From an uncultured Candidatus Saccharibacteria bacterium (lineage in GTDB: Bacteria; Patescibacteriota; Minisyncoccia; Phycocordibacterales; CAYSCM01): a stretch of 64,000 nucleotides of DNA. The stretch spans positions 32,001-96,000 of the forward strand of contig CAYSCM010000001.1 of the NCBI GenBank assembly GCA_964429815.1. Reading direction: 5' to 3'. The translations under genes and the position numbers were made by a program. Positions 1-64,000 of the stretch are shown piece after piece. Below the pieces are notes generated by a model. The model made no database searches and had not been told where the DNA came from. It was given only the letters and a program-made list of their open reading frames with translations. Numbering within the stretch: the stretch's first letter is position 1; each line of letters begins with the position of its first letter.

Positions 1-269
1 TTCCCCGCGCGCGAGCGTACGTGAGTGGGACGTTGTTGGAGCCCGAACCGTTGCGGGCAATGGTTTTGAGGTTGACCATCCGTGCAAGCGCATCGACAGT
101 GAGAATCTCGTGCCCAAGAAGAAGGGCGACGACCCTCTCAGGCTCCGCAAGTGCGCCTGGATTTCTTTCGTGAAGAACTTCGAGACCCGCATCCTTGGCG
201 AGAGTCTGGAAATCCTTTTTGCCCGCATAGGTTCCGGGCGTTACGACAAGAACATTTTCTTTCTGCATG
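1..269 (-). CDS. D-isomer-specific 2-hydroxyacid dehydrogenase family protein, N-terminal part (partial; runs off window start)
   Basis: Reverse-strand translation from the ATG at 269 (cat at 267-269) reads MQKENVLVVTPGTYAGKKDF...LKTIARNGSGSNNVPL, the catalytic/NAD-domain junction pattern of D-2-hydroxyacid dehydrogenases. AAGGAG sits 8 nt upstream. There is no stop in the window, so it is absent from the ORF track. Confidence 0.5.
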
Positions 270-386
270 CCCTTCTCCTTCTTTCGTGGCCAACTCATGG
301 GGCCCCTCGCAGTTGTTCGGGTTTGAGACGTGCAAAATCCTGGGCCATACTACTTACCGCTTGTCAAATAGTCAACTCCCCGATCT

Positions 387-419
387 ATAAAAAGTTAAGA
401 GCGGTCCGAAGACCGCTCT
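387..419 (-). terminator. Rho-independent terminator after the HAD phosphatase gene
   Basis: Hairpin agagcggtc-cgaa-gaccgctct is followed on the minus strand by a T-run (plus-strand ataaaaagtta), directly downstream of the stop at 441. Confidence 0.5.
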
Positions 420-440
420 CGTAGGGCAGAAATCCGCAGG

Positions 441-1028
441 TTAGCCGTAGGGCAGCTCAAAGGGATCCTTCTTGTGGACGACTTCGACCAGGAAGTTCGC
501 GAGGTCGCGAATCGCACCCTCGCCGCCTGGCCGGATGCTCACGAAGTGGCAAATCCTCTTGATGGCCTCCTCGCCGGAGATCGGCGCTGCCGAAAAGTGC
601 ACGGCCTTGAGCATCGCGACATCGACAAGGTCGTCGCCCATGGCCCCGCATTGATTAAGTGTTCCCCCGTGTTTGGCGAGCCATTCCTTGAGCGTCTCGA
701 GCTTCTTGGGCCCGCCGCACCCTTCGAAAAGGTCGATGGGGGGCCAGGCACCGCTTTTGCAGGAAGGGAGATTGTTCAGCCGCTCTACGAGCGCGCGGAC
801 ACCGGCTGCGTTATCATCCTTCTCGTTGGTGATGACGCACAGGCGGATGCCGAGCGCCCGCATAAGAGAGAGCCCCTGGCCGTCGTAGTACGTGCGGATT
901 TTGGGTTTGAATTTCACGCCCCCGATCTCGACGCCTTCCCACACGGTGTTTGGAAAAAGGCATCCGTCGGAATCAAACGCGAAGAAAGAGACTTCGCGGG
1001 CACGTTCGAGTACTTCGGTGGACCACAT
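441..1028 (-). CDS. HAD-IIIA phosphatase, KdsC family (3-deoxy-ulosonate 8/9-phosphate phosphatase-like)
   Basis: FDSDGCL is a DxDG HAD motif I. The C-terminal GDDLVD...PGGEGAIRDL matches the KdsC/YrbI pattern. The likely start is the ATG at 1028, preceded by AGGAGGG; the ORF track extends to 1082. Confidence 0.75.
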   Translation of the reverse strand: MWSTEVLERAREVSFFAFDSDGCLFPNTVWEGVEIGGVKFKPKIRTYYDGQGLSLMRALGIRLCVITNEKDDNAAGVRALVERLNNLPSCKSGAWPPIDLFEGCGGPKKLETLKEWLAKHGGTLNQCGAMGDDLVDVAMLKAVHFSAAPISGEEAIKRICHFVSIRPGGEGAIRDLANFLVEVVHKKDPFELPYG

Positions 1029-1160
1029 GGTCCCTCCTGTTTGTTTGTTGGCTACTGTTTGGCCGGACGCATTCTGACACATCCATTTTATTTGTCAATA
1101 TTCTTCCAGGCTGTCTGGCAATAGAAACCCGTGCTAAGCTTCGCGAGTAACAAACGCGCT

Positions 1161-1697
1161 ATGGACCACCTTAGTCCAGAACTTAGGAAGAAATTCTCGC
1201 AGGTACAGTTTCTCGCGCTCGACTTCGACGGCATTTTCACCACGGGCCACGTGTACGTGCGCCAAGATGGAGAAGAAAGCGTTAAGTGCGACCGGCGCGA
1301 CGGCTTTGGGATTGAGCTTCTGCGCCGAGCCGGAGCCGTTAAAGCTTGCATCATCTCGCGAGAGCCAAACCCCGTCGTGACGGCGCGCGCAAAAAAGCTC
1401 CAACTCCCGGTGTGGCAAGGGATCGAGCGCGGAGGAGGAAAGCTCGAGGTACTCAAAGCTCACGTGGCCGAGCTCGGCATTGCGCTTGAGAACGTCGCAT
1501 ACATGGGGGATGACCTCATCGACATTGCGGTGCTACGAAGCGTCGGACTCCCTATCAGCGTCCCGAACGCCCATCCGAAAGCGCAGAGAGAGGCCCTCTA
1601 CGTCACCAGAGCAGGCGGCGGGGACGGAGCGATCCGTGAGGTCGCCGAGCTTCTCTTGCTAAGCAAAGGTTTCGACCTCGAGGAGCTCTCCCGTTAG
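1161..1697 (+). CDS. HAD-IIIA phosphatase, KdsC family (second, divergent paralog)
   Basis: LDFDGIFT is HAD motif I. ENVAYMGDDLIDIAVL...YVTRAGGGDGAIREVAELLLL closely follows E. coli KdsC (ENVAYVGDDLID...YVTRIAGGRGAVREVCDLLLL). An alternative GTG start lies at 1131. Confidence 0.75.
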   Translation: MDHLSPELRKKFSQVQFLALDFDGIFTTGHVYVRQDGEESVKCDRRDGFGIELLRRAGAVKACIISREPNPVVTARAKKLQLPVWQGIERGGGKLEVLKAHVAELGIALENVAYMGDDLIDIAVLRSVGLPISVPNAHPKAQREALYVTRAGGGDGAIREVAELLLLSKGFDLEELSR

Positions 1698-1737
1698 CCC
1701 AGTGACCCTTTATATGCGTGGTATGGTTATCTCACCT

Positions 1738-2454
1738 ATGAAAAACGATGTCGTGCTAGTGATCCCGGCTCGCGGTGGAAGCAAGGGAGTGCCGCGGAAA
1801 AATATCCGCCCGCTCTATGGAAAGCCCTTGGTTGCCTACACCATTGAAGCGGCGCTTTCCTCAGGAGCCATTAGCCGCGTTATTGTCTCGACCGATGATC
1901 AAGAGATTGGAGCAGTGGCAGAAAAATTTGGTGCGGAGTATCTTGACCGACCGAAAGAAATTTCCGGTGATAAGGTGACACTCGAGCCGGTGATTAAACA
2001 CGCTCTTGCGGCGCTAAAAGAAAAGGAAAACTACGTACCCACCTACATTGCCTGCATTCAGCCGACTTCCCCACTCCTTAGTGGAGATGTTATACGACGT
2101 TGTGTGGAAAAACTTACAAAAGAAAATTTTGATTCATGCATTACTGCGTTTTTGCCTGACACCTACGAATGGAAGTGGAGTCCAATCGTCAAAGACGGTA
2201 AAGAAGTCGGCTTCGAACCTGAACGACCTGTTATGAAGCGCGTGGTGCGGCAAGATTTGCCCAAGGTTTACCACGAGAACGGCGCCTTTTACGTCACCAA
2301 GACCTCACTTTTTAACGAAATCGGCCATCGCTGGGGAGGCAAGATGGCGATCGTTGAGATGACGCAGTTGAATTCTATACAAGTCGATAGCGAAGACCAA
2401 TTCTGGTTTATTGAACAGATCCTCCGCAAGCGCGAAAAAGACAACAAATCGTAG
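1738..2454 (+). CDS. CMP-sugar cytidylyltransferase (acylneuraminate cytidylyltransferase NeuA / CMP-Kdo synthetase family)
   Basis: VLVIPARGGSKGVPRKN is the signature N-terminal motif of NeuA/PseF/LegF-type cytidylyltransferases. The ORF track starts at a GTG at 1702; the ATG at 1738 (MKNDVVLVIPARGG) gives the canonical N-terminus. Confidence 0.8.
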   Translation: MKNDVVLVIPARGGSKGVPRKNIRPLYGKPLVAYTIEAALSSGAISRVIVSTDDQEIGAVAEKFGAEYLDRPKEISGDKVTLEPVIKHALAALKEKENYVPTYIACIQPTSPLLSGDVIRRCVEKLTKENFDSCITAFLPDTYEWKWSPIVKDGKEVGFEPERPVMKRVVRQDLPKVYHENGAFYVTKTSLFNEIGHRWGGKMAIVEMTQLNSIQVDSEDQFWFIEQILRKREKDNKS

Positions 2455-2492
2455 CCGCAGTCACTAGACAAATCATCGATTTTCTGGTCTAT

Positions 2493-2534
2493 TGACACCA
2501 GTAACAGATCGCCCTCTAAAAATGTTTAGAGGGT
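2493..2534 (+). promoter_or_regulatory. Candidate promoter (-35 TTGACA at 2493-2498) overlapping a 9-bp-stem hairpin (ccctctaaa-aatg-tttagaggg) upstream of the radical SAM gene
   Basis: TTGACA is followed after 17 nt by a weak -10 (TCTAAA). The perfect inverted repeat at 2513-2534 is followed by tcttttac. This could be a terminator or attenuator for the upstream cytidylyltransferase gene or a regulatory hairpin. AGGAGGA precedes the ATG at 2565. Confidence 0.3.
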
Positions 2535-2564
2535 AGGCTCTTTTACAGTTTACAGGAGGAACCA

Positions 2565-4307
2565 ATGACTCTCGAGCTCAGGGACTTTGTCCCGAAGAAG
2601 GCCCTCGGGCTCCATCCCGCCGACGTTGTCGCTGGGATTCCCTGGGGAGGACTCTCCGGTATGCGGGTGTGTTTCATCAACATGCCACTGCGGGAGTCCG
2701 CGAAGCCAAATACCCCGCCGCAAGGTCCCGGCCTTATGGCGGCCCGTCTTATGCAGTATGGCGCTGACGTCTCGATTATCGACCTCAACGGCTACCGTAT
2801 CGATGACGAAGAAGCGCACAAGCGCGGACTCGTCAATGGCCGACACGTCTCCCACAATGAGGCGCGTCAGCTCATCGAGGCGACTTTCCACAAGTTCGGC
2901 GAACCGCACGTGATTGGCCTTTCGGGGAAAATCACGACGTTGCGCTGGCAGGAGTGGACCGCCAAGACGTGTCGTTCGCTCGCTCCAGAGGCGTTTCTCA
3001 TCTCCGGCGGTGGGCTCGCGACCGAGTTCAAAGAAGGACTCTTCAGCTGGGTGCCGCAGCTCGACGCGGTCGGCCACTCGGAAGGCGACGACATCATGGT
3101 CGCCTGCGTGAATGACGTTCGCAAGAGCGGAGGCAAGCGCGAGCGCATGACCGACTCGCCCTACTACGTGGGCGAAATCGGCGGACGCCACCGCTTCCTC
3201 TATGCGGGCGATCGACCAAGGGACCTCGATGCGCTACCGTTTGCTGCGCTCGAACTTCTCGAAGAAGACGTCTTTGGCAATCGCATACTCGACGAGTACA
3301 TCGCGACCCCCGTATGGGGACTCGCGGCGAACAACTCGTCGGCGGCACCTTTCGAGATGAGGAAGTCTCTCACGACCGTCTCCTCTCGCGGCTGTCCGTA
3401 TGCCTGCGCGTTCTGCTTCCGTGGAGCGCAAGGCGAGCAAAAGTGGGGGATCCGCTCCCCCGAGAACCTGCGAGCCGAAGCCGAGTGGATGATTCGGAAG
3501 TATGGCGTGGATTTCATCGGGTTTCCCGATGACAACTTTGCCGTAAGCGTCAAGCGCTGCCAATCGCTTCCGGAGGCCTTTGACGGGCTCTCGTTTCGTT
3601 GGGGCACGCATACGCGCCTTGACGAATGCACGCTCGATCGGATCGTGCCCATGGCGAAAGCTGGGTGCATCTATATCGGCGTCGGTGCCGAATCGGCCTC
3701 GAAACACACCCTCTACCGCATGAAAAAGGGCGGACACATCGTCCGCAAGGACGGCGTGGAGCGTCTCACGAAATGGAACGGGTTCGAATTTCCGACAACG
3801 ATGATCGAGGGGATTCGAAATTGCCGAGACGTGGGTATCCACGTGAACGCGACCTGGATCATGGGATACCCAGGGGAAACCTTGGAGGACCTCAAGACCT
3901 CGGTTGCTTTCATTTCCTGGCAACAGGAGCACTACACCAAGGGATTGGTGCCCGGCACGCCGGAGTATCAAAATGCCTCGGCGTCGGTGAATCGACGCAT
4001 GTTCACGGCGACGTGGTATCCGGGGACCACCATGGTGGAAGCCCCCGAAGCCACGAAACCGCGGGAGCTCCTCGGCGAGCACTTCGGGATTCGTTTCGTC
4101 GAGAAAGGAAGCGGGCATGCACACAAGTTCGTCCCCGTTCCCGACGACGCAATGAAAGCCTATGTGCTGGAACTCGATGACGCGACTAAGATCCTCCACG
4201 GATCCGACGGAGCGCCCATCAACTACTCGGACATGCCGGAGGAGGTCTTCCTCGAGGCCCGTAGTCACATCGATTCGGGTCAAACGGAAAAGATCCTGTC
4301 GATGTAA
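2565..4307 (+). CDS. Cobalamin (B12)-binding domain / radical SAM protein (class B radical SAM, probable methyltransferase or related)
   Basis: CPYACAFC is a CxxxCxxC radical SAM cluster motif at about residue 280. The N-terminal approximately 250 aa resemble a B12-binding Rossmann-like region. A strong SD (AGGAGGA) sits at 2554-2560. The protein is 580 aa. Confidence 0.8.
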   Translation: MTLELRDFVPKKALGLHPADVVAGIPWGGLSGMRVCFINMPLRESAKPNTPPQGPGLMAARLMQYGADVSIIDLNGYRIDDEEAHKRGLVNGRHVSHNEARQLIEATFHKFGEPHVIGLSGKITTLRWQEWTAKTCRSLAPEAFLISGGGLATEFKEGLFSWVPQLDAVGHSEGDDIMVACVNDVRKSGGKRERMTDSPYYVGEIGGRHRFLYAGDRPRDLDALPFAALELLEEDVFGNRILDEYIATPVWGLAANNSSAAPFEMRKSLTTVSSRGCPYACAFCFRGAQGEQKWGIRSPENLRAEAEWMIRKYGVDFIGFPDDNFAVSVKRCQSLPEAFDGLSFRWGTHTRLDECTLDRIVPMAKAGCIYIGVGAESASKHTLYRMKKGGHIVRKDGVERLTKWNGFEFPTTMIEGIRNCRDVGIHVNATWIMGYPGETLEDLKTSVAFISWQQEHYTKGLVPGTPEYQNASASVNRRMFTATWYPGTTMVEAPEATKPRELLGEHFGIRFVEKGSGHAHKFVPVPDDAMKAYVLELDDATKILHGSDGAPINYSDMPEEVFLEARSHIDSGQTEKILSM

Positions 4308-4324
4308 TCCAGTTCTCTCACTCA

Positions 4325-4358
4325 GGGACCGCAGCAATGCGGTCCTTTTTTATTTTTA
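4325..4358 (+). terminator. Rho-independent terminator after the radical SAM gene
   Basis: The stem gggaccgcagc/gcggtcc is followed by ttttttattttta. Confidence 0.7.
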
Positions 4359-4397
4359 TGGTCGTTCGCATCCTCATCCTGACCAATCATCGTGCTT

Positions 4398-4426
4398 TTT
4401 GATGTGAGCGTGCTTTAGGTATAGTG
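4398..4426 (+). promoter_or_regulatory. Candidate sigma70-like promoter for the methyltransferase gene
   Basis: TTGATG, then 15 nt, then TATAGT lies just upstream of GGAG and the ATG at 4432. The spacing is short. Confidence 0.3.
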
Positions 4427-4431
4427 GAGCG

Positions 4432-5394
4432 ATGAAGATAGTACGGTGGTCCATACCCAAGCACCTCGATCTGTCGATTGAGATTTCCGGTAGAGAACAT
4501 ATGGCACAGGGAGAAAAGATGGGGTCTACGAAAGCCTTGGATGTCCTGCGCGGAATAACCTTCAGCGGCTCAGCGCCGGCGATACAGTTTGCCGATGTCG
4601 AGTCTTTATTTTCCTTTGTAGAAAAAAAATTTTTACATAAGACATTTGCGGGAGTCGGCATCGAAGTCGGCGCGGGGCCGATGATATTTAGCTCGCTCCT
4701 TACGCGCTCACGACCAAACATTCAACAGATGTATGGAATCGAACTAAGTGGCGGTATCGTAGAATTCATTGCCCCGGGAGTGGTTGATGAATTGCTGGGA
4801 CCCAAGAGTGAAAAGGTAGTCGGGGTCATCGGCAGTTTCGACGCGATGGAGCTTACAAGCGAGAGTGTCGATTTTGTTCTTGATTTTATGTCGCTTCACC
4901 ATGCGACCGACCTCGGAGAGGCGTTCGCCGAATGCTACCGGGTGCTAAAACCAGGCGGCTTCGTTGTTCTTTTTGACAAGGCTCGCCCCGATTCCTTCAC
5001 CTCTCAAGACCTGGAGGGATTGCTCAATACCGAGTACAGCGATGAAGAGAAAAAACGCTTTGGGGTGCCTTCCGGCGAACACTTTACACGCCGGATGAAC
5101 GGGGAAAAAGAATACCGGCTTAAAGATTGGTCGGCGGGGGCCTTAGAGGCCGGTTTCCCGACCCTTATGCATTGGCGACTCGCGCGCACCAACGTGCCGG
5201 GTATCTCAGGATTGTACCGACGTTTGCTTTCTCATGTGCCGCTACGCACCCAGATGGCTACTACCGCTATTGCACAAAGCGTACTGGGCAGCGGCTCAAG
5301 AGTGAAGTTTTCACAAAAAAATTTGGTGTACTCGCGGTACGTGAACCCCTTCCCCCGCGAGATCTCGCTCATGATCGCGCACAAGGCTTACTAA
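4432..5394 (+). CDS. Class I SAM-dependent methyltransferase (type 11-like)
   Basis: GVGIEVGAGPM is a glycine-rich motif I. VLKPGGFVVLFD is the post-II/III region typical of small-molecule methyltransferases. Confidence 0.7.
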   Translation: MKIVRWSIPKHLDLSIEISGREHMAQGEKMGSTKALDVLRGITFSGSAPAIQFADVESLFSFVEKKFLHKTFAGVGIEVGAGPMIFSSLLTRSRPNIQQMYGIELSGGIVEFIAPGVVDELLGPKSEKVVGVIGSFDAMELTSESVDFVLDFMSLHHATDLGEAFAECYRVLKPGGFVVLFDKARPDSFTSQDLEGLLNTEYSDEEKKRFGVPSGEHFTRRMNGEKEYRLKDWSAGALEAGFPTLMHWRLARTNVPGISGLYRRLLSHVPLRTQMATTAIAQSVLGSGSRVKFSQKNLVYSRYVNPFPREISLMIAHKAY

Positions 5395-6299
5395 CTTCTC
5401 CACGCGCTCAGGTCGCGCCCGGTAAATGCCTCGAGTTTTTGCAGTTCGGGTTCATAGCGAGCGCGGAGGGCTTCTTTGAGCTTCGGGTCGAGCGTCCCGT
5501 AGCTAGCTTCCCCGGTCCCCGCCCTCGTGTCGATGGAGCGCACTACTTTTTGGTGGAGCGGCGTTTTGCGGAAGAGGGAGAGGAGGGGCTCTCCGAATGG
5601 CAGGGCTTTGAGTAGCTTCCGCGCCCTGAGCGCGTGTCTGCGCAAGAGTGTCGCTCCGGCGGAATTTATGGTCGTGGCGAGCGAGGGCGGCACGAACGAG
5701 GCATCGACGCCGATGAAAGAAAAGATATCTCTCATATATTTTTTTGGGTCGGCACGCATATCGTCATAGAACGTAATGAGTATCTGGTCGCGGGAAAATA
5801 CCTTGAGATAATTTTCGAGGTGCTTCATATAGAAGCTCTCCTCGATAAACGACGGTTTAGTTTTAATAATTTCCTCAAGGGTTGGGAGCTCATGTGCGCC
5901 CTTTAGCTTCGTGTACATGTAGTGGGAAAAAAAGCGCTCCGTAGGGTTTCGCAATACCGCAATGATCTTCGCTTTAGGAAAATGTGTACGGAGGCGCTCC
6001 GGCACCTCGGGTGCGTGAATATAGATAGGAGTGACTTCTCCGTATACCCTCTTCCCTACACAGTGACCAAAATGTTCAAAATACCCTTCGAGAGCGCCGT
6101 TGTATTTTGTTTTCCCCACCAAATCAGTGCGCCAGAAACTTTGCGTCGTGTTAAAAAAGTTGAGCTCTTTGGGTTCGGAAACACAGACCTCGGGGTGCTC
6201 TTTGAGACATTGGTGGAGCCAGGTGGTGCCCGTCCGCTCCGGACCAATCACGAAGAAATCAATGGAAAAAGGCTTTGCTGTAGATGAAATGGTACTCAT
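5391..6299 (-). CDS. Sulfotransferase family protein (PAPS-dependent, carbohydrate sulfotransferase-like)
   Basis: FFVIGPERTGTTWL matches the 5'-PSB motif (PKSGTTW). IAVLRNPTERFFSHY matches the 3'-PB motif (RNPxD...S.Y). The start overlaps the upstream gene stop in an ATGA arrangement. Confidence 0.75.
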   Translation of the reverse strand: MSTISSTAKPFSIDFFVIGPERTGTTWLHQCLKEHPEVCVSEPKELNFFNTTQSFWRTDLVGKTKYNGALEGYFEHFGHCVGKRVYGEVTPIYIHAPEVPERLRTHFPKAKIIAVLRNPTERFFSHYMYTKLKGAHELPTLEEIIKTKPSFIEESFYMKHLENYLKVFSRDQILITFYDDMRADPKKYMRDIFSFIGVDASFVPPSLATTINSAGATLLRRHALRARKLLKALPFGEPLLSLFRKTPLHQKVVRSIDTRAGTGEASYGTLDPKLKEALRARYEPELQKLEAFTGRDLSAWRS

Positions 6300-6931
6300 G
6301 AGGCCGTCGGGATGGATTCCTTGTCGCGGTTTGAGAAAAACAGGTAGTCGACGATGGCGTGGAAGAAAACCGCGTGAAGCGCCTCAACGGGACCGTAGGC
6401 ACCTTTTCCTGTCTCAATGATTATCTTGTGGTGACAGAGGCTCTTCGCTTTGCCTCCGTCAAAACCAAGAACGCCTATCGCCGTGCCGCCCTTAGCGCAT
6501 ATGTACTCGATCGCGCGAAGCACATTGGGGGAATTGCCACTTGCGGAAATGACGATGAGCACATCGTCGGGACGAAAAATGTGCTTAAGCTGGTCCGCAA
6601 AAACGTTCTCGTAGCCGACATCGTTCCCGAGCGCCGTCACGGCGGCGATATTGTTGAGCGCGTGAATACGAAACGGCTTTTCTTCCGTACCACCCCCGTT
6701 CGTGGTGAGATCGGCCGCAAAGTGAGCCGCCATGGCAGCGCTCCCCCCGTTGCCGGCGATGTAGATCGTAGAGCCCCTCTCCCGGGCCTTTTGAAGCACG
6801 TCGATAATCTCCTCGACCGCTTTGGAATCTACGGCGGAAGCAAGCTCGAAGGCATGCGCAAGATACCCTTCCATAAATTCGGGTACCGATCCTTTTGTCT
6901 TTTGATAGATGGTATCGACGTGTCCTCTCAT
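6296..6931 (-). CDS. gmhA: Phosphoheptose isomerase (sedoheptulose-7-phosphate isomerase, SIS domain)
   Basis: It is a single SIS-domain protein of about 211 aa. STIYIAGNGGSAAMAAHFAADL is the GmhA signature. It is translationally coupled on both sides. Confidence 0.8.
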   Translation of the reverse strand: MRGHVDTIYQKTKGSVPEFMEGYLAHAFELASAVDSKAVEEIIDVLQKARERGSTIYIAGNGGSAAMAAHFAADLTTNGGGTEEKPFRIHALNNIAAVTALGNDVGYENVFADQLKHIFRPDDVLIVISASGNSPNVLRAIEYICAKGGTAIGVLGFDGGKAKSLCHHKIIIETGKGAYGPVEALHAVFFHAIVDYLFFSNRDKESIPTAS

Positions 6932-7932
6932 AGCGTTGTGAGCACCCCGCGGATGAGCTTCCCTTCCTCGAGGTCTTTGAGGGCGGCTCCTATCTCGTCG
7001 AAGGAATACTCTTTCGTAAGTAACTTATCCAAGCACATGACCTTCGGGTTTTCAACGTATTCACGCGCGTAGCGAGGAATGTCGCGGTCGAGCTCGCTCT
7101 CTCCGCCCCAGGTGCCGTAAAGCTTTTTGCCCTTGATGAGCCCGAAAGGGTTGATCGATATGGTTTCCCCGGGCGCAAGGTTTCCTGCAATAACGACGGT
7201 CCCGGCGTCCTTGACCGCGCGGTAGGCGCTCTCCATGGCGCCCTTGTTTCCCGAACACTCGACGGCCACATCGAAATCCTTTCCCTGAAACTCTTCGGCA
7301 GAGATCGCTTCATCGACGCCGAGCTCCTTTTTCGCATGCGCGAGCTTCCACGGAACGACGTCGATCGCGGTAACGTGAGCACCCTTCATGACGGCTCGAA
7401 TGAGTGCACTCGCTCCGATCCCCCCGATGCCGAATATAACCACTCGTTTGCCGTTGAGGTCTCCTAGGCGGTCGATGATACCCATGCCGGTCGGCACCGC
7501 GCACCCAAGAAGTGCCGCAATCGCGGGCTCCACCCCTTTTGACACCTTGGTGACACGATTCTCTGAGACGACCGCAAGCTCGGTAAACGTCGCCACGGAG
7601 CCACCGTTTACCTTCCCTTCTTTGCTTTGATACGTCGGCACCGGAGCGGATATACCCTCTCCAAGGATCCAACTTGCAACCACATAATCTCCGCTCCTTA
7701 CTTTCTGCACGCCTTCTCCGGCCGCGACCACCTCCGCTGCGGCTTCATGTCCCAATAAGTGGGGAATATATTCCGCTCCTTTCCTGCCGCGGATTTCATT
7801 GAGTTGGCTGTGGCAAAGTCCTGTCGCTAGCACTTTAATAAGTACCTGCCCCTTTTGAAGGGAGGGAACCTCAAGCTCCTCGATGGAGAGCGGTCCACCG
7901 ACGACGCGGAGTACTGCAGCGCGCGTTTTCAT
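6928..7932 (-). CDS. Zinc-type alcohol/sugar dehydrogenase (MDR superfamily)
   Basis: GHEAAAEVVAAGEGV is the zinc-ADH GHE motif. GIGGIGASAL is a NAD-binding GxGxxG. The likely start is MKTRAAVL at 7932; the ORF track extends to 7998. Confidence 0.75.
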   Translation of the reverse strand: MKTRAAVLRVVGGPLSIEELEVPSLQKGQVLIKVLATGLCHSQLNEIRGRKGAEYIPHLLGHEAAAEVVAAGEGVQKVRSGDYVVASWILGEGISAPVPTYQSKEGKVNGGSVATFTELAVVSENRVTKVSKGVEPAIAALLGCAVPTGMGIIDRLGDLNGKRVVIFGIGGIGASALIRAVMKGAHVTAIDVVPWKLAHAKKELGVDEAISAEEFQGKDFDVAVECSGNKGAMESAYRAVKDAGTVVIAGNLAPGETISINPFGLIKGKKLYGTWGGESELDRDIPRYAREYVENPKVMCLDKLLTKEYSFDEIGAALKDLEEGKLIRGVLTTL

Positions 7933-7933
7933 G

Positions 7934-8587
7934 CTAGGGGATAAACCAGTAGTAGTCACCCGTGTAGCCGACCTCGGCGAAGAGTTTTTTCCAATCATCG
8001 ACAGATAGGATGGTCTTTGCAGTAAGATTCCACTTCATCATGCGATCCTTCTCTTCTTCATGGTGGTAGGCGTCGACGGTAATGAACGAGTGTTTTCCTT
8101 TCACACGCTCAATCTCTCGAAGAGCCTCTTTACACTCAGGCAGTGGTAGGTTGTGAATGGTGTTAATCGAAATCACGAGATCGTAGGATTTATCCGCAAA
8201 TTGACTAAGATTTCTTGCATCTCCAACCGATACTGCGCCCGCAATTGAGGGCATGGCATTTTCGATAGCGTAGGAGGAAACATCAATACCGCGAACCACC
8301 ATGTGGGGAAGCCAATAGAGAAAATCATTAAGCATAAATCCCTTAGCACACCCGACATCAAGTACCGAAGAGTTGTTGTTGAGTCCGTAGTAATTTATGA
8401 AATCCCGAACCACCGGTACCCACCTCCCATCATAGCGGAAGCCGCCGTAGCCCTGATCCCTGGTGCCATCAAAAAACTCCCTGCCAAACTTTCGGGCAGT
8501 AGCAACATCCTCAGGAGACTTTTGTCCTCGAGCTTCAATGTTGCGTTTGGCTTTTGGATATTTCGAAAGAAGATCGATTTCTGCCAT
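7934..8587 (-). CDS. SAM-dependent methyltransferase
   Basis: VLDVGCAKG is motif I. It is 217 aa, a size typical of O-antigen/NDP-sugar modifying methyltransferases. Confidence 0.65.
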   Translation of the reverse strand: MAEIDLLSKYPKAKRNIEARGQKSPEDVATARKFGREFFDGTRDQGYGGFRYDGRWVPVVRDFINYYGLNNNSSVLDVGCAKGFMLNDFLYWLPHMVVRGIDVSSYAIENAMPSIAGAVSVGDARNLSQFADKSYDLVISINTIHNLPLPECKEALREIERVKGKHSFITVDAYHHEEEKDRMMKWNLTAKTILSVDDWKKLFAEVGYTGDYYWFIP

Positions 8588-8596
8588 AGTGGTTGG

Positions 8597-10366
8597 TTAT
8601 TTTTTTTCGGGAAGAAGCTTAACCATCATGTTGTCATTGAACTCTTTTCTTGCAAGTAGCGGCTCGGGATCCTCGAGCGGCCGACCGAACTTTACCTGCG
8701 GGATTACGCGGTGCTTCGGGTTAATCTCGATGTTACAAAACACAGGCCCCCTCATCGCGAGCACCTTCTTAACTCCCCCGCTCAACTCGCGGTTCTTCTT
8801 GATCGTAATGGTTTTGAAGCCAAAGGAGGAAGCAATTTTGGCAAAGTCTGGGAACGCAAGTCCTCCCCCTTCCGAAGACGCAAGATACGCCGAATTAAAC
8901 CACTGATCTTGAGTCTGCTGTATCATACTGTAGCCGTGGTTATTCAATACAAAAATCTTGATCGGAAGTTTGTGCTTGAGAAGGGTACTTAACTCTTGCA
9001 AATTCATTTGGAGTGAACCATCTCCGGTTACACAAATAATTGATTTCTTGTTAAGCGCCAGGCTTACCCCAATGCTCGCCGGCAAAGCCCACCCCATCGC
9101 GGTGTTGTTCCAATCGTGGTAAAGACGCTGACCTTTCTTGAAGGAAAATCCCTGCATCATCCATGCGACCGTGCAGCCGGTATCAATGACCATTACTTCG
9201 TTCTGACGCGTGTAGCGAGAGAGCTCCTCAACAAATACATACGGATTGACCCCTTTCTCTTTGTAGTACGCGGGTGGGCACATGGGATATTTTTTCTTCC
9301 ATGCGGCAATACGTCTAAGCCAGGGTGAGATGTCGTTTTTTGGCAAACGTGCGGCGTGCTTTTGAAATGCCTTCAGCAGCTCTTTTGCGTCACCGGAGAT
9401 ACGCACATCGACTTTCAGGCCAAATTTTTTAAACTTCTTAAGTTCGTAGGGGTCAATATCGATGACTATCTTTTTTGCCTCTCGCGCAAACGTGTTGGGA
9501 GGACTACCCGTCGATTTGGTATCAAGACGGCTTCCGATTGAGAGGATCATGTCAGCGTTCTGGACGGCAAAATTGGCAAACCGCGTGCCGTGAGTGCCAA
9601 AGGTGCCGATGCGAAGTGGATGACTCTCTGGCAGGAGATCCCCTGCCCCCCATGTGAGTGCCGCAGGAAAGCCGAGTGTTTCCAAAAGTGAGATGGCCTC
9701 TTTTTCGGCCCCCGCGAGGTGGATTCCCCACCCAAACACAACGACGGGGCGCTTCGCCTGCCGTAGATAGTTTATGCTTCGAGCTACATCAACCGGCGCT
9801 TTCTTCTTCTCGACGGAGGGTGTAAACGAGGGAAGCTCTCCTGGATTAATTTCTCTGCGCTGAATGTCGTCGGGAATATCGAGCACTACGGGTCCTGGCC
9901 TACCACTTCGCGCCAGAAAGATCGCTTTCTCAAGCTCGTAGCGTATGCGCCTCTCATCGGTGATGAGTATCGCGTACTTAGTGATAGGACGATACATTTC
10001 GACCGTTGCCGTTTCTTGAAAACCCACTTGCCGCACGTTGGTATGACCTTTCATCCTAAAGGTGGCTACTTGGCCGGTAATAAATATGACGGGTACCGAA
10101 TCGTAGTAGGCGGAGCACACTCCCGTGATCATGTTCGTAGCACCTGGCCCTGAGGTGGACATCGCTACACCGAGGCCACCCGTGGCCCTCGCGTACCCGT
10201 CGGCAGCCATTGCCCCCGCTTGCTCGTGTCCTGGACAGATGACCTCCATTCCCCCCGTGCGCGCCACCGAATGAATAAGGTGAAGGGATGCTCCGCCGGA
10301 GATGGCAAAGACATGCTTCACCCCTTCTTTGCGGAGAACCTGTGCTACGTAGTCGGTGAGCTTCAT
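8597..10366 (-). CDS. Thiamine-pyrophosphate-dependent enzyme, acetolactate synthase large-subunit-like (YerE-like candidate for sugar C2-branch attachment)
   Basis: The N-terminal MKLTDYVAQVLRKEGVKHVFAISGGASL...GPGATNMITG has the TPP PYR domain. The central domain and C-terminal VTGDGSLQMNLQEL...N TPP-binding GDG motif are also present. It is 589 aa. Confidence 0.85.
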   Translation of the reverse strand: MKLTDYVAQVLRKEGVKHVFAISGGASLHLIHSVARTGGMEVICPGHEQAGAMAADGYARATGGLGVAMSTSGPGATNMITGVCSAYYDSVPVIFITGQVATFRMKGHTNVRQVGFQETATVEMYRPITKYAILITDERRIRYELEKAIFLARSGRPGPVVLDIPDDIQRREINPGELPSFTPSVEKKKAPVDVARSINYLRQAKRPVVVFGWGIHLAGAEKEAISLLETLGFPAALTWGAGDLLPESHPLRIGTFGTHGTRFANFAVQNADMILSIGSRLDTKSTGSPPNTFAREAKKIVIDIDPYELKKFKKFGLKVDVRISGDAKELLKAFQKHAARLPKNDISPWLRRIAAWKKKYPMCPPAYYKEKGVNPYVFVEELSRYTRQNEVMVIDTGCTVAWMMQGFSFKKGQRLYHDWNNTAMGWALPASIGVSLALNKKSIICVTGDGSLQMNLQELSTLLKHKLPIKIFVLNNHGYSMIQQTQDQWFNSAYLASSEGGGLAFPDFAKIASSFGFKTITIKKNRELSGGVKKVLAMRGPVFCNIEINPKHRVIPQVKFGRPLEDPEPLLARKEFNDNMMVKLLPEKK

Positions 10367-10370
10367 GGCG

Positions 10371-11228
10371 CTACCAGGGCATCTGCTCCTTAACGCTTAT
10401 AAAGAGTGTCCCGTCACGGTAGCTCTCGGGCATATCGCCGGCTTTTGTGACAAGTCCCCACCCTATCTTCTGCGAGAACAAATTGACGCCGGAGCCTGTA
10501 AAGTGCTTGAAAATGTGCTTGGCATTCTCCGCGGTCCCAACCTCGACCAGGCCGTCACAGCTCTCCCAATCGGAAGCTTCGGTCGAGAGGAGTACTTCCT
10601 TCTCGTGCCCTTCGACGTCCATTTTGATGAGATCAGCGCCGGCGAGAATCGGCCCGAACGCTTCGAGCTCCACGGAGAACATTTCCCGATCCCCGTAGAC
10701 GTCGTGCTTTGCTCCCGAGAGGTGACTCCCCGTAGTGTTGCCGAGCACTCGGGTAAAATCTGCTGAACCCGAGCGACTTGAGACGGCGCTGTTGTGAAGG
10801 CTGGCAGAATTACATCCGTTACGCGCAAGATTTTTTTTGAGGATATCGAAATGAACCGGATCGGGCTCGTAGGAGGAAACCTTAAAACCACAACGACAAA
10901 GGATAATCGAGTGAAGTCCAATATTTGCTCCGAGGTCTACAACGCTCGTATAGCGATTGCGATTGCGCCAGTAAAAACTGAAAATAACGAGTTCATTGAG
11001 GTCAAAGAGATTCCGCGAATCGACATTACCCATGTTGTGGTATGGAAACGAGATATCTCCAAATGGCGGAAAGTGGACCGACTCTTTTGAATCAACGGGA
11101 AAGAGCCTCTCCACTTCCTTCCGAGCTTTGGCGGCACGTTCTTTGAATGGCGCGCTTGTCGGAGTATGAGAGGGTAATTCCTGCGGGAGCGTGGCAAAGA
11201 TATTCTCCAAAAAAGCCGAGGATTCCAT
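10371..11228 (-). CDS. FkbM-family SAM-dependent methyltransferase
   Basis: VVDLGANIG and KMDVEGHE are FkbM-domain hallmarks. Confidence 0.7.
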   Translation of the reverse strand: MESSAFLENIFATLPQELPSHTPTSAPFKERAAKARKEVERLFPVDSKESVHFPPFGDISFPYHNMGNVDSRNLFDLNELVIFSFYWRNRNRYTSVVDLGANIGLHSIILCRCGFKVSSYEPDPVHFDILKKNLARNGCNSASLHNSAVSSRSGSADFTRVLGNTTGSHLSGAKHDVYGDREMFSVELEAFGPILAGADLIKMDVEGHEKEVLLSTEASDWESCDGLVEVGTAENAKHIFKHFTGSGVNLFSQKIGWGLVTKAGDMPESYRDGTLFISVKEQMPW

Positions 11229-11244
11229 GACGGGAGATACCCTA

Positions 11245-12042
11245 TCAGATTTTTCGTAATTTTAATAGCTCGGGGTCACGCGCGAGCGTTTTTGAAAAGC
11301 GCGCGCTCCCCCACGCGTCATAGACAACGTGTACATCTCTTCCCCCGACTACCTTTTTTGCTGACCCAATGACCCAGTCGAGACAGTCGAGAACTCGCTC
11401 CATGGGTATAAAGTCCCCGCGCGCTAGCTTTTTCCTTGTTCGAGCATACGTATCGCCCGCGCGCCTGCCGGCGGTGATAGTCTCCTGATGGATTTTGCTG
11501 CGCACCCAACCGGGGCCTATGGTGACGAAGCGAGCATCGTTCAGCTCCGCGTCGAGGATTTCAAACATTTTTATGGTCGCTATCTTTGAAACGGTATACG
11601 CCGAGAAATTGCGTGGTGCGTTGTTCGTCCCCCCACCAGAAAATGAAATTATGCAGGGTTTTTTGGATTTCGAACGTCTGGGCAGAAGTCCGTGGATGAT
11701 GCCCATGTGAGAAAGAAAATTGAGGCGAATTGATTTTTCCCAGTCTCCGAAAGAAACGCGTTGAAAAGCTCCTATGGGCGTAAGGGTCGCCGGAGCCAGT
11801 ACAAGAACGTCCCAGGCCACCGCGAGGCTCCGCAACGTACGTAGCGCCCTATGTACAGAGGCAGGTCGAGCGACGTCACAGTGTATAAGGTGTGCGCCAA
11901 GTTTTTGCAATCCTTCTGTGGTGTGGCTGCCGGTTCTATACGTGCCGAAAACCGCCCAGCCGCGGTTTAAGTATCTTCGAGCTATGGCGGTGCCGATATC
12001 GCTTGAAATGCCGACGATGATTATTGAGCCAGTTTTTTTCAT
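11245..12042 (-). CDS. Short-chain dehydrogenase/reductase (SDR)
   Basis: GISSDIGTAIA is the TGxxxGIG cofactor motif. It is about 265 aa. Confidence 0.7.
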   Translation of the reverse strand: MKKTGSIIIVGISSDIGTAIARRYLNRGWAVFGTYRTGSHTTEGLQKLGAHLIHCDVARPASVHRALRTLRSLAVAWDVLVLAPATLTPIGAFQRVSFGDWEKSIRLNFLSHMGIIHGLLPRRSKSKKPCIISFSGGGTNNAPRNFSAYTVSKIATIKMFEILDAELNDARFVTIGPGWVRSKIHQETITAGRRAGDTYARTRKKLARGDFIPMERVLDCLDWVIGSAKKVVGGRDVHVVYDAWGSARFSKTLARDPELLKLRKI

Positions 12043-12215
12043 GACGCGCTCTTTTGGTTGATGACGCTCGCGTTTTTCACGAATATGCCTATACTACACT
12101 ACTGCGCCACCGCAGGTTTCCAACCTACAAAACGCAGTGGAAAAGAAAAATTAATGGGTACGGTGAATTACAACGGGTCGAAACTTGACCCGTCTCTGGT
12201 AGAGTTGTACAGAAC

Positions 12216-13496
12216 ATGCGCCAAAAATTGAGCACCCTTGTCGAAAAACTGACGGTCGCGACCGGCATAAACTTTTCCTACCTCCTGCGCGGAGGGTCCT
12301 GGGCGTTTTCCGAGCAGGTGGTTACCAACGCCATCTCCCTCCTCCAGGCCATCGCGTTTGCCAACCTTATCTCTCCGCAGACGTATGGAGTGTTTAGTGT
12401 CGTGCAATCGTGGATAGGCATTCTCGTTACGTTCGCGCTCGGGAGCCTTCCAAACGCGCTTATAAAAAGCGTTGCGGAAGGCAACGACGGGGAGCTCAAA
12501 CGCGGATTTCTCCTCAAGCTTAAGTATGCTCCCCTTGCCTCTCTGCTCGGGCTCGGATTCTCCTTCTACTATCTATTTATAGGGAACAATACGACCCTCG
12601 CTTACTCGTTTCTCATTGCTTCGTTTTGCATGCCGCTTTACGTAGCGCTTCCGCAGGTCACGTTCTTCCTGTTCGCCAAGGGAGCATTTCTCGATAAGTT
12701 CATCGTGCAAGTGAGCGTTAGTCTTGCTTCGCTGGCAGGAATGACTATTTCAATGCTCTATTTCGGTTCTGTTCCATACCTGATGCTCGCCTACTTCATT
12801 CCACCGATCATCGTGAACGGCATCTTTTTTTGGCGCACGCTGCGCACCAAGGTTCATAATGCCAAGACCGGCGCGAACACGGAGCGGTTTGCGCTCCACC
12901 TTACGGGCATGAGTCTTCTTGGTTCGATAACCAAAAACATCGACCAACTCCTCATGTTCCACTTCAGCGGCGCAGTTCAGCTCGCGGTATATAAATTTGC
13001 CTTGATTCCCATACGAAAGCTGGAGACCTTTTTCCAGATCATCCTCGATCTGCTCCTCCCGCGATTTGCCAAGAGAGAGTACCGCGAGATTTACCAGGGG
13101 TTCGACAGAAAGCTCCTCCTTTCAGGCGCTTTTTCGTTGACGGTCGTGGCTGTTTATTTTTTCAGCATCCCCTACCTCTACAAGCTCTTTTTCCCGAAAT
13201 ACACCGACGCGGTGATATACTCGCGACTCCTTTCCCTGCTGTTTTTGTTTGGCCCTCTCTCATACGTTCAGCAGCTTTGGCTTGCGAAGGCGGAAACTAA
13301 ACGTCTCTATTTTTTAAAAATTCTCGGTGATTCCACCCGGATCTCACTTCATGTCGCGCTTATTCCCGTATTTGGGATCGCCGGTGCAGTGGGAAGCCGG
13401 ATGGTCGCATCCTCCTTTGTCAGCACCGCGGCATTCATTTTATTTTTGAAGGATAGGAGACGGTACGGTAAAGGCTCGAAGCGCCAATCGCAGTAA
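12216..13496 (+). CDS. Polysaccharide/O-antigen flippase, Wzx-like (MOP/PST family), polytopic membrane protein
   Basis: It is 426 aa with about 12 hydrophobic segments. The N-terminal region NAISLLQAIAFANLISPQTYG is typical of PST-family flippases. Confidence 0.65.
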   Translation: MRQKLSTLVEKLTVATGINFSYLLRGGSWAFSEQVVTNAISLLQAIAFANLISPQTYGVFSVVQSWIGILVTFALGSLPNALIKSVAEGNDGELKRGFLLKLKYAPLASLLGLGFSFYYLFIGNNTTLAYSFLIASFCMPLYVALPQVTFFLFAKGAFLDKFIVQVSVSLASLAGMTISMLYFGSVPYLMLAYFIPPIIVNGIFFWRTLRTKVHNAKTGANTERFALHLTGMSLLGSITKNIDQLLMFHFSGAVQLAVYKFALIPIRKLETFFQIILDLLLPRFAKREYREIYQGFDRKLLLSGAFSLTVVAVYFFSIPYLYKLFFPKYTDAVIYSRLLSLLFLFGPLSYVQQLWLAKAETKRLYFLKILGDSTRISLHVALIPVFGIAGAVGSRMVASSFVSTAAFILFLKDRRRYGKGSKRQSQ

Positions 13497-13508
13497 AAAA
13501 CCTTACTA

Positions 13509-14732
13509 TCACGCGCTCCCGCGGGGAGCGAGGGTGTGCGGCCAGGTAAGTACGCCAAGATCTGCCTCCTCGATGTTCTCTTTCCATTTTCGCATATCCG
13601 AAACCGAGATAAGATGTGCAAATTCCTTTTTCAGGGTTTCGAGTGTTTCCTGTTCCCAGGAAACTTTCTGAAATGCTTGTCGTTGCCACGGAAACGAGTC
13701 ACCTTCCTTGAGCCAGCTGTAGTTGTTGGCGACGTCGGGCATCACGAAACTGGACGCAAAGTACGCTATATCATCCCGCAAAAAGGCCCACGAGAGAGGG
13801 CCACTCGAGACGCACAGGTAAAAGAGCGCGCGCTGTACTAGGGCTAGATCCTGCTCGCTGTTCGTCCCATAGTCTTTGGTAAAGATAACGTTTGGCCCGC
13901 GCAGCGCTTCATTGATCTCGGCTCCCCTGCCTAAAATAATGAAGGTGCACTCGGGATACTGCTTCGAACAGTACCTAAAAAATTCTCGCCAGACTTTCGG
14001 TTTAGCGTTTCGGTGCGAGGCAAAAAAGGGATTGCTGCGCAGGCTGACCGCTACGGCGTATCCAGGCGCATGTTTTTTGATAAATGCTCGTGCCCACGCA
14101 TCAGTGAGGGCGGGTATCTTCAGCTTCGGTAGAGATCCGTACCGCTCGTAGAATTCCTTGAAAAACAAGTAGCCACGACGGTAGGGAGAATTGCTATTTA
14201 CGTAGTCAAAAAGAGATGGGGTGAGGATATACTTTCCCCGGCGCTCAGCGAGAAAAGACTCGAATTCATCCCTGGAATCGAAAATGTGGACCGACCCCAA
14301 CTTTGGATTGGTACGCAAAACAGGAAAAATCTCAATGAAGTGGAGCGGGACATTTTCTTTGGTGATCCAACCCGCATATTTAGAATGTCGACTAGGTCTT
14401 TCTCTGTCGTATACAAAAGCGTAGTCGATCTTTTCAACTTCATGGATGTGGGCCTCGCATAGCGTCCTGATCTGGTGCTCGATCAGTATCCCAAATGAGA
14501 CATCGGTGGTGAGAAAATCATTAATGCCCAGAATCCTTCGATCATTTCGCTCGTGGCGACGCAGAACGTAGCGGGCATAGCGCATCGAACCAACAATGCC
14601 TCGACGATACCAACGTTCATACACGCGATACGTCAAAAAATTGACTGCGACATCAAAGGCGGGTACCAAAAAGGGGGGCAGCATTTTTCGAAAATGCACA
14701 ACCGCAGGTTTCTTGTTGAGTGCGCGCAACAT
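13509..14732 (-). CDS. Hypothetical protein with divergent GT9 (heptosyltransferase-like) C-terminal signature
   Basis: The C-terminal DLALVQRALFYLCVSSGPLSWAFL resembles the GT9 motif (L..LAALI..A.L.VGNDSGP.HLAAA). The N-terminal 150 aa are unrecognised. It is translationally adjacent to the HldC-like gene. Confidence 0.4.
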   Translation of the reverse strand: MLRALNKKPAVVHFRKMLPPFLVPAFDVAVNFLTYRVYERWYRRGIVGSMRYARYVLRRHERNDRRILGINDFLTTDVSFGILIEHQIRTLCEAHIHEVEKIDYAFVYDRERPSRHSKYAGWITKENVPLHFIEIFPVLRTNPKLGSVHIFDSRDEFESFLAERRGKYILTPSLFDYVNSNSPYRRGYLFFKEFYERYGSLPKLKIPALTDAWARAFIKKHAPGYAVAVSLRSNPFFASHRNAKPKVWREFFRYCSKQYPECTFIILGRGAEINEALRGPNVIFTKDYGTNSEQDLALVQRALFYLCVSSGPLSWAFLRDDIAYFASSFVMPDVANNYSWLKEGDSFPWQRQAFQKVSWEQETLETLKKEFAHLISVSDMRKWKENIEEADLGVLTWPHTLAPRGSA

Positions 14733-14733
14733 G

Positions 14734-15231
14734 TTAGCGTCGGTAGGTTGAATTTTTTTTGATTGCCGTAATGATATCGCGTGTGCTTAATTTTTTGTCT
14801 TTCGTAAAGGTAATCCTGCAACCCACCTTCTGAGCGCTTTGTATTTCCTCTGCGAAATCTTTATTCGGCGGGATACCGCGGTAATCGGGACCGCGCACAT
14901 ACAGGTCCGGCTTGAGAGCACGTATGAATCTTGATCCATTGTTAGCATCATTAATGAACACGAAATCAACCGGGCGAAGCTGCGAGAGCATGTAGGCCCG
15001 CATATGCTCGGTGAACACCGGGCGGCCGATACCTTTTTGTCTTCGTACCTGTTTATCACTTGCGATCGCAACCACGAGCACATCACAGAGGCGCTTTGCG
15101 GATTCAAAATGCATCGCATGCCCGGGGTGGAGCAGATCATAGTTGCCGTTACAAAAACCGATGATCTTCCCCTCCTTTTTACGTCGAGCAAGTATGGGAC
15201 GAAGCTGCTGAAAGGAGATGATGCGTGCCAT
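14734..15231 (-). CDS. Cytidylyltransferase-like nucleotidyltransferase; best match to the heptose 1-phosphate adenylyltransferase domain (HldC / RfaE domain II). TagD-like glycerol-3-P cytidylyltransferase is not excluded.
   Basis: GFCNGNYDLLHPGH is the HxGH motif. VVAIASDKQVRRQKGIGRPVF...LKPDLYVRGPDY parallels E. coli HldE domain II (VNSDAS..LKG..RPV...PDLLVKGGDY). Confidence 0.65.
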   Translation of the reverse strand: MARIISFQQLRPILARRKKEGKIIGFCNGNYDLLHPGHAMHFESAKRLCDVLVVAIASDKQVRRQKGIGRPVFTEHMRAYMLSQLRPVDFVFINDANNGSRFIRALKPDLYVRGPDYRGIPPNKDFAEEIQSAQKVGCRITFTKDKKLSTRDIITAIKKNSTYRR

Positions 15232-15233
15232 AG

Positions 15234-16238
15234 CTACGGCTGATGGATATACTCGCGTGGATACTTTTTAAGTACATCCCACGACTCAGTGAGCCAAGAG
15301 ATAACTTCCTCAACCCCTCGCTCGAGCGGAATGCGCGGTTTCCACCCAAGAGCCTTCGCGGTCCCTCCAAACGAAAGCGCATAGACCTTATCCTGTCCAG
15401 GACGACCTTCACTCACTTTGGCGACTTCATTGAAACGAACCCCCATCTTGCGACACACGAGCTCAACGACGCCTCGAATGGAGCTCTGAGTGTGTGTCGA
15501 AAAATGATACACGCCACCAGACTTCCCTTTCTGGATCACGAGCTCAATACCGCGACATACATCCTCGATGTGTATGAAGCTACGCTTGATGGTGCCCCCT
15601 TGGTGAAGCGAGAGTTTAGTACCAACAAGGACCGAGAGGACCGTTTTTGGGATTACTTTGAAGAGCTGCTGATGCGCTCCATAGACATTCGCCGAGCGCA
15701 CAAAGCACACCGGAAAACCCTTGGTCTTATGGAGCGCGATGAGGAAGAGATCCCCTGCTCCCTTTGAGGCGGCGTAGGGCGTCGTCGGATTAAAGTAGGT
15801 AAGCGTCTCGGGGCCGCTGTATGAACCGTAAATTTCCGGCGTCGATATTTGTATGTACTTTTTTAAATAGGCCGTGTCTTTGAGGTGATCCGCGAGAGCA
15901 ACAATACCCAAGCAGTTGGTTCTAAACCAATCAAGCGGTTTTTTCCAACTAGCCTCAACGATGCCTTGGGCCGCGAAATTCACGACTATGTCAGGACGCT
16001 CGCTATCAAGGAGAGCGGCAAGTTTTTTTACATCTTTGTTTACGTCGAGCTTATGGAAACGATAGCGGCGCGCGGAGGGTTTTTTCCCTTTGTAGAGGTA
16101 GGGCAAAAATTCAGGCTCCTTCTCAGATGAGCGACTAATACCGATGACTATGTAATTTGTTTTCCGAAGCAGGTAATCGACGAGGTGTCCTCCCGAAAAA
16201 GAATTACTCCCGATGATAGCTATTTTTTTCAGAGCCAT
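15234..16238 (-). CDS. NAD-dependent NDP-sugar 4,6-dehydratase/epimerase (extended SDR, dTDP-glucose 4,6-dehydratase-like)
   Basis: IAIIGSNSFSGGHL is a Rossmann motif. YAASKGAGD is the YxxxK catalytic motif. Confidence 0.7.
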   Translation of the reverse strand: MALKKIAIIGSNSFSGGHLVDYLLRKTNYIVIGISRSSEKEPEFLPYLYKGKKPSARRYRFHKLDVNKDVKKLAALLDSERPDIVVNFAAQGIVEASWKKPLDWFRTNCLGIVALADHLKDTAYLKKYIQISTPEIYGSYSGPETLTYFNPTTPYAASKGAGDLFLIALHKTKGFPVCFVRSANVYGAHQQLFKVIPKTVLSVLVGTKLSLHQGGTIKRSFIHIEDVCRGIELVIQKGKSGGVYHFSTHTQSSIRGVVELVCRKMGVRFNEVAKVSEGRPGQDKVYALSFGGTAKALGWKPRIPLERGVEEVISWLTESWDVLKKYPREYIHQP

Positions 16239-16249
16239 GTGAGCAAAGT

Positions 16250-17317
16250 TTAAAACGGACCGGTAAAACGCTTATCGGGCACATCGAGCGGCGTCGTGCG
16301 TTTCTTCTCTTCCGCTGCGACGAGCGACTCTAATTTTTTTGTATCCCCCTCAACCATAGAGACCACCATTCTGGCCATATCGATATAGCGCGGGTAGTAC
16401 TCATTGGCAAGCGCAGGCGTTGATGGGCTTGGCAGATCCGGCGCGGTAAGCCGGCGAGGGTTGGTCCGTAGACTGATTGTCGAATCCTCCGCGACTTGTG
16501 TGATTATCTCTCCCGCGACCCCGAAGCTGCGATGCCCGAGATCGGCCACAAGCAGCCGTCCTGTTTTTTTGACTGAGCGTGCTATTGTCTCGGTATCAAG
16601 AGGTTTAAGACTTCGCACATCGACGACCTCGGCGCTCACGCCAACCTTTTGGAGTAACTCCTGCGCACGCAGAGCCTCGTAGGTGAAGTAGGACGTTGTT
16701 ACAAGGGAAACATCGCTTCCCCGGCGCATTATACGAGCCTTGCCGATGGGCACCCTATAGTGACCCTCGGGAACATCTTCAGCAAGATCATGGAGCCATC
16801 GATGATCGATATATATGACCGGATTATCGTCCTCAATCGCGGCGAGCATCAGTCCCTTGGCATCGGAGGGGGTCGCGGGCATCACTACCTTGAGCCCGGG
16901 GATGTGCGCATAGAGGGCTTGGAGATTTTGTGAATGCTGCGGGCCCTGCCCCCATCCCATGCCGATGGTCATTTTCACCGTAAGGGGTACCGATTGCGCT
17001 CCGTTGTACATGTACGACCATTTCGCCGCATTGTTGATCACCTGCTCGATCGCAAGAAGGCTGAAGTCAACTCTCTGGTGCGTTAGGACTGGGCGCATCC
17101 CATTTACCGCCGCACCGATGCAGATCCCGGTTACCGCGAGCTCAGAAGTTGGCATATCAAGTACTCGTTTTGCGCCATGTTTTTTCTGAAGTCCCGTCGT
17201 CGTGCCAAAAATTCCCTTTGGATCAGGGACACCCAATCCTATAAGGAACACCGACTTGTCTTTAGCCAGAGCAAGATCAAATGCTTCTCGTATTGCTTGC
17301 GAATATGTTTTACGCAT
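16250..17317 (-). CDS. TPP-dependent 2-oxoacid dehydrogenase E1 component, beta subunit-like (transketolase-like pyrimidine-binding and C-terminal domains)
   Basis: MRKTYSQAIREAF...SVFLIGLGV...MPTSELAVTGICIGAAVNGMRPV is a canonical E1-beta N-terminus. The start is probably the ATG at 17317; the ORF track extends to 17401. It is coupled to the E1-alpha gene. Confidence 0.8.
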   Translation of the reverse strand: MRKTYSQAIREAFDLALAKDKSVFLIGLGVPDPKGIFGTTTGLQKKHGAKRVLDMPTSELAVTGICIGAAVNGMRPVLTHQRVDFSLLAIEQVINNAAKWSYMYNGAQSVPLTVKMTIGMGWGQGPQHSQNLQALYAHIPGLKVVMPATPSDAKGLMLAAIEDDNPVIYIDHRWLHDLAEDVPEGHYRVPIGKARIMRRGSDVSLVTTSYFTYEALRAQELLQKVGVSAEVVDVRSLKPLDTETIARSVKKTGRLLVADLGHRSFGVAGEIITQVAEDSTISLRTNPRRLTAPDLPSPSTPALANEYYPRYIDMARMVVSMVEGDTKKLESLVAAEEKKRTTPLDVPDKRFTGPF

Positions 17318-18269
17318 AGAGGTGTTCGGCAAGAGCTTCCCTCTTTGGAAACGGGCTCTTTTCGGCAAAACGGAATGCTCCATCAACCTGTCGAATCGCA
17401 TCGTTTCGGATTTTTTCGATGAGGTCGCTAGAAAGCACCTCTTTCTTCAGGAGCTCACGCTCGAACATCGCGACAGGATCCTTCTTCTTCCACACGGCAA
17501 CCTCCTTCGGATCACGGTACCCAAGCTCGTCATCAAAATTTGGGCCGCAGTGCTCACGGTAGCGGTAGGTCGAAAATTCCAAAAAAACTGGACCCGAACG
17601 GACGGCTTTTCTGGCTTTTGTTGCGGCAGCGAGAACGGTCGAAACATCGTTACCATCGTGGCGCGACGCAGGAATGCCGTGCCCTTTGGCAAGCGCGTAG
17701 ATGGGGCGTTTAGGTTGGCGCTCAGAGAGATGTGTGTACACCGAGAAGCGGTTATCTTCGCACACAAATACAATGGGTAGTTTGTGGAGCGCCGCAAAAT
17801 TGAGACTTTCATGGAAAGCCCCCTCCTCGACGGTACCATCCCCAAAAAACGAAACGATGACGCGGTTTTCCTTCCGGAGCTTCGCTGCAAACGCCGCTCC
17901 CGTTGCAATCGGAATGCTGTTGCCGACGATGGGTGTGGCCCCGCCAAAACCGGCCTTGAGATCAATGAGGTGCATGGAGCCGCCCTTGCCACCGCAGCAG
18001 CCCGTAGCTTTGCCATAGAGCTCAGCCATCATCGCATTGAGGTTGCCGCCTTTAGCGAGGTAATGAGCGTGACAGCGATGGGTACTATACACGAGATCCT
18101 CTGCCGTGAGCGCCGCGCACACCCCAACCGCAACGGCCTCTTGGCCGATCGAGAGGTGGACGGGACAGCGCATCTTTCCTTCGCTATAGCGACGAGCTAT
18201 CGTCTCTTCCGTCGTGCGTATGAGAATGAGCTTGCGGTAGAGCGATAGGAGTGCTTCATTTTTCTTCAT
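17310..18269 (-). CDS. TPP-dependent 2-oxoacid dehydrogenase E1 component, alpha subunit-like (pyruvate/acetoin dehydrogenase E1-alpha family)
   Basis: GDGTVEEGAFHESLNFAAL and MRCPVHLSIGQEA are the E1-alpha TPP-binding motifs. No E2 or E3 genes are nearby. Confidence 0.85.
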   Translation of the reverse strand: MKKNEALLSLYRKLILIRTTEETIARRYSEGKMRCPVHLSIGQEAVAVGVCAALTAEDLVYSTHRCHAHYLAKGGNLNAMMAELYGKATGCCGGKGGSMHLIDLKAGFGGATPIVGNSIPIATGAAFAAKLRKENRVIVSFFGDGTVEEGAFHESLNFAALHKLPIVFVCEDNRFSVYTHLSERQPKRPIYALAKGHGIPASRHDGNDVSTVLAAATKARKAVRSGPVFLEFSTYRYREHCGPNFDDELGYRDPKEVAVWKKKDPVAMFERELLKKEVLSSDLIEKIRNDAIRQVDGAFRFAEKSPFPKREALAEHLYA

Positions 18270-18270
18270 G

Positions 18271-19248
18271 CTACGTAAGCCCTAGCTTCTGCATCATCTT
18301 GACGTTGTGGTAGAGAGGATTGTTGAGACCGTCTGTTATGTCGCCCCGTTCGTATGCTGCCTTTATAGAGCGCACTGCCTCGGGGATATCAAACTGGGCC
18401 TTAAAGCCGAGTACACGCTCTATCTTGTCGGCATTGAGCTTGTAGGAGCGGTTATCGACGATCGAAGCCGATACCTTGATCGAAACTGCGGGGTCGTTGA
18501 GAACATCCTTGATGAGTTTCCCCGTATCGAGCACCGAAATATTCCAGAACCCGGTATTGAAGACTTCGCGATGAATTTTCTCCTGCGGAGCTGCGAGGAG
18601 CGTCTCGTAAATACGCACCATGTCGCGGATATTTATATGGGGTCGCAACTGGCTCCCGCCGAAGATGGTTATTTTCTTGTTTACGAGCGCATGCATGGTA
18701 AGTAAGTTCACGGTGAGGTCAAGTCGCAAACGCGTCGCGTAACCACACACCGTGCCCGGACGCACCGTCACGTAGTTGAGGTTGGTACCCTCAAGAACCT
18801 TTTCACACTCGAGCTTGTACTTGCCGTAATCCGTGATCGGCCTTCCCACCCTCTCCTCGGTCACTTCCCCCTCTTGGATACCATAGGTGCTCGCGGAGCT
18901 TGCGTAGATAAACCGACCGATGTCGTTTTCCTTCGCCGCATCGATGACGTTGAAGAACGCGTCGTAGTTGATCGATTTCCCGAGCGTTGGGTCGAGCTCG
19001 AAGCTCGGGTCGTTCGACACGCACGCAAGGTGAATGAGGGAATCGCAGCCTTTGGCCGACTCGATTAACTTTTTTCGGTCACGGATATCTCCCCGGATCT
19101 CAGTGAGGTTTTTCTGCTTGATGCCGGAAAAAACATCGCCGTAGAGATAGAGGTCGTACACAACGACGCTATGGCCCGCTTCGAGAAGTTTCGGAACGAG
19201 AGCGCTGCCGACGTATCCCGCTCCGCCTGTGATGAAGATCTTGGTCAT
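18271..19248 (-). CDS. NAD-dependent epimerase/dehydratase (extended SDR)
   Basis: The N-terminal motif is MTKIFITGGAGYVGS. YGKYK is the YxxxK motif. Confidence 0.75.
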   Translation of the reverse strand: MTKIFITGGAGYVGSALVPKLLEAGHSVVVYDLYLYGDVFSGIKQKNLTEIRGDIRDRKKLIESAKGCDSLIHLACVSNDPSFELDPTLGKSINYDAFFNVIDAAKENDIGRFIYASSASTYGIQEGEVTEERVGRPITDYGKYKLECEKVLEGTNLNYVTVRPGTVCGYATRLRLDLTVNLLTMHALVNKKITIFGGSQLRPHINIRDMVRIYETLLAAPQEKIHREVFNTGFWNISVLDTGKLIKDVLNDPAVSIKVSASIVDNRSYKLNADKIERVLGFKAQFDIPEAVRSIKAAYERGDITDGLNNPLYHNVKMMQKLGLT

Positions 19249-19250
19249 AG

Positions 19251-20309
19251 TTATGCGAGAAGTTCGCTTATAAAATCTTTGAGTTCCGCTTTCTTGATAG
19301 GTCTCTTATTGCCCACTATGCCTATCGCAAGTGCTCCGACTGCATTGCCGATAAAGCCGACCACGTCGAGCGGCACCCGGTTATGTACCAACGGGGCCGT
19401 CAGGGCCAGGAAAGCATCTCCCGCCCCCATTCGGTCGGTAAACGAGCTCCTCATCGTGGGGGCGTTCGTGATCTTCCCCCGATTATATAGGTAACAACCC
19501 ATGGGCCCTCCGGTCACAATGAAGTTTTTGTACCGGAGCTTGGTGGCGACGTTTCGCATGACGCTTATTAGGTCGTGATTGCGCTCGCGCGCCTCGAGCC
19601 GGAGCTCTCGCTCATCGGCGCAAACATAGTCGGCTTTTGGAAATACCGAAAGGGTATGAAACCCCATATTACCCGCGTTCGCCTGGGCCGTAAGGGCCAA
19701 AAAGGGTGAACGCTGCATAAGCTCCTTACGGCTCGCCCGGTCGAGCATGCCGTGCCCGAAATCACCGCAGATGACCAGATCGTGGGACTTGAAGAGCTTG
19801 CGAAGTGTCCGGACGACCTCCGCGCTCTCGCTTGCGCTCGGAGACTTGTCGCTCATAACGTAAAACTCGAGGAGTTTCTGAAGCGGTACCTCTTCCATAA
19901 ACCGCTTCTTCATGATGGTGGGAGCGCTCTTTTTGTAGAAAAAGACTGGCTTGACGTTTTTCGGGAGCGAGCGGCGAACGAATGCTTCTTGGGAATTTTC
20001 CTCGCCGAGCATGGCAAAAAGCGTCACCTCCTTGCAAAAGCTCGCGAGATGGTTGGCGATGGCGATGGACCCTCCGGCGTAGAGCTCTTTTTTTATTTCT
20101 TTGAGCGCGACGATGGGTTCCTTAGCGGACTTTCCAATGGACCTTCCGAACGTATATTCGTCGAGAATAGCCTCGCCCACCACGAGGACTCGCGTGTCTT
20201 TCATCGCTTCGAGCACATCAAAAAGGTACTCTTTCGAATACCTCTTCTTGAAACGCATCAGGTACGAATTCCAGTCGGTGCTAAGATTCTCTTTCATGGA
20301 TTCCGACAT
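19251..20309 (-). CDS. PfkB-family sugar kinase, D-glycero-beta-D-manno-heptose 7-phosphate kinase-like (HldA / RfaE domain I)
   Basis: VLVVGEAILDEY parallels RfaE-I VLVVGDVMLDRY. The C-terminal GAGDAF is a PfkB motif. The start is likely the ATG at 20309 (MSESMKEN); the ORF track extends to 20612, but that would overlap the upstream gene. Confidence 0.7.
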   Translation of the reverse strand: MSESMKENLSTDWNSYLMRFKKRYSKEYLFDVLEAMKDTRVLVVGEAILDEYTFGRSIGKSAKEPIVALKEIKKELYAGGSIAIANHLASFCKEVTLFAMLGEENSQEAFVRRSLPKNVKPVFFYKKSAPTIMKKRFMEEVPLQKLLEFYVMSDKSPSASESAEVVRTLRKLFKSHDLVICGDFGHGMLDRASRKELMQRSPFLALTAQANAGNMGFHTLSVFPKADYVCADERELRLEARERNHDLISVMRNVATKLRYKNFIVTGGPMGCYLYNRGKITNAPTMRSSFTDRMGAGDAFLALTAPLVHNRVPLDVVGFIGNAVGALAIGIVGNKRPIKKAELKDFISELLA

Positions 20310-20353
20310 GGTACCTGATGGGTGGGAAAAGAAAAGCCGCGAAAAGCTTCCTC

Positions 20354-21724
20354 CTAGGAAATAAAACTGAGCACAGCGGAAGCGATGTGAGAGGCCGACA
20401 TTCCGTCGAATTTCCAGCAGTAGCGATCTTTGAAAACTTTGCGCCGGTCGCTGTGAATCTCGGGGTGCGCAAGGTAGATGTTGATCCATTTCGCAAGTTC
20501 TCCCTTGGAGCCCACGAGAGCGGTCGAGCCGATGGAGAGCCAGGAAACTTGATTTTCCTCCAATCTCCAGCGCCTCACGAGGCTGCGCAGGAACGGTACC
20601 TTTGTTTCCCACCCGTCGAAATTGATGGTGATGAGCGGTTTATCGAAAATAGAAGAATCGATGATGATGGAAGAGATGGTATTGATGACCAGCGAGCTCC
20701 AGTAGAGTGAATCGTAAATGTGTTGAAAGAAGCTCATGTCGAGTTCCCCCTCTCGCTTGTCACGCTCAAGGTCATTGAGCTTGGCGGGGCCTGGAATATC
20801 AATAATAAAGTGCTCGTCTGGTGTGAATTTGGAGAGGTCGACGGGGAGGAACGGGTGGAGCCGAACCAAAATTTGCAAATCGTCGGGGATTTTCTTCTCC
20901 GCAAAGAGGTCTTTGAGGATCTGGCAGGTCTGCCAGTCGGTGTCGATGAAAAAATGTCCGGCGGGCGCGAAGAGGACGAGGCGTTTCTTCGGGTCAGCGC
21001 CGATTTTCTTAAAAAATTCTTCACGCGGGGTCGGCTGCATGGTGAGGTACTTTTCAAACTGCGGGACACCTGATAGCACGATCGTGGTCTCTTTGATGTG
21101 GTGGTAGCGCACCATATCCTCTTTCATGACCTCGTTATGGACGATGAGCCGATCCGGCACGAAGCGAGCATAGCTACGGGACGTCGTATTGTCCCACGAA
21201 CGCACCATCGCGACCGTTCTCACCCCGCGTGCTTTGGCATTTTTGAGAAGGAAGAGGTCCGAGTGATTAAAAAGGTCGGTCGCGAACACGACGCTGGGCC
21301 GATATGTCTCAACATATCGATTGAACGTGTCCTGATTATTGAGCCTATAGTCGAGAAAACGCAGGAATTTCTTGACTGGCGTGATCGGAGCGAACAGGGC
21401 CGTGAAGAGAAGCGACGTATAGTACTTCGGCCAGTTACCCGTCTTCGTCCGCGCCTCGAGTTTATGGATCCACATGACGTTCGTGTCGAGGAGCCACTCG
21501 GCCAGTCTTTGGAACAGCCGGTTGCGGAAACTGGTTACGTTCTTTCCAAGTTCCACCCCCTCGACAATGACGCCCGGGTAGCGTATTTTAAAATATTCCT
21601 CCTGGGGTTTTGCAACAAAAAGGACGACCCGCGCCTCCTTGGTGAGAAGATCGAGCACTCCCGTGTTGAGGATATTTTTTGTTATAAACGGATGAAAATC
21701 CGTAATGAAAACCGTCGGCTTCAT
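20354..21724 (-). CDS. Putative CDP-glycerol/ribitol glycerophosphotransferase-family (TagB/TagF-like) GT-B enzyme
   Basis: RLVLFAPAGHF resembles the TagF (I/V)LYAPTWR catalytic region. It is 456 aa with no transmembrane segments. The assignment is tentative. Confidence 0.4.
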   Translation of the reverse strand: MKPTVFITDFHPFITKNILNTGVLDLLTKEARVVLFVAKPQEEYFKIRYPGVIVEGVELGKNVTSFRNRLFQRLAEWLLDTNVMWIHKLEARTKTGNWPKYYTSLLFTALFAPITPVKKFLRFLDYRLNNQDTFNRYVETYRPSVVFATDLFNHSDLFLLKNAKARGVRTVAMVRSWDNTTSRSYARFVPDRLIVHNEVMKEDMVRYHHIKETTIVLSGVPQFEKYLTMQPTPREEFFKKIGADPKKRLVLFAPAGHFFIDTDWQTCQILKDLFAEKKIPDDLQILVRLHPFLPVDLSKFTPDEHFIIDIPGPAKLNDLERDKREGELDMSFFQHIYDSLYWSSLVINTISSIIIDSSIFDKPLITINFDGWETKVPFLRSLVRRWRLEENQVSWLSIGSTALVGSKGELAKWINIYLAHPEIHSDRRKVFKDRYCWKFDGMSASHIASAVLSFIS

Positions 21725-22821
21725 TGAAATAGAGACTTCACCGAGGCAATCACGTGGTCCGACTCAGTTTTCGTAAGTGACGGATAGAGCGGTAGTGCGA
21801 TCATGCCGAAGCCACGCCGCTCGGCGTTGGGGAAGTCCCCTTTTTTGTACGCATATTTTTCCACGTAGTAAGGTTCGAGTGGGATGGGATCGTGATTGAC
21901 TCCGGTCTCCACTCCTAAGGCAGAAAGTTTTTTGCGCAGCTCATCCCGATCGTTCGGATCGACATACATCGCAAAGACATCGTACGCGTGCCGAACATTC
22001 TTATTTCGTCTTGGAAAGGAGACGCCTTGGATGCCGACAAACGCCCTCTCATAGACCTCATACCACTTTTTGCGCTTTTTCCACTGGGCCTCAATACGCG
22101 CGAGTTGGGGAATAAGCATGGCGGCCTGGAATGAGGTCAGAGGGTAACGATAGCCCAGGTAGAGCATACGACGATTACCCTCTCTTTTTTCCATCCCACT
22201 GTCACAAAAAACCCGTACCTTGCGGCACAGCTCAGCGTCGTTGGAGACCATAGCCCCCCCTTGCCCGCTCGTGATGTTTTTTGCCGCATGGAAACTGAAG
22301 AAGGCCGCCGCGGTGAGCTGTCCAGGGCGGATCCCCTCAAAATCACTCTCGAGTGCATGCGCGGCGTCCTCGATGACAAGAAGATTGTGCTTTTTTGCGA
22401 TCTGTGCGAGCCGCTTGATATCGACCATGTTGCCGTAGTAGTGGACCGGTACGATAGCCTTTGTTTTTACGGTTACAGCTGCCTCAATTTTGGCGAGGTC
22501 GATGAGCGATGTGTCTGGATCGACATCAACAAATACTGGTTTCGCACCGGTGTATTCGATGGCGTTTGCAGTCTGGACCGCAGAGAGGGCCGACGTGATA
22601 ACTTCATCTCCTGATCCGACACCAAGGGATGCCAGGGTCGCATGGAGCGCCGCAGTGCCACTTCCCACGACCGCGGTGTCTTTCGCCCCAAGGTATGCCG
22701 CCAAGTCTCCTTCAAGCTCCTTGGAAACCGGCCCGTATGTAAGCCATCCCGATTTCATCGCTTCGGTGGCTCGTTGTATGTCAGCCTTCTTAATTTCGGG
22801 TTTTAGAAATTCTACCTTCAT
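21721..22821 (-). CDS. DegT/DnrJ/EryC1/StrS-family PLP-dependent sugar aminotransferase
   Basis: FSFHAAKNITSGQGG contains the PLP lysine in the conserved SFHxxKxxxxGEGG block. The N-terminus has the SGWLTYGP pattern. Confidence 0.85.
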   Translation of the reverse strand: MKVEFLKPEIKKADIQRATEAMKSGWLTYGPVSKELEGDLAAYLGAKDTAVVGSGTAALHATLASLGVGSGDEVITSALSAVQTANAIEYTGAKPVFVDVDPDTSLIDLAKIEAAVTVKTKAIVPVHYYGNMVDIKRLAQIAKKHNLLVIEDAAHALESDFEGIRPGQLTAAAFFSFHAAKNITSGQGGAMVSNDAELCRKVRVFCDSGMEKREGNRRMLYLGYRYPLTSFQAAMLIPQLARIEAQWKKRKKWYEVYERAFVGIQGVSFPRRNKNVRHAYDVFAMYVDPNDRDELRKKLSALGVETGVNHDPIPLEPYYVEKYAYKKGDFPNAERRGFGMIALPLYPSLTKTESDHVIASVKSLFQ

Positions 22822-23537
22822 CTCGTGAAGACAAGCATTTTGTATTTCGACTTCGTGGCGCCGACCATGCGATACAGCGAATCCAAAAACAAGGTGAGCG
22901 TGTATACAAACCAGTTTTTACCTAAATGAAAGAAAAGAAAACTATCGATGAAGTTGACATGGCGCAGTTCTGAGAGCGTGGCACCCACAGCCTCAAACTT
23001 AGCCTTAATCTCCGGCAGGGTTTCGACCTCCTTGTAAGACAACCCTTTCTGGAACGAAGGTACGCTCTCAGGTATGTACTCAAGCAATAGAATTTTGCTC
23101 CCCTTTTTCATGCCAGCTATTCCTTCAAAAAAGGCCAGCCTGGCTTCCGCCGAGAGGTGGACATATACGGTCGTAGTGTATACCACGTCGGCCTTCTTGA
23201 TAGCCTCGACAACTTCCGGTCGTGGTAATGGTTTTGGAACGAAGGATGTTTGCGGCAGGGTTCCGCGTATCCTCTGCACAATTTCGATATTGAACGGGAA
23301 ATCAAAACCCGTGAAGTGCGCGTTTGGCGCCAGTCTGTGAATCGCCTCAAGGTACTCGCCTACGCCGCACCCGACATCTACAACTTCCCTTGCTCCGGCA
23401 AAGTCACGGCGAGAGAAGGCGCCCGTGCGAATGTGGTAGGCGTACCGGTCTTGCCAAACATTATGATAGTGGCAGGGATTGTGGCCTTTTTTTGTTTGTT
23501 CGAGCCAATAGTCTTCTGTGCCGTTCGTATCAAGCAT
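22818..23537 (-). CDS. SAM-dependent methyltransferase
   Basis: VVDVGCGVGEY is motif I. It is 239 aa. Confidence 0.65.
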   Translation of the reverse strand: MLDTNGTEDYWLEQTKKGHNPCHYHNVWQDRYAYHIRTGAFSRRDFAGAREVVDVGCGVGEYLEAIHRLAPNAHFTGFDFPFNIEIVQRIRGTLPQTSFVPKPLPRPEVVEAIKKADVVYTTTVYVHLSAEARLAFFEGIAGMKKGSKILLLEYIPESVPSFQKGLSYKEVETLPEIKAKFEAVGATLSELRHVNFIDSFLFFHLGKNWFVYTLTLFLDSLYRMVGATKSKYKMLVFTR

Positions 23538-24669
23538 GGGTGAGTATCGATTCGTATGCGCCTATGTACAGCTCCCCAATTCTATCCCAGCTGTGTTTTT
23601 TCGCTTCCTCTTTTCCATGCCGTGACATTTCCTCGCGAAGCGCGGGGTTCCCTACGATCTTTCGAATGGCGTCCGCGAGTTCTTTCACTGAATCCTGCGG
23701 CACCAAAAATCCATTGTAGCCGTTTTTTATCACATACTCAGAACCAAACCCGTTGGTACTCACGATAGGAGCCCCCAGTGAATGGGCTTCGTAGTAGACC
23801 ATGGGGAATCCTTCGAATGATCCTTCGATCGTCTGTGCCGCCAGCACGAAAAGAGTACAAGTGCTGTAAAGCTCAAGGAGCTTCTCGTCACTCACGCGCC
23901 CGAGAATATGGACCTGGTCTTCAAGCTTGAGCTCTTTCACAAGGGCCTTCAGCTCTTGTGCAAAAACATCGGTATCATGATAACTTCCCGCGATCTTATA
24001 TTCGAGCTCAGGAAATTCATCGCGAAGCAAATTGAGCGCGCGGACCACATAATTAGTACCCTTGCGCGGTTTGAGGCCTCCGACGGTCAGGAGAAATGGT
24101 TTCTTGGAAGCGGGGTAGCTTTTGATACCAATGAATTTGGATGGATCGACACCGAAGGGCACAAAGTGCCATCGATTGCCGAGCTTTACTGCTCGCTCGA
24201 TGCGCTCAATATTTTGCTTTGACCCGGTCGCGATGTAAGCGGCGTGGTCGTACATAAAGCGCATTACGATGCGCTTAATTCGCTGCCGCATGGTGTTTCC
24301 CGTCGGAACCACGCAGTAGGTCCCAGCAAGGGTGATAATGAATGGCTTACCTAGCACCCATGCCGCAAACGCCGCGCCTGGGCCGAGCGGCTCTATAAGC
24401 GCATGGATCACATCGCAATCTCGTAAATAACGAAAACACATAAAGGCGGTGTGGATCTGGTTCTTGAGTCCGAAACTCAAGTGATTCTTGGACAGGACGT
24501 TTTTTATTTCGTAGTTGACCAGATCATTTTCTGCCTTCTTCGAGGAAAGTACCACCACATTGTGGTAGCGCGCGACCCCACCAACAATGCCCTTCGAAAG
24601 CGTGTCCCAGCCGCCGTGGTAGGAAATCGAGGAGGTCACGTAGCCGATTTTGAGCCGCTTCATTGCCAT
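23530..24669 (-). CDS. Glycosyltransferase family 4 (GT-B)
   Basis: The C-terminal EGFPMVYYEAHSLGAPIVSTNGFGSEYVIKNGYNGFLV is the EX7E-type GT4 donor-binding region. Confidence 0.75.
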   Translation of the reverse strand: MAMKRLKIGYVTSSISYHGGWDTLSKGIVGGVARYHNVVVLSSKKAENDLVNYEIKNVLSKNHLSFGLKNQIHTAFMCFRYLRDCDVIHALIEPLGPGAAFAAWVLGKPFIITLAGTYCVVPTGNTMRQRIKRIVMRFMYDHAAYIATGSKQNIERIERAVKLGNRWHFVPFGVDPSKFIGIKSYPASKKPFLLTVGGLKPRKGTNYVVRALNLLRDEFPELEYKIAGSYHDTDVFAQELKALVKELKLEDQVHILGRVSDEKLLELYSTCTLFVLAAQTIEGSFEGFPMVYYEAHSLGAPIVSTNGFGSEYVIKNGYNGFLVPQDSVKELADAIRKIVGNPALREEMSRHGKEEAKKHSWDRIGELYIGAYESILTHA

Positions 24670-24713
24670 ACGCTAGCAGATAAGCCAATAAATACGAACT
24701 GGATGATGGATAG

Positions 24714-24742
24714 TTGACTATTGCAGATAATCGTGCTACAAT
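24714..24742 (+). promoter_or_regulatory. Near-consensus sigma70-type promoter (TTGACT-17-TACAAT) for the Nudix gene
   Basis: -35 TTGACT is at 24714-24719, followed by a 17-nt spacer and -10 TACAAT at 24737-24742. GAGGAGG precedes the ATG at 24775. Confidence 0.5.
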
Positions 24743-24774
24743 TTTGCCCGGTCTACAAAGCCGAGGAGGCACAC

Positions 24775-25362
24775 ATGCCGAAGTTCTTTCCTGCCCGCCC
24801 CGACCCGGAGCCGCCGGTCTTTTTCGAAGGCGGCGATGGCGTCCGCAAGGGATGGAGCCGGCCGTTCCTTGATGACGCTGAATACCTCACTGCCCTCAAC
24901 AAGCTCCTGATCGTCTGTTCGGACGTCTTATGGGTGAGGCCGGAATCGCAAGAGCTCTGGCTCACCTGGCGCAAGGTGCACAGCACGAAAGGCCCGTGGA
25001 TGTTCGGCGGGCGTCAGCTGCGCGGGGAAACGCCGCGCGAAGCGGCCGTGAGGAAACTCTCACGGGAGGTCGGTACCGACGTCGGGCCGGATGAACTCTC
25101 GTACCTGGCGACGCTCGTGTGGCTCTCCGAATTTCGTCAACAAGAACCCCAGGGCGCCGGCTGCCATTTCATCCTGTTCCACTACTGCTGGCAGCCACAG
25201 GACGAGCTGGTCGCTTCGAAGCAGGCAAAGCTCGACCCGGCCGAGTACGATCTCGAGCACGGCATCAAAGCCTACGGCTTGGCCGACATCGAAGCGCTCG
25301 ACGGGAAACTCTGGCCGCAACGCCAGCTTCTCATCGATCACTGGCGTCGCTGCTTCGGCTAG
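24775..25362 (+). CDS. Nudix hydrolase, GDP-mannose mannosyl hydrolase-like (Gmm/WcaH/NudD-like)
   Basis: GGRQLRGETPREAAVRKLSREVG is a degenerate Nudix box that closely parallels the E. coli Gmm box GGRVQKDETLEAAFERLTMAELG. The ORF has a good SD and is GC-rich. The ORF track starts earlier, at 24721. Confidence 0.6.
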   Translation: MPKFFPARPDPEPPVFFEGGDGVRKGWSRPFLDDAEYLTALNKLLIVCSDVLWVRPESQELWLTWRKVHSTKGPWMFGGRQLRGETPREAAVRKLSREVGTDVGPDELSYLATLVWLSEFRQQEPQGAGCHFILFHYCWQPQDELVASKQAKLDPAEYDLEHGIKAYGLADIEALDGKLWPQRQLLIDHWRRCFG

Positions 25363-25385
25363 TAGACGTCCGCTCTCGTTCTTAA

Positions 25386-25420
25386 CACTTTCGGCCGCAC
25401 CCACAGGGTGCGGCTGATTT
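25386..25420 (+). terminator. Rho-independent terminator (copy 1 of a repeated element)
   Basis: The stem cggccgcaccc-acag-gggtgcggc is followed by tgattttt. Confidence 0.6.
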
Positions 25421-25423
25421 TTC

Positions 25424-25451
25424 TTGACTATTTAAAATAGTGTGATATTAT
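25424..25451 (+). promoter_or_regulatory. Near-consensus sigma70-type promoter (TTGACT-16-TATTAT) for the hypothetical gene
   Basis: -35 TTGACT is at 25424-25429 and -10 TATTAT at 25446-25451. AGGAGAGGA precedes the ATG at 25483. Confidence 0.5.
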
Positions 25452-25482
25452 CTTCCTAGACTAGAAATTTCAGGAGAGGAAC

Positions 25483-25977
25483 ATGAGCGTGGATAGACTA
25501 CTAATCTCCAAAGAAACAAAAACCCATGAATGGTATCTTCAAAAAAAAGCCCGCGCCGCAGGCGAAACGGGCTATGATCTCTTCTTCAGCAGACTGCAGC
25601 CGTCGGACTTCAGTTTTGTCCTAGAGAAAGAGGCGGGCCGAGTCCTAATTGTAGGGACGAATTCTCAAATTCGCAATTTTTTTGCGGACCAAGAAAAAAT
25701 CCTTCGCGAGGTCTGCACAAGACGTGCCATAGCAAATCCGACGTTCATGGCCGCTGCCTCAACCAACTGGTTCTGGCAAAAATTCTTCAACTATGGAAAT
25801 TTTTTGGACAACCATCCCGAGGGAGCGACCCTTCCCGCGTTGGTTATTGCCTCGGGCGACATCCGCCACTACGACGACTGGGGTCGCGGCACCACTATCG
25901 ACAAGATCGATACGTGGCTCTCTGGCCATTGCGAGCGCTTCGGTGTACCGATTGAGTACATCAAAAGCGCCAATTAA
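25483..25977 (+). CDS. Hypothetical protein (164 aa), no recognisable family
   Basis: The ORF has a strong SD, its own promoter and its own terminator. I found no motif I could assign. Confidence 0.55.
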   Translation: MSVDRLLISKETKTHEWYLQKKARAAGETGYDLFFSRLQPSDFSFVLEKEAGRVLIVGTNSQIRNFFADQEKILREVCTRRAIANPTFMAAASTNWFWQKFFNYGNFLDNHPEGATLPALVIASGDIRHYDDWGRGTTIDKIDTWLSGHCERFGVPIEYIKSAN

Positions 25978-25987
25978 TTAAGACTTC

Positions 25988-26022
25988 GGCCGCACCCATA
26001 GGGTGCGGCCGATTTTTACTTT
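25988..26022 (+). terminator. Rho-independent terminator (copy 2, near-identical to 25386-25420)
   Basis: The stem cggccgcaccc-atag-gggtgcggcc is followed by gatttttac. It is the same 36-nt unit as copy 1, with 2 mismatches. Confidence 0.6.
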
Positions 26023-26996
26023 CCGGGATTTTTTTCGTACCAGGCGATTGTTTTTTTGAGGCCATCTCGTAGTGCCGTCACCGCTTCCCAGCCGGTATCG
26101 CGTTTTATTTTTGAGACGTCCGGAACACGTCGCTTCACGCTTCCCGTGGGACCTGGTTTGCGTTCAATAACGTTCGGCCTCCATCCGGCACGTTCGAACA
26201 AGACTTCGACGAGTTCCCCGATGTTAGTCTCGACGCTCGTACCGATATGATACGTCTCCCCGTCCGTTTTAGAACTTTCCATTACCGCCTGCATCGCCTC
26301 GACCGCATCATCAATGTAGCAAAATGAGCGCGTCTCATCGGCGCCGTAGAGGGCGAACGGATCTTCGCGTCGCTCGATGCGCCCCAACACATCGGGAATC
26401 ACGTGGTGGCCGGAGCGGGGTCCGTAGAAATTATGGGGGCGTACAACGACCGTGCGAAGTCCATACTGTTTTGCATAACTGTTGAAGAGTAGTTCTCCTA
26501 TCAACTTAGTACCGGCATACGACCACCGGGGATTACGAGGGTCAGCGATGACAAGCGGGACATTTTCAAGCGTAGGCAGCGGCAAGATGCCGAAGGCTTC
26601 AAGGGCACCGGCATATGCCTCGTTCGACGAGGTAAAAAGTATTTTTGACCCCTTCTTGTTCTTCTTAAACCACTCGAGCGCATGGACATTAAGAAGAAGG
26701 GCGGAGCGGAGAATTTCCGCAGGTATCTCATAAAAAAGCTTGGTCGAGTTAATGGCGGCTAGATGGTAGACGTCGTCAAAATCGAAGCCGAGCTTCTCCC
26801 AAGCTCTTGCTTGCGTGAGGTCGCACTGTAGGAACACAACTCCCCTCTCCTTAGTGAGAGCCCGGAACTCTTCGTCATGCTGCCCGAGCGCAAAGTTATC
26901 TACCAGGGTGAGCTCGTACCCAGCACCCTGTAATCGCTTAGCTAGGTGGTAGCCGACAAATCCTGCTGCCCCGGTTATCAAAACTCTTTTTGCCAT
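26016..26996 (-). CDS. NAD-dependent epimerase/dehydratase (extended SDR)
   Basis: MAKRVLITGAAGFVGYHLAKRL is the N-terminal motif, with the start at 26996 (cat at 26994-26996). YAGTK is the YxxxK motif. The longer ORF-track N-terminus has no support. Confidence 0.75.
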   Translation of the reverse strand: MAKRVLITGAAGFVGYHLAKRLQGAGYELTLVDNFALGQHDEEFRALTKERGVVFLQCDLTQARAWEKLGFDFDDVYHLAAINSTKLFYEIPAEILRSALLLNVHALEWFKKNKKGSKILFTSSNEAYAGALEAFGILPLPTLENVPLVIADPRNPRWSYAGTKLIGELLFNSYAKQYGLRTVVVRPHNFYGPRSGHHVIPDVLGRIERREDPFALYGADETRSFCYIDDAVEAMQAVMESSKTDGETYHIGTSVETNIGELVEVLFERAGWRPNVIERKPGPTGSVKRRVPDVSKIKRDTGWEAVTALRDGLKKTIAWYEKNPGK

Positions 26997-27907
26997 GATA
27001 GTCTTCGCTTTATCGCGATCCGAAGAGCCTTGAGCGCTTCCCGACCGGAAACGATCGGCCTTGGCCACTCCGAGAACCATTCAGGAAGGATAGGGAACCG
27101 CTTCTCCGCTCTGAGTTGCACGTTATTTGCCTTGATGGCTCCGCCGAGAAGTTCCATGCTCTTCCCCGCTCGGCCGTGCGCATAGAAAAAGGCGCGCATA
27201 TCTTTCGGCAGACAATGCCCGCCGAAGGCTTTGCCATAGCGGAGGTACGGCTTTCGTTCGAACAAAAAATTGACGACGTTCTCTATTTTGGAGAGCTCCT
27301 TTTGGCTGGTCGGGGTTCCCATCGCGTTACCGAATTCATTCACGAATGCGATACGCATGGCATTCCAGACATTCGACAAATATTTTATGTACGATGCTTC
27401 TTCGGGGGTGCCTGCGAAAGATTTCACCGAACGTTTACGCCACTCATCGAGAAAGCTCGGTTTCTTTTTCCCGGTGCGTGCGCCAACGACGAAGTAGTAC
27501 GGATTGAGGCATTCCTCTACCGCCTTCTTTTCGTGCAAAAATTCAGGAACATAGAAATCAAATGCGAGTTTATCCAGTGATTGTGGTATGACGGTAGAGC
27601 GTAGTATGACCGTCCCCTTCGCTCCCTTCAGGGTCTCAAGGGCTTTTTCTATCGGGGAAACATCCTGAATGCCTTCTTCGGATACGCGATCGCCCACACA
27701 GACCACGTACACGGTGTTCGGGCCATCGTGTTCACGTGCGTGCGAGAGAGAAGCGATTTCCGAGCATTCTTTCTGATATTTTGGGACGTATTTGAGCGAA
27801 GTCTCTGCCACGTCATAGCAAAAAACCGGATATCTCATGATCCGCAGCGAGATGGCATTTGCTTGGCCGACCCAACCGTATCCAACGATGACAATCGTCT
27901 CCTTCAT
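26978..27907 (-). CDS. UDP-glucose/GDP-mannose 6-dehydrogenase-family protein, short form (lacks the usual C-terminal UDP-binding domain)
   Basis: VGYGWVGQ is the N-terminal NAD-binding GxGxxG motif. GGHCLPKD is the catalytic Cys motif (GGxCxPKD). It is only 309 aa, whereas UGDH-family members are typically about 390-450 aa. Confidence 0.6.
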   Translation of the reverse strand: MKETIVIVGYGWVGQANAISLRIMRYPVFCYDVAETSLKYVPKYQKECSEIASLSHAREHDGPNTVYVVCVGDRVSEEGIQDVSPIEKALETLKGAKGTVILRSTVIPQSLDKLAFDFYVPEFLHEKKAVEECLNPYYFVVGARTGKKKPSFLDEWRKRSVKSFAGTPEEASYIKYLSNVWNAMRIAFVNEFGNAMGTPTSQKELSKIENVVNFLFERKPYLRYGKAFGGHCLPKDMRAFFYAHGRAGKSMELLGGAIKANNVQLRAEKRFPILPEWFSEWPRPIVSGREALKALRIAIKRRLSWQKEF

Positions 27908-27936
27908 GGCGAAAAACTATAACATAAAAATGGCCT

Positions 27937-29073
27937 TTAGGTAACGGCCCGAAGGGACTCGAGAATGAGGCGCGCCCGCGCTTCCCAGCTGTAGCGTTTC
28001 GCGAGTTCGCGAGCGACCCGACCTCGATCCACAAATTTGCCCCGAAGTCCTTCGAGCACCGTTTTCAAAAGAATTTCCCCATCGCCAGCGGGAACGAATG
28101 CCGCCTCCCGGTCGGAGAGAATTTCCCGCACCGAGGGAAGATCCGTCGTGACAATAGGAATTCCGCTCGCCATGTAGCTGAACATTTTAAGCGGTGACAT
28201 AAACTTGGCGTAGTGTTCCGTGTTTGGATAGTTCATGACGTGCACGTTGGCGGCTCGGAAATAACCGACCATGTCCTTTTGTGATGGAGTAGCATTAATA
28301 TGAAATTGACTATCTCGAAGACCGGCAGAGTGTGCCATATCGATCGCACGAGCCCTATCGACCTGCGACATACCAGCAAGAAGTAAATACGCGTTTGGTT
28401 CCTCATGGAGTAGTTTCGGAAACAGACGTATAAGCTCCTCGACGCCCTTGCCCCTTCCCATGGTGTGGAGTGCCCCTACATACCCGACCACCTTCGCTTC
28501 GGAGGGGATGCCGTTGCCCCGACGCCACACTCCTACATCAAACGGCTCACGGTAGGGTCGCACATCGACTCCATCGTGAGCTACCACGATCTTCCCAGGA
28601 TCCACCCCTTCGCTCTTCAGAAGCTCTGCGTGTGCTCCCGTGATGGCAACAATGAGCCGAGCACGTTGAAATAGAATTCGAGCGAATCGATTCAGTTTTT
28701 TGGTGTGAACTTCCCACACTACCCTCCCCGTTTTTGCGACAAGAGAAAGCGCCACCTCATCACGACCGTAGATGATATCCGCTCTCGAACTGCGAGCGTA
28801 GAGGTACGAAGCGAAAGCAAACGTTACCACCTGTACGAAAAAGCCAGCGCTCCCGAATCGCACGAGGTCGAGCGAGAAAAGCCTTACGATGCGAAACTGC
28901 GTGCGCACATCATAAAACTCAAACGGATCGACAGCAAGCCGACCGAAGCGCCACGGTACTGCGAGAATCACCTCATGGCCTTCACGGGCAAAGGCCTCGC
29001 ACATCTTCACGACCTGGAGGCCATGCGCCTTCTCGGTCGGCAGTCGGATGTTGGCGACGTAGAGGATTTTCAT
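27937..29073 (-). CDS. Glycosyltransferase family 4 (GT-B)
   Basis: The GT4 C-terminal domain pattern is present (YPNTEHYAKFMSPLKMFSYMASGIPIVTTDLPSVREIL). Confidence 0.75.
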   Translation of the reverse strand: MKILYVANIRLPTEKAHGLQVVKMCEAFAREGHEVILAVPWRFGRLAVDPFEFYDVRTQFRIVRLFSLDLVRFGSAGFFVQVVTFAFASYLYARSSRADIIYGRDEVALSLVAKTGRVVWEVHTKKLNRFARILFQRARLIVAITGAHAELLKSEGVDPGKIVVAHDGVDVRPYREPFDVGVWRRGNGIPSEAKVVGYVGALHTMGRGKGVEELIRLFPKLLHEEPNAYLLLAGMSQVDRARAIDMAHSAGLRDSQFHINATPSQKDMVGYFRAANVHVMNYPNTEHYAKFMSPLKMFSYMASGIPIVTTDLPSVREILSDREAAFVPAGDGEILLKTVLEGLRGKFVDRGRVARELAKRYSWEARARLILESLRAVT

Positions 29074-29876
29074 AGACTCCTGCGACGCTTATAGAGAAAA
29101 TTGAGCCAGCCGAACGCTAGGTTAAATGCGAGCTGCCGTGTCCACGAAAGATTCTCCTTCCAGGACTCATCGAGCTCTATTTTCTCACTCGCTTCCCCCT
29201 TCATACGGTTGCCACTTATTTGATGATGCGGAAAGGCCCGAAAAGAGAGCATGGCGGGTTCGTAGGAGAGGCCGACCGCTTCCAAGATGCGGGCGAGGGA
29301 TTCCTGCGGATGCGCAACAAGCTCCTCATAGCGCAAGAACAGGTAGCGCGCTTTGACCCTCCTGCGCAGAAGCTCGACTTTGGCGTTCATGAAAAACCAG
29401 CGCGAGAGCGAGAACCACACATGGGCTCCATATTTACGCAGATAGGATGAAAATACCCCGCGCCCGTCTCGCACTACGTGCACGATTACGGGGTCGGGGA
29501 GCGCCCGGCACATGAGTTCGGTATAGTCAGCGTTCTTTGATGAGTCGACAACGACCGAGGCCCCCTTGGTAGCGGCAGCCTTGGTATAGATGGTACGGAC
29601 ACGTTCTCGGTACTGCGCGATGTCGACCGCCTTCCCTGTCTTGGCGTAACGATAATTTTTTGAGCCGAATAGAAAACCGCTTTTGCTTCGGGCTACGTCA
29701 AAGAGTTCCCCTTTCGGGAGAATGTCCCGCCAAAAAGGGTCACTGGTGGGGTCCGAATCCTCCGAGACGAGCTCGCCGATGCCGATGACTTTCGAATGTG
29801 AGTCGAGAAGAAGGTCCAGGAGTGTTGAGCCACTGTGCCCACTTCCGAGGATAAAGAGTACTTGGGGGATTCGCAT
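29070..29876 (-). CDS. Sulfotransferase family protein (second, P-loop GSGxSGST type)
   Basis: FILGSGHSGSTLL is a PAPS 5'-phosphate-binding loop. VHVVRDGRGVFSS is a 3'-PB-like RDxRxxxxS motif. The start is probably the ATG at 29876 (MRIPQVLFILG); the ORF track extends to 29924. Confidence 0.65.
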   Translation of the reverse strand: MRIPQVLFILGSGHSGSTLLDLLLDSHSKVIGIGELVSEDSDPTSDPFWRDILPKGELFDVARSKSGFLFGSKNYRYAKTGKAVDIAQYRERVRTIYTKAAATKGASVVVDSSKNADYTELMCRALPDPVIVHVVRDGRGVFSSYLRKYGAHVWFSLSRWFFMNAKVELLRRRVKARYLFLRYEELVAHPQESLARILEAVGLSYEPAMLSFRAFPHHQISGNRMKGEASEKIELDESWKENLSWTRQLAFNLAFGWLNFLYKRRRSL

Positions 29877-29938
29877 GAGAGTGAGTGTTACACGTAAACT
29901 AAATCGACATCGGGAAAGTTGCAATGAGGAGCCTGCGT

Positions 29939-29966
29939 TTTACTTGTGGCGCTGAGGGGATATAAT
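29939..29966 (+). promoter_or_regulatory. Candidate promoter with perfect -10 TATAAT (29961-29966), 8 nt upstream of the C-methyltransferase ATG (leaderless-type)
   Basis: TTTACT, then 16 nt, then TATAAT. No SD lies between the -10 and the ATG at 29975. Confidence 0.4.
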
Positions 29967-29974
29967 CCTTACCT

Positions 29975-31243
29975 ATGGACGACCGGGAACGTAGGGTGTG
30001 CCGTATATCCGGCGAGCCTCTCACCGAACTTTTCACACTCGGCGAACTTTACATTTCCGATTTCATCCCGCGAGAGGGAAAGCCCCGTATGAAAAACAAG
30101 GTTGAACTTAAGCTTATGCTTGCACCAAAATCCGGTTTGGTACAGCTCGCGCACACCGCCCCTTTCGATGAGATGTACGGCGAGTATTGGTACCGCTCGG
30201 GCACCAATGAGACCATGCGTCGGGAGCTTAAGGACATCGCAGATTCCGCTTCAAGACTTATGCGACTTGCGAAGGGAGACGTGGTAATTGACATCGGCTG
30301 TAATGACGGGACGCTTTTGAGTTTCCTGGGCACCGAGGTCGTCCGCATAGGCTTTGACCCCGCACGCGGAGACTATCCCGAGCTTGCAAAAAAACATGCA
30401 GACCTTGTCGTGACCGACTACTTCACCTGCGCTGCGTTCAAAAAATCGAGCTTTGGCAAGCAAAGGGCTAAGGTTATCACATCGATCGCGATGTTTTATG
30501 ACCTCGAGAAGCCCGATGAGTTCGTTGCGGATATTGCCGAGGCTCTCGACGATGAAGGACTTTGGATAATACAGATGAGCTACACTCCGCTCATGCTCAA
30601 GCAGTTGGCCTTTGACAACATCTGCCACGAGCACCTTGAGTACTATACGCTCCATTCGCTCCAGTACCTCCTCGCGAAGCATGGGCTCAAGGTCGTTGAC
30701 TGTCAGCTCAATGACGTCAATGGAGGGAGTTTCAGGATCTATATCCGCAAGGAGAAAGCTACTCCCGCCACATTTGCGACCGCGCCATACCGTTATGTAG
30801 CGCAATTCCGGGTCGATTCCATACTCGCGTATGAGAAAACCCTCAACCTAACCGACCCGAAGACCTACCTCGACTTTTTCGAACACGCGAAACGATTGAA
30901 AAAAGAAACCGTCGACTTTATCGTATCCGAAAAGAAAAAGGGTAAGAAGATCTGGGCGTATGGGGCCTCCACCAAGGGCAATACACTCCTGCAGTGGTTC
31001 GGTCTCAATGAGACCCACATCGACGGCATAGCGGAGCGCTCTCCGGCAAAGTTCGGGCTCAAGACAGTGGGCAGTAATATCCCAATTTATTCAGAAGAGG
31101 AGATGCGGGCCGCAAAGCCCGATTACCTTTTGGTCCTGCCGTGGCACTTTATCGAAGAGTTCGTGCGGCGAGAACAGGCGTTCCTCAACGGCGGCGGGAA
31201 ATTCATAGTTCCCTGCCCGAAGTTCGAAATAGTTGGCGCCTAG
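29975..31243 (+). CDS. NDP-sugar C-methyltransferase (TylCIII/NovU-like: zinc-ribbon N-terminus, class I methyltransferase core, C-methyltransferase C-terminal domain)
   Basis: CRISGEPLTELFTLGELYISDF is the putative Zn-binding N-terminal domain of sugar C3-methyltransferases. VIDIGCNDG is motif I. It is about 420 aa, the typical size for the family. Confidence 0.7.
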   Translation: MDDRERRVCRISGEPLTELFTLGELYISDFIPREGKPRMKNKVELKLMLAPKSGLVQLAHTAPFDEMYGEYWYRSGTNETMRRELKDIADSASRLMRLAKGDVVIDIGCNDGTLLSFLGTEVVRIGFDPARGDYPELAKKHADLVVTDYFTCAAFKKSSFGKQRAKVITSIAMFYDLEKPDEFVADIAEALDDEGLWIIQMSYTPLMLKQLAFDNICHEHLEYYTLHSLQYLLAKHGLKVVDCQLNDVNGGSFRIYIRKEKATPATFATAPYRYVAQFRVDSILAYEKTLNLTDPKTYLDFFEHAKRLKKETVDFIVSEKKKGKKIWAYGASTKGNTLLQWFGLNETHIDGIAERSPAKFGLKTVGSNIPIYSEEEMRAAKPDYLLVLPWHFIEEFVRREQAFLNGGGKFIVPCPKFEIVGA

Positions 31244-31246
31244 TCG

Positions 31247-32251
31247 TTATTCCCTCCTCTGAGCCGCCTCTACCATTTCTTCGACTAGTTCCTTGAAGGA
31301 AATCTTTGGCTCCCATTCGAGCTCCTCAGCAATTTTTGCGTTGTCTCCACGGCGCGGATACATTTCCGCAGGGCGATAGAACTCGCTCGCCACGCGCACA
31401 CGCACAGTACCGGACGGGTCCACTCCGACCTCATATTGCCCTTCCGCTTTCCACGCGATATCCATACCAAGACGTTTCGCAGCTATTTCGATAAACTCCC
31501 GTACGGTATGGGCCCTGCCAGAGGCTATGACGTAGGACTCCGCCCTATCGTGCTGCAGGGTCTTCCAAACGGCTTGGACGACGTCTCTGGCGTGTGACCA
31601 ATCGCGCCTCACATCGAGATTCCCTATCCGCAACTCCTGCTCTTTCCCCAGAGAAATGCGCGCGAGCGTCGTCGCTATTTTTTGGGTCACGAATTCCCTT
31701 CCACGACGAGGACTCTCGTGATTAAAAAGAATTCCAGACACGGAAAAAATATGGTGGTCACGCCGATATGCCTCGATAAGGTTATGCGCAGCTGTTTTTC
31801 CGACGCCGTAGGGGTTGCAGGGCCGAAAGGGCGTATTCTCATTTTGCGGGCTTTCTGACGCTTCGCCGTACATTTCTGCCGATGATGCTTGGAACAGTCT
31901 CGATCCAGGCAAAAATTCTCGCATCGCCTCGAGGATAGTGAGGGGAACGAACGCAGTGCTCTCAAGGGTTTTGCGCGGGTTCTCCCAGGGGTTTGCCACC
32001 GTGCTCACCGAGGCAAGATTATATATTTCATCGGGACAGACGACTTTGAGCTGTTCGCGTAAAAAGTGAGAGTCGGTCACATCCCCTGCGGAGAGCGCGA
32101 CCCCGGTAACGTCTTTAAGATTTTCCTTCGTCGAACCTGCGCGTTCAATGCCGAACACCCGATATCCCTTTTGAAGCAAAAGTTCGGCCAAGTAGGAACC
32201 GTCTTGGCCGCCGATCCCCGTGATAAGGGCTGTTGTTGCCTTCTCTCTCAT
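31247..32251 (-). CDS. gmd: GDP-mannose 4,6-dehydratase
   Basis: ALITGIGGQDGSYLAELLL and GILFNHESPRRG are GMD signatures. Confidence 0.85.
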   Translation of the reverse strand: MREKATTALITGIGGQDGSYLAELLLQKGYRVFGIERAGSTKENLKDVTGVALSAGDVTDSHFLREQLKVVCPDEIYNLASVSTVANPWENPRKTLESTAFVPLTILEAMREFLPGSRLFQASSAEMYGEASESPQNENTPFRPCNPYGVGKTAAHNLIEAYRRDHHIFSVSGILFNHESPRRGREFVTQKIATTLARISLGKEQELRIGNLDVRRDWSHARDVVQAVWKTLQHDRAESYVIASGRAHTVREFIEIAAKRLGMDIAWKAEGQYEVGVDPSGTVRVRVASEFYRPAEMYPRRGDNAKIAEELEWEPKISFKELVEEMVEAAQRRE

Positions 32252-33283
32252 CTATTCATCTCCCCCCTTCTTATGGCCCGCGATAAGTCGTAGGTCCGAT
32301 TCAACCATCATCTCTACGAGATCTTGAAACGATACCTTCGGCTTCCACCCCAATTCCCGCAGGGCTTTGGTGGAATCGCCCTCAAGAGCCTCAACCTCCT
32401 GTGGTCGGAAGAAGCGCGAATTGACTTCGATGATACATTTTCCGTGCTGATCGTATCCCTTTTCTTCGAGTCCCTTCCCCCTCCACGTAATGTCGATCCC
32501 AAGCGCATGACACACCGCTGCGACAAGATCTCTCACGGTGTGGGACTTTCCTGTGGCGATAACATAATTCGAGGGTCGCGCAGGCTGGAGCATCATCCAC
32601 ATCGCCTCGACGTAATCTCCCGCAAAGCCCCAATCGCGTTTGGCCCCAAGGTTCCCTAGCCTTACTTTTTCCTGAAGTCCAAGTTTGATTTTCACCAATG
32701 AGTGGGTAAGTTTGCGTGTCACGAAGTGCTTGCCGCGGCGAGGACTTTCATGGTTGAACAATATTCCGGAGACAGCGTACTTACCTTCTTTTTGCCAGGC
32801 ACTCACAAGCTCATGTGAATGCAGTTTCGAGACCGCATACGGGCTTACTGGCTGAAATGGGCTCGCCTCGCTCTGCGGTGGCGGGGTGCTGCCGAACATT
32901 TCGCTAGTCGAAGCCTGATACACTTTCACTTTCGGGTTGCGACGGAATGCTTCAGTGCCAAGGCGTTCGAGGCCTTTGAAGTTTATATCGTCGGTCTCAT
33001 CGGGACAGAGAAACGAAACACCGACATGCGATTGTGCCGCAAGATTGTAGATCTCATCAGGTTTGGCTTCCTCAAGCGCTCGCACGATGGTCGGCATGTC
33101 GCGCATATTCCCATACATGAGATCGATCTCACCCTTGATATAGAGATCCTCTATCCGCACGAAAGGGTCCGTGCTGGTGCGGCGCATAAATCCGAATACT
33201 CGGTACCCTTTTCGTATCAGAAGCTCAGCCAGGTAGGAACCGTCCTGCCCCGTGATGCCTGTTATAAGAGCCCGTTTTTGCAT
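32252..33283 (-). CDS. GDP-mannose 4,6-dehydratase, second tandem paralog (possibly GDP-heptose- or GDP-mannose-specific)
   Basis: ALITGITGQDGSYLAELLI and GILFNHESPRRG are GMD signatures. It is immediately adjacent to the first gmd, with 1 nt between them. Confidence 0.85.
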   Translation of the reverse strand: MQKRALITGITGQDGSYLAELLIRKGYRVFGFMRRTSTDPFVRIEDLYIKGEIDLMYGNMRDMPTIVRALEEAKPDEIYNLAAQSHVGVSFLCPDETDDINFKGLERLGTEAFRRNPKVKVYQASTSEMFGSTPPPQSEASPFQPVSPYAVSKLHSHELVSAWQKEGKYAVSGILFNHESPRRGKHFVTRKLTHSLVKIKLGLQEKVRLGNLGAKRDWGFAGDYVEAMWMMLQPARPSNYVIATGKSHTVRDLVAAVCHALGIDITWRGKGLEEKGYDQHGKCIIEVNSRFFRPQEVEALEGDSTKALRELGWKPKVSFQDLVEMMVESDLRLIAGHKKGGDE

Positions 33284-33291
33284 AGGGAAAA

Positions 33292-34515
33292 CTATACACT
33301 AGCGAGCGCCTCCCTGATAACTTCCTCCACCCGTTCACGGGAAAACAAGCTCTGCGAACACGCAACCGCCGCACGGGACATGGCCGCACGGACGGCGACA
33401 TTGCGTAGCGTTGAAAGCGCGGAGAGATACTCCTTAGCCGTCTCGGCATAGAACACTTCCTTCCCGTTTTCGAAGGGATAACCGACCGTACTGTACTTGG
33501 ACGTTATGAGCGGGACGCCACGCACCAGGGGTTCGAACACTTTTCCCTGCATGCCGACGCGCTTCGGGGATGGGACTAGGGCGATATCCATCGAACGCAC
33601 GTAGGTCGGAAATTCTTCGGAGGGGATGAAGCCGTCGTGGATGATCGTTTTTCCGTCGATATATTTCCGAAAATAATCGGGGAGTCGTGTGCCGGAGATA
33701 TGGAGCTCGTAGGCACCTGGAGAAGATCTTGCAAGTTCTGGCATGATGCGCCCCAGAATGAACTGAAGTGCCTTGCGGTTGTGGGATATGGCGTAGGAAG
33801 ATCCCAAAAAGAGCACCCGCAGCGGTTTCATCTCGCGAATAGGGTGAGATTCCCCTATGAGAGCGGGAAGCCATCGAAGCGGCAGCACTTCGACTTTCCG
33901 TGCTCCTAGACGCGCGTAGGCGGCTGCGTCGTTGGGATTGAGCGCTAGGATAAGTGTACTTTTTTTAGAGACCAGCCACTCGCTCATGAGTTTTATGAGA
34001 TAGCGTGGAATAGTTAGAAGCGAACGTTCGTGTTCCTCGAGGAAATGACGTGCTTCGAAATTTATCGATCGCGTTATTATCGGGATTCCGCGCGAACGAA
34101 CTTCTCCATAGAGTGGCCACAGATAGGTGTAGTCGAACCAAACAACGTCCGGCTGAAATGTGTTGAGTTCTTCCGCCAGTACCCTCCTCGTCAGCGGGTC
34201 ACTATACTCAAACGCCGCCCCGTCCCAAAGCCGCGGATCGATGAGACGCCGCAGGAAGCGCCCGAGACGCTCCTGGGTCGACCTCTCTCGGGCGAACGAG
34301 TAGGTGACTGGCCGTATTGGAATTCCCCACGTCCTCTGCGCTTCCTCCACCGCGCTCCTATCCGAAGGGACGACCATGACGATGACCCGCACCCTGCAGC
34401 CAAGCTTTTGGAGAAGCTTGATGCCCATGCCCCGATCAAGTTCATCGGCTCCCTGCATGGAAAAGGGGGTGCGAGGCGTTACCACCAGCACTTTCTTGCC
34501 GCGGATCCCTTCCAT
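33292..34515 (-). CDS. Glycosyltransferase (GT-B fold, GT4/GT1-like)
   Basis: The C-terminal GFIPSEEFPTYVRSMDIALVPS...GMQGKVFEPLVRGVPLITS matches the GT-B donor domain. Confidence 0.65.
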   Translation of the reverse strand: MEGIRGKKVLVVTPRTPFSMQGADELDRGMGIKLLQKLGCRVRVIVMVVPSDRSAVEEAQRTWGIPIRPVTYSFARERSTQERLGRFLRRLIDPRLWDGAAFEYSDPLTRRVLAEELNTFQPDVVWFDYTYLWPLYGEVRSRGIPIITRSINFEARHFLEEHERSLLTIPRYLIKLMSEWLVSKKSTLILALNPNDAAAYARLGARKVEVLPLRWLPALIGESHPIREMKPLRVLFLGSSYAISHNRKALQFILGRIMPELARSSPGAYELHISGTRLPDYFRKYIDGKTIIHDGFIPSEEFPTYVRSMDIALVPSPKRVGMQGKVFEPLVRGVPLITSKYSTVGYPFENGKEVFYAETAKEYLSALSTLRNVAVRAAMSRAAVACSQSLFSRERVEEVIREALASV

Positions 34516-34516
34516 G

Positions 34517-36331
34517 TTAGGTTTTTATGGAAAATGCTTTCGCCCACAGCTGGAACACCAGGAGACTCCACAGGCTTTGGAGATGATATCCGCCTTGCTG
34601 GTGGTCCTTGCGAAGCCGTTCTATCTCATGCCAGTTAAAAAGGCTTTTTGTTTCGACGTAAAATGATGGAGAAAGTACCTCCCTGGCAAATGCTGCGACG
34701 TCGGGACGACGCAGCCACTTTGCGGCTGGAGAAAACCACCCCCTTTTTTCCTGGCTGAGGAGAAACTCCGGCACATGACCGCGGAGCGCCTCTTTGTAGA
34801 GTATTTTTTTATCAAACGACGAAATGAGATCGCTCTGGGATAATCGATCCGCGAAGGAAAGAAGCTCCAGGTCGAGGAGCGGCACGCGCACCTCAAGCCC
34901 CGCGGCCATCCCCATCTTATCGGTACGCAGTAGCGCCTCATCGACAAGCCAATTCTTTCTGTCGACGGCCATGAACTGTTTTTCAAATGACTTCTCTACC
35001 GTCGGGAATCTGTTGCTCAGATATTCGAGGACGGGCTCACTATTGTTGTCACCTTTTTCAAGAATCGCTTGCACAGTATCCTCCGTTTGCAACATGAACC
35101 ACGCGAAACGCTCTCCTCCCTCTTCTGTCGACAGGGGTTTTAGTTTTTTATTGAGCAACCCGAGCTTTGAAAATAGCGGAATGCGACGAAGTAAACTTAG
35201 CTGATGTGATTTGCGATAACGCTCATATCCACCAAAGAGTTCATCGCCCCCGTCACCTGCGAGAGCTACTGCAACCTGCGGTTTTGTGAATTCCGCAAGT
35301 TTGAGCATAGAAAGCGACGTCGGATTCCAGTTTGGATCATCGAGATGCCAAACCGCCTTTTCGAGATAGGGGATAACCTCTGTGGCGGAAAAGAGGACAC
35401 TATGATGTTCAACACCAAACTGTGCCGCAGCGCGCTTGGCAAGTTCAAGATCTGCATTGAATTTTTCTTTTTGCTCTCCCTCCTCAAGTTCAAACCCTAC
35501 GCTAAACGTTTTCAGTTTGTGTCCCGTCTCAAAGAGAGCTGCCAGGATAGCATTTGAATCTAGGCCTCCCGAAAGATAGAGCCCTACTGGGCGATCAGAA
35601 ACAAGTTGGCGACTTACGCCCCCCTTCAACACTTCCCATAGCTTGTGCGCGCGGTCTGTTCGGTCCGCTGGCAGGAAAATCTCTCTCTCATACGCTTGGT
35701 ATGTGCTAAGTGATATTTCGCCACGACGGTACTTGAGCACCTGACCTGGTTGAATACGAGATATGCTCTCAAACATTGTCGTGGGTCCTGGCGTATAGAG
35801 AAATCGGAAATAGAGATTGAGCGAATCGCGATTAAGTTTTCGAGTAATTCCCGTTTCGAGGAGCGCCTTGATCTCCGAAGAAAAAAAGAGCTCGTTATCC
35901 TTTTCTAGATAGTAAAGAGGCTTGATGCCGACCGGGTCGCGCACGAGATAGAGAGTTTCTTCTCTCTCGTCCCAGAGCGCAAAAGCAAACATGCCATTGA
36001 AACGTGAGAGGCAGTCAACTCCCCATCTCTCCCACGCCGCCAAGATAACTTCGGTATCGCTCTCGCTCCGAAAGGGGTAGGCCGGCAATTCTTTCTTGAT
36101 ATCGCGGTAGTTGTAGAGTTCTCCGTTGTAGGTAATGGTGAATCGCCCGTCGTGGCTTGCCATCGGCTGTTTGCCACCCTCGGAGAGGTCAATGATAGCG
36201 AGGCGATTGTGCCCCAAGGTTACTTTCCCAGCCCAAAGCCCCGTGCCGTCGGGGCCCCGGTGGTTGGTTTCTTTATTCATCCGCTCAACAAGAGCGGAGT
36301 GACTTCCCGTACATCCGTTAATGCCGCACAT
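34517..36331 (-). CDS. Asparagine synthetase (glutamine-hydrolysing) family amidotransferase (AsnB/WbpS-like)
   Basis: The N-terminal MCGI has the Ntn Cys2. SGGLDS is the PP-loop ATP pyrophosphatase motif. It is 604 aa. Confidence 0.85.
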   Translation of the reverse strand: MCGINGCTGSHSALVERMNKETNHRGPDGTGLWAGKVTLGHNRLAIIDLSEGGKQPMASHDGRFTITYNGELYNYRDIKKELPAYPFRSESDTEVILAAWERWGVDCLSRFNGMFAFALWDEREETLYLVRDPVGIKPLYYLEKDNELFFSSEIKALLETGITRKLNRDSLNLYFRFLYTPGPTTMFESISRIQPGQVLKYRRGEISLSTYQAYEREIFLPADRTDRAHKLWEVLKGGVSRQLVSDRPVGLYLSGGLDSNAILAALFETGHKLKTFSVGFELEEGEQKEKFNADLELAKRAAAQFGVEHHSVLFSATEVIPYLEKAVWHLDDPNWNPTSLSMLKLAEFTKPQVAVALAGDGGDELFGGYERYRKSHQLSLLRRIPLFSKLGLLNKKLKPLSTEEGGERFAWFMLQTEDTVQAILEKGDNNSEPVLEYLSNRFPTVEKSFEKQFMAVDRKNWLVDEALLRTDKMGMAAGLEVRVPLLDLELLSFADRLSQSDLISSFDKKILYKEALRGHVPEFLLSQEKRGWFSPAAKWLRRPDVAAFAREVLSPSFYVETKSLFNWHEIERLRKDHQQGGYHLQSLWSLLVFQLWAKAFSIKT

Positions 36332-37373
36332 GTTCGATAAGTATAGTCGAAATCGTTTTTACGATGGCTTTGGTGCTGAAGCGCTCTCCCGCCACACGCG
36401 AGAGGTACGCTCCGATCTGGGGGCGGTCGACCGACTCGACGAGCGCACGTATTCGCTCCGCGAGCGCTATGGGGTCGCGTTCGGGAAAGGTGAGACGCGA
36501 GGCGTACTGCCCAAAGTATCCGCTAAACGCGACATTGCTCACGATGGGAGGTGTTCCCGCGGCCATGGATTCGATGACGGCTTTATCGAGGCCGCCGGGC
36601 GGGGTCATATTGACGGAAACGCTCGCCCGACAGTACCACACGGGAAGTCCCTCGTTGGGAATGGAGCCTATAAAACGGACGGTCTTCCCTAGTCCGCGTT
36701 CTTCGACGAGCCTGAGAAGCTTTTTTTCATATGCGCGATCGCTTTCGTGGACCGGAGCTCCAATGAACGTGACGCTGAACCTCTCCTTCCAGTGACGCTT
36801 TAAGATCTCTGCCGCCTCGATGAGCGTATCGCAGTTCTTGATGGGCGTGATACGCCCGACGCTTATGACGGCACGCTCCTCACGCGCAGAGCTCTCGCAG
36901 GCAAAGCGCCCCACCTCGATGCCATGCCCGAGAATGTGAAGTTTCCGCGACGGCAACCGAAAGCTGTAGCGCGATGCGGTTAAGACCGCGTGGCTGAAAA
37001 GATGCGCTACGTAGAGCTTGAGGTTCACCTGCCGATGCGTATACCATAATCCGACCCGCTTTCCCATAAGGCGCCAGGGTATGCCGCCCAAGACGACATA
37101 CTCGGGATTCATGTGAACGAGTACGACGTCGTACGGACGACGGATGGAAAAAATATATTGATAGAAACGCCACAGGTACGTGAGCCTCCCGGCACCTTCC
37201 TCCTTCCCCAGCGAGCGCACATGGACGTTCTCGGGTAGTGTAGCTCCTCCGCGTTCAAGACAGATGACCTCGACGGCCGTAAAGTGCCGTGCGAATTCCT
37301 GCAACCACGATATGACGTACGCTAGAAGATCGTCGTCTTCGTCAATTTTCTGGGTAATAAAGAGGAGTCGCAT
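36318..37373 (-). CDS. Glycosyltransferase family 4
   Basis: GGLDKAVIESMAAGTPPIVSNV is the GT4 C-terminal EX7E region. Confidence 0.7.
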   Translation of the reverse strand: MRLLFITQKIDEDDDLLAYVISWLQEFARHFTAVEVICLERGGATLPENVHVRSLGKEEGAGRLTYLWRFYQYIFSIRRPYDVVLVHMNPEYVVLGGIPWRLMGKRVGLWYTHRQVNLKLYVAHLFSHAVLTASRYSFRLPSRKLHILGHGIEVGRFACESSAREERAVISVGRITPIKNCDTLIEAAEILKRHWKERFSVTFIGAPVHESDRAYEKKLLRLVEERGLGKTVRFIGSIPNEGLPVWYCRASVSVNMTPPGGLDKAVIESMAAGTPPIVSNVAFSGYFGQYASRLTFPERDPIALAERIRALVESVDRPQIGAYLSRVAGERFSTKAIVKTISTILIEHVRH

Positions 37374-37374
37374 G

Positions 37375-38478
37375 TCAGTTCGTGAGAAGGTCGATATAGC
37401 GCTTCAGGTATTCCTTCTTGGTTGCCGCAAAGCCGGTGAGGCCGAGAACGAAATCCCCTGCCGTCGCCCTGCCATCTTTAATGGTCTCTCGCAGTGCGTC
37501 AGCGAACTCATTTATTGAGCGGCCTGCGACGATGGCGGAGCGTGCGCCGAGATTGTAGAGCTCCCGGGCTACGCCTACATCGGTCGACACGAAAGGGCAC
37601 CCGAGTGCCGCGGCTTCGACAAGCGCGAGTCCGTAGCCGTCATAAGCGCTGGTGAAAAGGAGGGCATCCGCGCTTTTATAGAGGCCGCCGAGATTCTCTC
37701 TCCAGCCCATGAATACAACTCTGTCGGAAATACCGAGGTTTTTTGCCCGAAACTCCAAATGTGCCCGGTCACTTCCATCTCCGGCAATACAAAGCCCTAC
37801 CCCTTTCGGCTGCAAGGCTATAACATCAATGGCCAGAGCGATGCCTTTTTCTTTCTCAAGCCGAGCCGCAACAAGCACGTGCTTGCGAAATTGCGGGTAC
37901 ATTTTCTTGAGATCACTACCTTCTTCTTCCCAGAGTTTTTTGAGATCCGTAAATATCGGCAGTACGTGGACGGGAGCTTTCAGGCGGAGGGGCCGTAGCG
38001 AGTCGACTATGCGTTTGCTGACGACGCGTATTGAGTTGGTTTTGGGTAAAAGTATCGTGCCGATGAACACTCGCAGGCGATTGAGCATCGAGAGCGAAGC
38101 AAAATAGGGGCTCAAAAAATCAGTATGGATCTGCGCCTGGAAGCGTGCGCGATGATACCGAGCCAGCCGCCAACCGACGAGCCCCGTCTCGAAGGGGTCT
38201 TGCGTGCTCACGACCGAGACACCCTTGATTTTTTTGCCGATGCGGTAGGCGCCCAACAGGTACAAGAGTCTGTGGCATGCACTCGTCGGATACAGGAAGA
38301 GATTTTCCTCTGCCACAGCAGCAAACCCGTGTCTTTTTGTCGAAAACACGATGACGTGAAGCTCGCTTCCTTTGTGCCTATGTGTTTCGAGCGCGTGAGC
38401 ATACTCCCGCAGGCGCTGCCGCACGGCGGAGCGCTCGTCGAATGCCTTTCGGTCTGTTGATACCATGAGCACCTTCAT
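37375..38478 (-). CDS. Glycosyltransferase family 4
   Basis: YDGYGLALVEAAALGCPFVSTDVG is the GT4 motif. Confidence 0.7.
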   Translation of the reverse strand: MKVLMVSTDRKAFDERSAVRQRLREYAHALETHRHKGSELHVIVFSTKRHGFAAVAEENLFLYPTSACHRLLYLLGAYRIGKKIKGVSVVSTQDPFETGLVGWRLARYHRARFQAQIHTDFLSPYFASLSMLNRLRVFIGTILLPKTNSIRVVSKRIVDSLRPLRLKAPVHVLPIFTDLKKLWEEEGSDLKKMYPQFRKHVLVAARLEKEKGIALAIDVIALQPKGVGLCIAGDGSDRAHLEFRAKNLGISDRVVFMGWRENLGGLYKSADALLFTSAYDGYGLALVEAAALGCPFVSTDVGVARELYNLGARSAIVAGRSINEFADALRETIKDGRATAGDFVLGLTGFAATKKEYLKRYIDLLTN

Positions 38479-39611
38479 ACGTTTTTCTTCAAGAATTCCT
38501 CCACAGCCTCAACCATCTTCGCTTCAGAAAATTTGGCAAGCGAGCGCCTCCCTGCCGCGGAAAGTTTCCCCGCAAGTGAGCGCTCCCCGAGCACCCGGAG
38601 CATCGCGGTCTCCAGGGCTTTCCGATTGTTGTAGGGCACAAGAAGTCCGTTTTTGCCATCCTCGATGACTTCCGGGTTACCACCAACTTTGGTCGTCACG
38701 ATCGGAGTGCCGACGGCAAGGACTTCGAGAAGTTGGTGCGAGAGCCCTTCGTAGCCGGTATTGAGAACAAAAAGGTCCGCCGCTTTGATGTAGCGCAGGA
38801 GAACGTCGCGCTCGAGATTTCCTGCCAGAACGACATTCTCCTCGAGGCCTTTCGTTTCAATGAGCGTCTCAAGAGCTCCTCGCTGTGGCCCGTCCCCGGC
38901 AATCATGAGCTTCACGTTGGGGAATTTTTTACGTAGCGTCGGCACGGCCGAGATGAGGGTCTCAAAACCCTTCCAGGGTACGAGGCGCCCTGCGGACATG
39001 ACAAAAACCCCGTCGAACTGGAGTATCCCGCGCAGTACGTCGCGCCTCCCGGAGACCGCAATATCTTCAACGGCGCTTAAAATGACCTCGATTTTTTTTG
39101 CTTCGATCCCCCACTTCCCTATGACTTTCTTGAAATAGGCGCTCGGCACGATGATGCGCCGCGCCTTGCGGGCGACGTAGCGCTCGACGAAGACGAAGAG
39201 ACGGACAAGCGGGTGCGTTTGTCCCTGCTTTACGAAATCGTCGAGAAGTTCGGTGACACCGAATCGGTTCATGCCCTGCTCCCACGCGAAATCCCCCGCG
39301 ACGCGTAAGAGGAAGGTCTTTTTTCGAAACGAGGCGACGAGTGCAGCCGGGAACCCCACGGAAACGGGGTCGAGGGCGAGAATGGCGTCACAGCTCTCCG
39401 AGAGCTTCCACAGGAGGGCTAGGTACACGAGGTGGCGTACTCCGGGCGGAAACTTCCGGACCTTCCCAAAGTAGGCGACGGAAATTTCGATGCCGCGGCC
39501 GGGGAGGTGTGTGATGAGGCTTTTGGCAAAAGTAGCCGGCCCGCCGACATCAGGGGGGAGAAGCGGGGTCGCTAGCAAGAGCCGCATAGGAGTAGTATAA
39601 CGGCAAACCAT
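38475..39611 (-). CDS. Glycosyltransferase family 4
   Basis: YEGLSHQLLEVLAVGTPIVTTKVGGNPEVIEDGKNGLLV is the GT4 motif. Confidence 0.7.
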   Translation of the reverse strand: MVCRYTTPMRLLLATPLLPPDVGGPATFAKSLITHLPGRGIEISVAYFGKVRKFPPGVRHLVYLALLWKLSESCDAILALDPVSVGFPAALVASFRKKTFLLRVAGDFAWEQGMNRFGVTELLDDFVKQGQTHPLVRLFVFVERYVARKARRIIVPSAYFKKVIGKWGIEAKKIEVILSAVEDIAVSGRRDVLRGILQFDGVFVMSAGRLVPWKGFETLISAVPTLRKKFPNVKLMIAGDGPQRGALETLIETKGLEENVVLAGNLERDVLLRYIKAADLFVLNTGYEGLSHQLLEVLAVGTPIVTTKVGGNPEVIEDGKNGLLVPYNNRKALETAMLRVLGERSLAGKLSAAGRRSLAKFSEAKMVEAVEEFLKKNV

Positions 39612-39620
39612 GGCTCTCGG

Positions 39621-40829
39621 TCAGCGCGAAAGGAGCGGCATAAATACCCTTTCGCGCATACCGGCAGCGACGAGGCTCCAGTCATATTTTTCAAACACGA
39701 GCTTGCGAGCATACTTGACGACTCCCGAGACCTTCTCGGGACCGGCAAGAATATCTTCGACCGCCGCGACGATATCGCTCGGAGAGTCTTTATCGACGGC
39801 CCACCCGGTGGTCGGTTTGTCGGGGTTTCGTTTCGCATCAAACAGGAAGTCCGCAATGCCCCCTTCCTGGGTCCCAATGACGGGAATTCCTGCTGCCATA
39901 GCTTCGATGAATGAATTTCCCATGCCCTCCGAGCGGCTCGGGCGGATGAAAATATCGCACGCTTTGAGATACTTCGGCATCTCGTCATGAGAGAGCTGGC
40001 CGAGGAATTTCACCCGCCTCTCGACCCCAAGCTCCCGCGCAAGGGCCTTTAGTTTTATCTCGTCGGGCCCGACGCCAAAGACGACGAAATGGACACTCTG
40101 TGGAAGGCCGCGCTGTGCGCGTATGACGTCGTCGACAGCGTTTTTGTGGACAAGCCGGGAAGTCGTCACCAGAAAAACATCGCCCTCTTTCTTGCCGAGG
40201 AGCGTCTTCACCGTTTCCATCTCCTCGGGCGGATAGGAGGCCGAGAAACGTTTGGTATCAACGGCGTTCGGGATGATTTCAAGGCGCCCCTTGAAACCTC
40301 GTCGGCGCGCCCAGGAGCCTAAGAACGTGGAGATCGCTTGGATAGTGTCGGCCGTCGTGAAGGCGCGAGAAAAAAGTGGCCATACCGGGCGAGCCAGGCG
40401 TTCGATATGCTCCGGTGGATCACCTTCTTGGAGGGTGAGAATAAACGGGACCTTGGGGTGGAACCACTTGAAAAGCGCCGCGGGGATGCCACATGAGTGC
40501 GCCATCATTGCCCAGATAGCATCGAAGTGATACCTCCGGTGAAGCGAGAGGGCCTTCCAGGCCGCAAGAAACTGAAAGAGATGCTTATTGTAGTGGAGGG
40601 GAAATCGCTTAAGGTCTGCCATCGTGGGGTTCGGACGCGCAGGCCCAATGCGATGGACATACACATTTCCTATTTTTTCTTCCTTGGGAAGGGAGGAGTC
40701 GAATCTCAGGCACACCATGTGAAGTTCAATTTCAGATGTAGCAATGCGATCAGTAATTTCTTTGATAGCCACCTCTGCCCCGCCCACGTGCGGGTAATAG
40801 GTCAGGGAAAAAATGAGTATTCGTTTCAT
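39621..40829 (-). CDS. Glycosyltransferase family 4
   Basis: SEGMGNSFIEAMAAGIPVIGTQEGG is the GT4 motif. The likely start is MKRILIFS at 40829, overlapping the upstream stop; the ORF track extends to 40880. Confidence 0.7.
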   Translation of the reverse strand: MKRILIFSLTYYPHVGGAEVAIKEITDRIATSEIELHMVCLRFDSSLPKEEKIGNVYVHRIGPARPNPTMADLKRFPLHYNKHLFQFLAAWKALSLHRRYHFDAIWAMMAHSCGIPAALFKWFHPKVPFILTLQEGDPPEHIERLARPVWPLFSRAFTTADTIQAISTFLGSWARRRGFKGRLEIIPNAVDTKRFSASYPPEEMETVKTLLGKKEGDVFLVTTSRLVHKNAVDDVIRAQRGLPQSVHFVVFGVGPDEIKLKALARELGVERRVKFLGQLSHDEMPKYLKACDIFIRPSRSEGMGNSFIEAMAAGIPVIGTQEGGIADFLFDAKRNPDKPTTGWAVDKDSPSDIVAAVEDILAGPEKVSGVVKYARKLVFEKYDWSLVAAGMRERVFMPLLSR

Positions 40830-41689
40830 GTGCGCCGCGCTTCCTTGATGTATTCCTCGACGGACTTGGTTATCTTCCACCCGATGGATTCCGACCTACT
40901 GGTATCGATCGCGGAGCTCATACGATTCCCTGCACGCTCGGGAAGCATTTTAATTTCAGTGCCAAACAGTTTCGCAATGTCGAGGATGGAATATTCACGC
41001 ACATCCCCCAAACCATAGTCATCGCCCTCCCCCCTTTCCCCAACAATCACAAGTCCCTCGACAATGTCGTGCACGTGGGTAAAGTTGCGTTTTTGGGTGC
41101 CGGGAGACACGACCGTAAGGGGTTCCCCCGCAAGATATTTTTGTCGGAAGATTTCTATGACCGTACCGTACGCCCCCGCACGTTCACGCGGCCCATACAC
41201 GTTGTAAAAATAGGTGATCGCGTACGGGACGCCAAACCACACGCCGTAGTTATGAACCAGGTCCGTATTGCTTGCCTTACACCACGCATAGGGGCTCTGG
41301 TGCCTCCCAAGCCCATCATCAGCAAATTTTGTGGACGATCCGGCGTAGACGAGTTTTGATCCACGGTTTCGACAGAACTCCACCACCCCAAATGTTCCAA
41401 GTACATTGAGGTCCCATACCAGTGAAGGCTCGTCAAAGCTCTTTTCGACACGGGAATACTCCCCGAGGTGATATACAACATCAGGTTTCTCCGGTATGTG
41501 CGTGTCGATATCTTTGGTATGCCCCTCGCGATAGGTGACTCCAGGGACGTGATTTTCCCTCGAGCCGGTGAAATAGTTATCGAGGGATATGACCTTATGC
41601 CCATCTTTCGCGAGACGTTCACATAAGTGTGAGCCTATGAAACCGGCTCCGCCGGTCACTAGGATGAGTTTTTGTATAGCCAAAGCCAT
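40826..41689 (-). CDS. NAD-dependent epimerase/dehydratase, UDP-glucuronate decarboxylase (UXS)-like
   Basis: ILVTGGAGFIGSHLCERL and LDNYFTGSREN parallel the UXS DNFFTG motif. YAWCK is the YxxxK motif. It is 287 aa. Confidence 0.7.
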   Translation of the reverse strand: MALAIQKLILVTGGAGFIGSHLCERLAKDGHKVISLDNYFTGSRENHVPGVTYREGHTKDIDTHIPEKPDVVYHLGEYSRVEKSFDEPSLVWDLNVLGTFGVVEFCRNRGSKLVYAGSSTKFADDGLGRHQSPYAWCKASNTDLVHNYGVWFGVPYAITYFYNVYGPRERAGAYGTVIEIFRQKYLAGEPLTVVSPGTQKRNFTHVHDIVEGLVIVGERGEGDDYGLGDVREYSILDIAKLFGTEIKMLPERAGNRMSSAIDTSRSESIGWKITKSVEEYIKEARRT

Positions 41690-41718
41690 GGAAGTTAAGC
41701 CTACGGTAGCGATTCTCT

Positions 41719-42498
41719 TTATTCAATGATCTCGTACTCGGCCGCTTCGGCTGACACTGAAATGCTCGAGTCGTGTTTTCGGCGCGCAAGGTATACAGCG
41801 CCTGCGCCGAGCGCTAGCACGGTGCCGAGCGCGAGCCACCACAGGTACGGGGAGTGTTGTTCCTCCCCAGTAGCCACGAACCCCGGCTTCGGGGTCAGTG
41901 CGCTCTCTACAACGCCCGGGGGTGGCTCGAGGTTGGCGGGCTTTCGCGACGCTTTTTGTGTAATCACATTTGGGGAAGAAGGAGCGGTTTTTGCTGTCGG
42001 GATATCGGCTTGCGCGAGTGCCCGACCTGGAGAAGGTTTCGCGGCGATGAAGCCTCCGAGGGTGCGTGAGAGCGAAAGTCCGTCCCCTGCCGCGCCAAGC
42101 GCGTGTGTGTACGTGACCGAATCGAGCGTCGAGCTTCCGCTCAAAAGCGCGATTGTTTCGCCGGTATTCGAGAGCGAAAACGAGCTATCAAAAAGCGCCC
42201 CGGTGTAAGATGGGTTGTCGGCCAAAAATTTCGCCGGATCGGCGGCGATGACCGCATACACCCCCGAAGCCAGAACAGACGTACCGGACGCTTTGAGAGT
42301 GTGTCTGACTCCACCCTCGAGCAGCCTGAGGGTCGTAAGGTCGACGGGTCCGCCTCCCCCGTTGTATACCTCGATCCACTCGCGGCCATCATCGGCACCA
42401 GGGAGGTCATAGAGCACCTCGCTGATAGAGACCTGCGCGAAAAGCGGTAGTGGAGCGACGAGGAGCCCGATAAGCGCGCTAGTTCGAGTCATCAGCAA
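41719..42498 (-). CDS. Lamin-tail-domain (LTD) protein with signal peptide and C-terminal membrane anchor
   Basis: ISEVLYDLPGADDGREWIEVYNGGGGPVDL is the LTD signature. There is an N-terminal signal-like hydrophobic segment. The C-terminal WWLALGTVLALGAGAVYLARRK is a transmembrane segment. Confidence 0.65.
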   Translation of the reverse strand: MLMTRTSALIGLLVAPLPLFAQVSISEVLYDLPGADDGREWIEVYNGGGGPVDLTTLRLLEGGVRHTLKASGTSVLASGVYAVIAADPAKFLADNPSYTGALFDSSFSLSNTGETIALLSGSSTLDSVTYTHALGAAGDGLSLSRTLGGFIAAKPSPGRALAQADIPTAKTAPSSPNVITQKASRKPANLEPPPGVVESALTPKPGFVATGEEQHSPYLWWLALGTVLALGAGAVYLARRKHDSSISVSAEAAEYEIIE

Positions 42499-44260
42499 GC
42501 ATTTTTCGAAGCTCTTCGGGTGAGGGTTCGCCCGTATGCTGTTGTGTCGGAGTCGCTTCGTTGGTCAATTCTTTCGATGATTCCCCCTTTCGTTCCTCCT
42601 GGGCTCGAGCGCGCTCAGCCATAGCCTTTGCGAGTGCATCGCGCAGTGCATTGTTTTGTTTCGGAGTCTCCGGCTGCGCCTGCTCCCTTTTATCTTTCTT
42701 TTCGAGCTCTTTCCCGGCCACCTGGCGTAGCGTCTCGCGAAGTTTCGCAAGATGGTCTCCTGTCGACTGCTGCGGGCGAGAAGATATCTGTGAAGGAACT
42801 CCCGTGGAAGGAGGAGGTGCTCTTCTCTCCTCACGGCGGGTATCAGCTCCGCGCTCAGGGCGCGCTTCAGCATTACGATGTTCGCGGGGACGAGATCCCC
42901 CGTTGCGGTCTCGGGAGGAAACGCCCGCTCCGGCAGGAGCCGTCGATGGTCGCAGGGGTTCCACCGGTTCATGCCACTTGGCAATATCCCGCTCGACATC
43001 AGCACGTGGGCGAGCAAATTGCTGGCGCGACATCGCAAGGATTTCTTGCTTAAAGGAGCGCGTGGGTGCCTCAATTGGCGGAAGAGTTACGGCAGAAAAG
43101 GGCGGCGAGCCGACGCCGTCGATCATGAGTGAGAGGTATATCTGGCGAAGACCAAGGTTGACGATATCCTCTGCAGTAAATTTTGGCGCAAAAACTTTCT
43201 CCAGGAGCTCCGCATCGAGTGGACCCACTCGAAAGGCGATAGTGGTGCCAACGTTGCCAAACACCGCATCGCGCACCTCCTCTTCCATTTGTTCCACATA
43301 TTGATGTGCGATGGTGAGGGAGAGCCTATATTTGCGGGCCTCGGCAAGAATATCCGCAAAGGATGCATTCGCAAACGACTGAAACTCGTCTACGTAAAAA
43401 TAGAGACTGGGGAGTTTGGCCTGTGTTGCGGCGGAAGTATCTGCGCGGCTCATGGCGGCCAAATAGATGCGCGTGGTGAGCATAGAACCAAGAAGTGCTG
43501 TGTTTGTCTCCCCCACTAAGCCCTTGGAGAGATTCATGATGATGATTTTTTTCTCATCCATCAATTTACGCAAGTCAAAAGAAGATTTGGACTGTCCGAT
43601 GATGTTGCGAATAAGGGGGTTGGAGCTGTACTGCCCCACCTTGTTCTGAATTGCAGGGGTTGCTTCTGCTGCGAAGCGCTCAGTGTACTTGGCAAATTCA
43701 TTGACCCAAAACGCTTTCACTGATGGGTCGGAAATGTTAGCGACAACTCGATCTCGATAGGGTTTATCCGAGAGCATGCGGTTCACCGCAAGGAGCGTTG
43801 TGTCTGGATATTCCAAAAGTGCCAAGAGTGTATTGGTAAGGATGTATTCCATGCGGGCGCTCCAGGTGTCTGGGCCCCACACTTTTTTAAAGGCACTCAT
43901 AAGTCCCGAGGCGACGAAGTGTCTTCGCGCTGGACCCACATCTTCCATCACGTTGAAGGCCACCGGGTAGTCGGTATCAAACGGCGCGAAATAGAGCACG
44001 TCTTTCACACGCTCGGCCGGAATATAGTCGAGAAGTTTTTCAGCCGTGCCACCGTGCGGATCGATAAAGGCAAGTCCCTCACCATTCATAATGTCCTGGA
44101 TGGCCATGTTCTCGAGAAGAGTCGACTTACCCATGCCCGTTTTACCGATGACATAGACGTGCCGTGAGCGGTCTTTGGCTTTGATGCCAAAGGGGGTGCG
44201 CTTGCCGCGTGAGTCGGTAACAGCAAAATACGTTATCCTCTCGTCGGGATTCATCTTCAT
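42479..44260 (-). CDS. P-loop ATPase, type IV secretion coupling-protein-like (VirD4/TraD/TrwB-type DNA-binding domain) with long low-complexity charged C-terminal tail
   Basis: YVIGKTGMGKST is Walker A. AFIDPHGG is a DPxG motif. The N-terminal MKMNPDERITYFAVTD..RGKR.PFGIK resembles CPR/Gram-positive T4SS coupling proteins. The C-terminal 150 aa are R/E/P-rich. The start is taken as 44260; the ORF track extends to 44305. Confidence 0.6.
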   Translation of the reverse strand: MKMNPDERITYFAVTDSRGKRTPFGIKAKDRSRHVYVIGKTGMGKSTLLENMAIQDIMNGEGLAFIDPHGGTAEKLLDYIPAERVKDVLYFAPFDTDYPVAFNVMEDVGPARRHFVASGLMSAFKKVWGPDTWSARMEYILTNTLLALLEYPDTTLLAVNRMLSDKPYRDRVVANISDPSVKAFWVNEFAKYTERFAAEATPAIQNKVGQYSSNPLIRNIIGQSKSSFDLRKLMDEKKIIIMNLSKGLVGETNTALLGSMLTTRIYLAAMSRADTSAATQAKLPSLYFYVDEFQSFANASFADILAEARKYRLSLTIAHQYVEQMEEEVRDAVFGNVGTTIAFRVGPLDAELLEKVFAPKFTAEDIVNLGLRQIYLSLMIDGVGSPPFSAVTLPPIEAPTRSFKQEILAMSRQQFARPRADVERDIAKWHEPVEPLRPSTAPAGAGVSSRDRNGGSRPREHRNAEARPERGADTRREERRAPPPSTGVPSQISSRPQQSTGDHLAKLRETLRQVAGKELEKKDKREQAQPETPKQNNALRDALAKAMAERARAQEERKGESSKELTNEATPTQQHTGEPSPEELRKMLADDSN

Positions 44261-44261
44261 G

Positions 44262-44267
44262 AGTATA
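44262..44267 (-). promoter_or_regulatory. Candidate -10 box (TATACT) abutting the ATG of the VirD4-like gene (possible leaderless mRNA)
   Basis: The minus-strand sequence reads TTGCAT-20nt-TATACT-C-ATG. The spacer is long for a sigma70 promoter, so only the -10 element is called. Confidence 0.25.
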
Positions 44268-44288
44268 GCAATTTTGCCGCCATCGCGA

Positions 44289-44318
44289 TGCAAAAAGCCC
44301 CGCACTCTTTTGCGGGGC
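44289..44318 (-). terminator. Rho-independent terminator after the small gene at 44339-44554
   Basis: The minus-strand hairpin gccccgcaaaagagtgcggggc is followed by tttttg. Confidence 0.5.
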
Positions 44319-44338
44319 TTCCAGGTGTACGGCTTCGA

Positions 44339-44554
44339 TCAATGAACGCTGACCGGCTCGAGATCGTGGCTTTTCACGGCCTGGAACGCTGTGTCACGGT
44401 CGCTGATGATCGCGAGTTGGGTCCCGTCTGCCGCGTGGACGGAGAATGCGCGCTCACCATTTTCAACGACCGGCTTGATGTAGGCCACCCTATTTAGCAT
44501 CCACACCTGCCACTCAGCCTGCGTCAGGGGCCTGTAGATGGTGTCGGTTTTCAT
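44339..44554 (-). CDS. Small conserved hypothetical protein (71 aa), DUF1150-like pattern
   Basis: A GAGGTG SD lies 4 nt upstream. The C-terminal pattern FSVHAADGTQLAII.DRDTAFQAV..HDLEPVSVH resembles DUF1150-family small proteins, recalled from memory rather than searched. A terminator follows. Confidence 0.45.
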   Translation of the reverse strand: MKTDTIYRPLTQAEWQVWMLNRVAYIKPVVENGERAFSVHAADGTQLAIISDRDTAFQAVKSHDLEPVSVH

Positions 44555-44619
44555 GGCACACCTCGTCGTCGCTACCTTCAGTAGACCAGATATCCGATTT
44601 CACGCAATTGCGTTACGCA

Positions 44620-45942
44620 CTACTGTGCCGCTGTCGTCGAAGCCGCTGGTTCACGCGCCAACACCGTGCGCAAGCTCGTGTACTTGTTCGCGGCATCCCA
44701 GATGAGGTACGAGTTCAGGCCGGAGTCGAGGTTTGCTTGTATCTGCTCCTTCACCATGTCAGGCGTGTAGGTGACGGGGTAGTCAAACGATTGGAGCCAG
44801 GGGCGAATGATGGAAGCGGGATAGGCCGGCTTTGAGTACAGACCGCTCGCCAATTCCCTGGTCGTCGTGGGAGTCGTCGTCCCCGCCACTTCCACGGTTT
44901 TCATGATGGGCGTGTAGGCCATCGAAAAGAGCTCGGTGGTGGTCGCCATCGCCCGTGCGACTGCCGAGTCGAGAGAGACTCTAACCACCTTGTACGGGTC
45001 CGAGTTGACGTTTTTAAGTCCAACAAAGCCGCTGTTGTAGTGGGAAGGGTAGACCATTGGGTCTATGAAGTCGAAGTAGGGCATCGCGCGCTCGAGAACC
45101 TGTCCGATACCGAGGTCGTCGACGTGGACCGTCACATAGCCGAAGAGATCGGCGGACATAACGGCGCCGATCTGCTTTACGTGAGCGTGCAAATATTGGA
45201 AAAACTCCTCGAGCGCCTGCGCCTTGGTCTTCCCCTCGTCGAGCATATAAACCGCATCCGCCATAGGACCATCCGAGGGGAAGCGAATGTAATCGAAGTT
45301 AAGCTCGTCGAAGCCCATCTCCTCGTACGAGACTTTGCTCAGTTCGACGATGTAGTCCCAAAACGGTTTCGCGCCGACGTCGACAAACGAGAGTCCTCCA
45401 TAGTTTTTCCAAATCCCTCCCTTTTTGCTTTGCACCGCGAGATCGGGATGCTCCTTCGTGTAGGTGGGGTCTTGGAAGACAGTAATGCGGCCGATGACGT
45501 AAATGCCCTTGTCGTGCAGGTTTTTAACGAACGACTTCATGTCGGCCGCACCGCACGCTTTCGAGACATTATCCCGGAGGAGTGAGCTATCGGTCGGAAA
45601 GGCGATGCCGCCGGAGTAGTCCTTTATGTCAATGACGATTGCGTTGAGTTCGGTCCTGTCGATGAGCCCCAGAAGGTCTTTGCGGAACGAGGGCGTACCC
45701 GCCGCGCACTGGCTCATGTAGATGGCCTTCACGGGGTCCGGGGTCGGCACATGGGTGATCGAGGGGTGTTGCACGATGGTGGTCGTGGCCGCCGAGGTCG
45801 AGCTGGCGAGCGTGGCATTGTGATAAGACGTTTCAATAGCGGCCGGAATGCCGAAAAAGGCCGCCGCGGCCACGCCGGAGAGAAGAAGCCCAAGATAGGC
45901 TCCCCGGATAAGCCCCAAGGGCTGTTTTTTAGGAGCGCGCAT
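44620..45942 (-). CDS. Membrane-anchored putative glycoside hydrolase-like TIM-barrel protein (GHL10/DUF4015-like)
   Basis: There is an N-terminal transmembrane segment (LGLLLSGVAAAAFFGI). NAIVIDIKDYSGGIAFP resembles the IDVKD..G hallmark of the hypothetical glycoside-hydrolase-like family. The start is taken at MRAPKK (45942); the ORF track extends to 45975. Confidence 0.45.
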   Translation of the reverse strand: MRAPKKQPLGLIRGAYLGLLLSGVAAAAFFGIPAAIETSYHNATLASSTSAATTTIVQHPSITHVPTPDPVKAIYMSQCAAGTPSFRKDLLGLIDRTELNAIVIDIKDYSGGIAFPTDSSLLRDNVSKACGAADMKSFVKNLHDKGIYVIGRITVFQDPTYTKEHPDLAVQSKKGGIWKNYGGLSFVDVGAKPFWDYIVELSKVSYEEMGFDELNFDYIRFPSDGPMADAVYMLDEGKTKAQALEEFFQYLHAHVKQIGAVMSADLFGYVTVHVDDLGIGQVLERAMPYFDFIDPMVYPSHYNSGFVGLKNVNSDPYKVVRVSLDSAVARAMATTTELFSMAYTPIMKTVEVAGTTTPTTTRELASGLYSKPAYPASIIRPWLQSFDYPVTYTPDMVKEQIQANLDSGLNSYLIWDAANKYTSLRTVLAREPAASTTAAQ

Positions 45943-46129
45943 CGACGCCAGGGCGTTCACGCATCGCGCTGTCACGACTGCGTCCCTCCTGCCGCAAGGC
46001 GAACGCGAGGGCGGCTACCAGTAATCCGAAGAGCACGTAGAGCGGGGTCTTCCAGGGGGTCGGAACGCCCACGAACGGCAAGAGAGCGACGAGGAGAGCG
46101 AACAGAATGATGGTGGCATGTTTGGACAT
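45929..46129 (-). CDS. Small hypothetical two-TM membrane protein (about 66 aa)
   Basis: MSKHATIILFALLVALLPFVGV...LYVLFGLLVAALAFAL has two hydrophobic helices. It overlaps the downstream gene start by 14 nt. The call is weak. Confidence 0.3.
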   Translation of the reverse strand: MSKHATIILFALLVALLPFVGVPTPWKTPLYVLFGLLVAALAFALRQEGRSRDSAMRERPGVDARS

Positions 46130-46243
46130 GCGCACAGTATACCCTATAAGCACTGACCTAAGCGGGAACGAAGGTTCATTCCTGCATTTCACCCAAACCA
46201 GAGGGTCTTGAAGGGTCTGGAGGGGTTAGTGCTTGGGTATACC

Positions 46244-46927
46244 CTATGTACCTTCGACCATGACGACGAATTCACCCCGCACCGTATCGGGATTTTCCGC
46301 AAAGTGGGATTCGATCTCCGAAACGGTGCCCACCAGCGTCTCCTCGTACACCTTGGTGAGCTCGCGCGCGACCGCAATGCGCCGGGTTGGCGGGAGATGC
46401 GCCCTGAGCGACGCGAGGGTTTTCATAATGCGGTGCGGGGATTCATAGAAGACAACGACGCGAGATGAAGCGGCTATTTCCCTAAAGAGGGTTTCTCTCC
46501 CTTTTTTGTGGGGCAAAAAACCCAAGAAAGTAAATTCAGATACCGGAAATCCAGACGTTGAGAGAGCCGCAATCGCCGCGTTTGGTCCCGGAATGGCAAT
46601 AATTTTTACCTCAGGGAGCTTTTCGCGGATAAGAGCAACGAGACGAGAGCCTGGATCTGAAATTCCTGGAGTTCCTGCATCCGAAACAAGTGCCGCGCTC
46701 TTTTCCTCCGTGAGGGCGTCGAGAATTTCTCCGTGGCGTTTATCGGAGGCATGCGCGTTATAAGAAAGCATAGGCTTTTTGAGACCATATTCGTGGAGAA
46801 GCTTGCCGGTCACTCGTGTGTCTTCGCATACGACAATATCGACCTCAGAGAGTACTCGCAGCGCCCGCGAGGTAATATCCTCGAGATTACCGATGGGGGT
46901 CGCGACGATGTAGAGCATGACGGCCAT
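46244..46927 (-). CDS. rsmI: 16S rRNA (cytidine1402-2'-O)-methyltransferase
   Basis: VATPIGNLEDITSRALRVLSEVDIVVCEDTRVTGKLL is the RsmI/tetrapyrrole-methylase-fold signature. It is 227 aa. Confidence 0.85.
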   Translation of the reverse strand: MAVMLYIVATPIGNLEDITSRALRVLSEVDIVVCEDTRVTGKLLHEYGLKKPMLSYNAHASDKRHGEILDALTEEKSAALVSDAGTPGISDPGSRLVALIREKLPEVKIIAIPGPNAAIAALSTSGFPVSEFTFLGFLPHKKGRETLFREIAASSRVVVFYESPHRIMKTLASLRAHLPPTRRIAVARELTKVYEETLVGTVSEIESHFAENPDTVRGEFVVMVEGT

Positions 46928-47006
46928 GGCATGAACCTACCACAATTTGCCGAAGCTCGGAAAAGGGGTTTAATGGGTAACGGAACGGTGCAAAAAGGAG
47001 TTCGCA

Positions 47007-47231
47007 ATGCCGAGAAAAAAGCTCGAGGACATGCTTAATGCCACTGCGGAAGATTGGGCGAAGATCCCCCCCGATCCGGATGGACGCCGTATGGTATCCG
47101 TATCCGGCCCTCTCGAGGGGGATCTTCTCAGCGCCGCTCATGCCGCGCTTCATCACGGCGTCGGTCTCAAAGCCAGGACGAAAGAGGCAAAACTCTCTAT
47201 GCATGAGAACGTGTCCGAGCAGGACAAATAA
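47007..47231 (+). CDS. Small hypothetical protein (74 aa)
   Basis: AAAAAGGAG sits 6 nt upstream of the ATG. A strong terminator follows at 47246-47278. There is no recognisable domain. Confidence 0.4.
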   Translation: MPRKKLEDMLNATAEDWAKIPPDPDGRRMVSVSGPLEGDLLSAAHAALHHGVGLKARTKEAKLSMHENVSEQDK

Positions 47232-47245
47232 CGCCTGCGCCCCAG

Positions 47246-47278
47246 GACGCCCGCCACAAACGGGCGTCTATTTTTTTG
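47246..47278 (+). terminator. Rho-independent terminator
   Basis: The stem gacgcccgcc-acaaac-gggcgtc is followed by tattttttt. Confidence 0.55.
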
Positions 47279-47810
47279 GAAAAATCGCCATACGGCGCCA
47301 GTCCAGAAAGAATGCCGGGAGAGGAACAAAATAGTTTTTGAGAGCATCCTTCTCCGAACCGGCGGGGTCGTGATAGAAAAAACCTGCGATTTCCCCGCCC
47401 TCACCCTCTCGAACCCCCACTAAAAGTACCTGATGGAATTTACGTTGATCCCAGAGGCGTAGTTGTGTCGAAATTATAACAGGATTCCCTATCTTAATGG
47501 CATTGCGAATCTGTGTGATATCGCGCTCGGACATCTGCTCTTTTCGCTCACATCCAAAACCAAATCTTTGTATAAGCGAGACCGAATAGTCATGTATCCA
47601 CCCCGAATCGCCGTAGCCTCCTTCCCTCATACCCCGTGCAATGAGTTCATCGAGACTCGGCAATTTTGCACCAAAGTACGCAAGCGCCATGTATACACAG
47701 GTCATCCCGCAGGAAAAAATACGTGAGTCAGGATTTTTGACGTCACGATACTGGGAATAGTAGGGAACTTCGAGAATCGTATCCGTGAAGGTTATCTGTC
47801 GGGTCATCAT
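47268..47810 (-). CDS. Peptidase C39-like (papain-fold cysteine peptidase) domain protein
   Basis: VPYYSQYRD...SCGMTCVYMALAYFG is the C39-like catalytic Cys context. A downstream His lies in IHDYS. Confidence 0.6.
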   Translation of the reverse strand: MMTRQITFTDTILEVPYYSQYRDVKNPDSRIFSCGMTCVYMALAYFGAKLPSLDELIARGMREGGYGDSGWIHDYSVSLIQRFGFGCERKEQMSERDITQIRNAIKIGNPVIISTQLRLWDQRKFHQVLLVGVREGEGGEIAGFFYHDPAGSEKDALKNYFVPLPAFFLDWRRMAIFPKK

Positions 47811-47817
47811 GGTTGTA

Positions 47818-48282
47818 TTACGAAGTTAGAAATGGGTGGATATAAATAGCTGCCACCTTACGAACAGGATTACCCTCCGCCTGTGCCGCGTAATGTAGAG
47901 GATGTTCAATCGGGATGCGATATTCGAAACGGCTGCTGACGGCGGTCTTTTCGTTGAGCACAAAACCGTTGTGCTCATGCATTTCCTCATCTCTCTGTTT
48001 TATTTTTTCCCAAAGAACGACAGCTCCAGGGACTGGTTTATCCGTTGTGGTCCATCCTGATGCTTCCATATCCCGTGTCGTGCCCGAGACTGTGGCATGA
48101 ACTTCCTTAAGCAACTTGAAGTGGTACAGGATTGAAGAAACAAAATAAGCGCAAGAAACATCACCGTCGCGCAAGATGTCCTCCTTCTTGCCATCCACCT
48201 CCGCATAAAGAGTGCGAAAAAGGTTCGAACCGACCGAGTTGCGGATCATCGCGAGGTAGGTGTCCTTCAATAAAAATTTCAT
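47818..48282 (-). CDS. Hypothetical protein with possible Cys/His papain-like or NlpC-like active-site arrangement
   Basis: DGDVSCAYFVSSIL and HEHNGFVL suggest a Cys-His dyad. It lies adjacent to the C39-like gene. The assignment is tentative. Confidence 0.35.
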   Translation of the reverse strand: MKFLLKDTYLAMIRNSVGSNLFRTLYAEVDGKKEDILRDGDVSCAYFVSSILYHFKLLKEVHATVSGTTRDMEASGWTTTDKPVPGAVVLWEKIKQRDEEMHEHNGFVLNEKTAVSSRFEYRIPIEHPLHYAAQAEGNPVRKVAAIYIHPFLTS

Positions 48283-48310
48283 TTCCCGATACTACTTTAT
48301 TTTACTGAGG

Positions 48311-48392
48311 TGGGCGAGGGGAGAGTTGAACTCCCAATCCTTGCGGAATACGCTTCTGAGGCGTACGTGTATACCAATTCCACCACTCGCCC
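48311..48392 (-). tRNA. tRNA-Leu (anticodon CAG), type II with long variable arm
   Basis: The reverse complement folds as a cloverleaf. The acceptor stem is GGGCGAG/CTCGCCC. The anticodon stem TACGC/GCGTA carries the loop CTCAGAA. The variable arm is TTCCGCAAGGAT, the T-arm is GGGAG-TTCAACT-CTCCC, and the discriminator is A. Confidence 0.8.
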
Positions 48393-48544
48393 GTCTGTTC
48401 CATCCTACTCAAATATGAAAACGGGTCTAGCCGACATCAGACCGCGTGGGTCTCATTTAAAGGCGCCATCAATCCGATTTAAGCCTTCGACACACTGTTC
48501 TGTCAGCCGACTGGCGAGGGGCGGAAAAGCTGTACCGTCCTGTG

Positions 48545-48616
48545 TGCGAGTGGAAGGAATCGAACCTTCGACCTCTGTCTTATCAGGACAGCGTTCTACC
48601 ACTGAACTACACTCGC
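48545..48616 (-). tRNA. tRNA-Ile (anticodon GAT)
   Basis: The reverse complement reads GCGAGTGTAGTTCAGTGGTAGAACGCTGTCCTGATAAGACAGAGGTCGAAGGTTCGATTCCTTCCACTCGCA. It has a perfect 7-bp acceptor stem, the anticodon loop CTGATAA and the T-loop GGTTCGATTCC. Confidence 0.85.
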
Positions 48617-48925
48617 AATGAGGTGGATACTAGCAAGAGAGCGCCTCCCTATCAACAGCTCCCCCTTCATGCGGGGTGCGTTTGGTCGGTACAATGATGG
48701 TGGTTCCAGTAGAAAGGAGAGAACCTTTGTGCGGTTGGTCACGACGTACACTCAAACGGGATCGCGGTCGTAGCCGAGAAATTCGGTCAAAGCCCATCCA
48801 GGAGGAGCTTTCCCTGCTCACCCCGAATGTCTCACGTGTCCTTCCCGAAGCCACAGTCGCTCCACCGGCGAGTCGCTCCGCGCGGCTCCCCTCACAGCAG
48901 CGACTCGCTGAGCTCTATGCCGCAA

Positions 48926-48990
48926 GGAGGTGATCCAGTCGCGTAAGAGCCCTACCAAGGCGCTTACGACTACCGTTTTCGAACGTTCTT
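48926..48990 (-). rRNA. Orphan 16S rRNA 3'-terminal fragment (helix-45-like hairpin plus canonical GGATCACCTCCTT anti-SD tail), not contiguous with the 16S body
   Basis: Plus-strand AAGGAGGTGATCCAGTCGCG at 48926-48945 matches the universal 1525R region with 1 mismatch. Upstream, rRNA-sense CGUAAG...CUUACG forms a 6-bp stem, and AGUCGUAA resembles the 1492-1500 region. It lies about 310 nt upstream of tRNA-Ile, the classic position of a 16S 3' end. Confidence 0.5.
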
Positions 48991-48998
48991 TCTTTCAA

Positions 48999-49057
48999 GC
49001 GCGCCGCGTTAGCGGCGCGCTTTCTATTCAAAAAAAGACCCGCTCTCAGAGCGGGTC
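48999..49057. terminator. Back-to-back hairpin terminator module (plus-strand hairpin gcgcgccgc-gtta-gcggcgcgc + T-run; minus-strand hairpin gacccgctct-c-agagcgggtc + T-run)
   Basis: The plus-strand hairpin at 48999-49020 is followed by tttctattcaaaaaaa. The minus-strand hairpin at 49037-49057 is followed by TTTTTTT (49030-49036). The module sits directly after the stop at 49070 of the membrane-protein operon. Confidence 0.6.
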
Positions 49058-49069
49058 AGGTACGGGGGG

Positions 49070-49477
49070 TTATGCATCGTCGCGGTGACATAGCCGCAGG
49101 AGCGCACTAACGATGAGGACAGCTCCGAGGACGACCGGGGTGAACGCGGCGTTGAGTTCCCTATGGATGCCTAACCGGAGACCAATGAAGGTGACGACGA
49201 GGCCACCGAAGAACAGGATCGCGCTTTTCTCCACGTACGGGCTCCAGATTCGACAGAGGATGCCGCGCCATCCTCCCGTCATGAGAGCGGAAGCTACCAC
49301 CCCCAAGCTGTAGGAGGGAAAAGAATCCGTTTCCCGAACGAGGGCGTGGACGAAAAGCATGAGCCCGAGGAGAAAGACAAACGTGCCGAGTCCGATGATA
49401 AGCCGAGCCACGATGGACTCGCGAAGAACGCGAGGACGACTCCAATCGTGAAAAAGCTTGGTGGAGCGTTGAGACAT
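49070..49477 (-). CDS. Small integral membrane protein (about 135 aa, 4 predicted TM helices)
   Basis: AAGGAGG lies 9 nt upstream of the ATG at 49477 (MSQRSTKLF...). Hydrophobic helices include LIIGLGTFVFLLGLMLFV, LGVVASALMTGG, AILFFGGLVVTFIGL and PVVLGAVLIVSALL. It is the last gene of a 4-gene operon and is followed by a terminator. The ORF track extends to 49510. Confidence 0.5.
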   Translation of the reverse strand: MSQRSTKLFHDWSRPRVLRESIVARLIIGLGTFVFLLGLMLFVHALVRETDSFPSYSLGVVASALMTGGWRGILCRIWSPYVEKSAILFFGGLVVTFIGLRLGIHRELNAAFTPVVLGAVLIVSALLRLCHRDDA

Positions 49478-49561
49478 GGATGGACCCTCCTTCTTTCGTC
49501 GTGATACCACTCTTCCTGAGCCGCCGCAACCTGTGGAAAACCGTTACGCAAGAAGGCCGCC

Positions 49562-49771
49562 CTACGGGCGGCCTTGCGGCTTTTTCTCGGCGCGACAGAT
49601 AAAGACGCACAGTATCATAAGCGCGATCGCGATGATGATAAAGAGCGTCCCCGCCGGCAGCGCATGAACAGGTTTTCCGCGTTGGATGATGCCGCCGATG
49701 AGCGCGGCAAAGCCGGCACCGGCAAGAACGAGCGCGAAGAAAGCCGTTGTGAGATTCGCTGCCTTTTTCAT
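49562..49771 (-). CDS. Small membrane protein (69 aa, 2 TM)
   Basis: GAGG lies 7 nt upstream. FFALVLAGAGFAALIGGII and LFIIIAIALMILCVFI are the two transmembrane segments. Its start overlaps the stop of the upstream tiny ORF (ATGA). Confidence 0.45.
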   Translation of the reverse strand: MKKAANLTTAFFALVLAGAGFAALIGGIIQRGKPVHALPAGTLFIIIAIALMILCVFICRAEKKPQGRP

Positions 49772-49773
49772 GG

Positions 49774-49893
49774 GAGCCTCACGAGCGGTCCGTGGAAGTA
49801 GAGAAACACGTCGAGCGCCAAACTGAAAAAGAACAGGCTTAGCAGGATACGTTTCTTCCCGCTTGGGCCCGAGAACGCCTTGATGGGATGCAT
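49774..49893 (-). CDS. Tiny hydrophobic ORF (39 aa)
   Basis: Its translation is MHPIKAFSGPSGKKRILLSLFFFSLALDVFLYFHGPLVRLP. GGGAGGG lies 6 nt upstream. It is translationally coupled to the next gene and is not in the ORF track because it is under 60 aa. The call is speculative. Confidence 0.3.
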
Positions 49894-49996
49894 GCTAGCC
49901 CTCCCTGGTACCTTGGCACATCCTAGCTAAAGAGGCATGCCGGCGCAATCTAAGAAGAGCGCCGCCGGTGGTGCCGGCGGCGTCGTGTCCCCACGA

Positions 49997-50251
49997 TCAA
50001 GGGAAGGTTCGGTCGATGAACGAGCCGAAGTAGCCGACGCCGAAGCCGAGTCCGAGGTACTGGAGCGGTCGGAGCGGTGCCTCGAGCATGTTGACGGCAG
50101 CGTAGGCGCCGAGCATCCAGGCTATACCTACCGTGAGCGCCCCGGCGGCCACGCCGGTCGCAACGTCACGGTACCAAGAGGCCTGAGCGTCCCACATGTG
50201 GTCGAGGCGCTCGAGTCCAGTGCGATAGTTCCGTAGGGTTCCGTCGGGCAT
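49997..50251 (-). CDS. Small membrane protein (84 aa)
   Basis: AAGGAGG lies 7 nt upstream of the ATG at 50251. A candidate promoter on the minus strand at about 50262-50296 reads TTGTGT-17nt-TAGAAC. The hydrophobic segments are VAAGALTVGIAWMLGAYAAV and LGLGFGVGYFGSFI. Confidence 0.5.
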   Translation of the reverse strand: MPDGTLRNYRTGLERLDHMWDAQASWYRDVATGVAAGALTVGIAWMLGAYAAVNMLEAPLRPLQYLGLGFGVGYFGSFIDRTFP

Positions 50252-50325
50252 AGGAACCTCCTTTCCTTTCCCGTCCCTGTTCTACCGAAGTTTTGCGCTC
50301 TACACAATGGCTTCCTCCCCATGCG

Positions 50326-50356
50326 CAAAAAAGCCCCTTATAAGGGGCTTTTTTGC
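50326..50356. terminator. Perfectly palindromic bidirectional intrinsic terminator (AAAAAAGCCCCTTA-TAAGGGGCTTTTTT)
   Basis: The stem GCCCCTTA/TAAGGGGC is flanked by an A6 run on one side and a T6 run on the other, so it is a terminator on either strand. It lies about 150-180 nt downstream of the contiguous 16S 3' end. Confidence 0.6.
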
Positions 50357-50504
50357 GTTGGTACCAGAGTCTCTTTTGTTCCGTTCAATATACCAGTACG
50401 CATTTCTGGAAAGCGAGCAGACTTTAAAGACATACTGCTATGGTCTACTTCCGTACTCGATCGAGATACAGAATATCGACCGGATAAGTCTTACCTTCCG
50501 AAGA

Positions 50505-51980
<1,476 letters not shown>

Positions 51981-52230
51981 AATTCGTTGAACGGAACAAA
52001 AGAGAGGCTGGTACCTCCTTCTTGATTCCTTTTACCCGTCCGAGCCGCAAAGCGGTTAGGATTAGGGTTTTTTGATCAGACTACACCGCCCTGGTTGGCG
52101 GCTAATCTAGTTGAACAGATTTTGTCTGCTCGCACATAACGTTCTTTGATTATCAATGATCACTACCTCATTGGCCGTTCGCCTCAAGCGGATTAGGCCG
52201 AAACAAAAACCTGCCCAAGGCAGTGCAGAC

Positions 52231-52259
52231 AGTATACGCAGAATTTGATGGGTGTCAAA
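52231..52259 (-). promoter_or_regulatory. Candidate rRNA promoter (TTGACA-17-TATACT) about 250 nt upstream of the 16S 5' end
   Basis: On the minus strand, -35 TTGACA maps to plus-strand 52254-52259 and -10 TATACT maps to plus-strand 52231-52236. An AT-rich UP-like region lies upstream. Confidence 0.45.
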
Positions 52260-52386
52260 TGAAGGTCGCTCGCACACATCTTTTTGGAAACACGCATAAA
52301 ATAGGGCTTATTTTTGCTCCGCTCGCGCCGTCGCTCTGTGCGAGGTTTCCAAAAAGAGAATGCTCGCTCAAACAGGAAATGTAAAA

Positions 52387-52989
52387 TCAGATTGCGCCAC
52401 TCTGTGGAGGTTTTTTATTGAGATGTTGCCCAAAGAACGCCAGAGCTGTGATCGTTGTGTTGGCAAAAATCAAATAAATCGGATAAATCAGGTTAGCAAT
52501 ATCGAATTTTGTAGTCGAGACGGCAGCTAGAATTGCAGCGACGGCAATCATTGCCCACCCGAGAACGTTTTCTGAATAGGGCTCTCGATATGTCTTGGCT
52601 ATTGTCGGAATAGTCGAAATCAGGTCAGCCAGTACCGCTAGAATGAGCGCTACGAGAGGTTGTTTTGTAATTTGCCACAAACCTATAGCGATTATTGCTA
52701 GAGCAAAACAAGTATAATCAAGTGCCCCGTATTTTCTGTACCCATAACCAGACAAAGCAACAACAAGAATAAGCGCAGTGTTAAAAGTTGTTGTTATCAA
52801 GATTATGATGGACCACGATGCGCCGGCACTGAACTGAGCGGCTATGGCAATAATTTGTAGCGTGGTCCAAAGAACAAATGAAATTATATTTGGCCGAGTC
52901 GTACCCTTTATCATGCTTCTGACATAGGGGAAAACAGAGGCAATCTGGATTATTCCAGCAATAATTCCAACTACCGCATGCCAATCCAT
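52387..52989 (-). CDS. Integral membrane protein (about 200 aa, about 6 TM), function unknown
   Basis: The hydrophobic core starts at MDWHAVVGIIAGIIQIASVF (start at 52989). The ORF track extends to 53211, but the extra N-terminus is R/S/P-rich and has no support. The gene abuts secF. Confidence 0.5.
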   Translation of the reverse strand: MDWHAVVGIIAGIIQIASVFPYVRSMIKGTTRPNIISFVLWTTLQIIAIAAQFSAGASWSIIILITTTFNTALILVVALSGYGYRKYGALDYTCFALAIIAIGLWQITKQPLVALILAVLADLISTIPTIAKTYREPYSENVLGWAMIAVAAILAAVSTTKFDIANLIYPIYLIFANTTITALAFFGQHLNKKPPQSGAI

Positions 52990-52990
52990 C

Positions 52991-53893
52991 TTATTTCTTC
53001 TGCCAGCGCTCGATGGTGACGAGAAGTGGCGAGCCGAGGAAAATTGAGGAGTAGGTACCAGCGGCAATACCAATGAGAAGGGCAAGGGCGAAATTTTTGG
53101 TCGCCTCCGCGCCGAAAAAGTAAAGCGCGAGGAGCGAGAGGAGCACGGAGAGCGAGGTGTTGATCGAGCGATTAAAGGTCTGCGCAATACTCTTCCCAAC
53201 CGTAGTCCCAAACTCTTCCCGAATTCCCTGCTGGTGATTCACGCGGAGATTTTCACGCACGCGGTCGAAGACGACGATGGTATCGTGGACCGAAAAACCG
53301 AGCACCACGAGAAGCGCAGTGACAAAGAGCGTATCCACCTCAAACCCGGCATAGTGTCCGAGTATCGCAAATACCCCCGTTGGAATGATGACGTTATGGA
53401 TAAGCCCCACAATGGCGACCAATCCATACTTCCACGATGAAACAGGCTGCGACACCTTGCGAAACGCGAACGCGATGAAGAGGAGGATGGCCACGATGAC
53501 GAGCGCGACCGCGATCGTCGACTTGGTGCGAAGTTCCGAGCCGATCGTGGGGCCGATAGAGTTGTGCTGCTCACTCGTGATCTTCGCCGTCCCCCCGAGA
53601 GAAAGGGCGTTGAGAACTGCCACACGCTCTGGCTCTTGGAGATCTCGCGAACGAAGGATGTAACCATCGACTCCTGTGGGGCGCAGCGAGTAGGTTCCGA
53701 GCGTGAGAGTATTTAATTTACCCTCAGCCGCGGTTTTATCGGGCACTTGTCCCGCGTAGTGGACCTCTGTGAGAGCCCCGCCGGTAAAATCAATGCCGAG
53801 CTGAAGTCCAAAGAAAACAATCGCAAGGAGAGAGAGCCCCACCAGGACGGCGGAGAGGGCGTAGAAGAGTTTTCGATAAGTGATGACGAACAT
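52991..53893 (-). CDS. secF: Protein-export membrane protein SecF
   Basis: GIDFTGGALTEV is the SecF periplasmic-domain motif. The C-terminal six-TM region contains FGFSVHDTIVVFDRVRE. Confidence 0.85.
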   Translation of the reverse strand: MFVITYRKLFYALSAVLVGLSLLAIVFFGLQLGIDFTGGALTEVHYAGQVPDKTAAEGKLNTLTLGTYSLRPTGVDGYILRSRDLQEPERVAVLNALSLGGTAKITSEQHNSIGPTIGSELRTKSTIAVALVIVAILLFIAFAFRKVSQPVSSWKYGLVAIVGLIHNVIIPTGVFAILGHYAGFEVDTLFVTALLVVLGFSVHDTIVVFDRVRENLRVNHQQGIREEFGTTVGKSIAQTFNRSINTSLSVLLSLLALYFFGAEATKNFALALLIGIAAGTYSSIFLGSPLLVTIERWQKK

Positions 53894-53895
53894 AG

Positions 53896-55281
53896 CTAGA
53901 ATTTGAACCCGTTACCAAAGAGTGCTCGCACTGCGCCCTTGTTTTCCCGGTGAAGAAGGCCGAGCGCATAAAGGAAGGTACGGCTTATAGAGACCGCGGT
54001 AAACATCGAGACGAGGACCCCGACCCCGAAGACAAGCGCAAAACCTTTAATAACCGCTGTGCCGCCAAGCCAGTAGAGGATAAAGGCGGTAATGATGGAA
54101 GAAATATTTGAGTCGCGGATTGAAGGCCACGCACGCGCAAAGCCTTCACGGATGGCTTCACCGAGCTTGTGTCCACGATTGAGCTCCTCTTTCATACGCT
54201 CGAATATGAGAATGTTCGCGTCAACCGCCATACCGACAGAGAGAATGAATCCTGCGATGCCGGCCGCAGTGAGCGTCACCGGGATGATCTTAAAGAGCGC
54301 GAGCATCATGACGACGTACATTCCGAGCGCCAGAATAGAGATGAGGCCGGGGAGGCGGTACCACAGGAGCATGAAGAGGGCGACGGCAAGGAAGCCGAGT
54401 TCGCCCGCATAGACACTCTTAGCTGCTGCCGCTTCTCCGAGCGAGGCACCGATCGTTTGAGTCCCGATAAGGGAAATGGGTACAGGGAGCGCGCCGAAAT
54501 TGAGGCTCTGCACAAGATCGCGCGCCTCGGTCGGCGTAAAGTTCCCGGAAATCGTCGCTTTACCACCAGTGATGGCCTCGCGGATGACTGGGGTCGATAT
54601 CGGTACGCCGTCGAGGAAAATGCCCAGTACGCCGCCTACATGCTCGCGCGTAATCTTTTCAAAAAGCGCCGAACCTTCCGCATTGAATTCGATCGACACG
54701 ATCGGTTGATTAATGTTCGCGCCACCCTGCCCTGTCCCGAAATTGAGCGTTGCGCGGGAGAAGAGGCGCCCGGTGAGGCCGGTGTCCGTGAAGGCCGAGT
54801 TGACGTCGAAAGTTTTGGCCTCTGAGGAGCCCGGCTCCGGTATCTTCGCGTCCGGCTTCATGAGCTTGAACTCAAGGAGAGGCGTCTTGCCGATGGCGAA
54901 AATCGCGGCGTTTACGTCCGTGACGCCAGGAAGCTCGACGATGAGGCGGTTCTCGGAGACGCCGGAGAGCGCGCTTGCGCGCTCCACCTGCACGAGAGGC
55001 TCCGAGACACCGAAAGCATTTACACGGCTCTCAATGACGGTGCGCAGCACTTCCATCGATGGTCCAATGTCGCCGGAAGCAACCTTTTTGGTGTCGGCTT
55101 TGTAGACGAGATGCGACCCGCCCGAGAGGTCGAGGCCGAGCTTAAAGGCGAAGCGCCCCGGGGAAAGCTGGGAGTGATAGACGAAGTAGCCGACCGCAAT
55201 CCCTGCGATGAGTATTAAAATGGCACTGACGCGCTGCCATACCATGGGGGTGAGCTTAGCAGAAAACCCTACCGTATGCAC
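53896..55281 (-). CDS. secD: Protein-export membrane protein SecD
   Basis: LGLDLSGGSHLVY is the SecD motif. The C-terminal TM bundle contains SIITAFILYWLG. It is adjacent to and co-oriented with secF. Confidence 0.85.
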   Translation of the reverse strand: MHTVGFSAKLTPMVWQRVSAILILIAGIAVGYFVYHSQLSPGRFAFKLGLDLSGGSHLVYKADTKKVASGDIGPSMEVLRTVIESRVNAFGVSEPLVQVERASALSGVSENRLIVELPGVTDVNAAIFAIGKTPLLEFKLMKPDAKIPEPGSSEAKTFDVNSAFTDTGLTGRLFSRATLNFGTGQGGANINQPIVSIEFNAEGSALFEKITREHVGGVLGIFLDGVPISTPVIREAITGGKATISGNFTPTEARDLVQSLNFGALPVPISLIGTQTIGASLGEAAAAKSVYAGELGFLAVALFMLLWYRLPGLISILALGMYVVMMLALFKIIPVTLTAAGIAGFILSVGMAVDANILIFERMKEELNRGHKLGEAIREGFARAWPSIRDSNISSIITAFILYWLGGTAVIKGFALVFGVGVLVSMFTAVSISRTFLYALGLLHRENKGAVRALFGNGFKF

Positions 55282-55286
55282 TACTG

Positions 55287-56231
55287 CTACAGGAGCTCCT
55301 GGGTTTGTGTGAGACCTTCGATAAGCGTATGTCGAGGCACGTATCCGAGAATCTTTTTTGCCTTAGATATATCGGCAAAGCTGTGTGGGATATCTCCAGG
55401 GCGAGAGGGCGCAAAATGAGGCTCGATAGAGGTTCCAAGCACGGTGTTGATGGTCGCCACAAGTTCGCGAAGGTTCGTCCGCTCCAGCCCCCCCACATTG
55501 AAAACCTCGCCCGCGATACCCTCTTTCTCTGCCGCCAAGATATTTGCAGCCACGGCGTCGGAGACGTAGGTGAACGAGCGGGAAGCTGACCCATCGCCAT
55601 AAATAGTCGGCCGTTCCCCGGCCTTCATAAGTTTAATGAATTTGGGAATTACCGCGGAATACTCTGAATTCGGATCCTGCCGCGGCCCATAGATATTAAA
55701 ATAGCGTAGGGAGACAGTTTCGAGCCCGAAAAGCGAATAAAATTGTTTTGCGTACACCTCCCCGAGATATTTCTGCGCAGCATAGGGAGAAAGAGGATTG
55801 GGAGGCAAATCTTCGACCTGCGGTAGCACGGGCGTGTCGCCATAGTAGGAACTTGATGCGGCATACACCACTCGCTGGACGCCCGTGTCGCGGGCCGCGA
55901 GAAGTACCTGGAGCGTTCCCGTCGCATTCGCCTCATGCGAGGTAAGCGGGTCCCGTACGCTCTTGGGAACGGACGGTACCGCTGCCTGGTGGAACACAAC
56001 ATTAGCGCCCGAGAAAACGCGGGCGAGAGCGCCGAGGTCGAGAATGCTCGCCGGTATGAATTCGATACGGTCGGCAACACCTTTAAGATTTTCTGCACTA
56101 CCTGTTGATACGTCATCGACCACTCTGACGGTATACCCGCGCAACAGAAGCTCTTCAACGAGATGCGAACCAATGAATCCCGCACCTCCTGTTACCACAG
56201 CTCTTTTCATGGTAGGTGTAACGACCTTCAT
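55287..56231 (-). CDS. UDP-hexose 4-epimerase-like NAD-dependent epimerase (WbpP/GalE family)
   Basis: MKRAVVTGGAGFIGSHLVEELL is the N-terminal motif and YAAQK is the YxxxK motif. It is about 310 aa. Confidence 0.8.
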   Translation of the reverse strand: MKVVTPTMKRAVVTGGAGFIGSHLVEELLLRGYTVRVVDDVSTGSAENLKGVADRIEFIPASILDLGALARVFSGANVVFHQAAVPSVPKSVRDPLTSHEANATGTLQVLLAARDTGVQRVVYAASSSYYGDTPVLPQVEDLPPNPLSPYAAQKYLGEVYAKQFYSLFGLETVSLRYFNIYGPRQDPNSEYSAVIPKFIKLMKAGERPTIYGDGSASRSFTYVSDAVAANILAAEKEGIAGEVFNVGGLERTNLRELVATINTVLGTSIEPHFAPSRPGDIPHSFADISKAKKILGYVPRHTLIEGLTQTQELL

Positions 56232-56236
56232 GCGGC

Positions 56237-57586
56237 CTACGTTCCACTTCTCGAGAGAAGTGCGCGTACGGTCTTAAGGGCAATGTGGAAATCAAGCACG
56301 AGTGAGCGGTGTTTTACGTAGTACAAGTCGTAGGAGAGTTTCCGCGCTGTTTTTTCAACGTCAACGACACCCCGGGGGGCATCGTAGTCATTGATCTGTG
56401 CCCAGCCGGAGAGACCTGGCTTCACCAGGTGTCGGGCGTTGTAGAGAGGTAATTCTTTTTCGTAGGCCCTAACCAACGTGGGGATCTCCGGACGAGGCCC
56501 GATGAGAGAGAGCTCACCCCGTAAGACATTCAAGAGCTGGGGAAACTCGTCGATACGTGATTTGCGCAGTACTTTTCCCGCCTCCGTGATACGGTTTTTC
56601 TTGTGAAGCTCAGGATCGCCGTGATCATCAAAGAGCCAAGAGCGGAATTTCATGAGCTCAAAAGAGCGGTTATTCTGTCCGACCCTCTCCTGAGATATAA
56701 AAAGCGGCCCCGAGGAAGTTACTCTCAGTGCGATCGCGCCTCCAAAGCAAAATGGGAGCGCGATGACACCCGCAATGAGTGCCACCACGATGTCCATCGC
56801 ACGCTTGAGCGCGTCATACGCACTATGCCGATCGCGAATTTCTTCAGTGAGAAGCTTGGTTTCGTCGATGAGTGTAAGCGGCACACGCTGAAAGAGGTCC
56901 TCAAAGAGCGTCGCAGTATCGATAAAACGCGTACCCTCGAACACTAACGCGGAAAAATCGCGCGCGTACGGGGAAAGTTTCTCGTGGTGCGCATCGAATA
57001 CAATGACCCGAGGCCTTTCTTGGCGCGCACGCGCGAGAATTTTTTTTGCATCGAAGGCGCTCGCGGAGATTTTGTCTTTAAGGATGATGCCGTGTCGTGG
57101 ATTATGTGTGAGCTCATGCGCTATCGCATCTATCTCCTTTCCCTCCCCAATGAGATACGCTGTCACAGGTACCCGAGGTCGAAGCTTCGGGACAATGAGA
57201 AGTCGCCAGAAAAGAATACTCCCCACAGATACACCGAGGTAGATGAGAAGTGTCGTCTTCGGAGCAATACCAAACCAAGGAGCAAAGAAAAAGAACAAGG
57301 CGGCAATGATGACATTCGCGACTTGGGCCTGGACAATCGCTAGCGGCATGCGCTCAACCACCGCGAGAGTGCGACGCTCGTAGAGCTCAAGAATGAAAAA
57401 AACCCCTATCCAAACGAGAAAGAGGAACGAAAACGGCACAAGATGTTGCAGGAAAACGGCTCCGGTCGGAAACGAAAAGGTCCTCAAATAGAGGGATAGC
57501 CATAGGGACGCGACAAAACAAAAAACGTCTCCGAGGAGGAGCACGAAGGTGCCGGTGTGCCGAAGCCGCATGGTCACACCATACAA
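56237..57586 (-). CDS. Polyprenyl-phosphate hexose-1-phosphate transferase (WbaP/WcaJ-type initiating sugar transferase, bacterial sugar transferase family)
   Basis: There are N-terminal TM helices. A C-terminal catalytic domain carries GPLFISQERVGQNNRSFELMKFRSW and PGLSGWAQIN. Confidence 0.8.
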   Translation of the reverse strand: MYGVTMRLRHTGTFVLLLGDVFCFVASLWLSLYLRTFSFPTGAVFLQHLVPFSFLFLVWIGVFFILELYERRTLAVVERMPLAIVQAQVANVIIAALFFFFAPWFGIAPKTTLLIYLGVSVGSILFWRLLIVPKLRPRVPVTAYLIGEGKEIDAIAHELTHNPRHGIILKDKISASAFDAKKILARARQERPRVIVFDAHHEKLSPYARDFSALVFEGTRFIDTATLFEDLFQRVPLTLIDETKLLTEEIRDRHSAYDALKRAMDIVVALIAGVIALPFCFGGAIALRVTSSGPLFISQERVGQNNRSFELMKFRSWLFDDHGDPELHKKNRITEAGKVLRKSRIDEFPQLLNVLRGELSLIGPRPEIPTLVRAYEKELPLYNARHLVKPGLSGWAQINDYDAPRGVVDVEKTARKLSYDLYYVKHRSLVLDFHIALKTVRALLSRSGT

Positions 57587-57649
57587 CGATTTAGCTCTTA
57601 CACAAGTTACCTATGTGGAGCGCTACCTCGTGGTAGCCTTTTATAAACT

Positions 57650-58762
57650 ATGAAGGTTCTCTATGTCATCACAAAAGGTAATTTTGGAGGCGCCCAGCGC
57701 TACGTGTTTGAGTTGGCGGTTGAAGCAAAACGTCGAGGGCATGATGTGACTGTCGTTTACGGGGAGCCCGGCGTATTGATCAAGAAGCTAGCAGGGGCCT
57801 ACATACGGACAATTTCCCTTTCTACTCTTCAGAGAAACATCAATCCCCTCAAAGAGATCGGGAGTTTCATTCGCCTTGTGTCCCTCATACATTCATTACA
57901 TCCTGATGTGGTCCATCTCAATAGCGCCAAAGCCGGAGGACTCGGCGCCCTCGCCGCTCGCGTGATGGCAGTACCACGAATTGTTTTCACTGTTCATGGC
58001 TGGCCCTTTAACGAAGAACGGCTATGGGTTGACAACATGGTCCGGGCTTTGTTGCAGTGGCTTACGGTGATGCTAACGCATGTAAGCATTGTCGTTGCAG
58101 AGAGCGACAAAAAGCAGGTCGCTCACTGGCCCTTTGTGCAGAAGAAAATAGTGTGCATTCATAATGGCGTTGGCACCATAGATTTTCTTGAAAGGAGCAC
58201 CTCGCGCGCAAACCTTTTATCTACGCACGTCGAGAAATTCTGGATCGGAGCACATACCGAAAACAAAAATAAGGGCATCGACTTTCTTTTGAAAGCCTAT
58301 GCGCGCGCCCGGGAAAAACTTTCTTCCGCGATCATCGTACTTTTCGGCACAGGGCCGGAAGAGTCCAATCTTAAACGCCTCACACGGGAGTTAGGGATCG
58401 AGGATAAGGTTTTTTTTCTTGGATTTTTAGATAATGCACGAGCGTACCTTAAAGCTTTCGATGTTTACACCATTCCCTCCCGTAAAGAAGGATTGCCGTA
58501 TTCACTCCTCGAGGCCGGCGCGGCGGGACTCCCGGTCGTTGCGAGCCGGGTGGGAGGCATCCCCGAAGCAGTAACCGACACGCAAAGTGGTTTTCTCACA
58601 GCCCCTGGCGATGTAGTACTTCTTTCAGCCAGGCTCGCAGAGCTCATAGAAAGCGAACCGCTGCGCGAAAAATTTGGACAGGCCTTGCGAGCGAAAGTTG
58701 AAAAAGAATTCTCTCTTTCTCACGTGTTTGAAAAAACATTTGCTCTCTACTCACACCCCTAG
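57650..58762 (+). CDS. Glycosyltransferase family 4 (WbuB-like)
   Basis: The N-terminal MKVLYVITKGNFGGAQRYVFELA and the C-terminal SRKEGLPYSLLEAGAAGLPVVASRVGGIPE match GT4. Confidence 0.75.
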   Translation: MKVLYVITKGNFGGAQRYVFELAVEAKRRGHDVTVVYGEPGVLIKKLAGAYIRTISLSTLQRNINPLKEIGSFIRLVSLIHSLHPDVVHLNSAKAGGLGALAARVMAVPRIVFTVHGWPFNEERLWVDNMVRALLQWLTVMLTHVSIVVAESDKKQVAHWPFVQKKIVCIHNGVGTIDFLERSTSRANLLSTHVEKFWIGAHTENKNKGIDFLLKAYARAREKLSSAIIVLFGTGPEESNLKRLTRELGIEDKVFFLGFLDNARAYLKAFDVYTIPSRKEGLPYSLLEAGAAGLPVVASRVGGIPEAVTDTQSGFLTAPGDVVLLSARLAELIESEPLREKFGQALRAKVEKEFSLSHVFEKTFALYSHP

Positions 58763-59902
58763 AAACTCTTTCCCGATATCGTCGCGGTGGAAGGCCCTGC
58801 TGTAGGCTCGCTGTCCCATCAAAATGCCGAGCCCCATATACTCGGTGAGGAGGTGTGAGCCGCCGTAGCTCATGAAGGGAATGGTGATGCCGGTCACCGG
58901 CAAGAGCCCGATGTTGAAACCGATGTGAATGATGAGGTGACTCAAGAAGTACACCGCAAGGCCAGCTGCAAATAAGGTCTCAAAATTACTCTCCCCGTGC
59001 ATAGCGGTCGCGATGATACGCCACAAAATAATCCCGTAGAGGATAAAGAGCAGAAGAACGCCAACAAATCCCCACTCTTCGGCGAACGCTGCGAAGATAA
59101 AGTCCGTTTGATACTCAGGGAGAAACTGCAGCCGGCTCTGGGTTCCGTAACCAACCCCCTTCCCCACAAGCCGTCCCGAGCCGACCGCGATCGTGGACTG
59201 GTAGGCATTGTAGCCGGCGCCGCGAATGTCGGTGAGGGGGTGAATGAACGTGAGGACGCGCTGCTTCTGGTATGGCCGGAGTGCAAAGAGCCACATGCCC
59301 GCCGCTATCACGGCCGCGACCAGAAAGACCGTGAGAAGATGACGAAGCGATATCCCCGCAACGAGGACCATCCCGAGCCATATGGTGCCGATGATGATGG
59401 CCGAACCGAGATCAGGCTGGAGAAAGATGAGGACGAAAGGAACGAGCGTATACGCGCCAGAGAGGAGGATGTGCCGGATGTGTGCTATTTCCACATGCCG
59501 ACGCGAAAAATACTTGGCGAGGACTATGATGAGCACGAGCTTCATCGGGTCGGCGGGTTGCAGCGCGAATGAACCGAAGTTGAAGCGAGCCTGAGCGCCC
59601 TTAGCGATGGAGCCGAACACGAAAATGAGGAAGAGCAGCGCGATGGCCGCGACGTAGAGCGACGCGATAACGGAGGTGCGCCGCAGGAAGTGATAGTCGA
59701 AGAGTGCGAAAATGAAAAAGCTCGCAAGCGCGAGCGCTATCCAGACAAGCTGTTTGTTGAAGAAGTAATTCTCCGCCCCGAAGGAATTCATCGTAAAGAG
59801 GCCTGCCGCGAGGATGGGGAGCGTCGAGAGGAGGAGCACCCAGTCGATACTCTGCCGTATGTTCGTGAAAAAACGGCGTCCTCGGGCGATGGTAGCGGCC
59901 AT
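58751..59902 (-). CDS. SEDS-family peptidoglycan glycosyltransferase (FtsW/RodA/SpoVE)
   Basis: It has ten hydrophobic segments and the C-terminal YGGSHLLTEYMGLGILM. The start is taken as 59902, abutting the upstream gene; the ORF track extends to 59971. Confidence 0.8.
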   Translation of the reverse strand: MAATIARGRRFFTNIRQSIDWVLLLSTLPILAAGLFTMNSFGAENYFFNKQLVWIALALASFFIFALFDYHFLRRTSVIASLYVAAIALLFLIFVFGSIAKGAQARFNFGSFALQPADPMKLVLIIVLAKYFSRRHVEIAHIRHILLSGAYTLVPFVLIFLQPDLGSAIIIGTIWLGMVLVAGISLRHLLTVFLVAAVIAAGMWLFALRPYQKQRVLTFIHPLTDIRGAGYNAYQSTIAVGSGRLVGKGVGYGTQSRLQFLPEYQTDFIFAAFAEEWGFVGVLLLFILYGIILWRIIATAMHGESNFETLFAAGLAVYFLSHLIIHIGFNIGLLPVTGITIPFMSYGGSHLLTEYMGLGILMGQRAYSRAFHRDDIGKEFLGV

Positions 59903-59904
59903 GA

Positions 59905-60666
59905 TCAGAGAGGCCTGACCCGGACCTTCACATCGACCGTAGTCGAGGTCGCTGTAAACGGACGAGGCCACGTGAAGGTGAGCGTGTTACTCCCCTGCGC
60001 AGGGAGCTCTCTCACGACCGTGCGGGACGCCGCCATTGCATTGCCGTTTTCGTTGAAGATAACCGCGGTCGCCTCGATGCTTTGTATCGGCCGAAGTGAG
60101 GTGTTGCTGATGGTCACCGTGAGCTTGGGAGAGGCGCCCGCCTCGGAAAGTCCTCGCTCCCCTATCAAAATACTTTTAGCAGGATCGTCGGCTAGGGTGA
60201 AATTTTGTACGGGCGAAAATTCGAAGAAGGTGCGCGAGGGGGTTCGATTCCCCGTCGTTATGCCCGGTTCAACGATGACGTTAACCTGGCCTGGCGAGAG
60301 GAATGTGGTCCCCTTACGCTCCACGACGAGGATGTTTCCCTCATCGTAGAGCTTGAAATCGTAGGGAAAGGAGAGAACAGCACCGCTCTCATTGGGATTG
60401 TTGACGTAGGCGATCGCCGTCCACACCCCCGGCGTTACCTCGACGGAGCGTGCCCACATGACCGTGGCTGGGGATGTTTTGAAGGGGCAGATTTTCTTGC
60501 AAGCGCCACCGCAGTCAATTCCCTCTTCCCTGCCATCTTGTCTGCCGTCGGAGCAGGTCGGCGCCGTGGAGAGGAGTGAGTACGCGATACCCCCAAAAAG
60601 AAGCAGAAGAACGAGTAGTATGCCGCTTACGTAGAGGCCCTTGCGGCGATTAGCCCAGGCTGACAT
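59905..60666 (-). CDS. Hypothetical membrane-anchored extracytoplasmic protein with Cys-rich segment
   Basis: The start at 60666 is MSAWANRRKGLYVSGILLVLLLLFGGIAY, an N-terminal anchor. It contains CSDGRQDGREEGIDCGGACKKIC. The rest is beta-rich with no assignable family. Confidence 0.5.
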   Translation of the reverse strand: MSAWANRRKGLYVSGILLVLLLLFGGIAYSLLSTAPTCSDGRQDGREEGIDCGGACKKICPFKTSPATVMWARSVEVTPGVWTAIAYVNNPNESGAVLSFPYDFKLYDEGNILVVERKGTTFLSPGQVNVIVEPGITTGNRTPSRTFFEFSPVQNFTLADDPAKSILIGERGLSEAGASPKLTVTISNTSLRPIQSIEATAVIFNENGNAMAASRTVVRELPAQGSNTLTFTWPRPFTATSTTVDVKVRVRPL

Positions 60667-60683
60667 GGGAAGAATAGTAACAC

Positions 60684-60717
60684 GAAAAAAACACCTCACT
60701 TTGAGGTGTTTTTTTGA
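60684..60717. terminator. Bidirectional intrinsic terminator (AAAAAAACACCTCA-CTT-TGAGGTGTTTTTTT)
   Basis: It is a perfect 8-bp stem flanked by A7 and T7 runs. It lies between the 5S region and the start of the convergent or adjacent protein gene. Confidence 0.6.
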
Positions 60718-60732
60718 CTTTTAAATCCCCTA

Positions 60733-60790
60733 ACCTGGCGGCTACCTACTCTCCCCTTGCGAGTACCTAGCGGCGTAGCGGGCTGAAAGC
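60733..60790 (-). repeat. Partial duplicate of the 3' about 55 nt of 5S rRNA (pseudo-copy)
   Basis: The region 60733-60770 is identical to the 3' end of the intact 5S (aacctggcggctacctactctccccttgcgagtacc). It then diverges into unrelated hairpin-forming sequence. Confidence 0.45.
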
Positions 60791-60839
60791 GAGGGTTCGC
60801 AGCTTTCAGAGCCGCAGGCCTGTTCGAGGCCGAGGCGGG

Positions 60840-60875
60840 GTCACGCATAAAATGCAGCAGCATTTTATGCGTGAC
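60840..60875. repeat. Perfect 16-bp-stem palindrome (GTCACGCATAAAATGC-agca-GCATTTTATGCGTGAC)
   Basis: It was read directly from the sequence. There is no flanking T-run, so it is not a canonical terminator. It lies between the intact 5S and the 5S 3' pseudo-copy. Confidence 0.5.
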
Positions 60876-60914
60876 TAACGGCATGTCCCGTCCAAAATGT
60901 TAGTTAGAAACTAT

Positions 60915-61020
60915 AACCTGGCGGCTACCTACTCTCCCCTTGCGAGTACCATCGGCGCTAGCGGGCTTAACGGCCGTGTTCGGAATGAGAACGGGTGTTT
61001 CCCCGCCGCCAAACCACCAG
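60915..61020 (-). rRNA. rrf: 5S ribosomal RNA
   Basis: The reverse complement reads CTGGTGGTTTGGCGGCGGGGAAACACCCGTTCTCATTCCGAACACGGCCGTTAAGCCCGCTAGCGCCGATGGTACTCGCAAGGGGAGAGTAGGTAGCCGCCAGGTT. It has the canonical CCGAAC and GCGCCGATGGTA blocks and the 3' AGTAGG..GCCAGG. Confidence 0.8.
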
Positions 61021-61075
61021 ATTATAAATTCCAACTATTTTCGATCTCTAAGTGTGACATTTTGGACGGATTCTC

Positions 61076-61120
61076 GGAATGAGAACGGGTGTTTCCCCGC
61101 CGCCAAACCACCAGATTATG
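61076..61120 (-). repeat. Duplicate of the 5' about 38 nt of 5S rRNA plus 7 nt of its leader
   Basis: It is 45 nt identical to 60971-61015 (cggaatgagaacgggtgtttccccgccgccaaaccaccagattat). Confidence 0.5.
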
Positions 61121-61464
61121 AGATTCAAAAAGTCGGGTTCGGCAGCCGACTTCCTCGATAGGATGAGGAAGATCGGCTGCCGCCCGCGCAAGGACGTGAG
61201 CAGTTGAGCGGGGCGCTCCTCCCGAGCGGCCACCATTCCCATCGCAGTGCTAAAGCGCTTCTTAGAATGGTCGCGGAGGGCGACACCATTCCAGCTCCGC
61301 AAAGGGTCCGTGCACGCTTCTTTCCCACGTCCGAAAAGCGAAAACAAAGAACTTAACGTTTCGAAGCGTCCGAAATCCGGGTAGATTTCGGCCACCAGTA
61401 AAACGTCAAGCGGGTTAAAAAAGTAACGAAAATCATATTCAATCAATTGCGACATGCAGATTCC

Positions 61465-64000
<2,536 letters not shown>

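Follow-up and report, generated by a model that had tools for sequence, protein, structure and literature searches.

A candidate heptose-type sugar-activation cassette, split into separate genes, in a surface-polysaccharide cluster of an uncultured Saccharibacteria bacterium

The stretch of DNA that we analyzed (hereafter the window; 64,000 nucleotides) carries a large surface-polysaccharide gene cluster that codes for a GmhA-like isomerase, an HldA-like kinase and an HldC-like nucleotidyltransferase (NT) as three separate genes (Table 1). On balance, these probably represent the split version of a widespread, uncharacterized cassette with the working logic of the GmhA/HldE route to nucleotide-activated heptose; the cluster appears to carry a divergent form of the bacterial activated-heptose pathway that has not been described before. 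The evidence comprises family relationships, gene fusions, synteny, active-site motifs and fold, and from it we infer every substrate and product named below.

On sequence comparison, the kinase, NT and isomerase form a coherent, widespread and uncharacterized sister clade of the ADP-heptose enzymes. A first-pass annotation of this DNA had proposed an ADP-heptose pathway, and its interpretation is partly borne out: the best family match of each protein is to an ADP-heptose family, with rival families far lower. However, all three fall far below the curated equivalog cut-offs, in the window and across the whole subfamily, which has altered catalytic and substrate motifs; therefore, the label "ADP-heptose" is one that we infer.

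Table 1. Features of the window discussed in the text, with strand and the basis of each assignment
Feature	Position	Strand	Basis or remark
KdsC-type HAD phosphatase	441-1082	-	TIGR01670, 53 bits
KdsC-type HAD phosphatase	1131-1697	+	TIGR01670, 114 bits
PseF-like CMP-sugar synthetase	1702-2454	+	PseF 151 bits
GmhA-like SIS phosphosugar isomerase, variant H-D-E-H type, 211 aa	6296..6931	-	SIS_2, TIGR00441 gmhA
Zn-dependent medium-chain dehydrogenase	6928..7932	-	ADH_N, ADH_zinc_N; gene overlaps isomerase gene; position from independent gene calls
SAM methyltransferase	7934..8587	-	Methyltransf_31/25/11
Acetolactate-synthase (ALS)-like thiamine enzyme	8597..10366	-	All three TPP_enzyme domains; TIGR00118 449 bits, cut-off 538
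FkbM-type methyltransferase	10371..11228	-	Methyltransf_21 / TIGR01444
Short-chain reductase	11245..12042	-	adh_short; opens second minus-strand unit
Wzx-type flippase	12216..13496	+	Polysacc_synt; between the two minus-strand units
407-aa GT-B protein, GT9-like fold, candidate transferase for activated sugar	13509..14732	-	Predicted structure
HldC-like nucleotidyltransferase, 165 aa	14734..15231	-	CTP_transf_like, rfaE_dom_II
NDP-sugar 4,6-dehydratase-like SDR	15234..16238	-	dTDP_gluc_dehyt 188.7 bits, cut-off 365
Thiamine-dependent E1 beta subunit	16250..17317	-	Transket_pyr, Transketolase_C; PRK09212 280 bits, cut-off 321
Thiamine-dependent E1 alpha subunit	17310..18269	-	E1_dh; TIGR03182 326 bits, cut-off 394
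SDR nearest Cj1427 (GDP-heptose C4-dehydrogenase)	18271..19248	-	PDB sequence search, Foldseek
HldA-like PfkB sugar kinase, 352 aa	19251..20309	-	PfkB, rfaE_dom_I
TagF-like glycerophosphotransferase-family protein	20354..21724	-	Glyphos_transf, 50 bits
DegT-type sugar aminotransferase	21721..22821	-	DegT_DnrJ_EryC1, 356 bits
Methyltransferase	22818-23537	-	Head of first unit
GT4 glycosyltransferase	23530-24669	-	Head of first unit

Locus architecture and recurrence of the cassette

The four open reading frames described earlier (the three above and a 407-aa protein) are all present on the minus strand at the same positions. Beyond these and their family matches, that description was only partly confirmed: a single operon, the spelling of a motif and a 150-aa extension (see below) did not hold up. 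The kinase and NT do share an operon, in a run of closely spaced minus-strand genes (24669->13509) headed by a GT4 glycosyltransferase and a methyltransferase whose order is kept in locus L003, but the isomerase belongs to a separate transcription unit (12042->5391). The two runs are parted by the plus-strand flippase gene and a 173-nt divergent gap. The frame of the kinase is nested in a longer one reaching 20612, and an independent set of gene calls for the contig has it start at 20297.

The gene set recurs in more than 35 unrelated loci, often fused or collinear, so that the grouping is beyond chance. In about 30 genomes or loci the NT and kinase are a single polypeptide, and because of this fusion we regard them as functionally linked and acting in one pathway. 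The fused proteins are found in Proteobacteria, Elusimicrobia, Nitrospirae, Bdellovibrionota, Woesearchaeota (DPANN archaea) and others, with the NT first, an order opposite to that of HldE. As these relatives, the archaeal ones included, are mostly fused, the unfused genes of the window do not represent the "Gram-positive / archaeal style" once suggested for them. A GmhA-like H-D-E-H isomerase usually lies beside the fusion, as does a Cj1427-related dehydrogenase, joined commonly by thiamine-dependent enzymes, aminotransferases and methyltransferases. Of the 34 genome loci, 21 have a GmhA-like isomerase within 10 kb, and L072 and L073 have one too. One locus, L073, codes for all four steps as separate genes: the kinase, the isomerase, the NT and a phosphatase of the HAD-IIIA type, for which the nearest equivalogs are GmhB. 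This set directly adjoins a gene of the 407-aa family, close to a flippase gene, and its products fall within the subfamily of the window (239 bits for the kinase and 125 bits for the NT against their window counterparts, isomerase of the H-D-E-H type).

According to summaries of Tang et al. (Science 2024; PMC11461863, PMC11573728), both bacteria and archaea have HldC-type NTs, as single proteins or as parts of fusions; these may accept ATP, CTP or UTP, and their physiological roles may be revealed by neighboring genes. The same summaries distinguish mono-domain, kinase/NT and isomerase/kinase/NT types of NDP-heptose enzymes, with (F/L)xxGRSTT as the hallmark of nucleotide promiscuity. The cassette shares the occurrence of its NT alone or fused; in contrast to the types so summarized, its clade shows an NT-then-kinase order and a longer C-terminal motif, FTxDxxFSS(T/S), which reads KKLSTR in the window.

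Divergent active sites of the activation enzymes

The cassette draws on the same three protein families as the GmhA/HldE pathway, in the same logical order and with the kinase and NT functionally coupled, while the scores of its members range from a quarter of the equivalog cut-off to about 60% of it. The isomerase (94.8 bits against TIGR00441 gmhA, curated cut-off 209.45) has Campylobacter jejuni GmhA as its best PDB match (1tk9, E=1.8e-23) and keeps the phosphate-binding serines 55/119/121/124 (E. coli numbering). However, both non-histidine residues of the GmhA metal/catalytic set are changed, E65 to Asp and Q172 to Glu, turning the canonical H-E-Q-H site into H-D-E-H. This swap is common to 23 of the 23 cassette isomerases checked, whereas the solved GmhAs carry E and Q, and it could reflect a change in the substrate or in the stereochemistry of the product.

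The kinase scores 102.2 bits against rfaE_dom_I (cut-off 345) compared to 30.4 against ribokinase, and the NT 112.1 bits against rfaE_dom_II (cut-off 181.5) compared to 37.1 against TagD, in both cases favoring the original assignment. The sole strong PDB match of the kinase is Burkholderia cenocepacia HldA (4e84), in a full-length alignment; the kinase retains the catalytic GAGD, and DxxE replaces NxxE. For the NT, the top whole-protein PDB match is ethanolamine-phosphate cytidylyltransferase (ECT), a score that sums two domains, whereas per domain HldC leads (5x9q, 51), followed by 3glv (44.6), ECT (36.4) and TagD (31.5). Its HxGH catalytic motif is present as LHPGH. Among six proposed HldC motifs, which derive from docking alone, KG is intact, CNG and RGP are partial, and NSD, ExTP and (F/L)xxGxSTT are changed, the last being replaced by KKLSTR.

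Unlike the canonical pathway, the window lacks a GmhB-type HAD phosphatase throughout its 64 kb, in agreement with the earlier remark that none was obvious, and none was found within ±10 kb in the 34 genome loci. One of two KdsC-type HAD phosphatases had been put forward as a stand-in. Both genes are present, but their neighbors are NeuB and two CMP-sugar synthetases (the genes for NeuB and a second CTP_transf_3 are found immediately upstream of the window), and L035 encodes a fused PseF-KdsC protein. We set the two phosphatases aside as part of a separate NeuB/CMP-sugar module; a role in ulosonic-acid pathways is more likely for them than one in place of GmhB.

These differences bear on the identity of the sugar. 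A possible, though doubtful, alternative is that the same enzyme logic acts on something other than a sedoheptulose-derived manno-heptose, such as a C2-epimeric heptose, a hexose or a lincosamide-type octose, with the altered isomerase site setting the difference. The universality of the D65/E172 swap in the clade, the low scores of all three enzymes, the only partly kept sugar-binding motifs of the NT and the scarcity of linked GmhB are consistent with this. On the other hand, the closest characterized relatives of the isomerase, kinase, NT and Cj1427-like SDR all act on heptose, the nearest folds of the candidate transferase use ADP-heptose, and L073 does have its GmhB-like phosphatase.

The 407-aa GT-B protein

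The gene next to the NT codes for a protein from a large enzyme family that has no name. In its predicted structure, this protein is most similar to the enzymes that link heptose to LPS. The model is confident; the structures closest to it are ADP-heptose-dependent GT9 enzymes, and other GT-B folds are clearly more distant. The N-terminal part, formerly described as an unrecognized 150-aa extension, begins in the model with some 60 aa of helices, after which comes an ordinary N-terminal Rossmann domain of the GT-B type; conservation in the family profile spans approximately residues 55 to 385. Pfam Glyco_transf_9 (PF01075) gave no match to the protein even at E<=10 and does not detect its family, and hhalign of the family against single WaaF and WaaC sequences was not significant (E=0.085 and 0.48). 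The supposed DSGP...HLA motif actually reads CVSSGPLSWAFL (residues 307-318).

Compared to the GT9 heptosyltransferases WaaC, WaaF and TibC, the protein shows only about 12% identity, bears the additional helical N-terminus, and is encoded in a Wzx-type glycan locus rather than an LPS core locus. The Asp of DSGP is not conserved. The family keeps an SxGD motif, which from the sequences we read as probably lying where the GT9 catalytic Asp is. The window protein lacks the Asp of this motif (Asp82), which usually follows an invariant Gly in the family. All 12 of the 99 members without a carboxylate at position 82, the window protein included, have Glu three residues later (85), against 1 of the 87 that keep it. 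This covariation, with the carboxylate shifted from 82 to 85 in the clade of the window, indicates a conserved catalytic requirement.

In six independent contexts, including those of distant members (23-28% identity), a gene of this family and that of the kinase or NT are no more than about 9 kb apart: the two are directly adjacent in the window, L005, L072 and L073, with translational coupling in the window and L005, and 1-9 kb separate them in L003 and L007. A flippase gene is the direct neighbor of the family gene in L003 and L005 and is no more than about 3 kb away from it in L073. These contexts, the specifically GT9-like rather than generic GT-B fold, and the 82/85 covariation make it unlikely that the protein is instead an ordinary NDP-sugar user, or a non-catalytic or polymerase-type partner, found beside the NT and kinase through shared membership of a glycan locus. 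That explanation would account for the insignificant sequence matches to GT9, the loss of Asp82, the members on short contigs without a visible kinase or NT (L068, L070 and L074), and those fused to TPR, GT4 or GT2 domains.

Sugar tailoring and the predicted pathway

In the pathway that we favor, the GmhA-like isomerase would convert a ketose phosphate, most likely sedoheptulose 7-phosphate, to an aldose phosphate, and the HldA-like kinase would phosphorylate its anomeric position. After removal of the distal phosphate by a phosphatase presumably encoded outside the window, the HldC-like NT would form the NDP-sugar. This may then be tailored by the Cj1427-like C4-dehydrogenase, the 4,6-dehydratase-like SDR, the DegT aminotransferase and the methyltransferases, while the E1 alpha/beta and ALS-like thiamine enzymes, with reductases, might add C2 branches. 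Finally, the GT9-like GT-B enzyme would add the product to a sulfated surface glycan that is flipped by Wzx.

The TagF-like gene in the kinase/NT operon hints at a different donor, of the CDP-alditol type, which nothing else in the window would supply. It is very improbable, though, that the NT is a TagD-like cytidylyltransferase making a CDP-alcohol for this enzyme (e.g., from an alditol phosphate via the Zn-dehydrogenase) with the kinase and isomerase merely feeding in precursor: the shared operon, the broad cytidylyltransferase superfamily of the NT with its ECT match, and the overlap of the isomerase gene with that of a dehydrogenase presumably of the class used in CDP-ribitol synthesis (by analogy with TarJ) are outweighed by the rfaE_dom_II and per-domain HldC scores and by the fusion of the NT to the HldA-like kinase, which argues that the phosphate product of the kinase is the substrate of the NT. 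Moreover, none of the 34 genome loci with the NT-kinase fusion has the TagF-like gene, which is therefore outside the conserved core; it co-occurs with the 407-aa family only in L003 and L005.

The tailoring genes invite comparison with GDP-heptose modification in the C. jejuni capsule, which involves the C4-dehydrogenase Cj1427, a 4,6-dehydratase, a PLP-dependent C3-dehydratase, reductases and O-methyltransferases (PMC10680097). The window offers counterparts in its Cj1427-like and 4,6-dehydratase-like SDRs, DegT-family enzymes and methyltransferases. The most constant neighbor of the kinase is the Cj1427-like SDR, with homologs (200-440 bits) beside it in 24 loci. Its best PDB sequence match is 6vo6/6vo8 (126.5 bits; next 98), as against 29 bits for HldD of the canonical pathway, and its top Foldseek match is Cj1427 bound to GDP-D-glycero-D-mannoheptose (32% identity, E=2e-24). 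In contrast to the PfkB kinase and HldC-type NT of the window (beta/ADP-type chemistry), C. jejuni uses a GHMP kinase and a GDP-forming NTP_transferase for activation, and its pathways lack the thiamine-dependent E1 and ALS-like enzymes.

The best PDB matches of the 4,6-dehydratase-like SDR are dTDP-glucose 4,6-dehydratases, and its homologs occur in L003, L007, L026, L038, L040, L041 and L072. Those of the Zn-dehydrogenase accompany the cassette in L008, L024, L030 and L038, and in L068 one is directly upstream of the 407-aa-family gene. One or two copies of the DegT-type aminotransferase are found in most related loci, and homologs of the SAM methyltransferase (145-300 bits) in many.

Branched-chain sugars are formed by enzymes of the YerE/YerF type, and E1 alpha/beta-dependent two-carbon branching occurs in deoxysugar antibiotics. 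Both have parallels here. The E1 alpha/beta pair, which has no E2 or E3 partner and whose beta gene recurs in the cassette, adjoins enzymes that form NDP-sugar 4-keto intermediates. By analogy with YerE, we take the ALS-like enzyme to be a candidate for placing a C2 branch on a keto-sugar. Its gene and that of a short-chain reductase form a pair in L003, L007, L026 and L072, and reductase homologs (255-315 bits) adjoin the ALS-like gene in related loci. The presumed substrate of the cassette differs: it is an NDP-sugar of the heptose type, not a dideoxyhexose carried on CDP or dTDP.

The cassette enzymes and their locus

The HldE/GmhA-like cassette of the window, a split form of a type not described before, is coupled to one representative of a large family of unannotated transferases with a GT9-like fold. 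The four genes from which the first-pass annotation had read an ADP-heptose-type pathway, namely those for a GmhA-like SIS isomerase, an HldA-like PfkB kinase, an HldC-like nucleotidyltransferase (NT) and a 407-aa protein, all exist at the positions it had proposed, within a polysaccharide locus of ~45 kb (window positions 1 to about 41700; G+C near 53%). Its placement of them in one operon holds in part: the kinase and the NT share the first of two minus-strand runs, whereas the isomerase lies outside it, in the second. A promoter and terminator scan of the window returned fewer sites than in shuffled controls, and the operon limits are therefore drawn from strand and spacing only.

Features of the window, with strand where assigned
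Feature	Position	Strand	Content
First minus-strand run	24669 to 13509	-	GT4 glycosyltransferase, methyltransferase, DegT aminotransferase, TagF-like, PfkB kinase, SDR, E1 alpha, E1 beta, 4,6-dehydratase-like SDR, NT, 407-aa protein; genes nearly abutting or overlapping, except where 44 nt separate the kinase gene from the one before it
Kinase	19251-20309	-	HldA-like PfkB
SDR	18271-19248	-	Cj1427-like
NT	14734-15231	-	HldC-like; stop codon 1 nt before the start of the 407-aa gene
407-aa protein	13509-14732	-	GT-B with GT9-like fold
Wzx-type flippase	12216-13496	+	After the first run
Second minus-strand run	12042 to 5391	-	Short-chain reductase, FkbM methyltransferase, ALS-like thiamine enzyme, methyltransferase, Zn-dehydrogenase, SIS isomerase, sulfotransferase
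Isomerase	6296-6931	-	GmhA-like SIS
Sulfotransferases	5391-6299; 29070-29924
Ulosonic-acid genes	441-2454		Window part of the module
B12-binding radical SAM enzyme	2565-4307
NUDIX hydrolase	24721-25362		Borders the first operon
Deoxysugar block	29975-33283		Methyltransf_14 sugar C-methyltransferase; GDP-mannose 4,6-dehydratase paralogues at 31247-32251 and 32252-33283
Amidotransferase	34517-36331		Asparagine-synthase type
Lamin-tail-domain protein, TraG/VirD4-like coupling ATPase	41719-44305
tRNA-Leu, tRNA-Ile	48309-48616
16S rRNA	50519-51980
5S rRNA	60916-61021
23S rRNA	61464-64000

Among the NCBIfam models, the isomerase is closest to gmhA (TIGR00441; 94.8 bits against an equivalog cut-off of 209.45, with DiaA next at 64), and GmhA structures are its first sequence matches in the PDB. 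Of the sugar-phosphate-binding residues of the E. coli enzyme (S55, S119, T120, S121 and S124), only T120 is replaced, by Ala in the window protein and by Ser in most relatives, and the phosphate-binding serines are kept in all cassette isomerases aligned with E. coli GmhA. The zinc and catalytic set of GmhA (H61, E65, Q172 and H180; PMC5387315) is not matched: the window enzyme has H, D, E and H at these positions (E65 to Asp, Q172 to Glu). Asp at 65 and Glu at 172 are present in all 23 cassette isomerases checked, five of which vary at H180, while the GmhA proteins of E. coli, C. jejuni and B. pseudomallei have Glu and Gln. The altered residues could still bind metal; sedoheptulose 7-phosphate is the putative substrate.

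The kinase aligns with nearly the entire rfaE_dom_I model (TIGR02198; positions 3-313 of 315) at 102.2 bits, below the cut-off of 345, and its sole strong PDB match is the B. cenocepacia HldA (4e84), which aligns end to end with the GAGD motif conserved. This PfkB catalytic motif is invariant in the kinase subfamily (DRMGAGDAF). The position of the HldE PNLSE (NxxE motif) reads ADERE in the window kinase, and the Asp that replaces the motif Asn is invariant across the subfamily. The NT scores 112.1 bits with rfaE_dom_II (TIGR02199; cut-off 181.5 not reached) and retains the HxGH nucleotide-binding motif (GNYDLLHPGH). Its per-domain PDB scores are led by the B. pseudomallei HldC (51.1), followed by the Thermoplasma RfaE-like 3glv (44.6), ethanolamine-phosphate cytidylyltransferase (36.4) and TagD (31.5). 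We found neither the NT grouping with TagD (TIGR01518; 37.1 bits, under the cut-off of 165.4 and far under the rfaE_dom_II score) nor the kinase grouping with ribokinase, its next match at 30.4 bits, the two outcomes that would have spoken against the pathway as first annotated.

Docking-based work has proposed a C-terminal (F/L)xxGxSTT motif for HldC, along with TNG, NSD, KG, ExTP plus KGG as heptose-1-phosphate motifs (PMC7993394, PMC11573728). The window NT reads CNG, ASD, KG, DANN, RGP and FTKDKKLSTR at the corresponding sites, with KG alone intact, and the NT domains of its fused relatives read CHG, TAD, KG, xPTA, KGx and FTxDxxFSS(T/S). The C-terminal motif of the NT clade is thus both changed and longer than the proposed one. 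Judged by sequence, the profile scores show the three pathway enzymes not to be orthologues of the canonical ADP-heptose enzymes, and the motif changes in all three would fit an active pathway with an altered substrate, product or both.

A clade of NT-kinase cassettes

A scan of species-representative genomes with the kinase alignment recovered 34 full-length relatives (28-42% identity). Their hosts include Deltaproteobacteria, Elusimicrobia, Rokubacteria, many Rhodospirillales, two cultured Bradyrhizobium strains, Nitrospirae, Bdellovibrionota, Verrucomicrobia, Woesearchaeota and Nanoarchaeia. The kinase is coupled to an HldC-type NT by fusion in ~30 loci, where it forms the C-terminal half of a protein of 510-570 aa whose N-terminal half is homologous to the window NT. 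This NT-then-kinase order, which is also seen in the related loci L005 and L072, is the reverse of that in E. coli HldE. The fused proteins from Bradyrhizobium, L072 and a Woesearchaeote score 99-122 bits with rfaE_dom_I and 85-110 with rfaE_dom_II, and their isomerases 89-96 with gmhA (89-124 for the cassette-relative isomerases at large); since these fused relatives and their isomerases also score below the equivalog thresholds, the entire clade does so. In two loci (L013 4120-6234 and L028 8484-10528) a free-standing NT gene lies directly upstream of an NT-kinase fusion; the NT half of that fusion gives only a partial alignment and may be a degenerating duplicate.

Mapping domains on every ORF of the 34 loci placed a GmhA-like isomerase within 10 kb of the kinase in 21 and a close homolog of the kinase-adjacent SDR (200-440 bits) in 24; E1 alpha and beta subunits, one or two DegT enzymes, a methyltransferase of the 7934 type and a Zn-dehydrogenase are also frequent. 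The module of NT-kinase, isomerase and SDR is present in the cultured Bradyrhizobium sacchari p9-20 (L019). A chance grouping of three unrelated genes is rejected in view of the fusions and the conserved synteny.

The 407-aa protein and its family

By sequence, the 407-aa protein has no match in Pfam, NCBIfam or the PDB. A single-sequence scan of genome contigs retrieved no relatives and a word-indexed search seven, while a full profile search recovered 998 cluster representatives at E <= 1e-3 (227 at 1e-30). Conservation across this family spans residues ~55 to 385, and some members carry additional TPR, GT4, GT2 or MptE-like domains. An AlphaFold model built with 99 sequences is confident (pLDDT 91.7, pTM 0.86) and features ~60 aa of N-terminal helices followed by two Rossmann domains, in a GT-B fold whose nearest solved neighbors are GT9 enzymes. 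The earlier designation of the protein as GT9-like is therefore upheld by predicted structure but not by profile comparison: Glyco_transf_9 (PF01075) matched none of 99 family members at E <= 0.01 and none of 10 members at E <= 10, and comparing this family's profile by hhalign with individual E. coli sequences gave no significant match to either WaaF (E = 0.085) or WaaC (E = 0.48).

In the 99-member alignment, Gly81 is invariant and belongs to an SxGD pattern that opens helix 1, with Asp or Glu as the next residue (82) of 87 members; further motifs are R241-N242...W248 and S310-G311-P312. In GT9 enzymes the catalytic Asp comes after the Gly that follows strand 1 (Asp13 of WaaC). Judging by secondary structure and the pattern of the sequence rather than by superposition, we provisionally equate Gly81-Asp82 with the Gly-Asp13 base of WaaC. 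The window protein has Ile82 and Glu85. Glu85 is present in all 12 members that have no carboxylate at 82, against one of the other 87, a covariation that looks like a catalytic carboxylate shifted by about one helical turn.

The family is also linked to the cassette outside the window. In L005 and L006 the family gene and the NT-kinase fusion overlap at the start of the latter, and in L003 and L007 the kinase lies 1-2 kb from it (with the L007 NT about 8 kb off). L072, whose family member is 28% identical, is collinear over the family gene, NT-kinase fusion, isomerase, two SDRs, methyltransferase, E1 alpha, E1 beta, methyltransferase, reductase and ALS-like gene. In L073 (23% identity) the family gene is directly followed by kinase and isomerase, with a phosphatase, NT and flippase alongside. 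Neither kinase nor NT is in view beside three other members on short contigs (4.3-7.3 kb), one of which is preceded by the cassette methyltransferase, a NUDIX gene and the Zn-dehydrogenase. None of the 34 genome loci that the kinase alignment recovered has a family member, and the transferase therefore joins only a subset of the occurrences of the pathway. ADP-heptose is a candidate donor on genomic linkage to the HldA/HldC-like genes only.

We put forward only tentatively, and as the less probable side of the question, the joint claim that the 407-aa protein both typifies a novel family of glycosyltransferases with GT9-like folds and serves as the dedicated transferase in an unrecognized second nucleotide-heptose-type pathway. 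Under this joint claim, the family would comprise ~1,000 clusters at 50% identity with no Pfam or NCBIfam entry. The pathway would be marked by a reverse-fused or split HldE-like NT and kinase, a GmhA of the D/E type and a dehydrogenase resembling Cj1427, and would be common to Proteobacteria, candidate-phyla bacteria and DPANN archaea. Its products would be higher sugars, C-branched, aminated and methylated, destined for surface glycans other than LPS, possibly including new NDP-heptose-type metabolites.

NDP-heptoses are building blocks of the LPS core and innate-immune agonists. The cassette is a candidate for their use outside LPS in one large clade, in which a tailored heptose-type sugar would pass through a dedicated GT9-like transferase to a flippase-dependent surface glycan, and a function could be put to the test for ~1,000 sequence clusters that carry no annotation. 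Three features could serve as annotation markers against canonical ADP-heptose genes: the isomerase signature D65/E172, the placing of the NT before the kinase and the carboxylate switch between 82 and 85. Recent work has reported NDP-heptose biosynthetic enzymes well beyond Gram-negative bacteria, with their purpose there given as not known (PMC11573728).

The candidate sugar and the surrounding glycan genes

A heptose enzyme is the nearest characterized relative of four different cassette proteins. The strongest case for a heptose-like sugar comes from the kinase-adjacent SDR. In the PDB, the best match to its sequence is 6VO6/6VO8 (126.5 bits; next 98), which is again at the top in a Foldseek search with the SDR model (pLDDT 83; 32% identity) and is, by the Foldseek entry titles, C. 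jejuni Cj1427 solved with GDP-D-glycero-D-mannoheptose. Cj1427 oxidizes GDP-heptose at C4 (PMC10680097, PMC9978623). The SDR has thousands of close relatives, and the nearest named ones (57-61% identity) belong to DPANN lineages, namely Woesearchaeota, Pacearchaeota, Nanoarchaeota and Aenigmatarchaeota (P0184, P0203, P0211, P0217, P0241 and P0259), which suggests that the cassette may have been exchanged between small-celled bacteria and archaea.

A second line of evidence concerns the distal phosphate. The NCBI assembly locus L073 encodes kinase, isomerase, HAD-IIIA phosphatase and NT as four separate genes, of which the kinase, isomerase and NT fall into the same subfamily as their window counterparts, the isomerase with the same H-D-E-H site. 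The phosphatase scores 58 bits with HAD-SF-IIIA (cut-off 44.6), and its nearest equivalogs are GmhB models (52 and 43 bits). L073 shows that removal of the distal phosphate is part of the pathway in at least one organism. No window ORF was matched at E <= 1 by E. coli GmhB or by the L073 phosphatase, and no GmhB-type gene lies within 10 kb on either side in the 34 genome loci; the lack of one in the locus is weak evidence, because E. coli gmhB is likewise unlinked from gmhA and hldE.

On balance we lean slightly towards a product that is a sedoheptulose-derived NDP-heptose, subsequently heavily tailored. That the same pathway logic serves a different sugar is unlikely, though it deserves consideration. 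For now, the heptose role of the cassette, with its predicted substrate chemistry, has the standing of a hypothesis with good support, short of a discovery. A bradyrhizose route was discarded, as its literature offered no link to the cassette, only the additional presence of canonical rfaD, rfaE and rfaF in Bradyrhizobium.

The two KdsC-type phosphatases noted in the first-pass annotation are indeed present, one of them followed by a PseF-like CMP-sugar synthetase. The suggestion that one might stand in for GmhB is possible but found no support, and is rejected as the leading option because the neighbors of these genes include NeuB and a pair of CMP-sugar synthetases. Upstream of the window, 7.4 kb (L076 1-7436) code for NeuB, a second CTP_transf_3 protein, a cupin and two 2-hydroxyacid dehydrogenases, and a fused PseF-KdsC protein occurs in L035; the two phosphatases most likely serve ulosonic-acid pathways. 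The ulosonic-acid module, which extends across L076 and the start of the window, also has two AAA_33 kinase-like proteins, with a HAD_2 hydrolase at its far end.

The remainder of the locus features several further tailoring genes. It has two sulfotransferases, the related locus L003 (822-2516) encodes a fused ATP-sulfurylase/APS-kinase, and the surface glycan is probably sulfated. The sugar C-methyltransferase and the two tandem GDP-mannose 4,6-dehydratase paralogs that it adjoins make up a second deoxysugar branch of this locus, one based on GDP. Radical SAM enzymes of the B12-binding kind, closest to models of P- and C-methyltransferases, occur beside the cassette in three contexts: the window, L003 (11248-13329) and L072 (7742-9975). 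The NUDIX protein, which may be a nucleotide-sugar hydrolase, has a counterpart in L068 (1540-2103), between the cassette methyltransferase and Zn-dehydrogenase and right upstream of a 407-aa-family gene. The amidotransferase, set among GT4 glycosyltransferases, may amidate a uronic acid of the glycan.

The window rRNA is bacterial. The gene content has a CPR-like flavor only, with candidate-phyla traits in LTD, DUF4015 and C39-like domains plus a 16S gene that is unlinked. Directly past the last glycan gene lies the lamin-tail-domain protein, followed by the TraG/VirD4-like coupling ATPase. The 16S gene is separated from the 5S-23S pair by ~9 kb of protein genes (including SecD, the initiating sugar transferase Bac_transf, a GT4 and FtsW/RodA), and the tRNA-Ile gene lies 1.9 kb downstream of the 16S.

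Follow-up and report, generated by a model that had tools for sequence, protein, structure and literature searches.

Pfam searches of nearly all non-overlapped open reading frames (ORFs) of at least 150 amino acids across the 64 kb window, i.e. the whole stretch of DNA analyzed, identified three intact genes for thiamine diphosphate (ThDP) enzymes with matching domains, all on the minus strand: a homolog of the acetolactate synthase (ALS) large subunit (8597-10366), and the alpha (17310-18269) and beta (16250-17317) subunits of a pyruvate dehydrogenase (PDH)-type E1 component. This bears out the two ThDP-dependent systems described in a first-pass annotation of this DNA. Also present were the 4,6-dehydratase-like short-chain dehydrogenase/reductase (SDR), the second SDR and the methyltransferases that it named; the Zn-dependent alcohol dehydrogenase (Zn-ADH) was likewise found, but at 6928-7932 (minus strand), just outside the interval in which it had been placed (8597-18269). 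The genes are co-directional with intergenic spacing of -8 to +16 nt, the sole exception being 56 nt ahead of a kinase gene. A gap of 1466 nt, housing a plus-strand gene (12216-13496) for a Wzx-like flippase (Polysacc_synt match; seven predicted hydrophobic segments), separates the E1 block from the ALS block. While the earlier description of a single co-directional operon was correct as to direction, the intervening flippase gene divides the blocks into at least two transcription units. Upstream in the E1 unit lie genes for a TagF-like phosphotransferase (20354-21724, minus strand; Glyphos_transf match) and a PseC-like aminotransferase (21721-22821, minus strand; DegT match, PseC score of 284 below the cut-off of 424), which are kept at 65% and 49% identity, respectively, in the related locus L004. 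The plus strand further encodes a KdsC-family phosphatase (1131-1697; TIGR01670 score of 114 above the cut-off of 107), a PseF-like CMP-sugar synthetase (1702-2454; PseF score of 151 below the cut-off of 206) sharing 75% identity with its L004 copy, and a B12-type radical SAM enzyme (2565-4307) resembling B12-rSAM methyltransferases.

The ALS-like protein (589 aa) comprises the three ThDP domains (PF02776, PF00205 and PF02775; E = 1e-34 to 3e-39), retains the GDG and catalytic HEQ motifs, and probably uses FAD as an additional cofactor. It belongs to a tight family distributed across phyla (60-69% identity). In place of the RFDDR and tryptophan hallmarks of acetohydroxyacid synthase (AHAS) it has RLDTK and threonine, the latter in common with JanthE, a YerE-like carboligase that accepts ketones. 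JanthE (PDB 8rph; PMC12188165) was also its best solved relative, at 373 bits compared to 298-302 bits for AHAS structures. The likeness to YerE is drawn through JanthE and family placement. In the phylogenetic comparison with AHAS, which like our other trees of ThDP enzymes was a small neighbor-joining tree, the protein fell outside the IlvH-linked AHAS clade (bootstrap 100/100). Its AHAS equivalog score of 449 lies below the NCBIfam cut-off of 538, and no gene for IlvH/N neighbors the ALS-like gene, as it does in the 35 AHAS loci fetched for comparison. Six-frame tblastn searches with Escherichia coli AceF, Lpd and IlvH, two plasmid E2 proteins and two NeuB proteins detected no homolog of E2, E3, IlvN/H or NeuB in the 64 kb window (nothing better than E = 0.04). 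Together with the Pfam scan, these searches uphold for the window the earlier claims that E2 and E3 are lacking and that the ThDP genes lie far from these and from an ilv small-subunit gene. A true AHAS is disfavored, given the missing RFDDR and tryptophan, the sub-cut-off score, the position outside the IlvH-linked clade and the absence of IlvH from the 64 kb.

The E1 alpha subunit (319 aa; PF00676, E = 2.7e-68) retains the GDG...DN ThDP/Mg motif and a histidine equivalent to human H263, and E1 beta (355 aa; Transket_pyr and Transketolase_C) retains the equivalents of Glu59 and His128. Listed as an ORF spanning 16250-17401, the beta gene most likely starts at 17317, a start also called on an identical Logan contig; it overlaps the alpha stop by 8 nt (ATGCGTAA), an arrangement consistent with translational coupling. 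Both subunits scored under the NCBIfam cut-offs for PDH E1, with E1 alpha reaching 326 against the 394 set for TIGR03182. By neighbor-joining, E1 alpha (93/100) and E1 beta (100/100) grouped with E2-less E1s, apart from those linked to E2; this separation agrees with the free-standing pair first described. E1 beta also carries approximately 40 additional C-terminal residues, ending in an invariant P.D.P...F.GPF; this ...F.GPF tail was found in 63 of the 150 best representative clusters and in none of the three E2-linked E1 beta sequences compared. E1 alpha shares about 53-60% identity with an E2-less E1 from a secondary-metabolite cluster of Streptomyces. The carboligation that we propose for the pair is that assigned to AviB1/B2 and demonstrated for KbDH, to both of which it is likened by reaction and not by sequence. 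An E1 of an E2-linked PDH or acetoin dehydrogenase is likewise disfavored in view of the sub-cut-off scores, the E2-less clade, the tail and the absence of E2 and E3 from the 64 kb.

Also identified around the ThDP genes were three genes resembling those of heptose activation: a GmhA-like SIS isomerase (6296-6931, minus strand), whose 13 best PDB matches are phosphoheptose isomerases; an HldA/RfaE-domain-I-like sugar-phosphate kinase of the PfkB family (19251-20297, minus strand), whose only PDB match is the heptose-7-phosphate kinase 4e84; and an HldC/RfaE-domain-II-like nucleotidyltransferase (14734-15231, minus strand), which is fused with the kinase in L002, L091, L092, L101 and L102. All heptose-pathway matches fell below their NCBIfam cut-offs (TIGR00441, 95 against 209; TIGR02198, 101 against 345; TIGR02199, 112 against 181, albeit still the best family), and no GmhB-type phosphatase was identified, both of which we count against a heptose model. 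Directly upstream of E1 alpha lies an extended SDR (18271-19248, minus strand), a putative nucleotide-heptose dehydrogenase that may make the keto acceptor. Its best PDB match (6vo6, 126 bits) is what we take to be Cj1427, a GDP-heptose C4-dehydrogenase, and its gene and that of E1 alpha are neighbors in L002, L092 and L094 as well as in the window. LhgO-like oxidase genes, present in two related cassettes, fit the Cj1427 cycle, since this cycle yields L-2-hydroxyglutarate (PMC10680097).

A further extended SDR (15234-16238, minus strand) represents a distinct 4,6-dehydratase-like subfamily, with a TIGR01181 score of 189 below the cut-off of 365. Its best PDB matches are dTDP-glucose 4,6-dehydratases, but where RmlB has the catalytic set T-D-E, this protein has S-T-P-E; the missing catalytic aspartate likewise counts against the model. 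The motifs IS[TS]PE[IV]YG and YAASK were found in the window and in all but one of five related copies; every copy compared has GSNSFxG. The gene occurs in type-1 cassettes, with a truncated remnant in L003, and was not found in the E1-only loci L091, L092 and L094. Beside the nucleotidyltransferase gene, 13509-14732 (minus strand) encodes a cassette-specific soluble protein with no Pfam match and no transmembrane segment, homologs of which were detected in L002 and L004. Its AlphaFold2 model (pLDDT 79.5) has a GT-B fold, and the top nine Foldseek PDB matches, including 3tov, WaaC and WaaF, were all GT9 (E = 4e-6 to 4e-4); as modeled, the protein is closest to a GT9-related transferase, the nearest being heptosyltransferases. 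Taken together, the GmhA-, HldA- and HldC-like genes, the Cj1427-like SDR and the GT9-fold transferase indicate that the predicted sugar scaffold is a nucleotide-heptose rather than an NDP-6-deoxyhexose.

The ALS-like gene has a conserved sub-module of its own. An FkbM-family methyltransferase gene (10371-11228, minus strand; TIGR01444 score of 78.5 above the cut-off of 37.7) adjoins it, or lies one gene off, in most related loci, and a short-chain reductase gene (11245-12042, minus strand; adh_short match) lies no more than one to two genes from it in L002, L003, L004, L093, L102 and L103. The reductase, a candidate branch ketoreductase, has weak NCBIfam matches to butanediol dehydrogenases. 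Coupled to the ALS-like enzyme is a class I methyltransferase (7934-8587, minus strand; Methyltransf_11/25/31), the two forming a single fused chain in P0029 (844 aa) and P0047 (825 aa), while the Zn-ADH (ADH_N and ADH_zinc_N) is kept in all related loci at 43-60% identity, the ALS-only L103 included.

Both ThDP systems occurred together in six (L002, L003, L004, L093, L101 and L102) of the seven other loci sampled with an ALS-like protein at least 60% identical, the carriers including assemblies of Elusimicrobia, Chlamydiae and Pirellulales as well as a contig that encodes a Nomurabacteria-annotated protein; E1 genes were found in none of the 86 loci whose ALS-like protein is at most 49% identical. 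Top matches of the ALS-like and E1 families lie on contigs equal in size. The E1 module stands alone in L091, L092 and on plasmids of Azospirillum oryzae and Solidesulfovibrio magneticus; the YerE-like sub-module stands alone in L103. With each system keeping its own sub-module and each occurring alone elsewhere, their independence, as first claimed, is supported. No heptose genes were found within 10 kb of the L103 sub-module, which again counts against the heptose model. In L015, a more distant YerE-like gene is accompanied by SIS and 4,6-dehydratase-like genes and is paired with a PanB-like, keto-acid-forming enzyme. The same gene set recurs in several distant bacterial phyla, yet its product has never been described.

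We consider it moderately probable that the region represents a modular cassette for a C-branched (higher-carbon) heptose of a surface glycan, built with two ThDP carboligases unrelated in architecture. The C-branched sugar proposed in the first-pass annotation is supported as far as sequence tests go, except that the acceptor would be a heptose and not a 6-deoxyhexose. In the scheme that we infer, from homology and context for all substrates and reactions, the GmhA-, HldA- and HldC-like enzymes would convert sedoheptulose-7-phosphate to a nucleotide-activated heptose, probably ADP-linked, from which the Cj1427-like dehydrogenase and the 4,6-dehydratase-like SDR would generate keto-sugar acceptors. 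The E1 alpha/beta heterotetramer would decarboxylate pyruvate to a hydroxyethyl-ThDP carbanion, which would add to the sugar ketone to give an acetyl-bearing tertiary alcohol, and the YerE-like enzyme would carry out a second such ligation with pyruvate or another 2-keto acid as donor. The short-chain reductase, Zn-ADH and two methyltransferases would tailor the new branch, and the GT9-related transferase and Wzx flippase would deliver the product. The two ligations may take place on one sugar molecule or on two separate ones; re-oxidation of a C4-branched sugar at C4 is impossible, and ligating one molecule twice would therefore require a keto group at another position. The reaction types proposed are documented (PMC9306805, PMC12247030, PMC4753412).

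Alternatively, the two carboligases might use different donors, with the E1 pair adding a C2 unit from pyruvate and the YerE-like enzyme decarboxylating a long functionalized 2-keto acid, perhaps an ulosonic acid of the NeuB/KdsC type supplied by neighboring genes, and attaching it as a long polyhydroxyalkyl branch, as in erwiniose, caryophyllose or gastriose. ErwE, MMAR_2332 and MyGE take C4-C8 functionalized keto acids, pyruvate being rejected by ErwE (PMC9306805), and the KdsC-family and PseF-like genes of the cassette, the NeuB genes of L003 and L093, and the PanB-like partner in L015 could be read in the same way. This variant nevertheless appears unlikely, as the 64 kb window holds no NeuB, KdsA or aldolase gene, several cassettes (e.g. 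L101) are without any enzyme able to make the keto acid, and CMP activation would be pointless if the ulosonic acid were only a donor. Distinctly unlikely, in our assessment, is that sugar branching is not the role of the E1 pair, which would instead transfer acyl or hydroxyalkyl groups onto thiol or amine acceptors, giving an unusual N- or O-acyl group on the amino sugar of the PseC-like aminotransferase. DegT-type aminotransferases do accompany the pair, both in the window and in L004, L094 and L096, and a close E2-less E1 on Streptomyces griseofuscus pSGRIFU1 has genes for a condensation domain, ACP, PPTase and ketosynthase as its neighbors; however, the heptose cassettes contain no ACP, CoA-ligase, E2-like or acyltransferase genes, and the conserved neighbor is a keto-generating SDR, fitting a ketone acceptor.

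We give little credence to a relay, in which the ALS-like enzyme would form acetolactate or acetoin out of pyruvate, the short-chain reductase and Zn-ADH would interconvert acetoin and butanediol, and the E1 pair, resembling acetoin:DCPIP oxidoreductase, would cleave acetoin and use the acetyl-ThDP equivalent for a single sugar branching. The tight co-inheritance of both systems and the butanediol dehydrogenase matches of the reductase are in keeping with such a route, as is the inclusion in the E1 family of acetoin-cleaving enzymes and of acetyl transfer to ketones (PMC12247030, section 2.2.1). Conversely, each module occurs without the other (E1 in L091, L092, L094 and L096; the ALS-like sub-module in L103), and the ALS-like protein lacks the AHAS arginine and tryptophan that position a second keto acid and groups with ketone-accepting YerE-like enzymes. 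Although the NCBIfam families that match the three proteins best are PDH E1 alpha, PDH E1 beta and the large subunit of AHAS, it is scarcely credible that these are ordinary enzymes of central metabolism, the E1 of a PDH or acetoin dehydrogenase and an acetolactate synthase for biosynthesis, brought by chance into a glycan island, given that every score is below curated cut-offs, that the 64 kb holds no E2, E3 or IlvH homolog, that the ALS-like protein misses the AHAS hallmark residues, that the E2-linked E1s compared (n = 3) have no such tail as this E1 beta, and that the same glycan cassette occurs in at least three named phyla and on the contig with a Nomurabacteria-annotated protein.

Alongside the C-branched heptose cassette that we favor, CTP_transf_3 and Hydrolase_3 genes were found again in L002, as a fusion, and in L004, and L003 carries a CTP_transf_3 gene together with its NeuB gene. 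The PseF-like, KdsC-family and PseC-like genes, and the NeuB genes of L003 and L093, speak for ulosonic-acid chemistry that the heptose model leaves unexplained, and they count against it.

Between ~5.4 and 24.7 kb of the window, densely packed sugar-pathway genes on the minus strand include two ThDP-dependent systems: an ALS-like open reading frame (8597-10366, minus strand; 589 aa) encoding all three ThDP-enzyme domains, and a pair of genes for E1 alpha (17310-18269, minus strand; PF00676, E = 3e-68) and E1 beta (minus strand; 355 aa, with Transket_pyr and Transketolase_C domains), the latter most likely starting at 17317 and overlapping the E1 alpha stop by 8 nt. Intergenic gaps range from -8 to +16 nt, with the exceptions of 56 nt before the kinase gene and a single gap of 1466 nt. 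The first-pass annotation had placed both systems in one co-directional operon; the co-direction of the E1 and ALS blocks holds, but the 1466-nt gap contains a plus-strand gene for a Wzx-like flippase (12216-13496) within the otherwise minus-strand gene train, and the two blocks are therefore separate transcription units.

An ALS-like protein sharing 60% identity or more with that of the window is encoded at seven further loci. In six of the seven (L002, L003, L004, L093, L101 and L102) E1 alpha/beta lie alongside the ALS-like gene, together with heptose genes, both SDRs, a short-chain reductase, methyltransferases and a Zn-ADH, and the best matches of the ALS-like and E1 families fall on contigs of equal size (97,952, 114,005, 53,341 and 38,599 bp). 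The seventh locus, L103, holds a five-gene ALS sub-module only (FkbM methyltransferase, adh_short, ALS-like, class I methyltransferase and Zn-ADH), and E1 is found in none of 86 loci whose ALS-like protein is at most 49% identical. Cassettes consisting of an E1 pair with SIS, kinase-nucleotidyltransferase and Cj1427-like SDR genes, and lacking an ALS-like gene, were identified in a Nitrosomonadaceae MAG, another metagenomic contig and a plasmid of Azospirillum oryzae KACC 14407 (NZ_CP054615.1; HUE56_RS00795-00850). These ALS-less cassettes (L091, 5758-13590; L092, 7258-13971; and, on the A. oryzae plasmid, L094, 6732-19087) comprise one or two radical SAM enzymes, an SIS protein, a kinase-nucleotidyltransferase fusion, an SDR and E1 alpha/beta, with the addition of a NUDIX hydrolase in L092 and L094 and of two DegT aminotransferases in L094. 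Plasmid pDMC1 of Solidesulfovibrio magneticus also carries an E1 pair with kinase, nucleotidyltransferase and SDR genes, its SIS gene lying ~9 kb downstream. Because the E1 module and the ALS sub-module are each found alone, the cassette is modular, comprising an E1 module tied to heptose activation and a dehydrogenase, and a YerE-like module that brings reductases and methyltransferases of its own. A relay between the ThDP systems, previously raised as an alternative to separate branching reactions, is accordingly downgraded in its obligatory form, since each module occurs without the other elsewhere. The cassette of the Chlamydiae MAG (L003; 1-4500 and 12089-13144) appears to be in decay: its E1 beta and dehydratase-like SDR are shortened, to 281 aa and 171 aa respectively, and two DUF1016/YhcG genes are inserted. 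A dual-ThDP sugar locus of another kind is present in L016 (1814-3030 and 10001-11758), where a YerE-like gene accompanies genes for an NTP-transferase, a dehydratase, a DegT protein, a Zn-ADH, a PfkB kinase and a transketolase that is split into two parts (244 aa + 160 aa).

The ALS-like protein has its fold, cofactor motifs and ~34% identity in common with AHAS (IlvB/G/I with IlvN/M/H), but scores 448.8 bits against the AHAS equivalog TIGR00118, below the cut-off of 538.35. Its best solved relative is 8rph (373 bits), compared with at most 302 bits (298-302) for plant, yeast and bacterial AHAS; 5ahk, which we take to be PpYerE, scores 310 bits. The 8rph structure is that of JanthE, a YerE-like carboligase accepting ketones, with ThDP and FAD (PMC12188165). 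Neighbour-joining placed E. coli IlvI and seven metagenomic IlvH-neighboured sequences in one clade, and on the opposite side of the split, with 100/100 bootstrap support, the window protein with its relatives, ALS-like proteins from other sugar clusters, and JanthE as the representative of characterised YerE-like enzymes. In AHAS of plants and E. coli, the Arg of the RFDDR motif forms part of the acceptor site and a Trp is the specificity residue; RFDDR is present in E. coli IlvI and 7/7 IlvH-linked sequences, and QW in seven of these eight. The window protein retains the catalytic HEQ and GDG, with RLDTK replacing RFDDR and a Thr (QQTQ), common to JanthE, replacing the Trp. A tblastn search of the window with E. 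coli IlvH found no homologue (best E = 5.5); the same method found an IlvH neighbour in 35 fetched loci, the ALS-like proteins of which are 31-37% identical to the window's. Given the score below the cut-off, the lack of a small subunit gene in the window and the replacement of both RFDDR and Trp, a true AHAS is rejected, and the protein is, on sequence grounds, predicted to be YerE-like, as the first-pass annotation had supposed.

Features in common with the YerE-like LPS carboligases (YerE, ErwE, MMAR_2332, MyGE, PpYerE and JanthE) are a three-domain ALS-type architecture, GDG and the catalytic Glu, the lack of the AHAS acceptor-site Arg and Trp, and a position in a nucleotide-sugar cluster adjoining a keto-generating SDR and a reductase; this setting, in which one enzyme forms a keto-sugar and a reductase acts on the branch, is seen in the window and the seven related loci. 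The window protein differs from the YerE group in being only ~36% identical to JanthE and in belonging to a tight clade of its own (60-69% identity), with source names spanning Nomurabacteria, Nitrospirota, Saganbacteria, Elusimicrobia, Chlamydiae and Pirellulales. A genome-contig scan with the window protein returned distant relatives only (36-46% identity), and a metagenome scan with the family alignment mostly true AHAS, which were used solely as outgroups and IlvH controls. Further differences are that the accompanying sugar genes are of heptose type instead of the CDP-3,6-dideoxyhexose pathway, and that genes of the window type are consistently accompanied by those for a pair of methyltransferases, of which one is fused to the enzyme in some cases, and mostly by an E1 pair as well; a class I methyltransferase gene adjoins the ALS-like gene in the window, and the corresponding domain is fused to the ALS-like protein in two family members.

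The E1 pair shares its fold, catalytic residues and 33-43% identity with the heterotetrameric E1 of PDH and acetoin dehydrogenase. E1 alpha retains GDG...DN and a His equivalent to human H263, and in E1 beta the residues corresponding to Geobacillus Glu59 and His128 are conserved. However, neither subunit reaches its PDH cut-off (TIGR03182, 326 < 394; PRK09212, 280 < 321). A Pfam scan covering nearly all non-overlapped window ORFs of at least 150 aa, and six-frame tblastn, for which the queries were AceF, Lpd and IlvH of E. coli, two E2 proteins from plasmids and two NeuB proteins, found no E2, E3, AHAS small subunit or NeuB in the 64-kb window, which bears out within that span the earlier observation of an E1 pair without E2 or E3. 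Nor is there an E2/E3 partner in the 10-kb flanks of nine related loci; in the two E2-linked E1 controls, E2 lies directly downstream of E1. E1 beta also possesses ~40 (30-40) extra C-terminal residues ending P.D.P...F.GPF, a tail that is invariant in 6/6 cassette sequences, recurs in Azospirillum and, as GPY, in a Streptomyces E1 beta, and is absent from 3/3 E2-linked E1 beta sequences compared. Of the 150 best representative clusters in an exhaustive HMMER search, 63 have a GP[FYW] ending (24 among the top 28), some being alpha-beta fusions, and within these best 150 (P0251-P0400) the ...D.P...F.GPF-COOH tail marks a large E1 beta subfamily. Phylogenetically, E2-less and E2-linked E1s are split with support of 100/100 (beta) and 93/100 (alpha), E1 alpha grouping with the E2-less E1 from a Streptomyces BGC, which serves as a proxy for AviB1/B2, AlmDI/DII and KbDH. 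A housekeeping PDH is rejected by the scores below both cut-offs and the lack of E2 in the window; the pair appears from its motifs to be catalytically intact and not of the complex type. Separation from E2-linked E1s, together with these features, agrees with the initial proposal of a free-standing pair outside central metabolism.

Like the alpha-KADH2 pairs AviB1/AviB2, AlmDI/DII, Pau11/12 and KbDH-alpha/beta, the window E1 is free-standing within a sugar pathway, with no E2/E3 nearby and its catalytic residues intact. Unlike them, it belongs to a type found in surface-glycan loci of non-actinomycetes instead of antibiotic clusters, is coupled to heptose activation genes and co-occurs with a YerE-like enzyme. 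By analogy with these pairs, the chemistry expected of the window E1 would be transfer of a C2 (acetyl) unit from pyruvate to a keto-sugar. The same E1 clade also has a non-sugar use: on the Streptomyces griseofuscus plasmid pSGRIFU1 (L095, 11986-24783), an E2-less E1 pair ~53-60% identical to the window E1 alpha adjoins condensation-domain, ACP, PPTase, thioesterase and ketosynthase genes and gamma-butyrolactone regulators.

With respect to the sugar scaffold, all 13 best PDB matches of the SIS protein are phosphoheptose isomerases, the sole PDB match of the kinase is the heptose-7-phosphate kinase HldA, and the nucleotidyltransferase best matches RfaE domain II; these best or only family matches all score below their cut-offs (GmhA, 95 < 209; heptose kinase, 101 < 345; nucleotidyltransferase, 112 < 181). 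In the position of GmhB, only KdsC/YrbI-family HAD phosphatases were found, with a histidine phosphatase in the equivalent place of the related locus L093. The SDR directly upstream of E1 alpha (18271-19248) has as its best match 6vo6, presumably the GDP-heptose C4-dehydrogenase Cj1427. Cj1427 recycles NADH with alpha-ketoglutarate, yielding L-2-hydroxyglutarate (PMC10680097). Genes for LhgO-like oxidases, 34% identical to each other, are present in two related E1/heptose cassettes (L096, 22377-23579; L102, 603-1796), which fits a Cj1427-type dehydrogenase reducing alpha-ketoglutarate. The second SDR, 4,6-dehydratase-like (15234-16238), forms a distinct subfamily with the motifs IS[TS]PE[IV]YG and GSNSFxG. 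A conserved 407-aa protein (13509-14732) has no Pfam match, PF01075 included, even at E = 1; the top nine Foldseek matches of its AF2 model (pLDDT 79.5) are all GT9 heptosyltransferases (E = 4e-6 to 4e-4, TM 0.37-0.55), and the model suggests a GT-B fold closest to WaaC/WaaF, making the protein at best a distant GT9 relative.

The GmhA-, HldA- and RfaE-domain-II-like matches, the 6vo6-like SDR and the GT9-fold protein together point to a nucleotide-heptose as the probable scaffold. The first-pass annotation had named NDP-4-keto-6-deoxy sugars as acceptors to assay, and these are not supported by the cassette block: between ~5.4 and 24.7 kb the genes are of heptose type, no CDP-3,6-dideoxy-4-keto-hexose genes of the RfbF/G/H type are present, and the DegT protein resembles PseC (284 bits) more than RfbH (160 bits). 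By contrast, L016 carries a classical CDP-3,6-dideoxyhexose-type gene set. A Kdo pathway read from the SIS, HAD and CTP_transf_3 genes is rejected, as SIS matches GmhA and not KdsD, and there is no KdsA in the window. The predicted nucleotide-heptose pathway resembles the GDP-heptose pathways of Campylobacter jejuni (Cj1427, 4,6-dehydratase, epimerases and C4-reductases), in which an extended SDR generates a 4-keto heptose nucleotide for subsequent tailoring, both in its Cj1427-like SDR and in the L-2-hydroxyglutarate-oxidase-like gene of related cassettes. It differs in that its activation steps seem to be those of the HldA/HldC (ADP-heptose) route and not of the GDP route, that no C3/C5 cupin epimerases were seen, and that, in the pathway proposed here, ThDP carboligases would capture the keto intermediates, which would otherwise simply be reduced.

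YerE and its relatives transfer a decarboxylated 2-keto acid onto a 4-keto sugar, after which a reductase acts on the new branch (PMC9306805), and E1-type alpha-KADH2 pairs in antibiotic pathways attach a pyruvate-derived C2 unit to keto-sugars, a reaction carried out in vitro by KbDH (PMC12247030; PMC4753412). In the window, each carboligase would be fed by its own keto-generating SDR working on the nucleotide-heptose. We tentatively propose, as a reading that is possible rather than probable, that the product could be an undescribed higher-carbon sugar, in which a nucleotide-heptose is branched twice, by evolutionarily unrelated E1-type and YerE-type ThDP enzymes, to give at least 11 carbons; that a new GT9-related transferase family might install it; that uncultivated lineages ranging from candidate-phyla-radiation bacteria to Planctomycetes and Chlamydiae might commonly bear it on their surfaces; and that the GPF-tailed E1 beta might be the mark of a large lipoyl-independent E1 carboligase clade. 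PseF-like, KdsC-family and PseC-like genes, with NeuB in two related loci, hint at extra ulosonic-acid chemistry.

A review assigns YerE-like enzymes to LPS and alpha-KADH2 pairs to actinomycete secondary metabolites (PMC12247030). Both types of ThDP sugar branching, known from separate settings, are here united in one conserved, probably heptose-based cassette across distant phyla, which predicts a so far undescribed and apparently common surface sugar, and would extend E1-type carboligases to cell-envelope glycans. In the literature searched, which did not cover the in-silico survey of Krug et al. 2024, no description was found of a cassette combining E1, ALS-like and heptose genes; that survey reportedly lists ~200 YerE-like and ~120 alpha-KADH2 clusters. 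Such enzymes may be recognised by their sequence markers, RLDTK/Thr for the ALS-like protein and, for E1 beta, the ...F.GPF tail, and cultured carriers of the E1 half are available in A. oryzae KACC 14407 and S. magneticus RS-1. There is also a demand for ThDP enzymes that accept ketones in the biocatalytic synthesis of chiral tertiary alcohols.

The glycan island spans the whole 1-45 kb of the window. Alongside numerous GT4 genes it carries an AsnB-like gene and genes for two paralogous GDP-mannose dehydratases, two sulfotransferases and a sugar C-methyltransferase. The two sulfotransferase genes (5391-6299 and 29070-29924) imply that the glycan of the island is sulfated; in L004, too, a sulfotransferase lies beside the cassette. 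At 29975-33283, the two GDP-mannose 4,6-dehydratase paralogues, encoded next to each other, and the C-methyltransferase (Methyltransf_14) suggest that the same island makes a further, methyl-branched deoxysugar. At the cassette edge, a NUDIX hydrolase gene (24721-25362), with NUDIX counterparts in L092, L094 and L096, may provide a nucleotide-sugar pyrophosphatase step, and the right edge of the island is occupied by genes for a TraG/VirD4-like coupling ATPase and a lamin-tail-domain protein (41719-44305).

Beyond the island, the rRNA genes (48309-64000, minus strand) are unlinked and in an unusual order: 23S (cut by the window end), 5S, ~9 kb of protein genes (FtsW, GT4, Bac_transf, epimerase, SecD and SecF), 16S, a 1.9-kb ORF-poor gap, tRNA-Ile(GAT) and tRNA-Leu(CAG). 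In the plasmid/chromid collection, even the nearest 16S shares only ~70% identity with that of the window, which suggests a deep-branching lineage.

What the first reader, a model, noticed from the sequence alone, without database searches (positions are those of the whole stretch)
24714..26022. Plus-strand two-gene insert in a minus-strand cluster: each gene has its own near-consensus promoter and both end in the same 36-nt terminator (2 mismatches), forming direct repeats 602 bp apart
Within about 60 kb of mostly long, promoter-poor polycistrons, this 1.3 kb stretch is built differently. The Nudix gene carries TTGACT-17-TACAAT, a strong SD and a terminator. The hypothetical 164-aa gene carries TTGACT-16-TATTAT, a strong SD and the same terminator.

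The repeated element cttcggccgcaccca[c/t]agggtgcggc[t/c]gattttt flanks the second gene as a direct repeat. The Nudix ORF is noticeably more GC-rich than its surroundings.

This looks like cassette-style acquisition or duplication of a promoter-gene-terminator module, or a small non-autonomous insertion using the hairpin as a recombination site. The 164-aa protein is completely uncharacterised.
Basis: seen in the sequence. Interest (0 to 1): 0.55.

Follow-up and report, generated by a model that had tools for sequence, protein, structure and literature searches.

The report
Orphan gene bracketed by duplicated terminator
In a sugar-coat gene cluster of a small uncultured bacterium, one gene of the flagged pair (a Nudix hydrolase) is an old, conserved member of the cluster. 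The other is a later single-gene addition that carries its own promoter and sits between two copies of the resident transcription terminator, a layout that also turns up around two other genes in related genomes.

Summary
The sequence features are real. Two plus-strand genes each have a near-consensus promoter, a strong ribosome-binding site and a very stable hairpin terminator. The two terminators match at 31 of 33 bases and start 595 bp apart, not 602.

The "two-gene insert" reading is only half right. The Nudix gene is an ancestral, divergently transcribed member of this glycan cluster. Relatives with about 55% identical neighbours keep the order GT(-) | Nudix(+) | epimerase(-) UDP-sugar dehydrogenase(-). 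One relative has nothing after Nudix, and another has a different gene there.

The Nudix protein most resembles GDP-mannose mannosyl hydrolase. It is the most GC-rich gene in the window.

The 164-aa gene is the extra element. It runs from promoter to stop codon (555 bp) and lies between duplicate copies of the resident terminator. Its composition is typical of the host.

It belongs to a small unannotated family. The predicted α/β fold is confident (pLDDT 91) but has no close structural relative.

The same bracket of duplicated terminators surrounds a 30%-identical homologue in another genome. It also surrounds an unrelated AT-rich gene in a third genome. This points to a general, moron/PeSL-like way of gaining genes at terminators. 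Whether the hairpin is common elsewhere in the source genome could not be tested.

The parts
23530..24669 (-). Group-1 glycosyltransferase gene, the divergent upstream neighbour of the Nudix gene. It is conserved in that position in a relative.
   Evidence: Pfam Glycos_transf_1, E=3.5e-37. It is 55% identical to the gene divergent from the Nudix orthologue in L003.
24714..24742 (+). Promoter P1 of the Nudix gene: TTGACT-17-TACAAT with a TG extended -10.
   Evidence: 10 of 12 matches. The -10 and the sequence just downstream resemble the promoter of the L003 orthologue.
24775..25362 (+). Nudix gene (195 aa) with a degenerate Nudix box (RKLSREVG), resembling GDP-mannose mannosyl hydrolase. It is a conserved cluster member and the most GC-rich gene in the window.
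25390..25422 (+). Terminator copy 1: 12-bp stem at 25391-25417, loop ACA, T5 tail. It terminates the Nudix gene.
   Evidence: -24.2 kcal/mol.
25424..25451 (+). Promoter P2 of the 164-aa gene: TTGACT-16-TATTAT with a TG extended -10. It starts one base after the T-run of terminator copy 1.
25483..25977 (+). 164-aa gene of a small unannotated family with a predicted flavodoxin-like α/β fold. Together with P2 it forms the inferred 555-bp inserted segment, 25423-25977.
25985..26017 (+). Terminator copy 2: perfect 12-bp stem at 25986-26012, loop ATA, T5 tail. It lies between the convergent 164-aa gene and the epimerase gene, whose stop codon (26016-26018) overlaps the T-run.
   Evidence: -27.4 kcal/mol on the + strand, -26.4 on the - strand.
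26016..26996 (-). NAD-dependent sugar epimerase/dehydratase gene, the convergent downstream neighbour and last gene of the upstream minus-strand operon. This is the 326-aa gene call. The longest ORF from the first ATG after the preceding stop would start at 27080.
   Evidence: Pfam Epimerase, E=7e-44. It is 56% identical to the gene convergent with the Nudix orthologue in L005.

Best explanation
**The locus.** It is a convergent gap in a nucleotide-sugar/glycan biosynthesis cluster of a small-genome bacterium, probably of the CPR/Patescibacteria type. The taxonomy is not established.

**The Nudix gene.**
- It is an ancestral member of the cluster, transcribed opposite to its neighbours from its own strong promoter.
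- It ends at a hairpin that originally served both it and the converging epimerase operon.
- Its product most likely hydrolyses a nucleotide-sugar, in the manner of GDP-mannose mannosyl hydrolase, and so trims the precursor pool of the pathway.

**The 164-aa gene.**
- It is a later addition. A 555-bp segment (25423-25977), running from the -35 box to the stop codon and carrying no terminator of its own, lies just after the resident terminator.
- The whole terminator (33 nt, perhaps 41) is present again at the far end of that segment.
- The result is a self-contained, insulated transcription unit. Copy 1 still terminates the Nudix gene. Copy 2 terminates the new gene and shields the converging operon from antisense read-through.
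- The two direct repeats also make the unit precisely deletable, or able to form a circle, by recombination. This resembles the terminator/promoter cassettes (PeSLs) that shuffle orphan genes in T4-type phages.

**Shown versus inferred.**
- Shown: the anatomy, the conserved synteny, the composition, the family, and the recurrence of the layout.
- Inferred: the direction of the event (gain here rather than loss elsewhere), the way the terminator was duplicated (a staggered break across the hairpin, or recombination), and the biochemical roles of both proteins.
- The 164-aa protein is guessed to bind a phosphorylated ligand. Its conserved Gly/Thr/Arg loops sit at the C-terminal edge of the β-sheet, and its relatives often lie near Nudix or inositol-phosphatase-type genes.
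For: **Conserved synteny.**
- L005 has Nudix(+) followed directly by one hairpin and then convergent epimerase and UDP-sugar dehydrogenase genes. These are 56% identical to the window's genes, and the L005 Nudix orthologue is 48% identical.
- L003 has the 55%-identical glycosyltransferase divergent from Nudix. An unrelated Inositol_P gene, with its own promoter and terminator, occupies the slot after Nudix.

**Empty-site reconstruction.** Removing 595 bp leaves a convergent gap of about 58 nt with one terminator 27 nt after the Nudix stop. In L005 the corresponding spacing is 26 nt.

**The repeat.** It matches at 31 of 33 positions and is unique in 64 kb. Other terminators in the window are unrelated.

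**The Nudix protein.**
- The family profile's best solved-structure match is GDP-mannose mannosyl hydrolase 1rya (E=1.2e-5, across the domain). The shared degenerate box is RLxxAE.
- NCBIfam NF011963 is matched weakly by 5 of 6 family members.
- Loss of Nudix-box residues is characteristic of GDP-sugar glycosyl hydrolases (PMC5389931).

**The 164-aa gene is real.** It has 23 distant homologues with conserved motifs, and the model has pLDDT 91.2.

**Recurrence of the layout.**
- A 30%-identical homologue in L134/L135 is flanked by a different 33-nt hairpin+T7 repeat, 94-97% identical between copies. The flank-similarity test gives z of about 21, against z=18 for the window.
- Among 121 control genes, one further case appeared. 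It is an AT-rich PaaX-like gene in L127 (GC 0.41 against 0.48-0.57 in the other genes of the locus), sitting between convergent genes. It is flanked by two copies of a palindromic bidirectional terminator.
- No such bracket around a gene was found in 915 kb of unrelated bacterial loci.
Against: - The relatives are distant (about 55% identity). Gain in this lineage therefore cannot be told apart from loss in the others, for example by recombination between the repeats.
- No close relative with an empty site was available. The neighbouring epimerase has no cluster partner at 90% identity.
- The 164-aa gene has host-like composition, so there is no compositional evidence that it arrived from outside.
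- The rest of the source genome, about 440 kb of the 501.7-kb contig, could not be scanned for more copies of the hairpin. The genome-collection scan filled up with generic matches. The specific pattern found nothing in the metagenome collection.
- The Nudix-to-GDPMH link is weak by sequence. Scores are far below NCBIfam cut-offs, and the window protein itself does not list NF011963.
- Only 2 of 9 loci of the 164-aa family show the repeat.
- No recombinase or transposase lies within ±10 kb.
Confidence: 0.58

Rival explanations
1. One reading: both plus-strand genes arrived together as one foreign two-gene insert, or arose by duplication of a single promoter-gene-terminator module, inside a minus-strand cluster.
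For: - Both genes lie on the plus strand with similar promoters and terminators.
- The Nudix gene is the strongest compositional outlier in the window.
- Its orthologue in L003 is also a GC island: GC3 0.78 against 0.40-0.50 in the cluster genes around it, while the Inositol_P gene next to it is at 0.56.
Against: - The Nudix gene keeps the same orientation and the same neighbours in L003 and L005.
- The 164-aa gene is absent from both.
- The two proteins are unrelated: one is a Nudix domain, the other a different α/β family. The only shared DNA is the terminator and a 9-nt -35 motif, and that motif occurs a third time in the window.
- The two genes differ in composition (GC3 0.78 and 0.58).
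Confidence: 0.08
2. The hairpin is simply a frequent terminator or a dispersed REP-like repeat of this genome. On this view the two copies sit either side of the 164-aa gene by coincidence and mark no event.
For: - The 9-bp stem GCCGCACCC/GGGTGCGGC occurs as a terminator stem in more than 119 unrelated genomes, so the core is not distinctive.
- The rest of the source genome could not be searched.
Against: - There are only two copies in 64 kb, even allowing 3 mismatches.
- At least six other strong terminators in the window have unrelated stems.
- None of the 119 foreign hits shares the flanks or the tail.
- The same bracket, built from different sequences, recurs in two other genomes.
Confidence: 0.1
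3. The 164-aa gene family is itself mobile. Its product, or a partner acting in trans, directs insertion into intrinsic terminators and duplicates them, like a very long target-site duplication.
For: - Two of nine distinct family loci, in different genomes and with different terminator sequences, are flanked by a duplicated 33-nt terminator.
- Family members sit in unrelated genomic contexts, each appearing to be a single-gene unit.
Against: - Seven of nine loci have no flanking repeat.
- The same bracket surrounds an unrelated PaaX-like gene in L127, so the layout is not specific to this family.
- The protein has no invariant acidic, His or Ser residue of the kind expected in a nuclease or recombinase.
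- The best structural matches are generic CheY/Rossmann-like folds at Z no higher than 6.2.
- There are no relatives in viral, phage or plasmid collections.
Confidence: 0.08
4. The 164-aa gene and both terminator copies are ancestral to the cluster. The relatives lost the gene by recombination between the two repeats.
For: - The gene has host-like composition.
- Direct repeats of 33 nt would allow precise deletion, leaving exactly the single-terminator state seen in L005.
- A family member lies in another glycan cluster in L129.
Against: - L003 has a different gene in the same slot, with unrelated terminators.
- The repeats differ at only 2 of 33 positions, including a loop base, which suggests a duplication more recent than the roughly 45% protein divergence between these lineages.
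- Even on this view the duplication still has to be explained.
Confidence: 0.14

Closest known systems
Phage 'morons': extra genes carried as autonomous promoter-gene-terminator units between conserved genes. The definition is from my own knowledge of the lambdoid-phage literature.
   Same: A single accessory gene with its own σ70-type promoter and a factor-independent terminator sits between two conserved genes and is transcribed independently of them.
   Different: This one is in a bacterial chromosome's glycan cluster, not a prophage. The gene does not differ in composition from the host. Its terminator is a copy of the neighbour's terminator rather than its own.
PeSL cassettes of T4-type phages: composite terminator/early-promoter motifs that flank orphan genes and mediate modular shuffling and mini-circle formation (PMC2839356, PMC4122927).
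   Same: A stable stem-loop terminator is followed at once by a strong σ70-like promoter (25390-25451). An orphan-like gene lies between repeated regulatory sequences. Such direct repeats could produce precise loss or a circular intermediate.
   Different: Only the terminator part is repeated, and only twice in 64 kb. PeSLs are dispersed, many-copy motifs in hyperplastic regions of phage genomes. This locus is cellular, and no circles have been shown.
GDP-mannose mannosyl hydrolase (GDPMH, Gmm/NudD/WcaH; PDB 1rya).
   Same: It is a Nudix-fold protein encoded inside a polysaccharide gene cluster. The Nudix box has lost the first two Glu residues of REUXEE: RLTMAELG in GDPMH, against RLLKAEVG, RLLQAEIG and RKLSREVG here. 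It is the best solved-structure match of the family profile.
   Different: The match is weak (E=1.2e-5, 28 bits). The proteins here are 30-45 residues longer, with a conserved N-terminal PEPP..F.G.G segment. They fall far below the NCBIfam cut-off, and the substrate is unknown.
attL/attR direct repeats around integrated elements, and cis-mobilisable elements that lack an integrase. This is from my own knowledge.
   Same: The inserted DNA is flanked by direct repeats of a short sequence that restores the function of the target, here the neighbour's terminator.
   Different: No integrase was found within ±10 kb. The unit is only 555 bp. Nothing shows that the incoming DNA carried a copy of the site beforehand.

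Membership tests
Intrinsic (Rho-independent) terminator | A GC-rich stem-loop directly followed by a U-run, placed just after a stop codon. | tested here: met
   Each copy has a 12-bp stem with 9-10 GC pairs, a 3-nt loop and a T5 tail. Energies are -24.2 and -27.4 kcal/mol, with z-scores of about -7.5 to -7.9. Copy 1 lies 27 nt after the Nudix stop codon, and copy 2 lies 7 nt after the stop codon of the 164-aa gene.
Intrinsic (Rho-independent) terminator | Transcripts actually end at the site. | not testable with these tools
   This needs 3'-end mapping such as Term-seq.
σ70-type promoter | -35 and -10 hexamers close to consensus with 16-18 nt spacing, upstream of a gene. | tested here: met
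   Both score 10 of 12 and have a TG extended -10, tied with one other site for the best score in 19 kb. In the whole window, site counts do not exceed shuffles, so only the quality and placement of these two sites carry weight.
Nudix superfamily | A match to the NUDIX domain above the curated cut-off. | tested here: met
   PF00293, 39 bits against a cut-off of 21.1.
Nudix superfamily | The canonical Nudix box GX5EX7REUXEEXGU. | tested here: not met
   The window protein has G-x5-E-x7-RKLSREVGT, so two of the three Glu residues of REUXEE are replaced.
GDP-mannose mannosyl hydrolase (GDPMH) | Sequence membership, meaning NCBIfam NF011963 above its cut-off. | tested here: not met
   Five of six family members match only weakly (best E=1e-4). 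The window protein does not list the family at all.
GDP-mannose mannosyl hydrolase (GDPMH) | A modified Nudix box lacking key Glu residues. | tested here: met
   The family profile aligns to 1rya, pairing RLTMAELG with RLLKAEVG. The literature records loss of motif residues in this clade (PMC5389931).
GDP-mannose mannosyl hydrolase (GDPMH) | A catalytic His in the C-terminal part (His124 in the E. coli enzyme, from my own knowledge). | tested here: inconclusive
   H162 is invariant in the family and usually preceded by Glu (motif EYDLEH; Lys in P0004). The HMM alignment to 1rya stops before this region.
GDP-mannose mannosyl hydrolase (GDPMH) | Hydrolysis of GDP-sugar to GDP plus sugar. | not testable with these tools
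   This needs an enzyme assay.
Phage moron | An autonomous promoter-gene-terminator unit between conserved genes. | tested here: met
Phage moron | Located in a phage or prophage, usually with composition unlike its flanks. | tested here: not met
   All neighbouring genes are glycan-biosynthesis genes. The 164-aa gene has GC and GC3 within the host range. There are no viral, phage or PHROG relatives.
PeSL-type regulatory cassette | A composite of a terminator stem-loop and a strong σ70-like promoter. | tested here: met
   The hairpin and T-run at 25390-25422 are followed one base later by the -35 box at 25424. A second such composite, with a different hairpin, lies at 420-347(-).
PeSL-type regulatory cassette | Many dispersed, similar copies that recombine with one another. 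| tested here: not met
   Only two copies of the hairpin exist in 64 kb. The rest of the genome was not searchable.
Integron gene cassette | A promoterless ORF plus an attC site, next to an integron integrase. | tested here: not met
   The gene has its own promoter. The hairpin is a perfect GC stem with a T-run, and no GTTRRRY core lies at its borders. No integrase was found within ±10 kb.
IS, transposon or MITE | A transposase or terminal inverted repeats, with a short target-site duplication. | tested here: not met
   The 555-bp insert holds only a promoter and the 164-aa ORF. The flanking direct repeat is 33-41 nt, the whole terminator.
REP-like dispersed repeat | Tens to hundreds of copies per genome. 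| tested here: inconclusive
   There are two copies in 64 kb. The genome-wide scan did not reach the source genome.

The most novel reading that the evidence does not exclude
Small-genome (CPR-type) bacteria may gain single genes by a route not yet described for cellular chromosomes. A bare promoter-plus-ORF segment lands at an intrinsic terminator, often the shared terminator of two convergent genes. The entire terminator (33-37 bp) is duplicated in the process. The new gene is therefore insulated at once, and it can later be removed or moved by recombination between the two copies. Three independent examples in about 200 kb would be the first sightings: the window, L134/L135 and L127.
Probability: 0.2. 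Interest if true: 0.65.

Novelty: new variant of a known kind. Interest (0 to 1): 0.42.

Why it matters
How streamlined, recombination-poor genomes such as those of CPR bacteria take up new genes is poorly understood, particularly how they do so without disturbing tightly packed operons. A recurring layout in which a promoter-plus-gene segment sits between two copies of the neighbour's terminator suggests a simple answer. The new gene is insulated on both sides from the moment it arrives, and it can be deleted cleanly.

If this is general, duplicated terminators would be a cheap sequence signature for finding recent single-gene gains. The finding also marks two proteins for experiments. One is a GDPMH-like Nudix conserved in CPR glycan clusters. 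The other is a confidently folded but unannotated 164-aa family that often lies near Nudix or sugar-phosphate genes.

If it is not general, this is an ordinary local duplication around an accessory gene.

Tried and rejected
1. **Genome-collection scan with the 9-bp stem pattern.** None shared the flanks, and the source genome was not among them. This shows the stem core is generic, but the scan was wasted for the copy-number question.
2. **Metagenome scan with a specific 25-base pattern.** No hits, so the organism is not in that collection.
3. **Word-indexed protein search for the 164-aa protein.** It found only the protein itself and two relatives. The exhaustive HMMER search was needed to find the family.
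4. **Single-sequence AlphaFold model.** pLDDT 45, unusable. It was replaced by the alignment-based model.
6. **Mobile-element collections.** The viral-contig scan and tblastn against phage and plasmid collections found no relatives. A first attempt with the full alignment failed for lack of a conserved block.
7. **Promoter duplication idea.** I rejected the idea that the two promoters are duplicates of each other. TTGACTATT occurs a third time at 375(-), also in a promoter-like setting.
8. **High-expression codon bias as the cause of the Nudix GC3.** In this window its synonymous codon choice leans further toward the genome's own preference (95th percentile). In L003, however, the orthologue's GC3 of 0.78 runs against a background of about 0.44. 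The other high-GC3 genes here are not expression-type genes (DUF4015 and FtsW). This remains unresolved.
9. **Literature search for duplicated terminators as target-site duplications.** Nothing was found.
Full report
**1. What is in the sequence**

The region 24714-26022 holds two plus-strand ORFs. One is 24775-25362 (195 aa) and the other is 25483-25977 (164 aa). They lie between a minus-strand glycosyltransferase gene that starts at 24669 and a minus-strand epimerase gene that ends at 26016.

Each plus-strand ORF has a strong Shine-Dalgarno sequence and a near-consensus promoter with a TG extended -10 (TTGACT-17-TACAAT and TTGACT-16-TATTAT). Both promoters score 10 of 12, tied with one other site as the best promoter-like matches in 16-35 kb. 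The two hairpins are the two best terminator-like sites there.

The hairpins have 12-bp stems and fold at -24.2 and -27.4 kcal/mol, with z-scores of about -7.5 to -7.9. They share 31 of 33 ungapped positions (25390-25422 and 25985-26017) and start 595 bp apart.

With the 5' flank TTAA[C/G]AC and one indel, the repeat may reach about 41 nt. The two substitutions inside the hairpin are a loop base and a C-to-T change that keeps a G·U pair.

No other copy exists in the 64 kb, even with three mismatches allowed. Shuffled sequence gives none. The arrangement is identical in two independent assemblies.

**2. Composition**

The Nudix gene has GC 0.629 and GC3 0.781. It is the highest of 47 genes (means 0.532 and 0.605, SD 0.032 and 0.061). 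It is more GC-rich than any other 590-bp window, and its tetranucleotide distance is in the top 0.8%.

The 164-aa gene is unremarkable: GC 0.503, GC3 0.582, tetranucleotide distance in the top 5.7%, and codon score at the 9th percentile. The compositional anomaly is real, but it sits on the Nudix gene only.

**3. Context and related loci**

The neighbourhood is a large nucleotide-sugar/glycan cluster. It contains glycosyltransferases, a DegT aminotransferase, methyltransferases, several epimerase/dehydratases, a UDP-sugar dehydrogenase, sulfotransferases and an AsnB-like gene. No recombinase lies within ±10 kb.

The Nudix protein has a handful of relatives at 43-49% identity. Their contigs settle the question of what is ancestral.

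- In L005 the orthologue lies on the opposite strand to its neighbours. It is followed by one hairpin and then by convergent epimerase and UDP-sugar dehydrogenase genes. These are 56% identical to the window's genes.
- In L003 the 55%-identical glycosyltransferase is divergent from the orthologue. The slot after Nudix holds an unrelated Inositol_P gene with its own promoter and its own, different, terminator.
- In the more distant L138 the Nudix gene follows another gene on the same strand. A further small gene with its own promoter follows it.

The unit GT(-) | Nudix(+) | epimerase(-) is therefore ancestral, and the position after Nudix is variable. Removing the 595-bp repeat unit from the window leaves a convergent gap of about 58 nt with one terminator 27 nt after the Nudix stop. 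This closely resembles L005, where the spacing is 26 nt.

**4. The Nudix protein**

It passes the Pfam NUDIX threshold, but its Nudix box is degenerate. The window protein has RKLSREVG, and the relatives have RLLKAEVG or RLLQAEIG.

A profile of the six family members finds E. coli GDP-mannose mannosyl hydrolase (1rya) as its best solved relative (E=1.2e-5). The alignment covers the N-terminal segment and most of the fold. It pairs the family's box with GDPMH's RLTMAELG.

NCBIfam NF011963 (GDPMH) is the family matched by the most members (5 of 6, a count shared with four other Nudix families) and has the best E-value. All scores are far below the cut-off.

Loss of Nudix-box residues is a recorded hallmark of GDP-sugar glycosyl hydrolases (PMC5389931). 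I conclude that the protein works like an NDP-sugar hydrolase serving the cluster. Membership of the GDPMH family proper is not shown.

An oddity remains. The orthologue in L003 has the same high GC3 (0.78) in a background of about 0.44, while the one in L005 is at 0.46. L003 and L005 are nonetheless the closer pair, at 67% identity. I cannot explain this.

**5. The 164-aa protein**

The word-indexed search found only the protein itself. The exhaustive HMMER search found 23 further proteins of 148-236 aa at E≤1e-3, about 30% identical.

They share clear motifs: RVLVxGT, FWxxFFGxxxFLD, PALIIxTGxMRNYxxxGGET and RLxEIAxxWxIPI. F97, P118 and R128 are invariant.

One member is annotated as coming from Candidatus Saccharibacteria. 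Another sits in a context that looks archaeal.

With this alignment AlphaFold gives a confident model (pLDDT 91.2, pTM 0.86). It shows N-terminal helices followed by a four-stranded parallel α/β domain with a β-hairpin.

The genomic contexts vary:
- between DHFR and ThyA;
- in another glycan cluster, with a Nudix gene five genes away;
- directly upstream of Inositol_P and a sugar-phosphate isomerase-type gene;
- near IF3/L20 with a Nudix gene nearby;
- near NusB, a Nudix gene and RNase III.

A Nudix gene or domain lies within about five genes in five of the nine contexts. That is suggestive, but no measured background rate was available.

The conserved Gly/Thr/Arg loops lie at the C-terminal edge of the sheet. 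This leads me to guess a binding site for a phosphorylated ligand. It is an inference only.

**6. The duplicated terminator recurs elsewhere**

I compared the 220 nt upstream and downstream of each family gene.

- The window scores z=18.
- The 30%-identical homologue in L134/L135 (one locus, sampled in two populations) scores z of about 21. Its repeat is a different 33-nt hairpin+T7 element, 94-97% identical between copies and 764 bp apart. A TTGACA promoter lies between copy 1 and the gene.
- The other seven family loci show nothing.

The same test on 121 other genes in the window and related loci gave one more clear case. An AT-rich PaaX-like gene in L127 (GC 0.41 against 0.48-0.57 in the other genes of the locus) sits between convergent MiaA and acyltransferase genes. 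It is flanked by two copies of a palindromic bidirectional terminator, AAAA-GGCCGATCGGCC-TTTT, 701 bp apart.

In 915 kb of unrelated bacterial loci, no short local repeat was a terminator pair bracketing a gene. One tandem hairpin pair 174 bp apart was seen in L032.

The layout of a promoter-plus-gene between two copies of the resident terminator is thus recurrent in these small-genome lineages. It is not tied to one gene family. The sample is small, and the loci were not chosen at random.

**7. Mechanism**

*Shown.* The inserted segment in the window runs from one base after the T-run of copy 1 (the -35 box starts at 25424) to the stop codon at 25977. The repeated flank begins at 25978. The segment therefore carries a promoter, a ribosome-binding site and an ORF, but no terminator. 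The terminator at its 3' end is a copy of the target.

*Inferred.* Either insertion took place across a staggered break spanning the hairpin, giving a very long target-site duplication, or the segment entered by recombination at the terminator.

Either way, copy 1 still ends Nudix transcription. Copy 2 ends the new gene and protects the converging epimerase operon. On the minus strand the hairpin is equally stable (-26.4 kcal/mol), but its tail is U-poor.

The direct repeats also permit precise deletion or circle formation. This is documented for the terminator/promoter PeSL cassettes that flank orphan genes in T4-type phages (PMC2839356, PMC4122927).

The junction of terminator copy 1 with promoter P2 is itself a PeSL-like composite. 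A second such composite, built on a different hairpin, lies at 420-347(-).

**8. What remains open**

It could be answered only within 64 kb: two copies, with the other terminators unrelated.

The genome-collection scan was saturated by generic matches to the stem. The specific pattern is absent from the metagenome collection.

No close relative is available to distinguish gain from loss. The organism's taxonomy was not established. A CPR affiliation is suggested by the family's distribution and by the separation of the 16S gene from the 23S-5S pair.

**9. Verdict**

The Nudix gene is an ordinary, conserved cluster gene with an unexplained GC bias. The 164-aa gene belongs to an uncharacterised family and occupies a moron/PeSL-like unit whose terminator is a duplicate of its neighbour's.

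The recurrence of this layout in two other genomes is the most interesting result. It deserves a systematic survey.

Noticed in passing
window 48309-64000: The rRNA genes are unlinked and in an unusual order on the minus strand. The 23S gene (61464-64000, cut by the window end) and the 5S gene (60916-61021) come first. About 9 kb of protein genes follow, including FtsW and SecD/F-type genes. Then comes the 16S gene (50519-51980), with a TTGACA-16-TATACT promoter at 52258-52231. An ORF-poor spacer of about 1.9 kb with several hairpins separates it from tRNA-Ile and tRNA-Leu.
   Followed up: partly
window 60731-60767 and 60914-60950: There is a perfect 37-nt direct repeat. The last 35 nt of the 5S rRNA gene plus 2 nt beyond its 3' end occur again 183 nt downstream. 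The second copy lies just before a strong terminator, and another long hairpin lies between the two copies.
   Followed up: no
window 24775-25362; L003 929-1549; L005 494-1072: Orthologous Nudix genes have GC3 0.78 in two genomes whose backgrounds differ (about 0.60 and 0.44). In a third genome the value is 0.46. The GC-rich L003 gene is closer in protein sequence to the GC-poor L005 gene (67%) than to the window's gene (47%).
   Followed up: partly
L127 3755-4493: An AT-rich PaaX_M-domain gene (3801-4331, minus strand; GC 0.41 against 0.48-0.57 in the other genes of the locus) lies between convergent MiaA and acyltransferase genes. It is flanked by two copies of a palindromic bidirectional terminator (CAAAC.AAAA..GGCCGATCGGCC..TTTT.GT.TGT), 701 bp apart.
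   Followed up: yes
L134 1387-2183; L135 2315-3111: A 191-aa homologue of the 164-aa protein is flanked by a 33-nt hairpin+T7 direct repeat (CCGACGACTCTCCCGAGCCGCCGGTTTTTTTAT), 764 bp apart. A TTGACA promoter follows copy 1. The two populations carry different single-base variants in the repeat.
   Followed up: yes
window 24714, 25424 (+) and 375 (-): The 9-mer TTGACTATT occurs three times in 64 kb, against about 0.5 expected. Each time it is the -35 part of a promoter-like site. The copies at 25424 and 375 each lie shortly after a terminator hairpin: one base after the T-run at 25424 and about 20 nt at 375.
   Followed up: partly
window 25549-25563 (-): Inside the 5' part of the 164-aa ORF, the minus strand carries a terminator-like hairpin (GCCTGCGGCGCGGGC) followed by T8. 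It could stop antisense read-through from the epimerase operon. It falls in a poorly conserved stretch of the protein family.
   Followed up: no
L003 880-925 and 1640-1685: The promoters of the Nudix orthologue and of the following Inositol_P gene share TTGAC plus an extended -10/discriminator stretch (TACAGTTGCCCGCGGACA and TACAGTT-CGCGCGGACA). Here it is the promoters flanking the Nudix gene, not the terminators, that resemble each other.
   Followed up: partly
L129, L134, L136, L137 and the window: A Nudix gene or domain lies within about five genes of a member of the 164-aa family in five of nine contexts. In L137 the upstream neighbour is a 958-aa tRNA-synthetase-family protein that also carries a NUDIX hit. 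An Inositol_P gene directly follows the homologue in L130, and one follows the Nudix orthologue in L003.
   Followed up: partly
L132 4526-4541 and 4970-4985: Identical 16-nt stretches (GGCCGAGAAAGGACTG) precede two successive small ORFs downstream of the Saccharibacteria homologue P0010. This suggests tandem small genes with a duplicated translation-initiation region.
   Followed up: no
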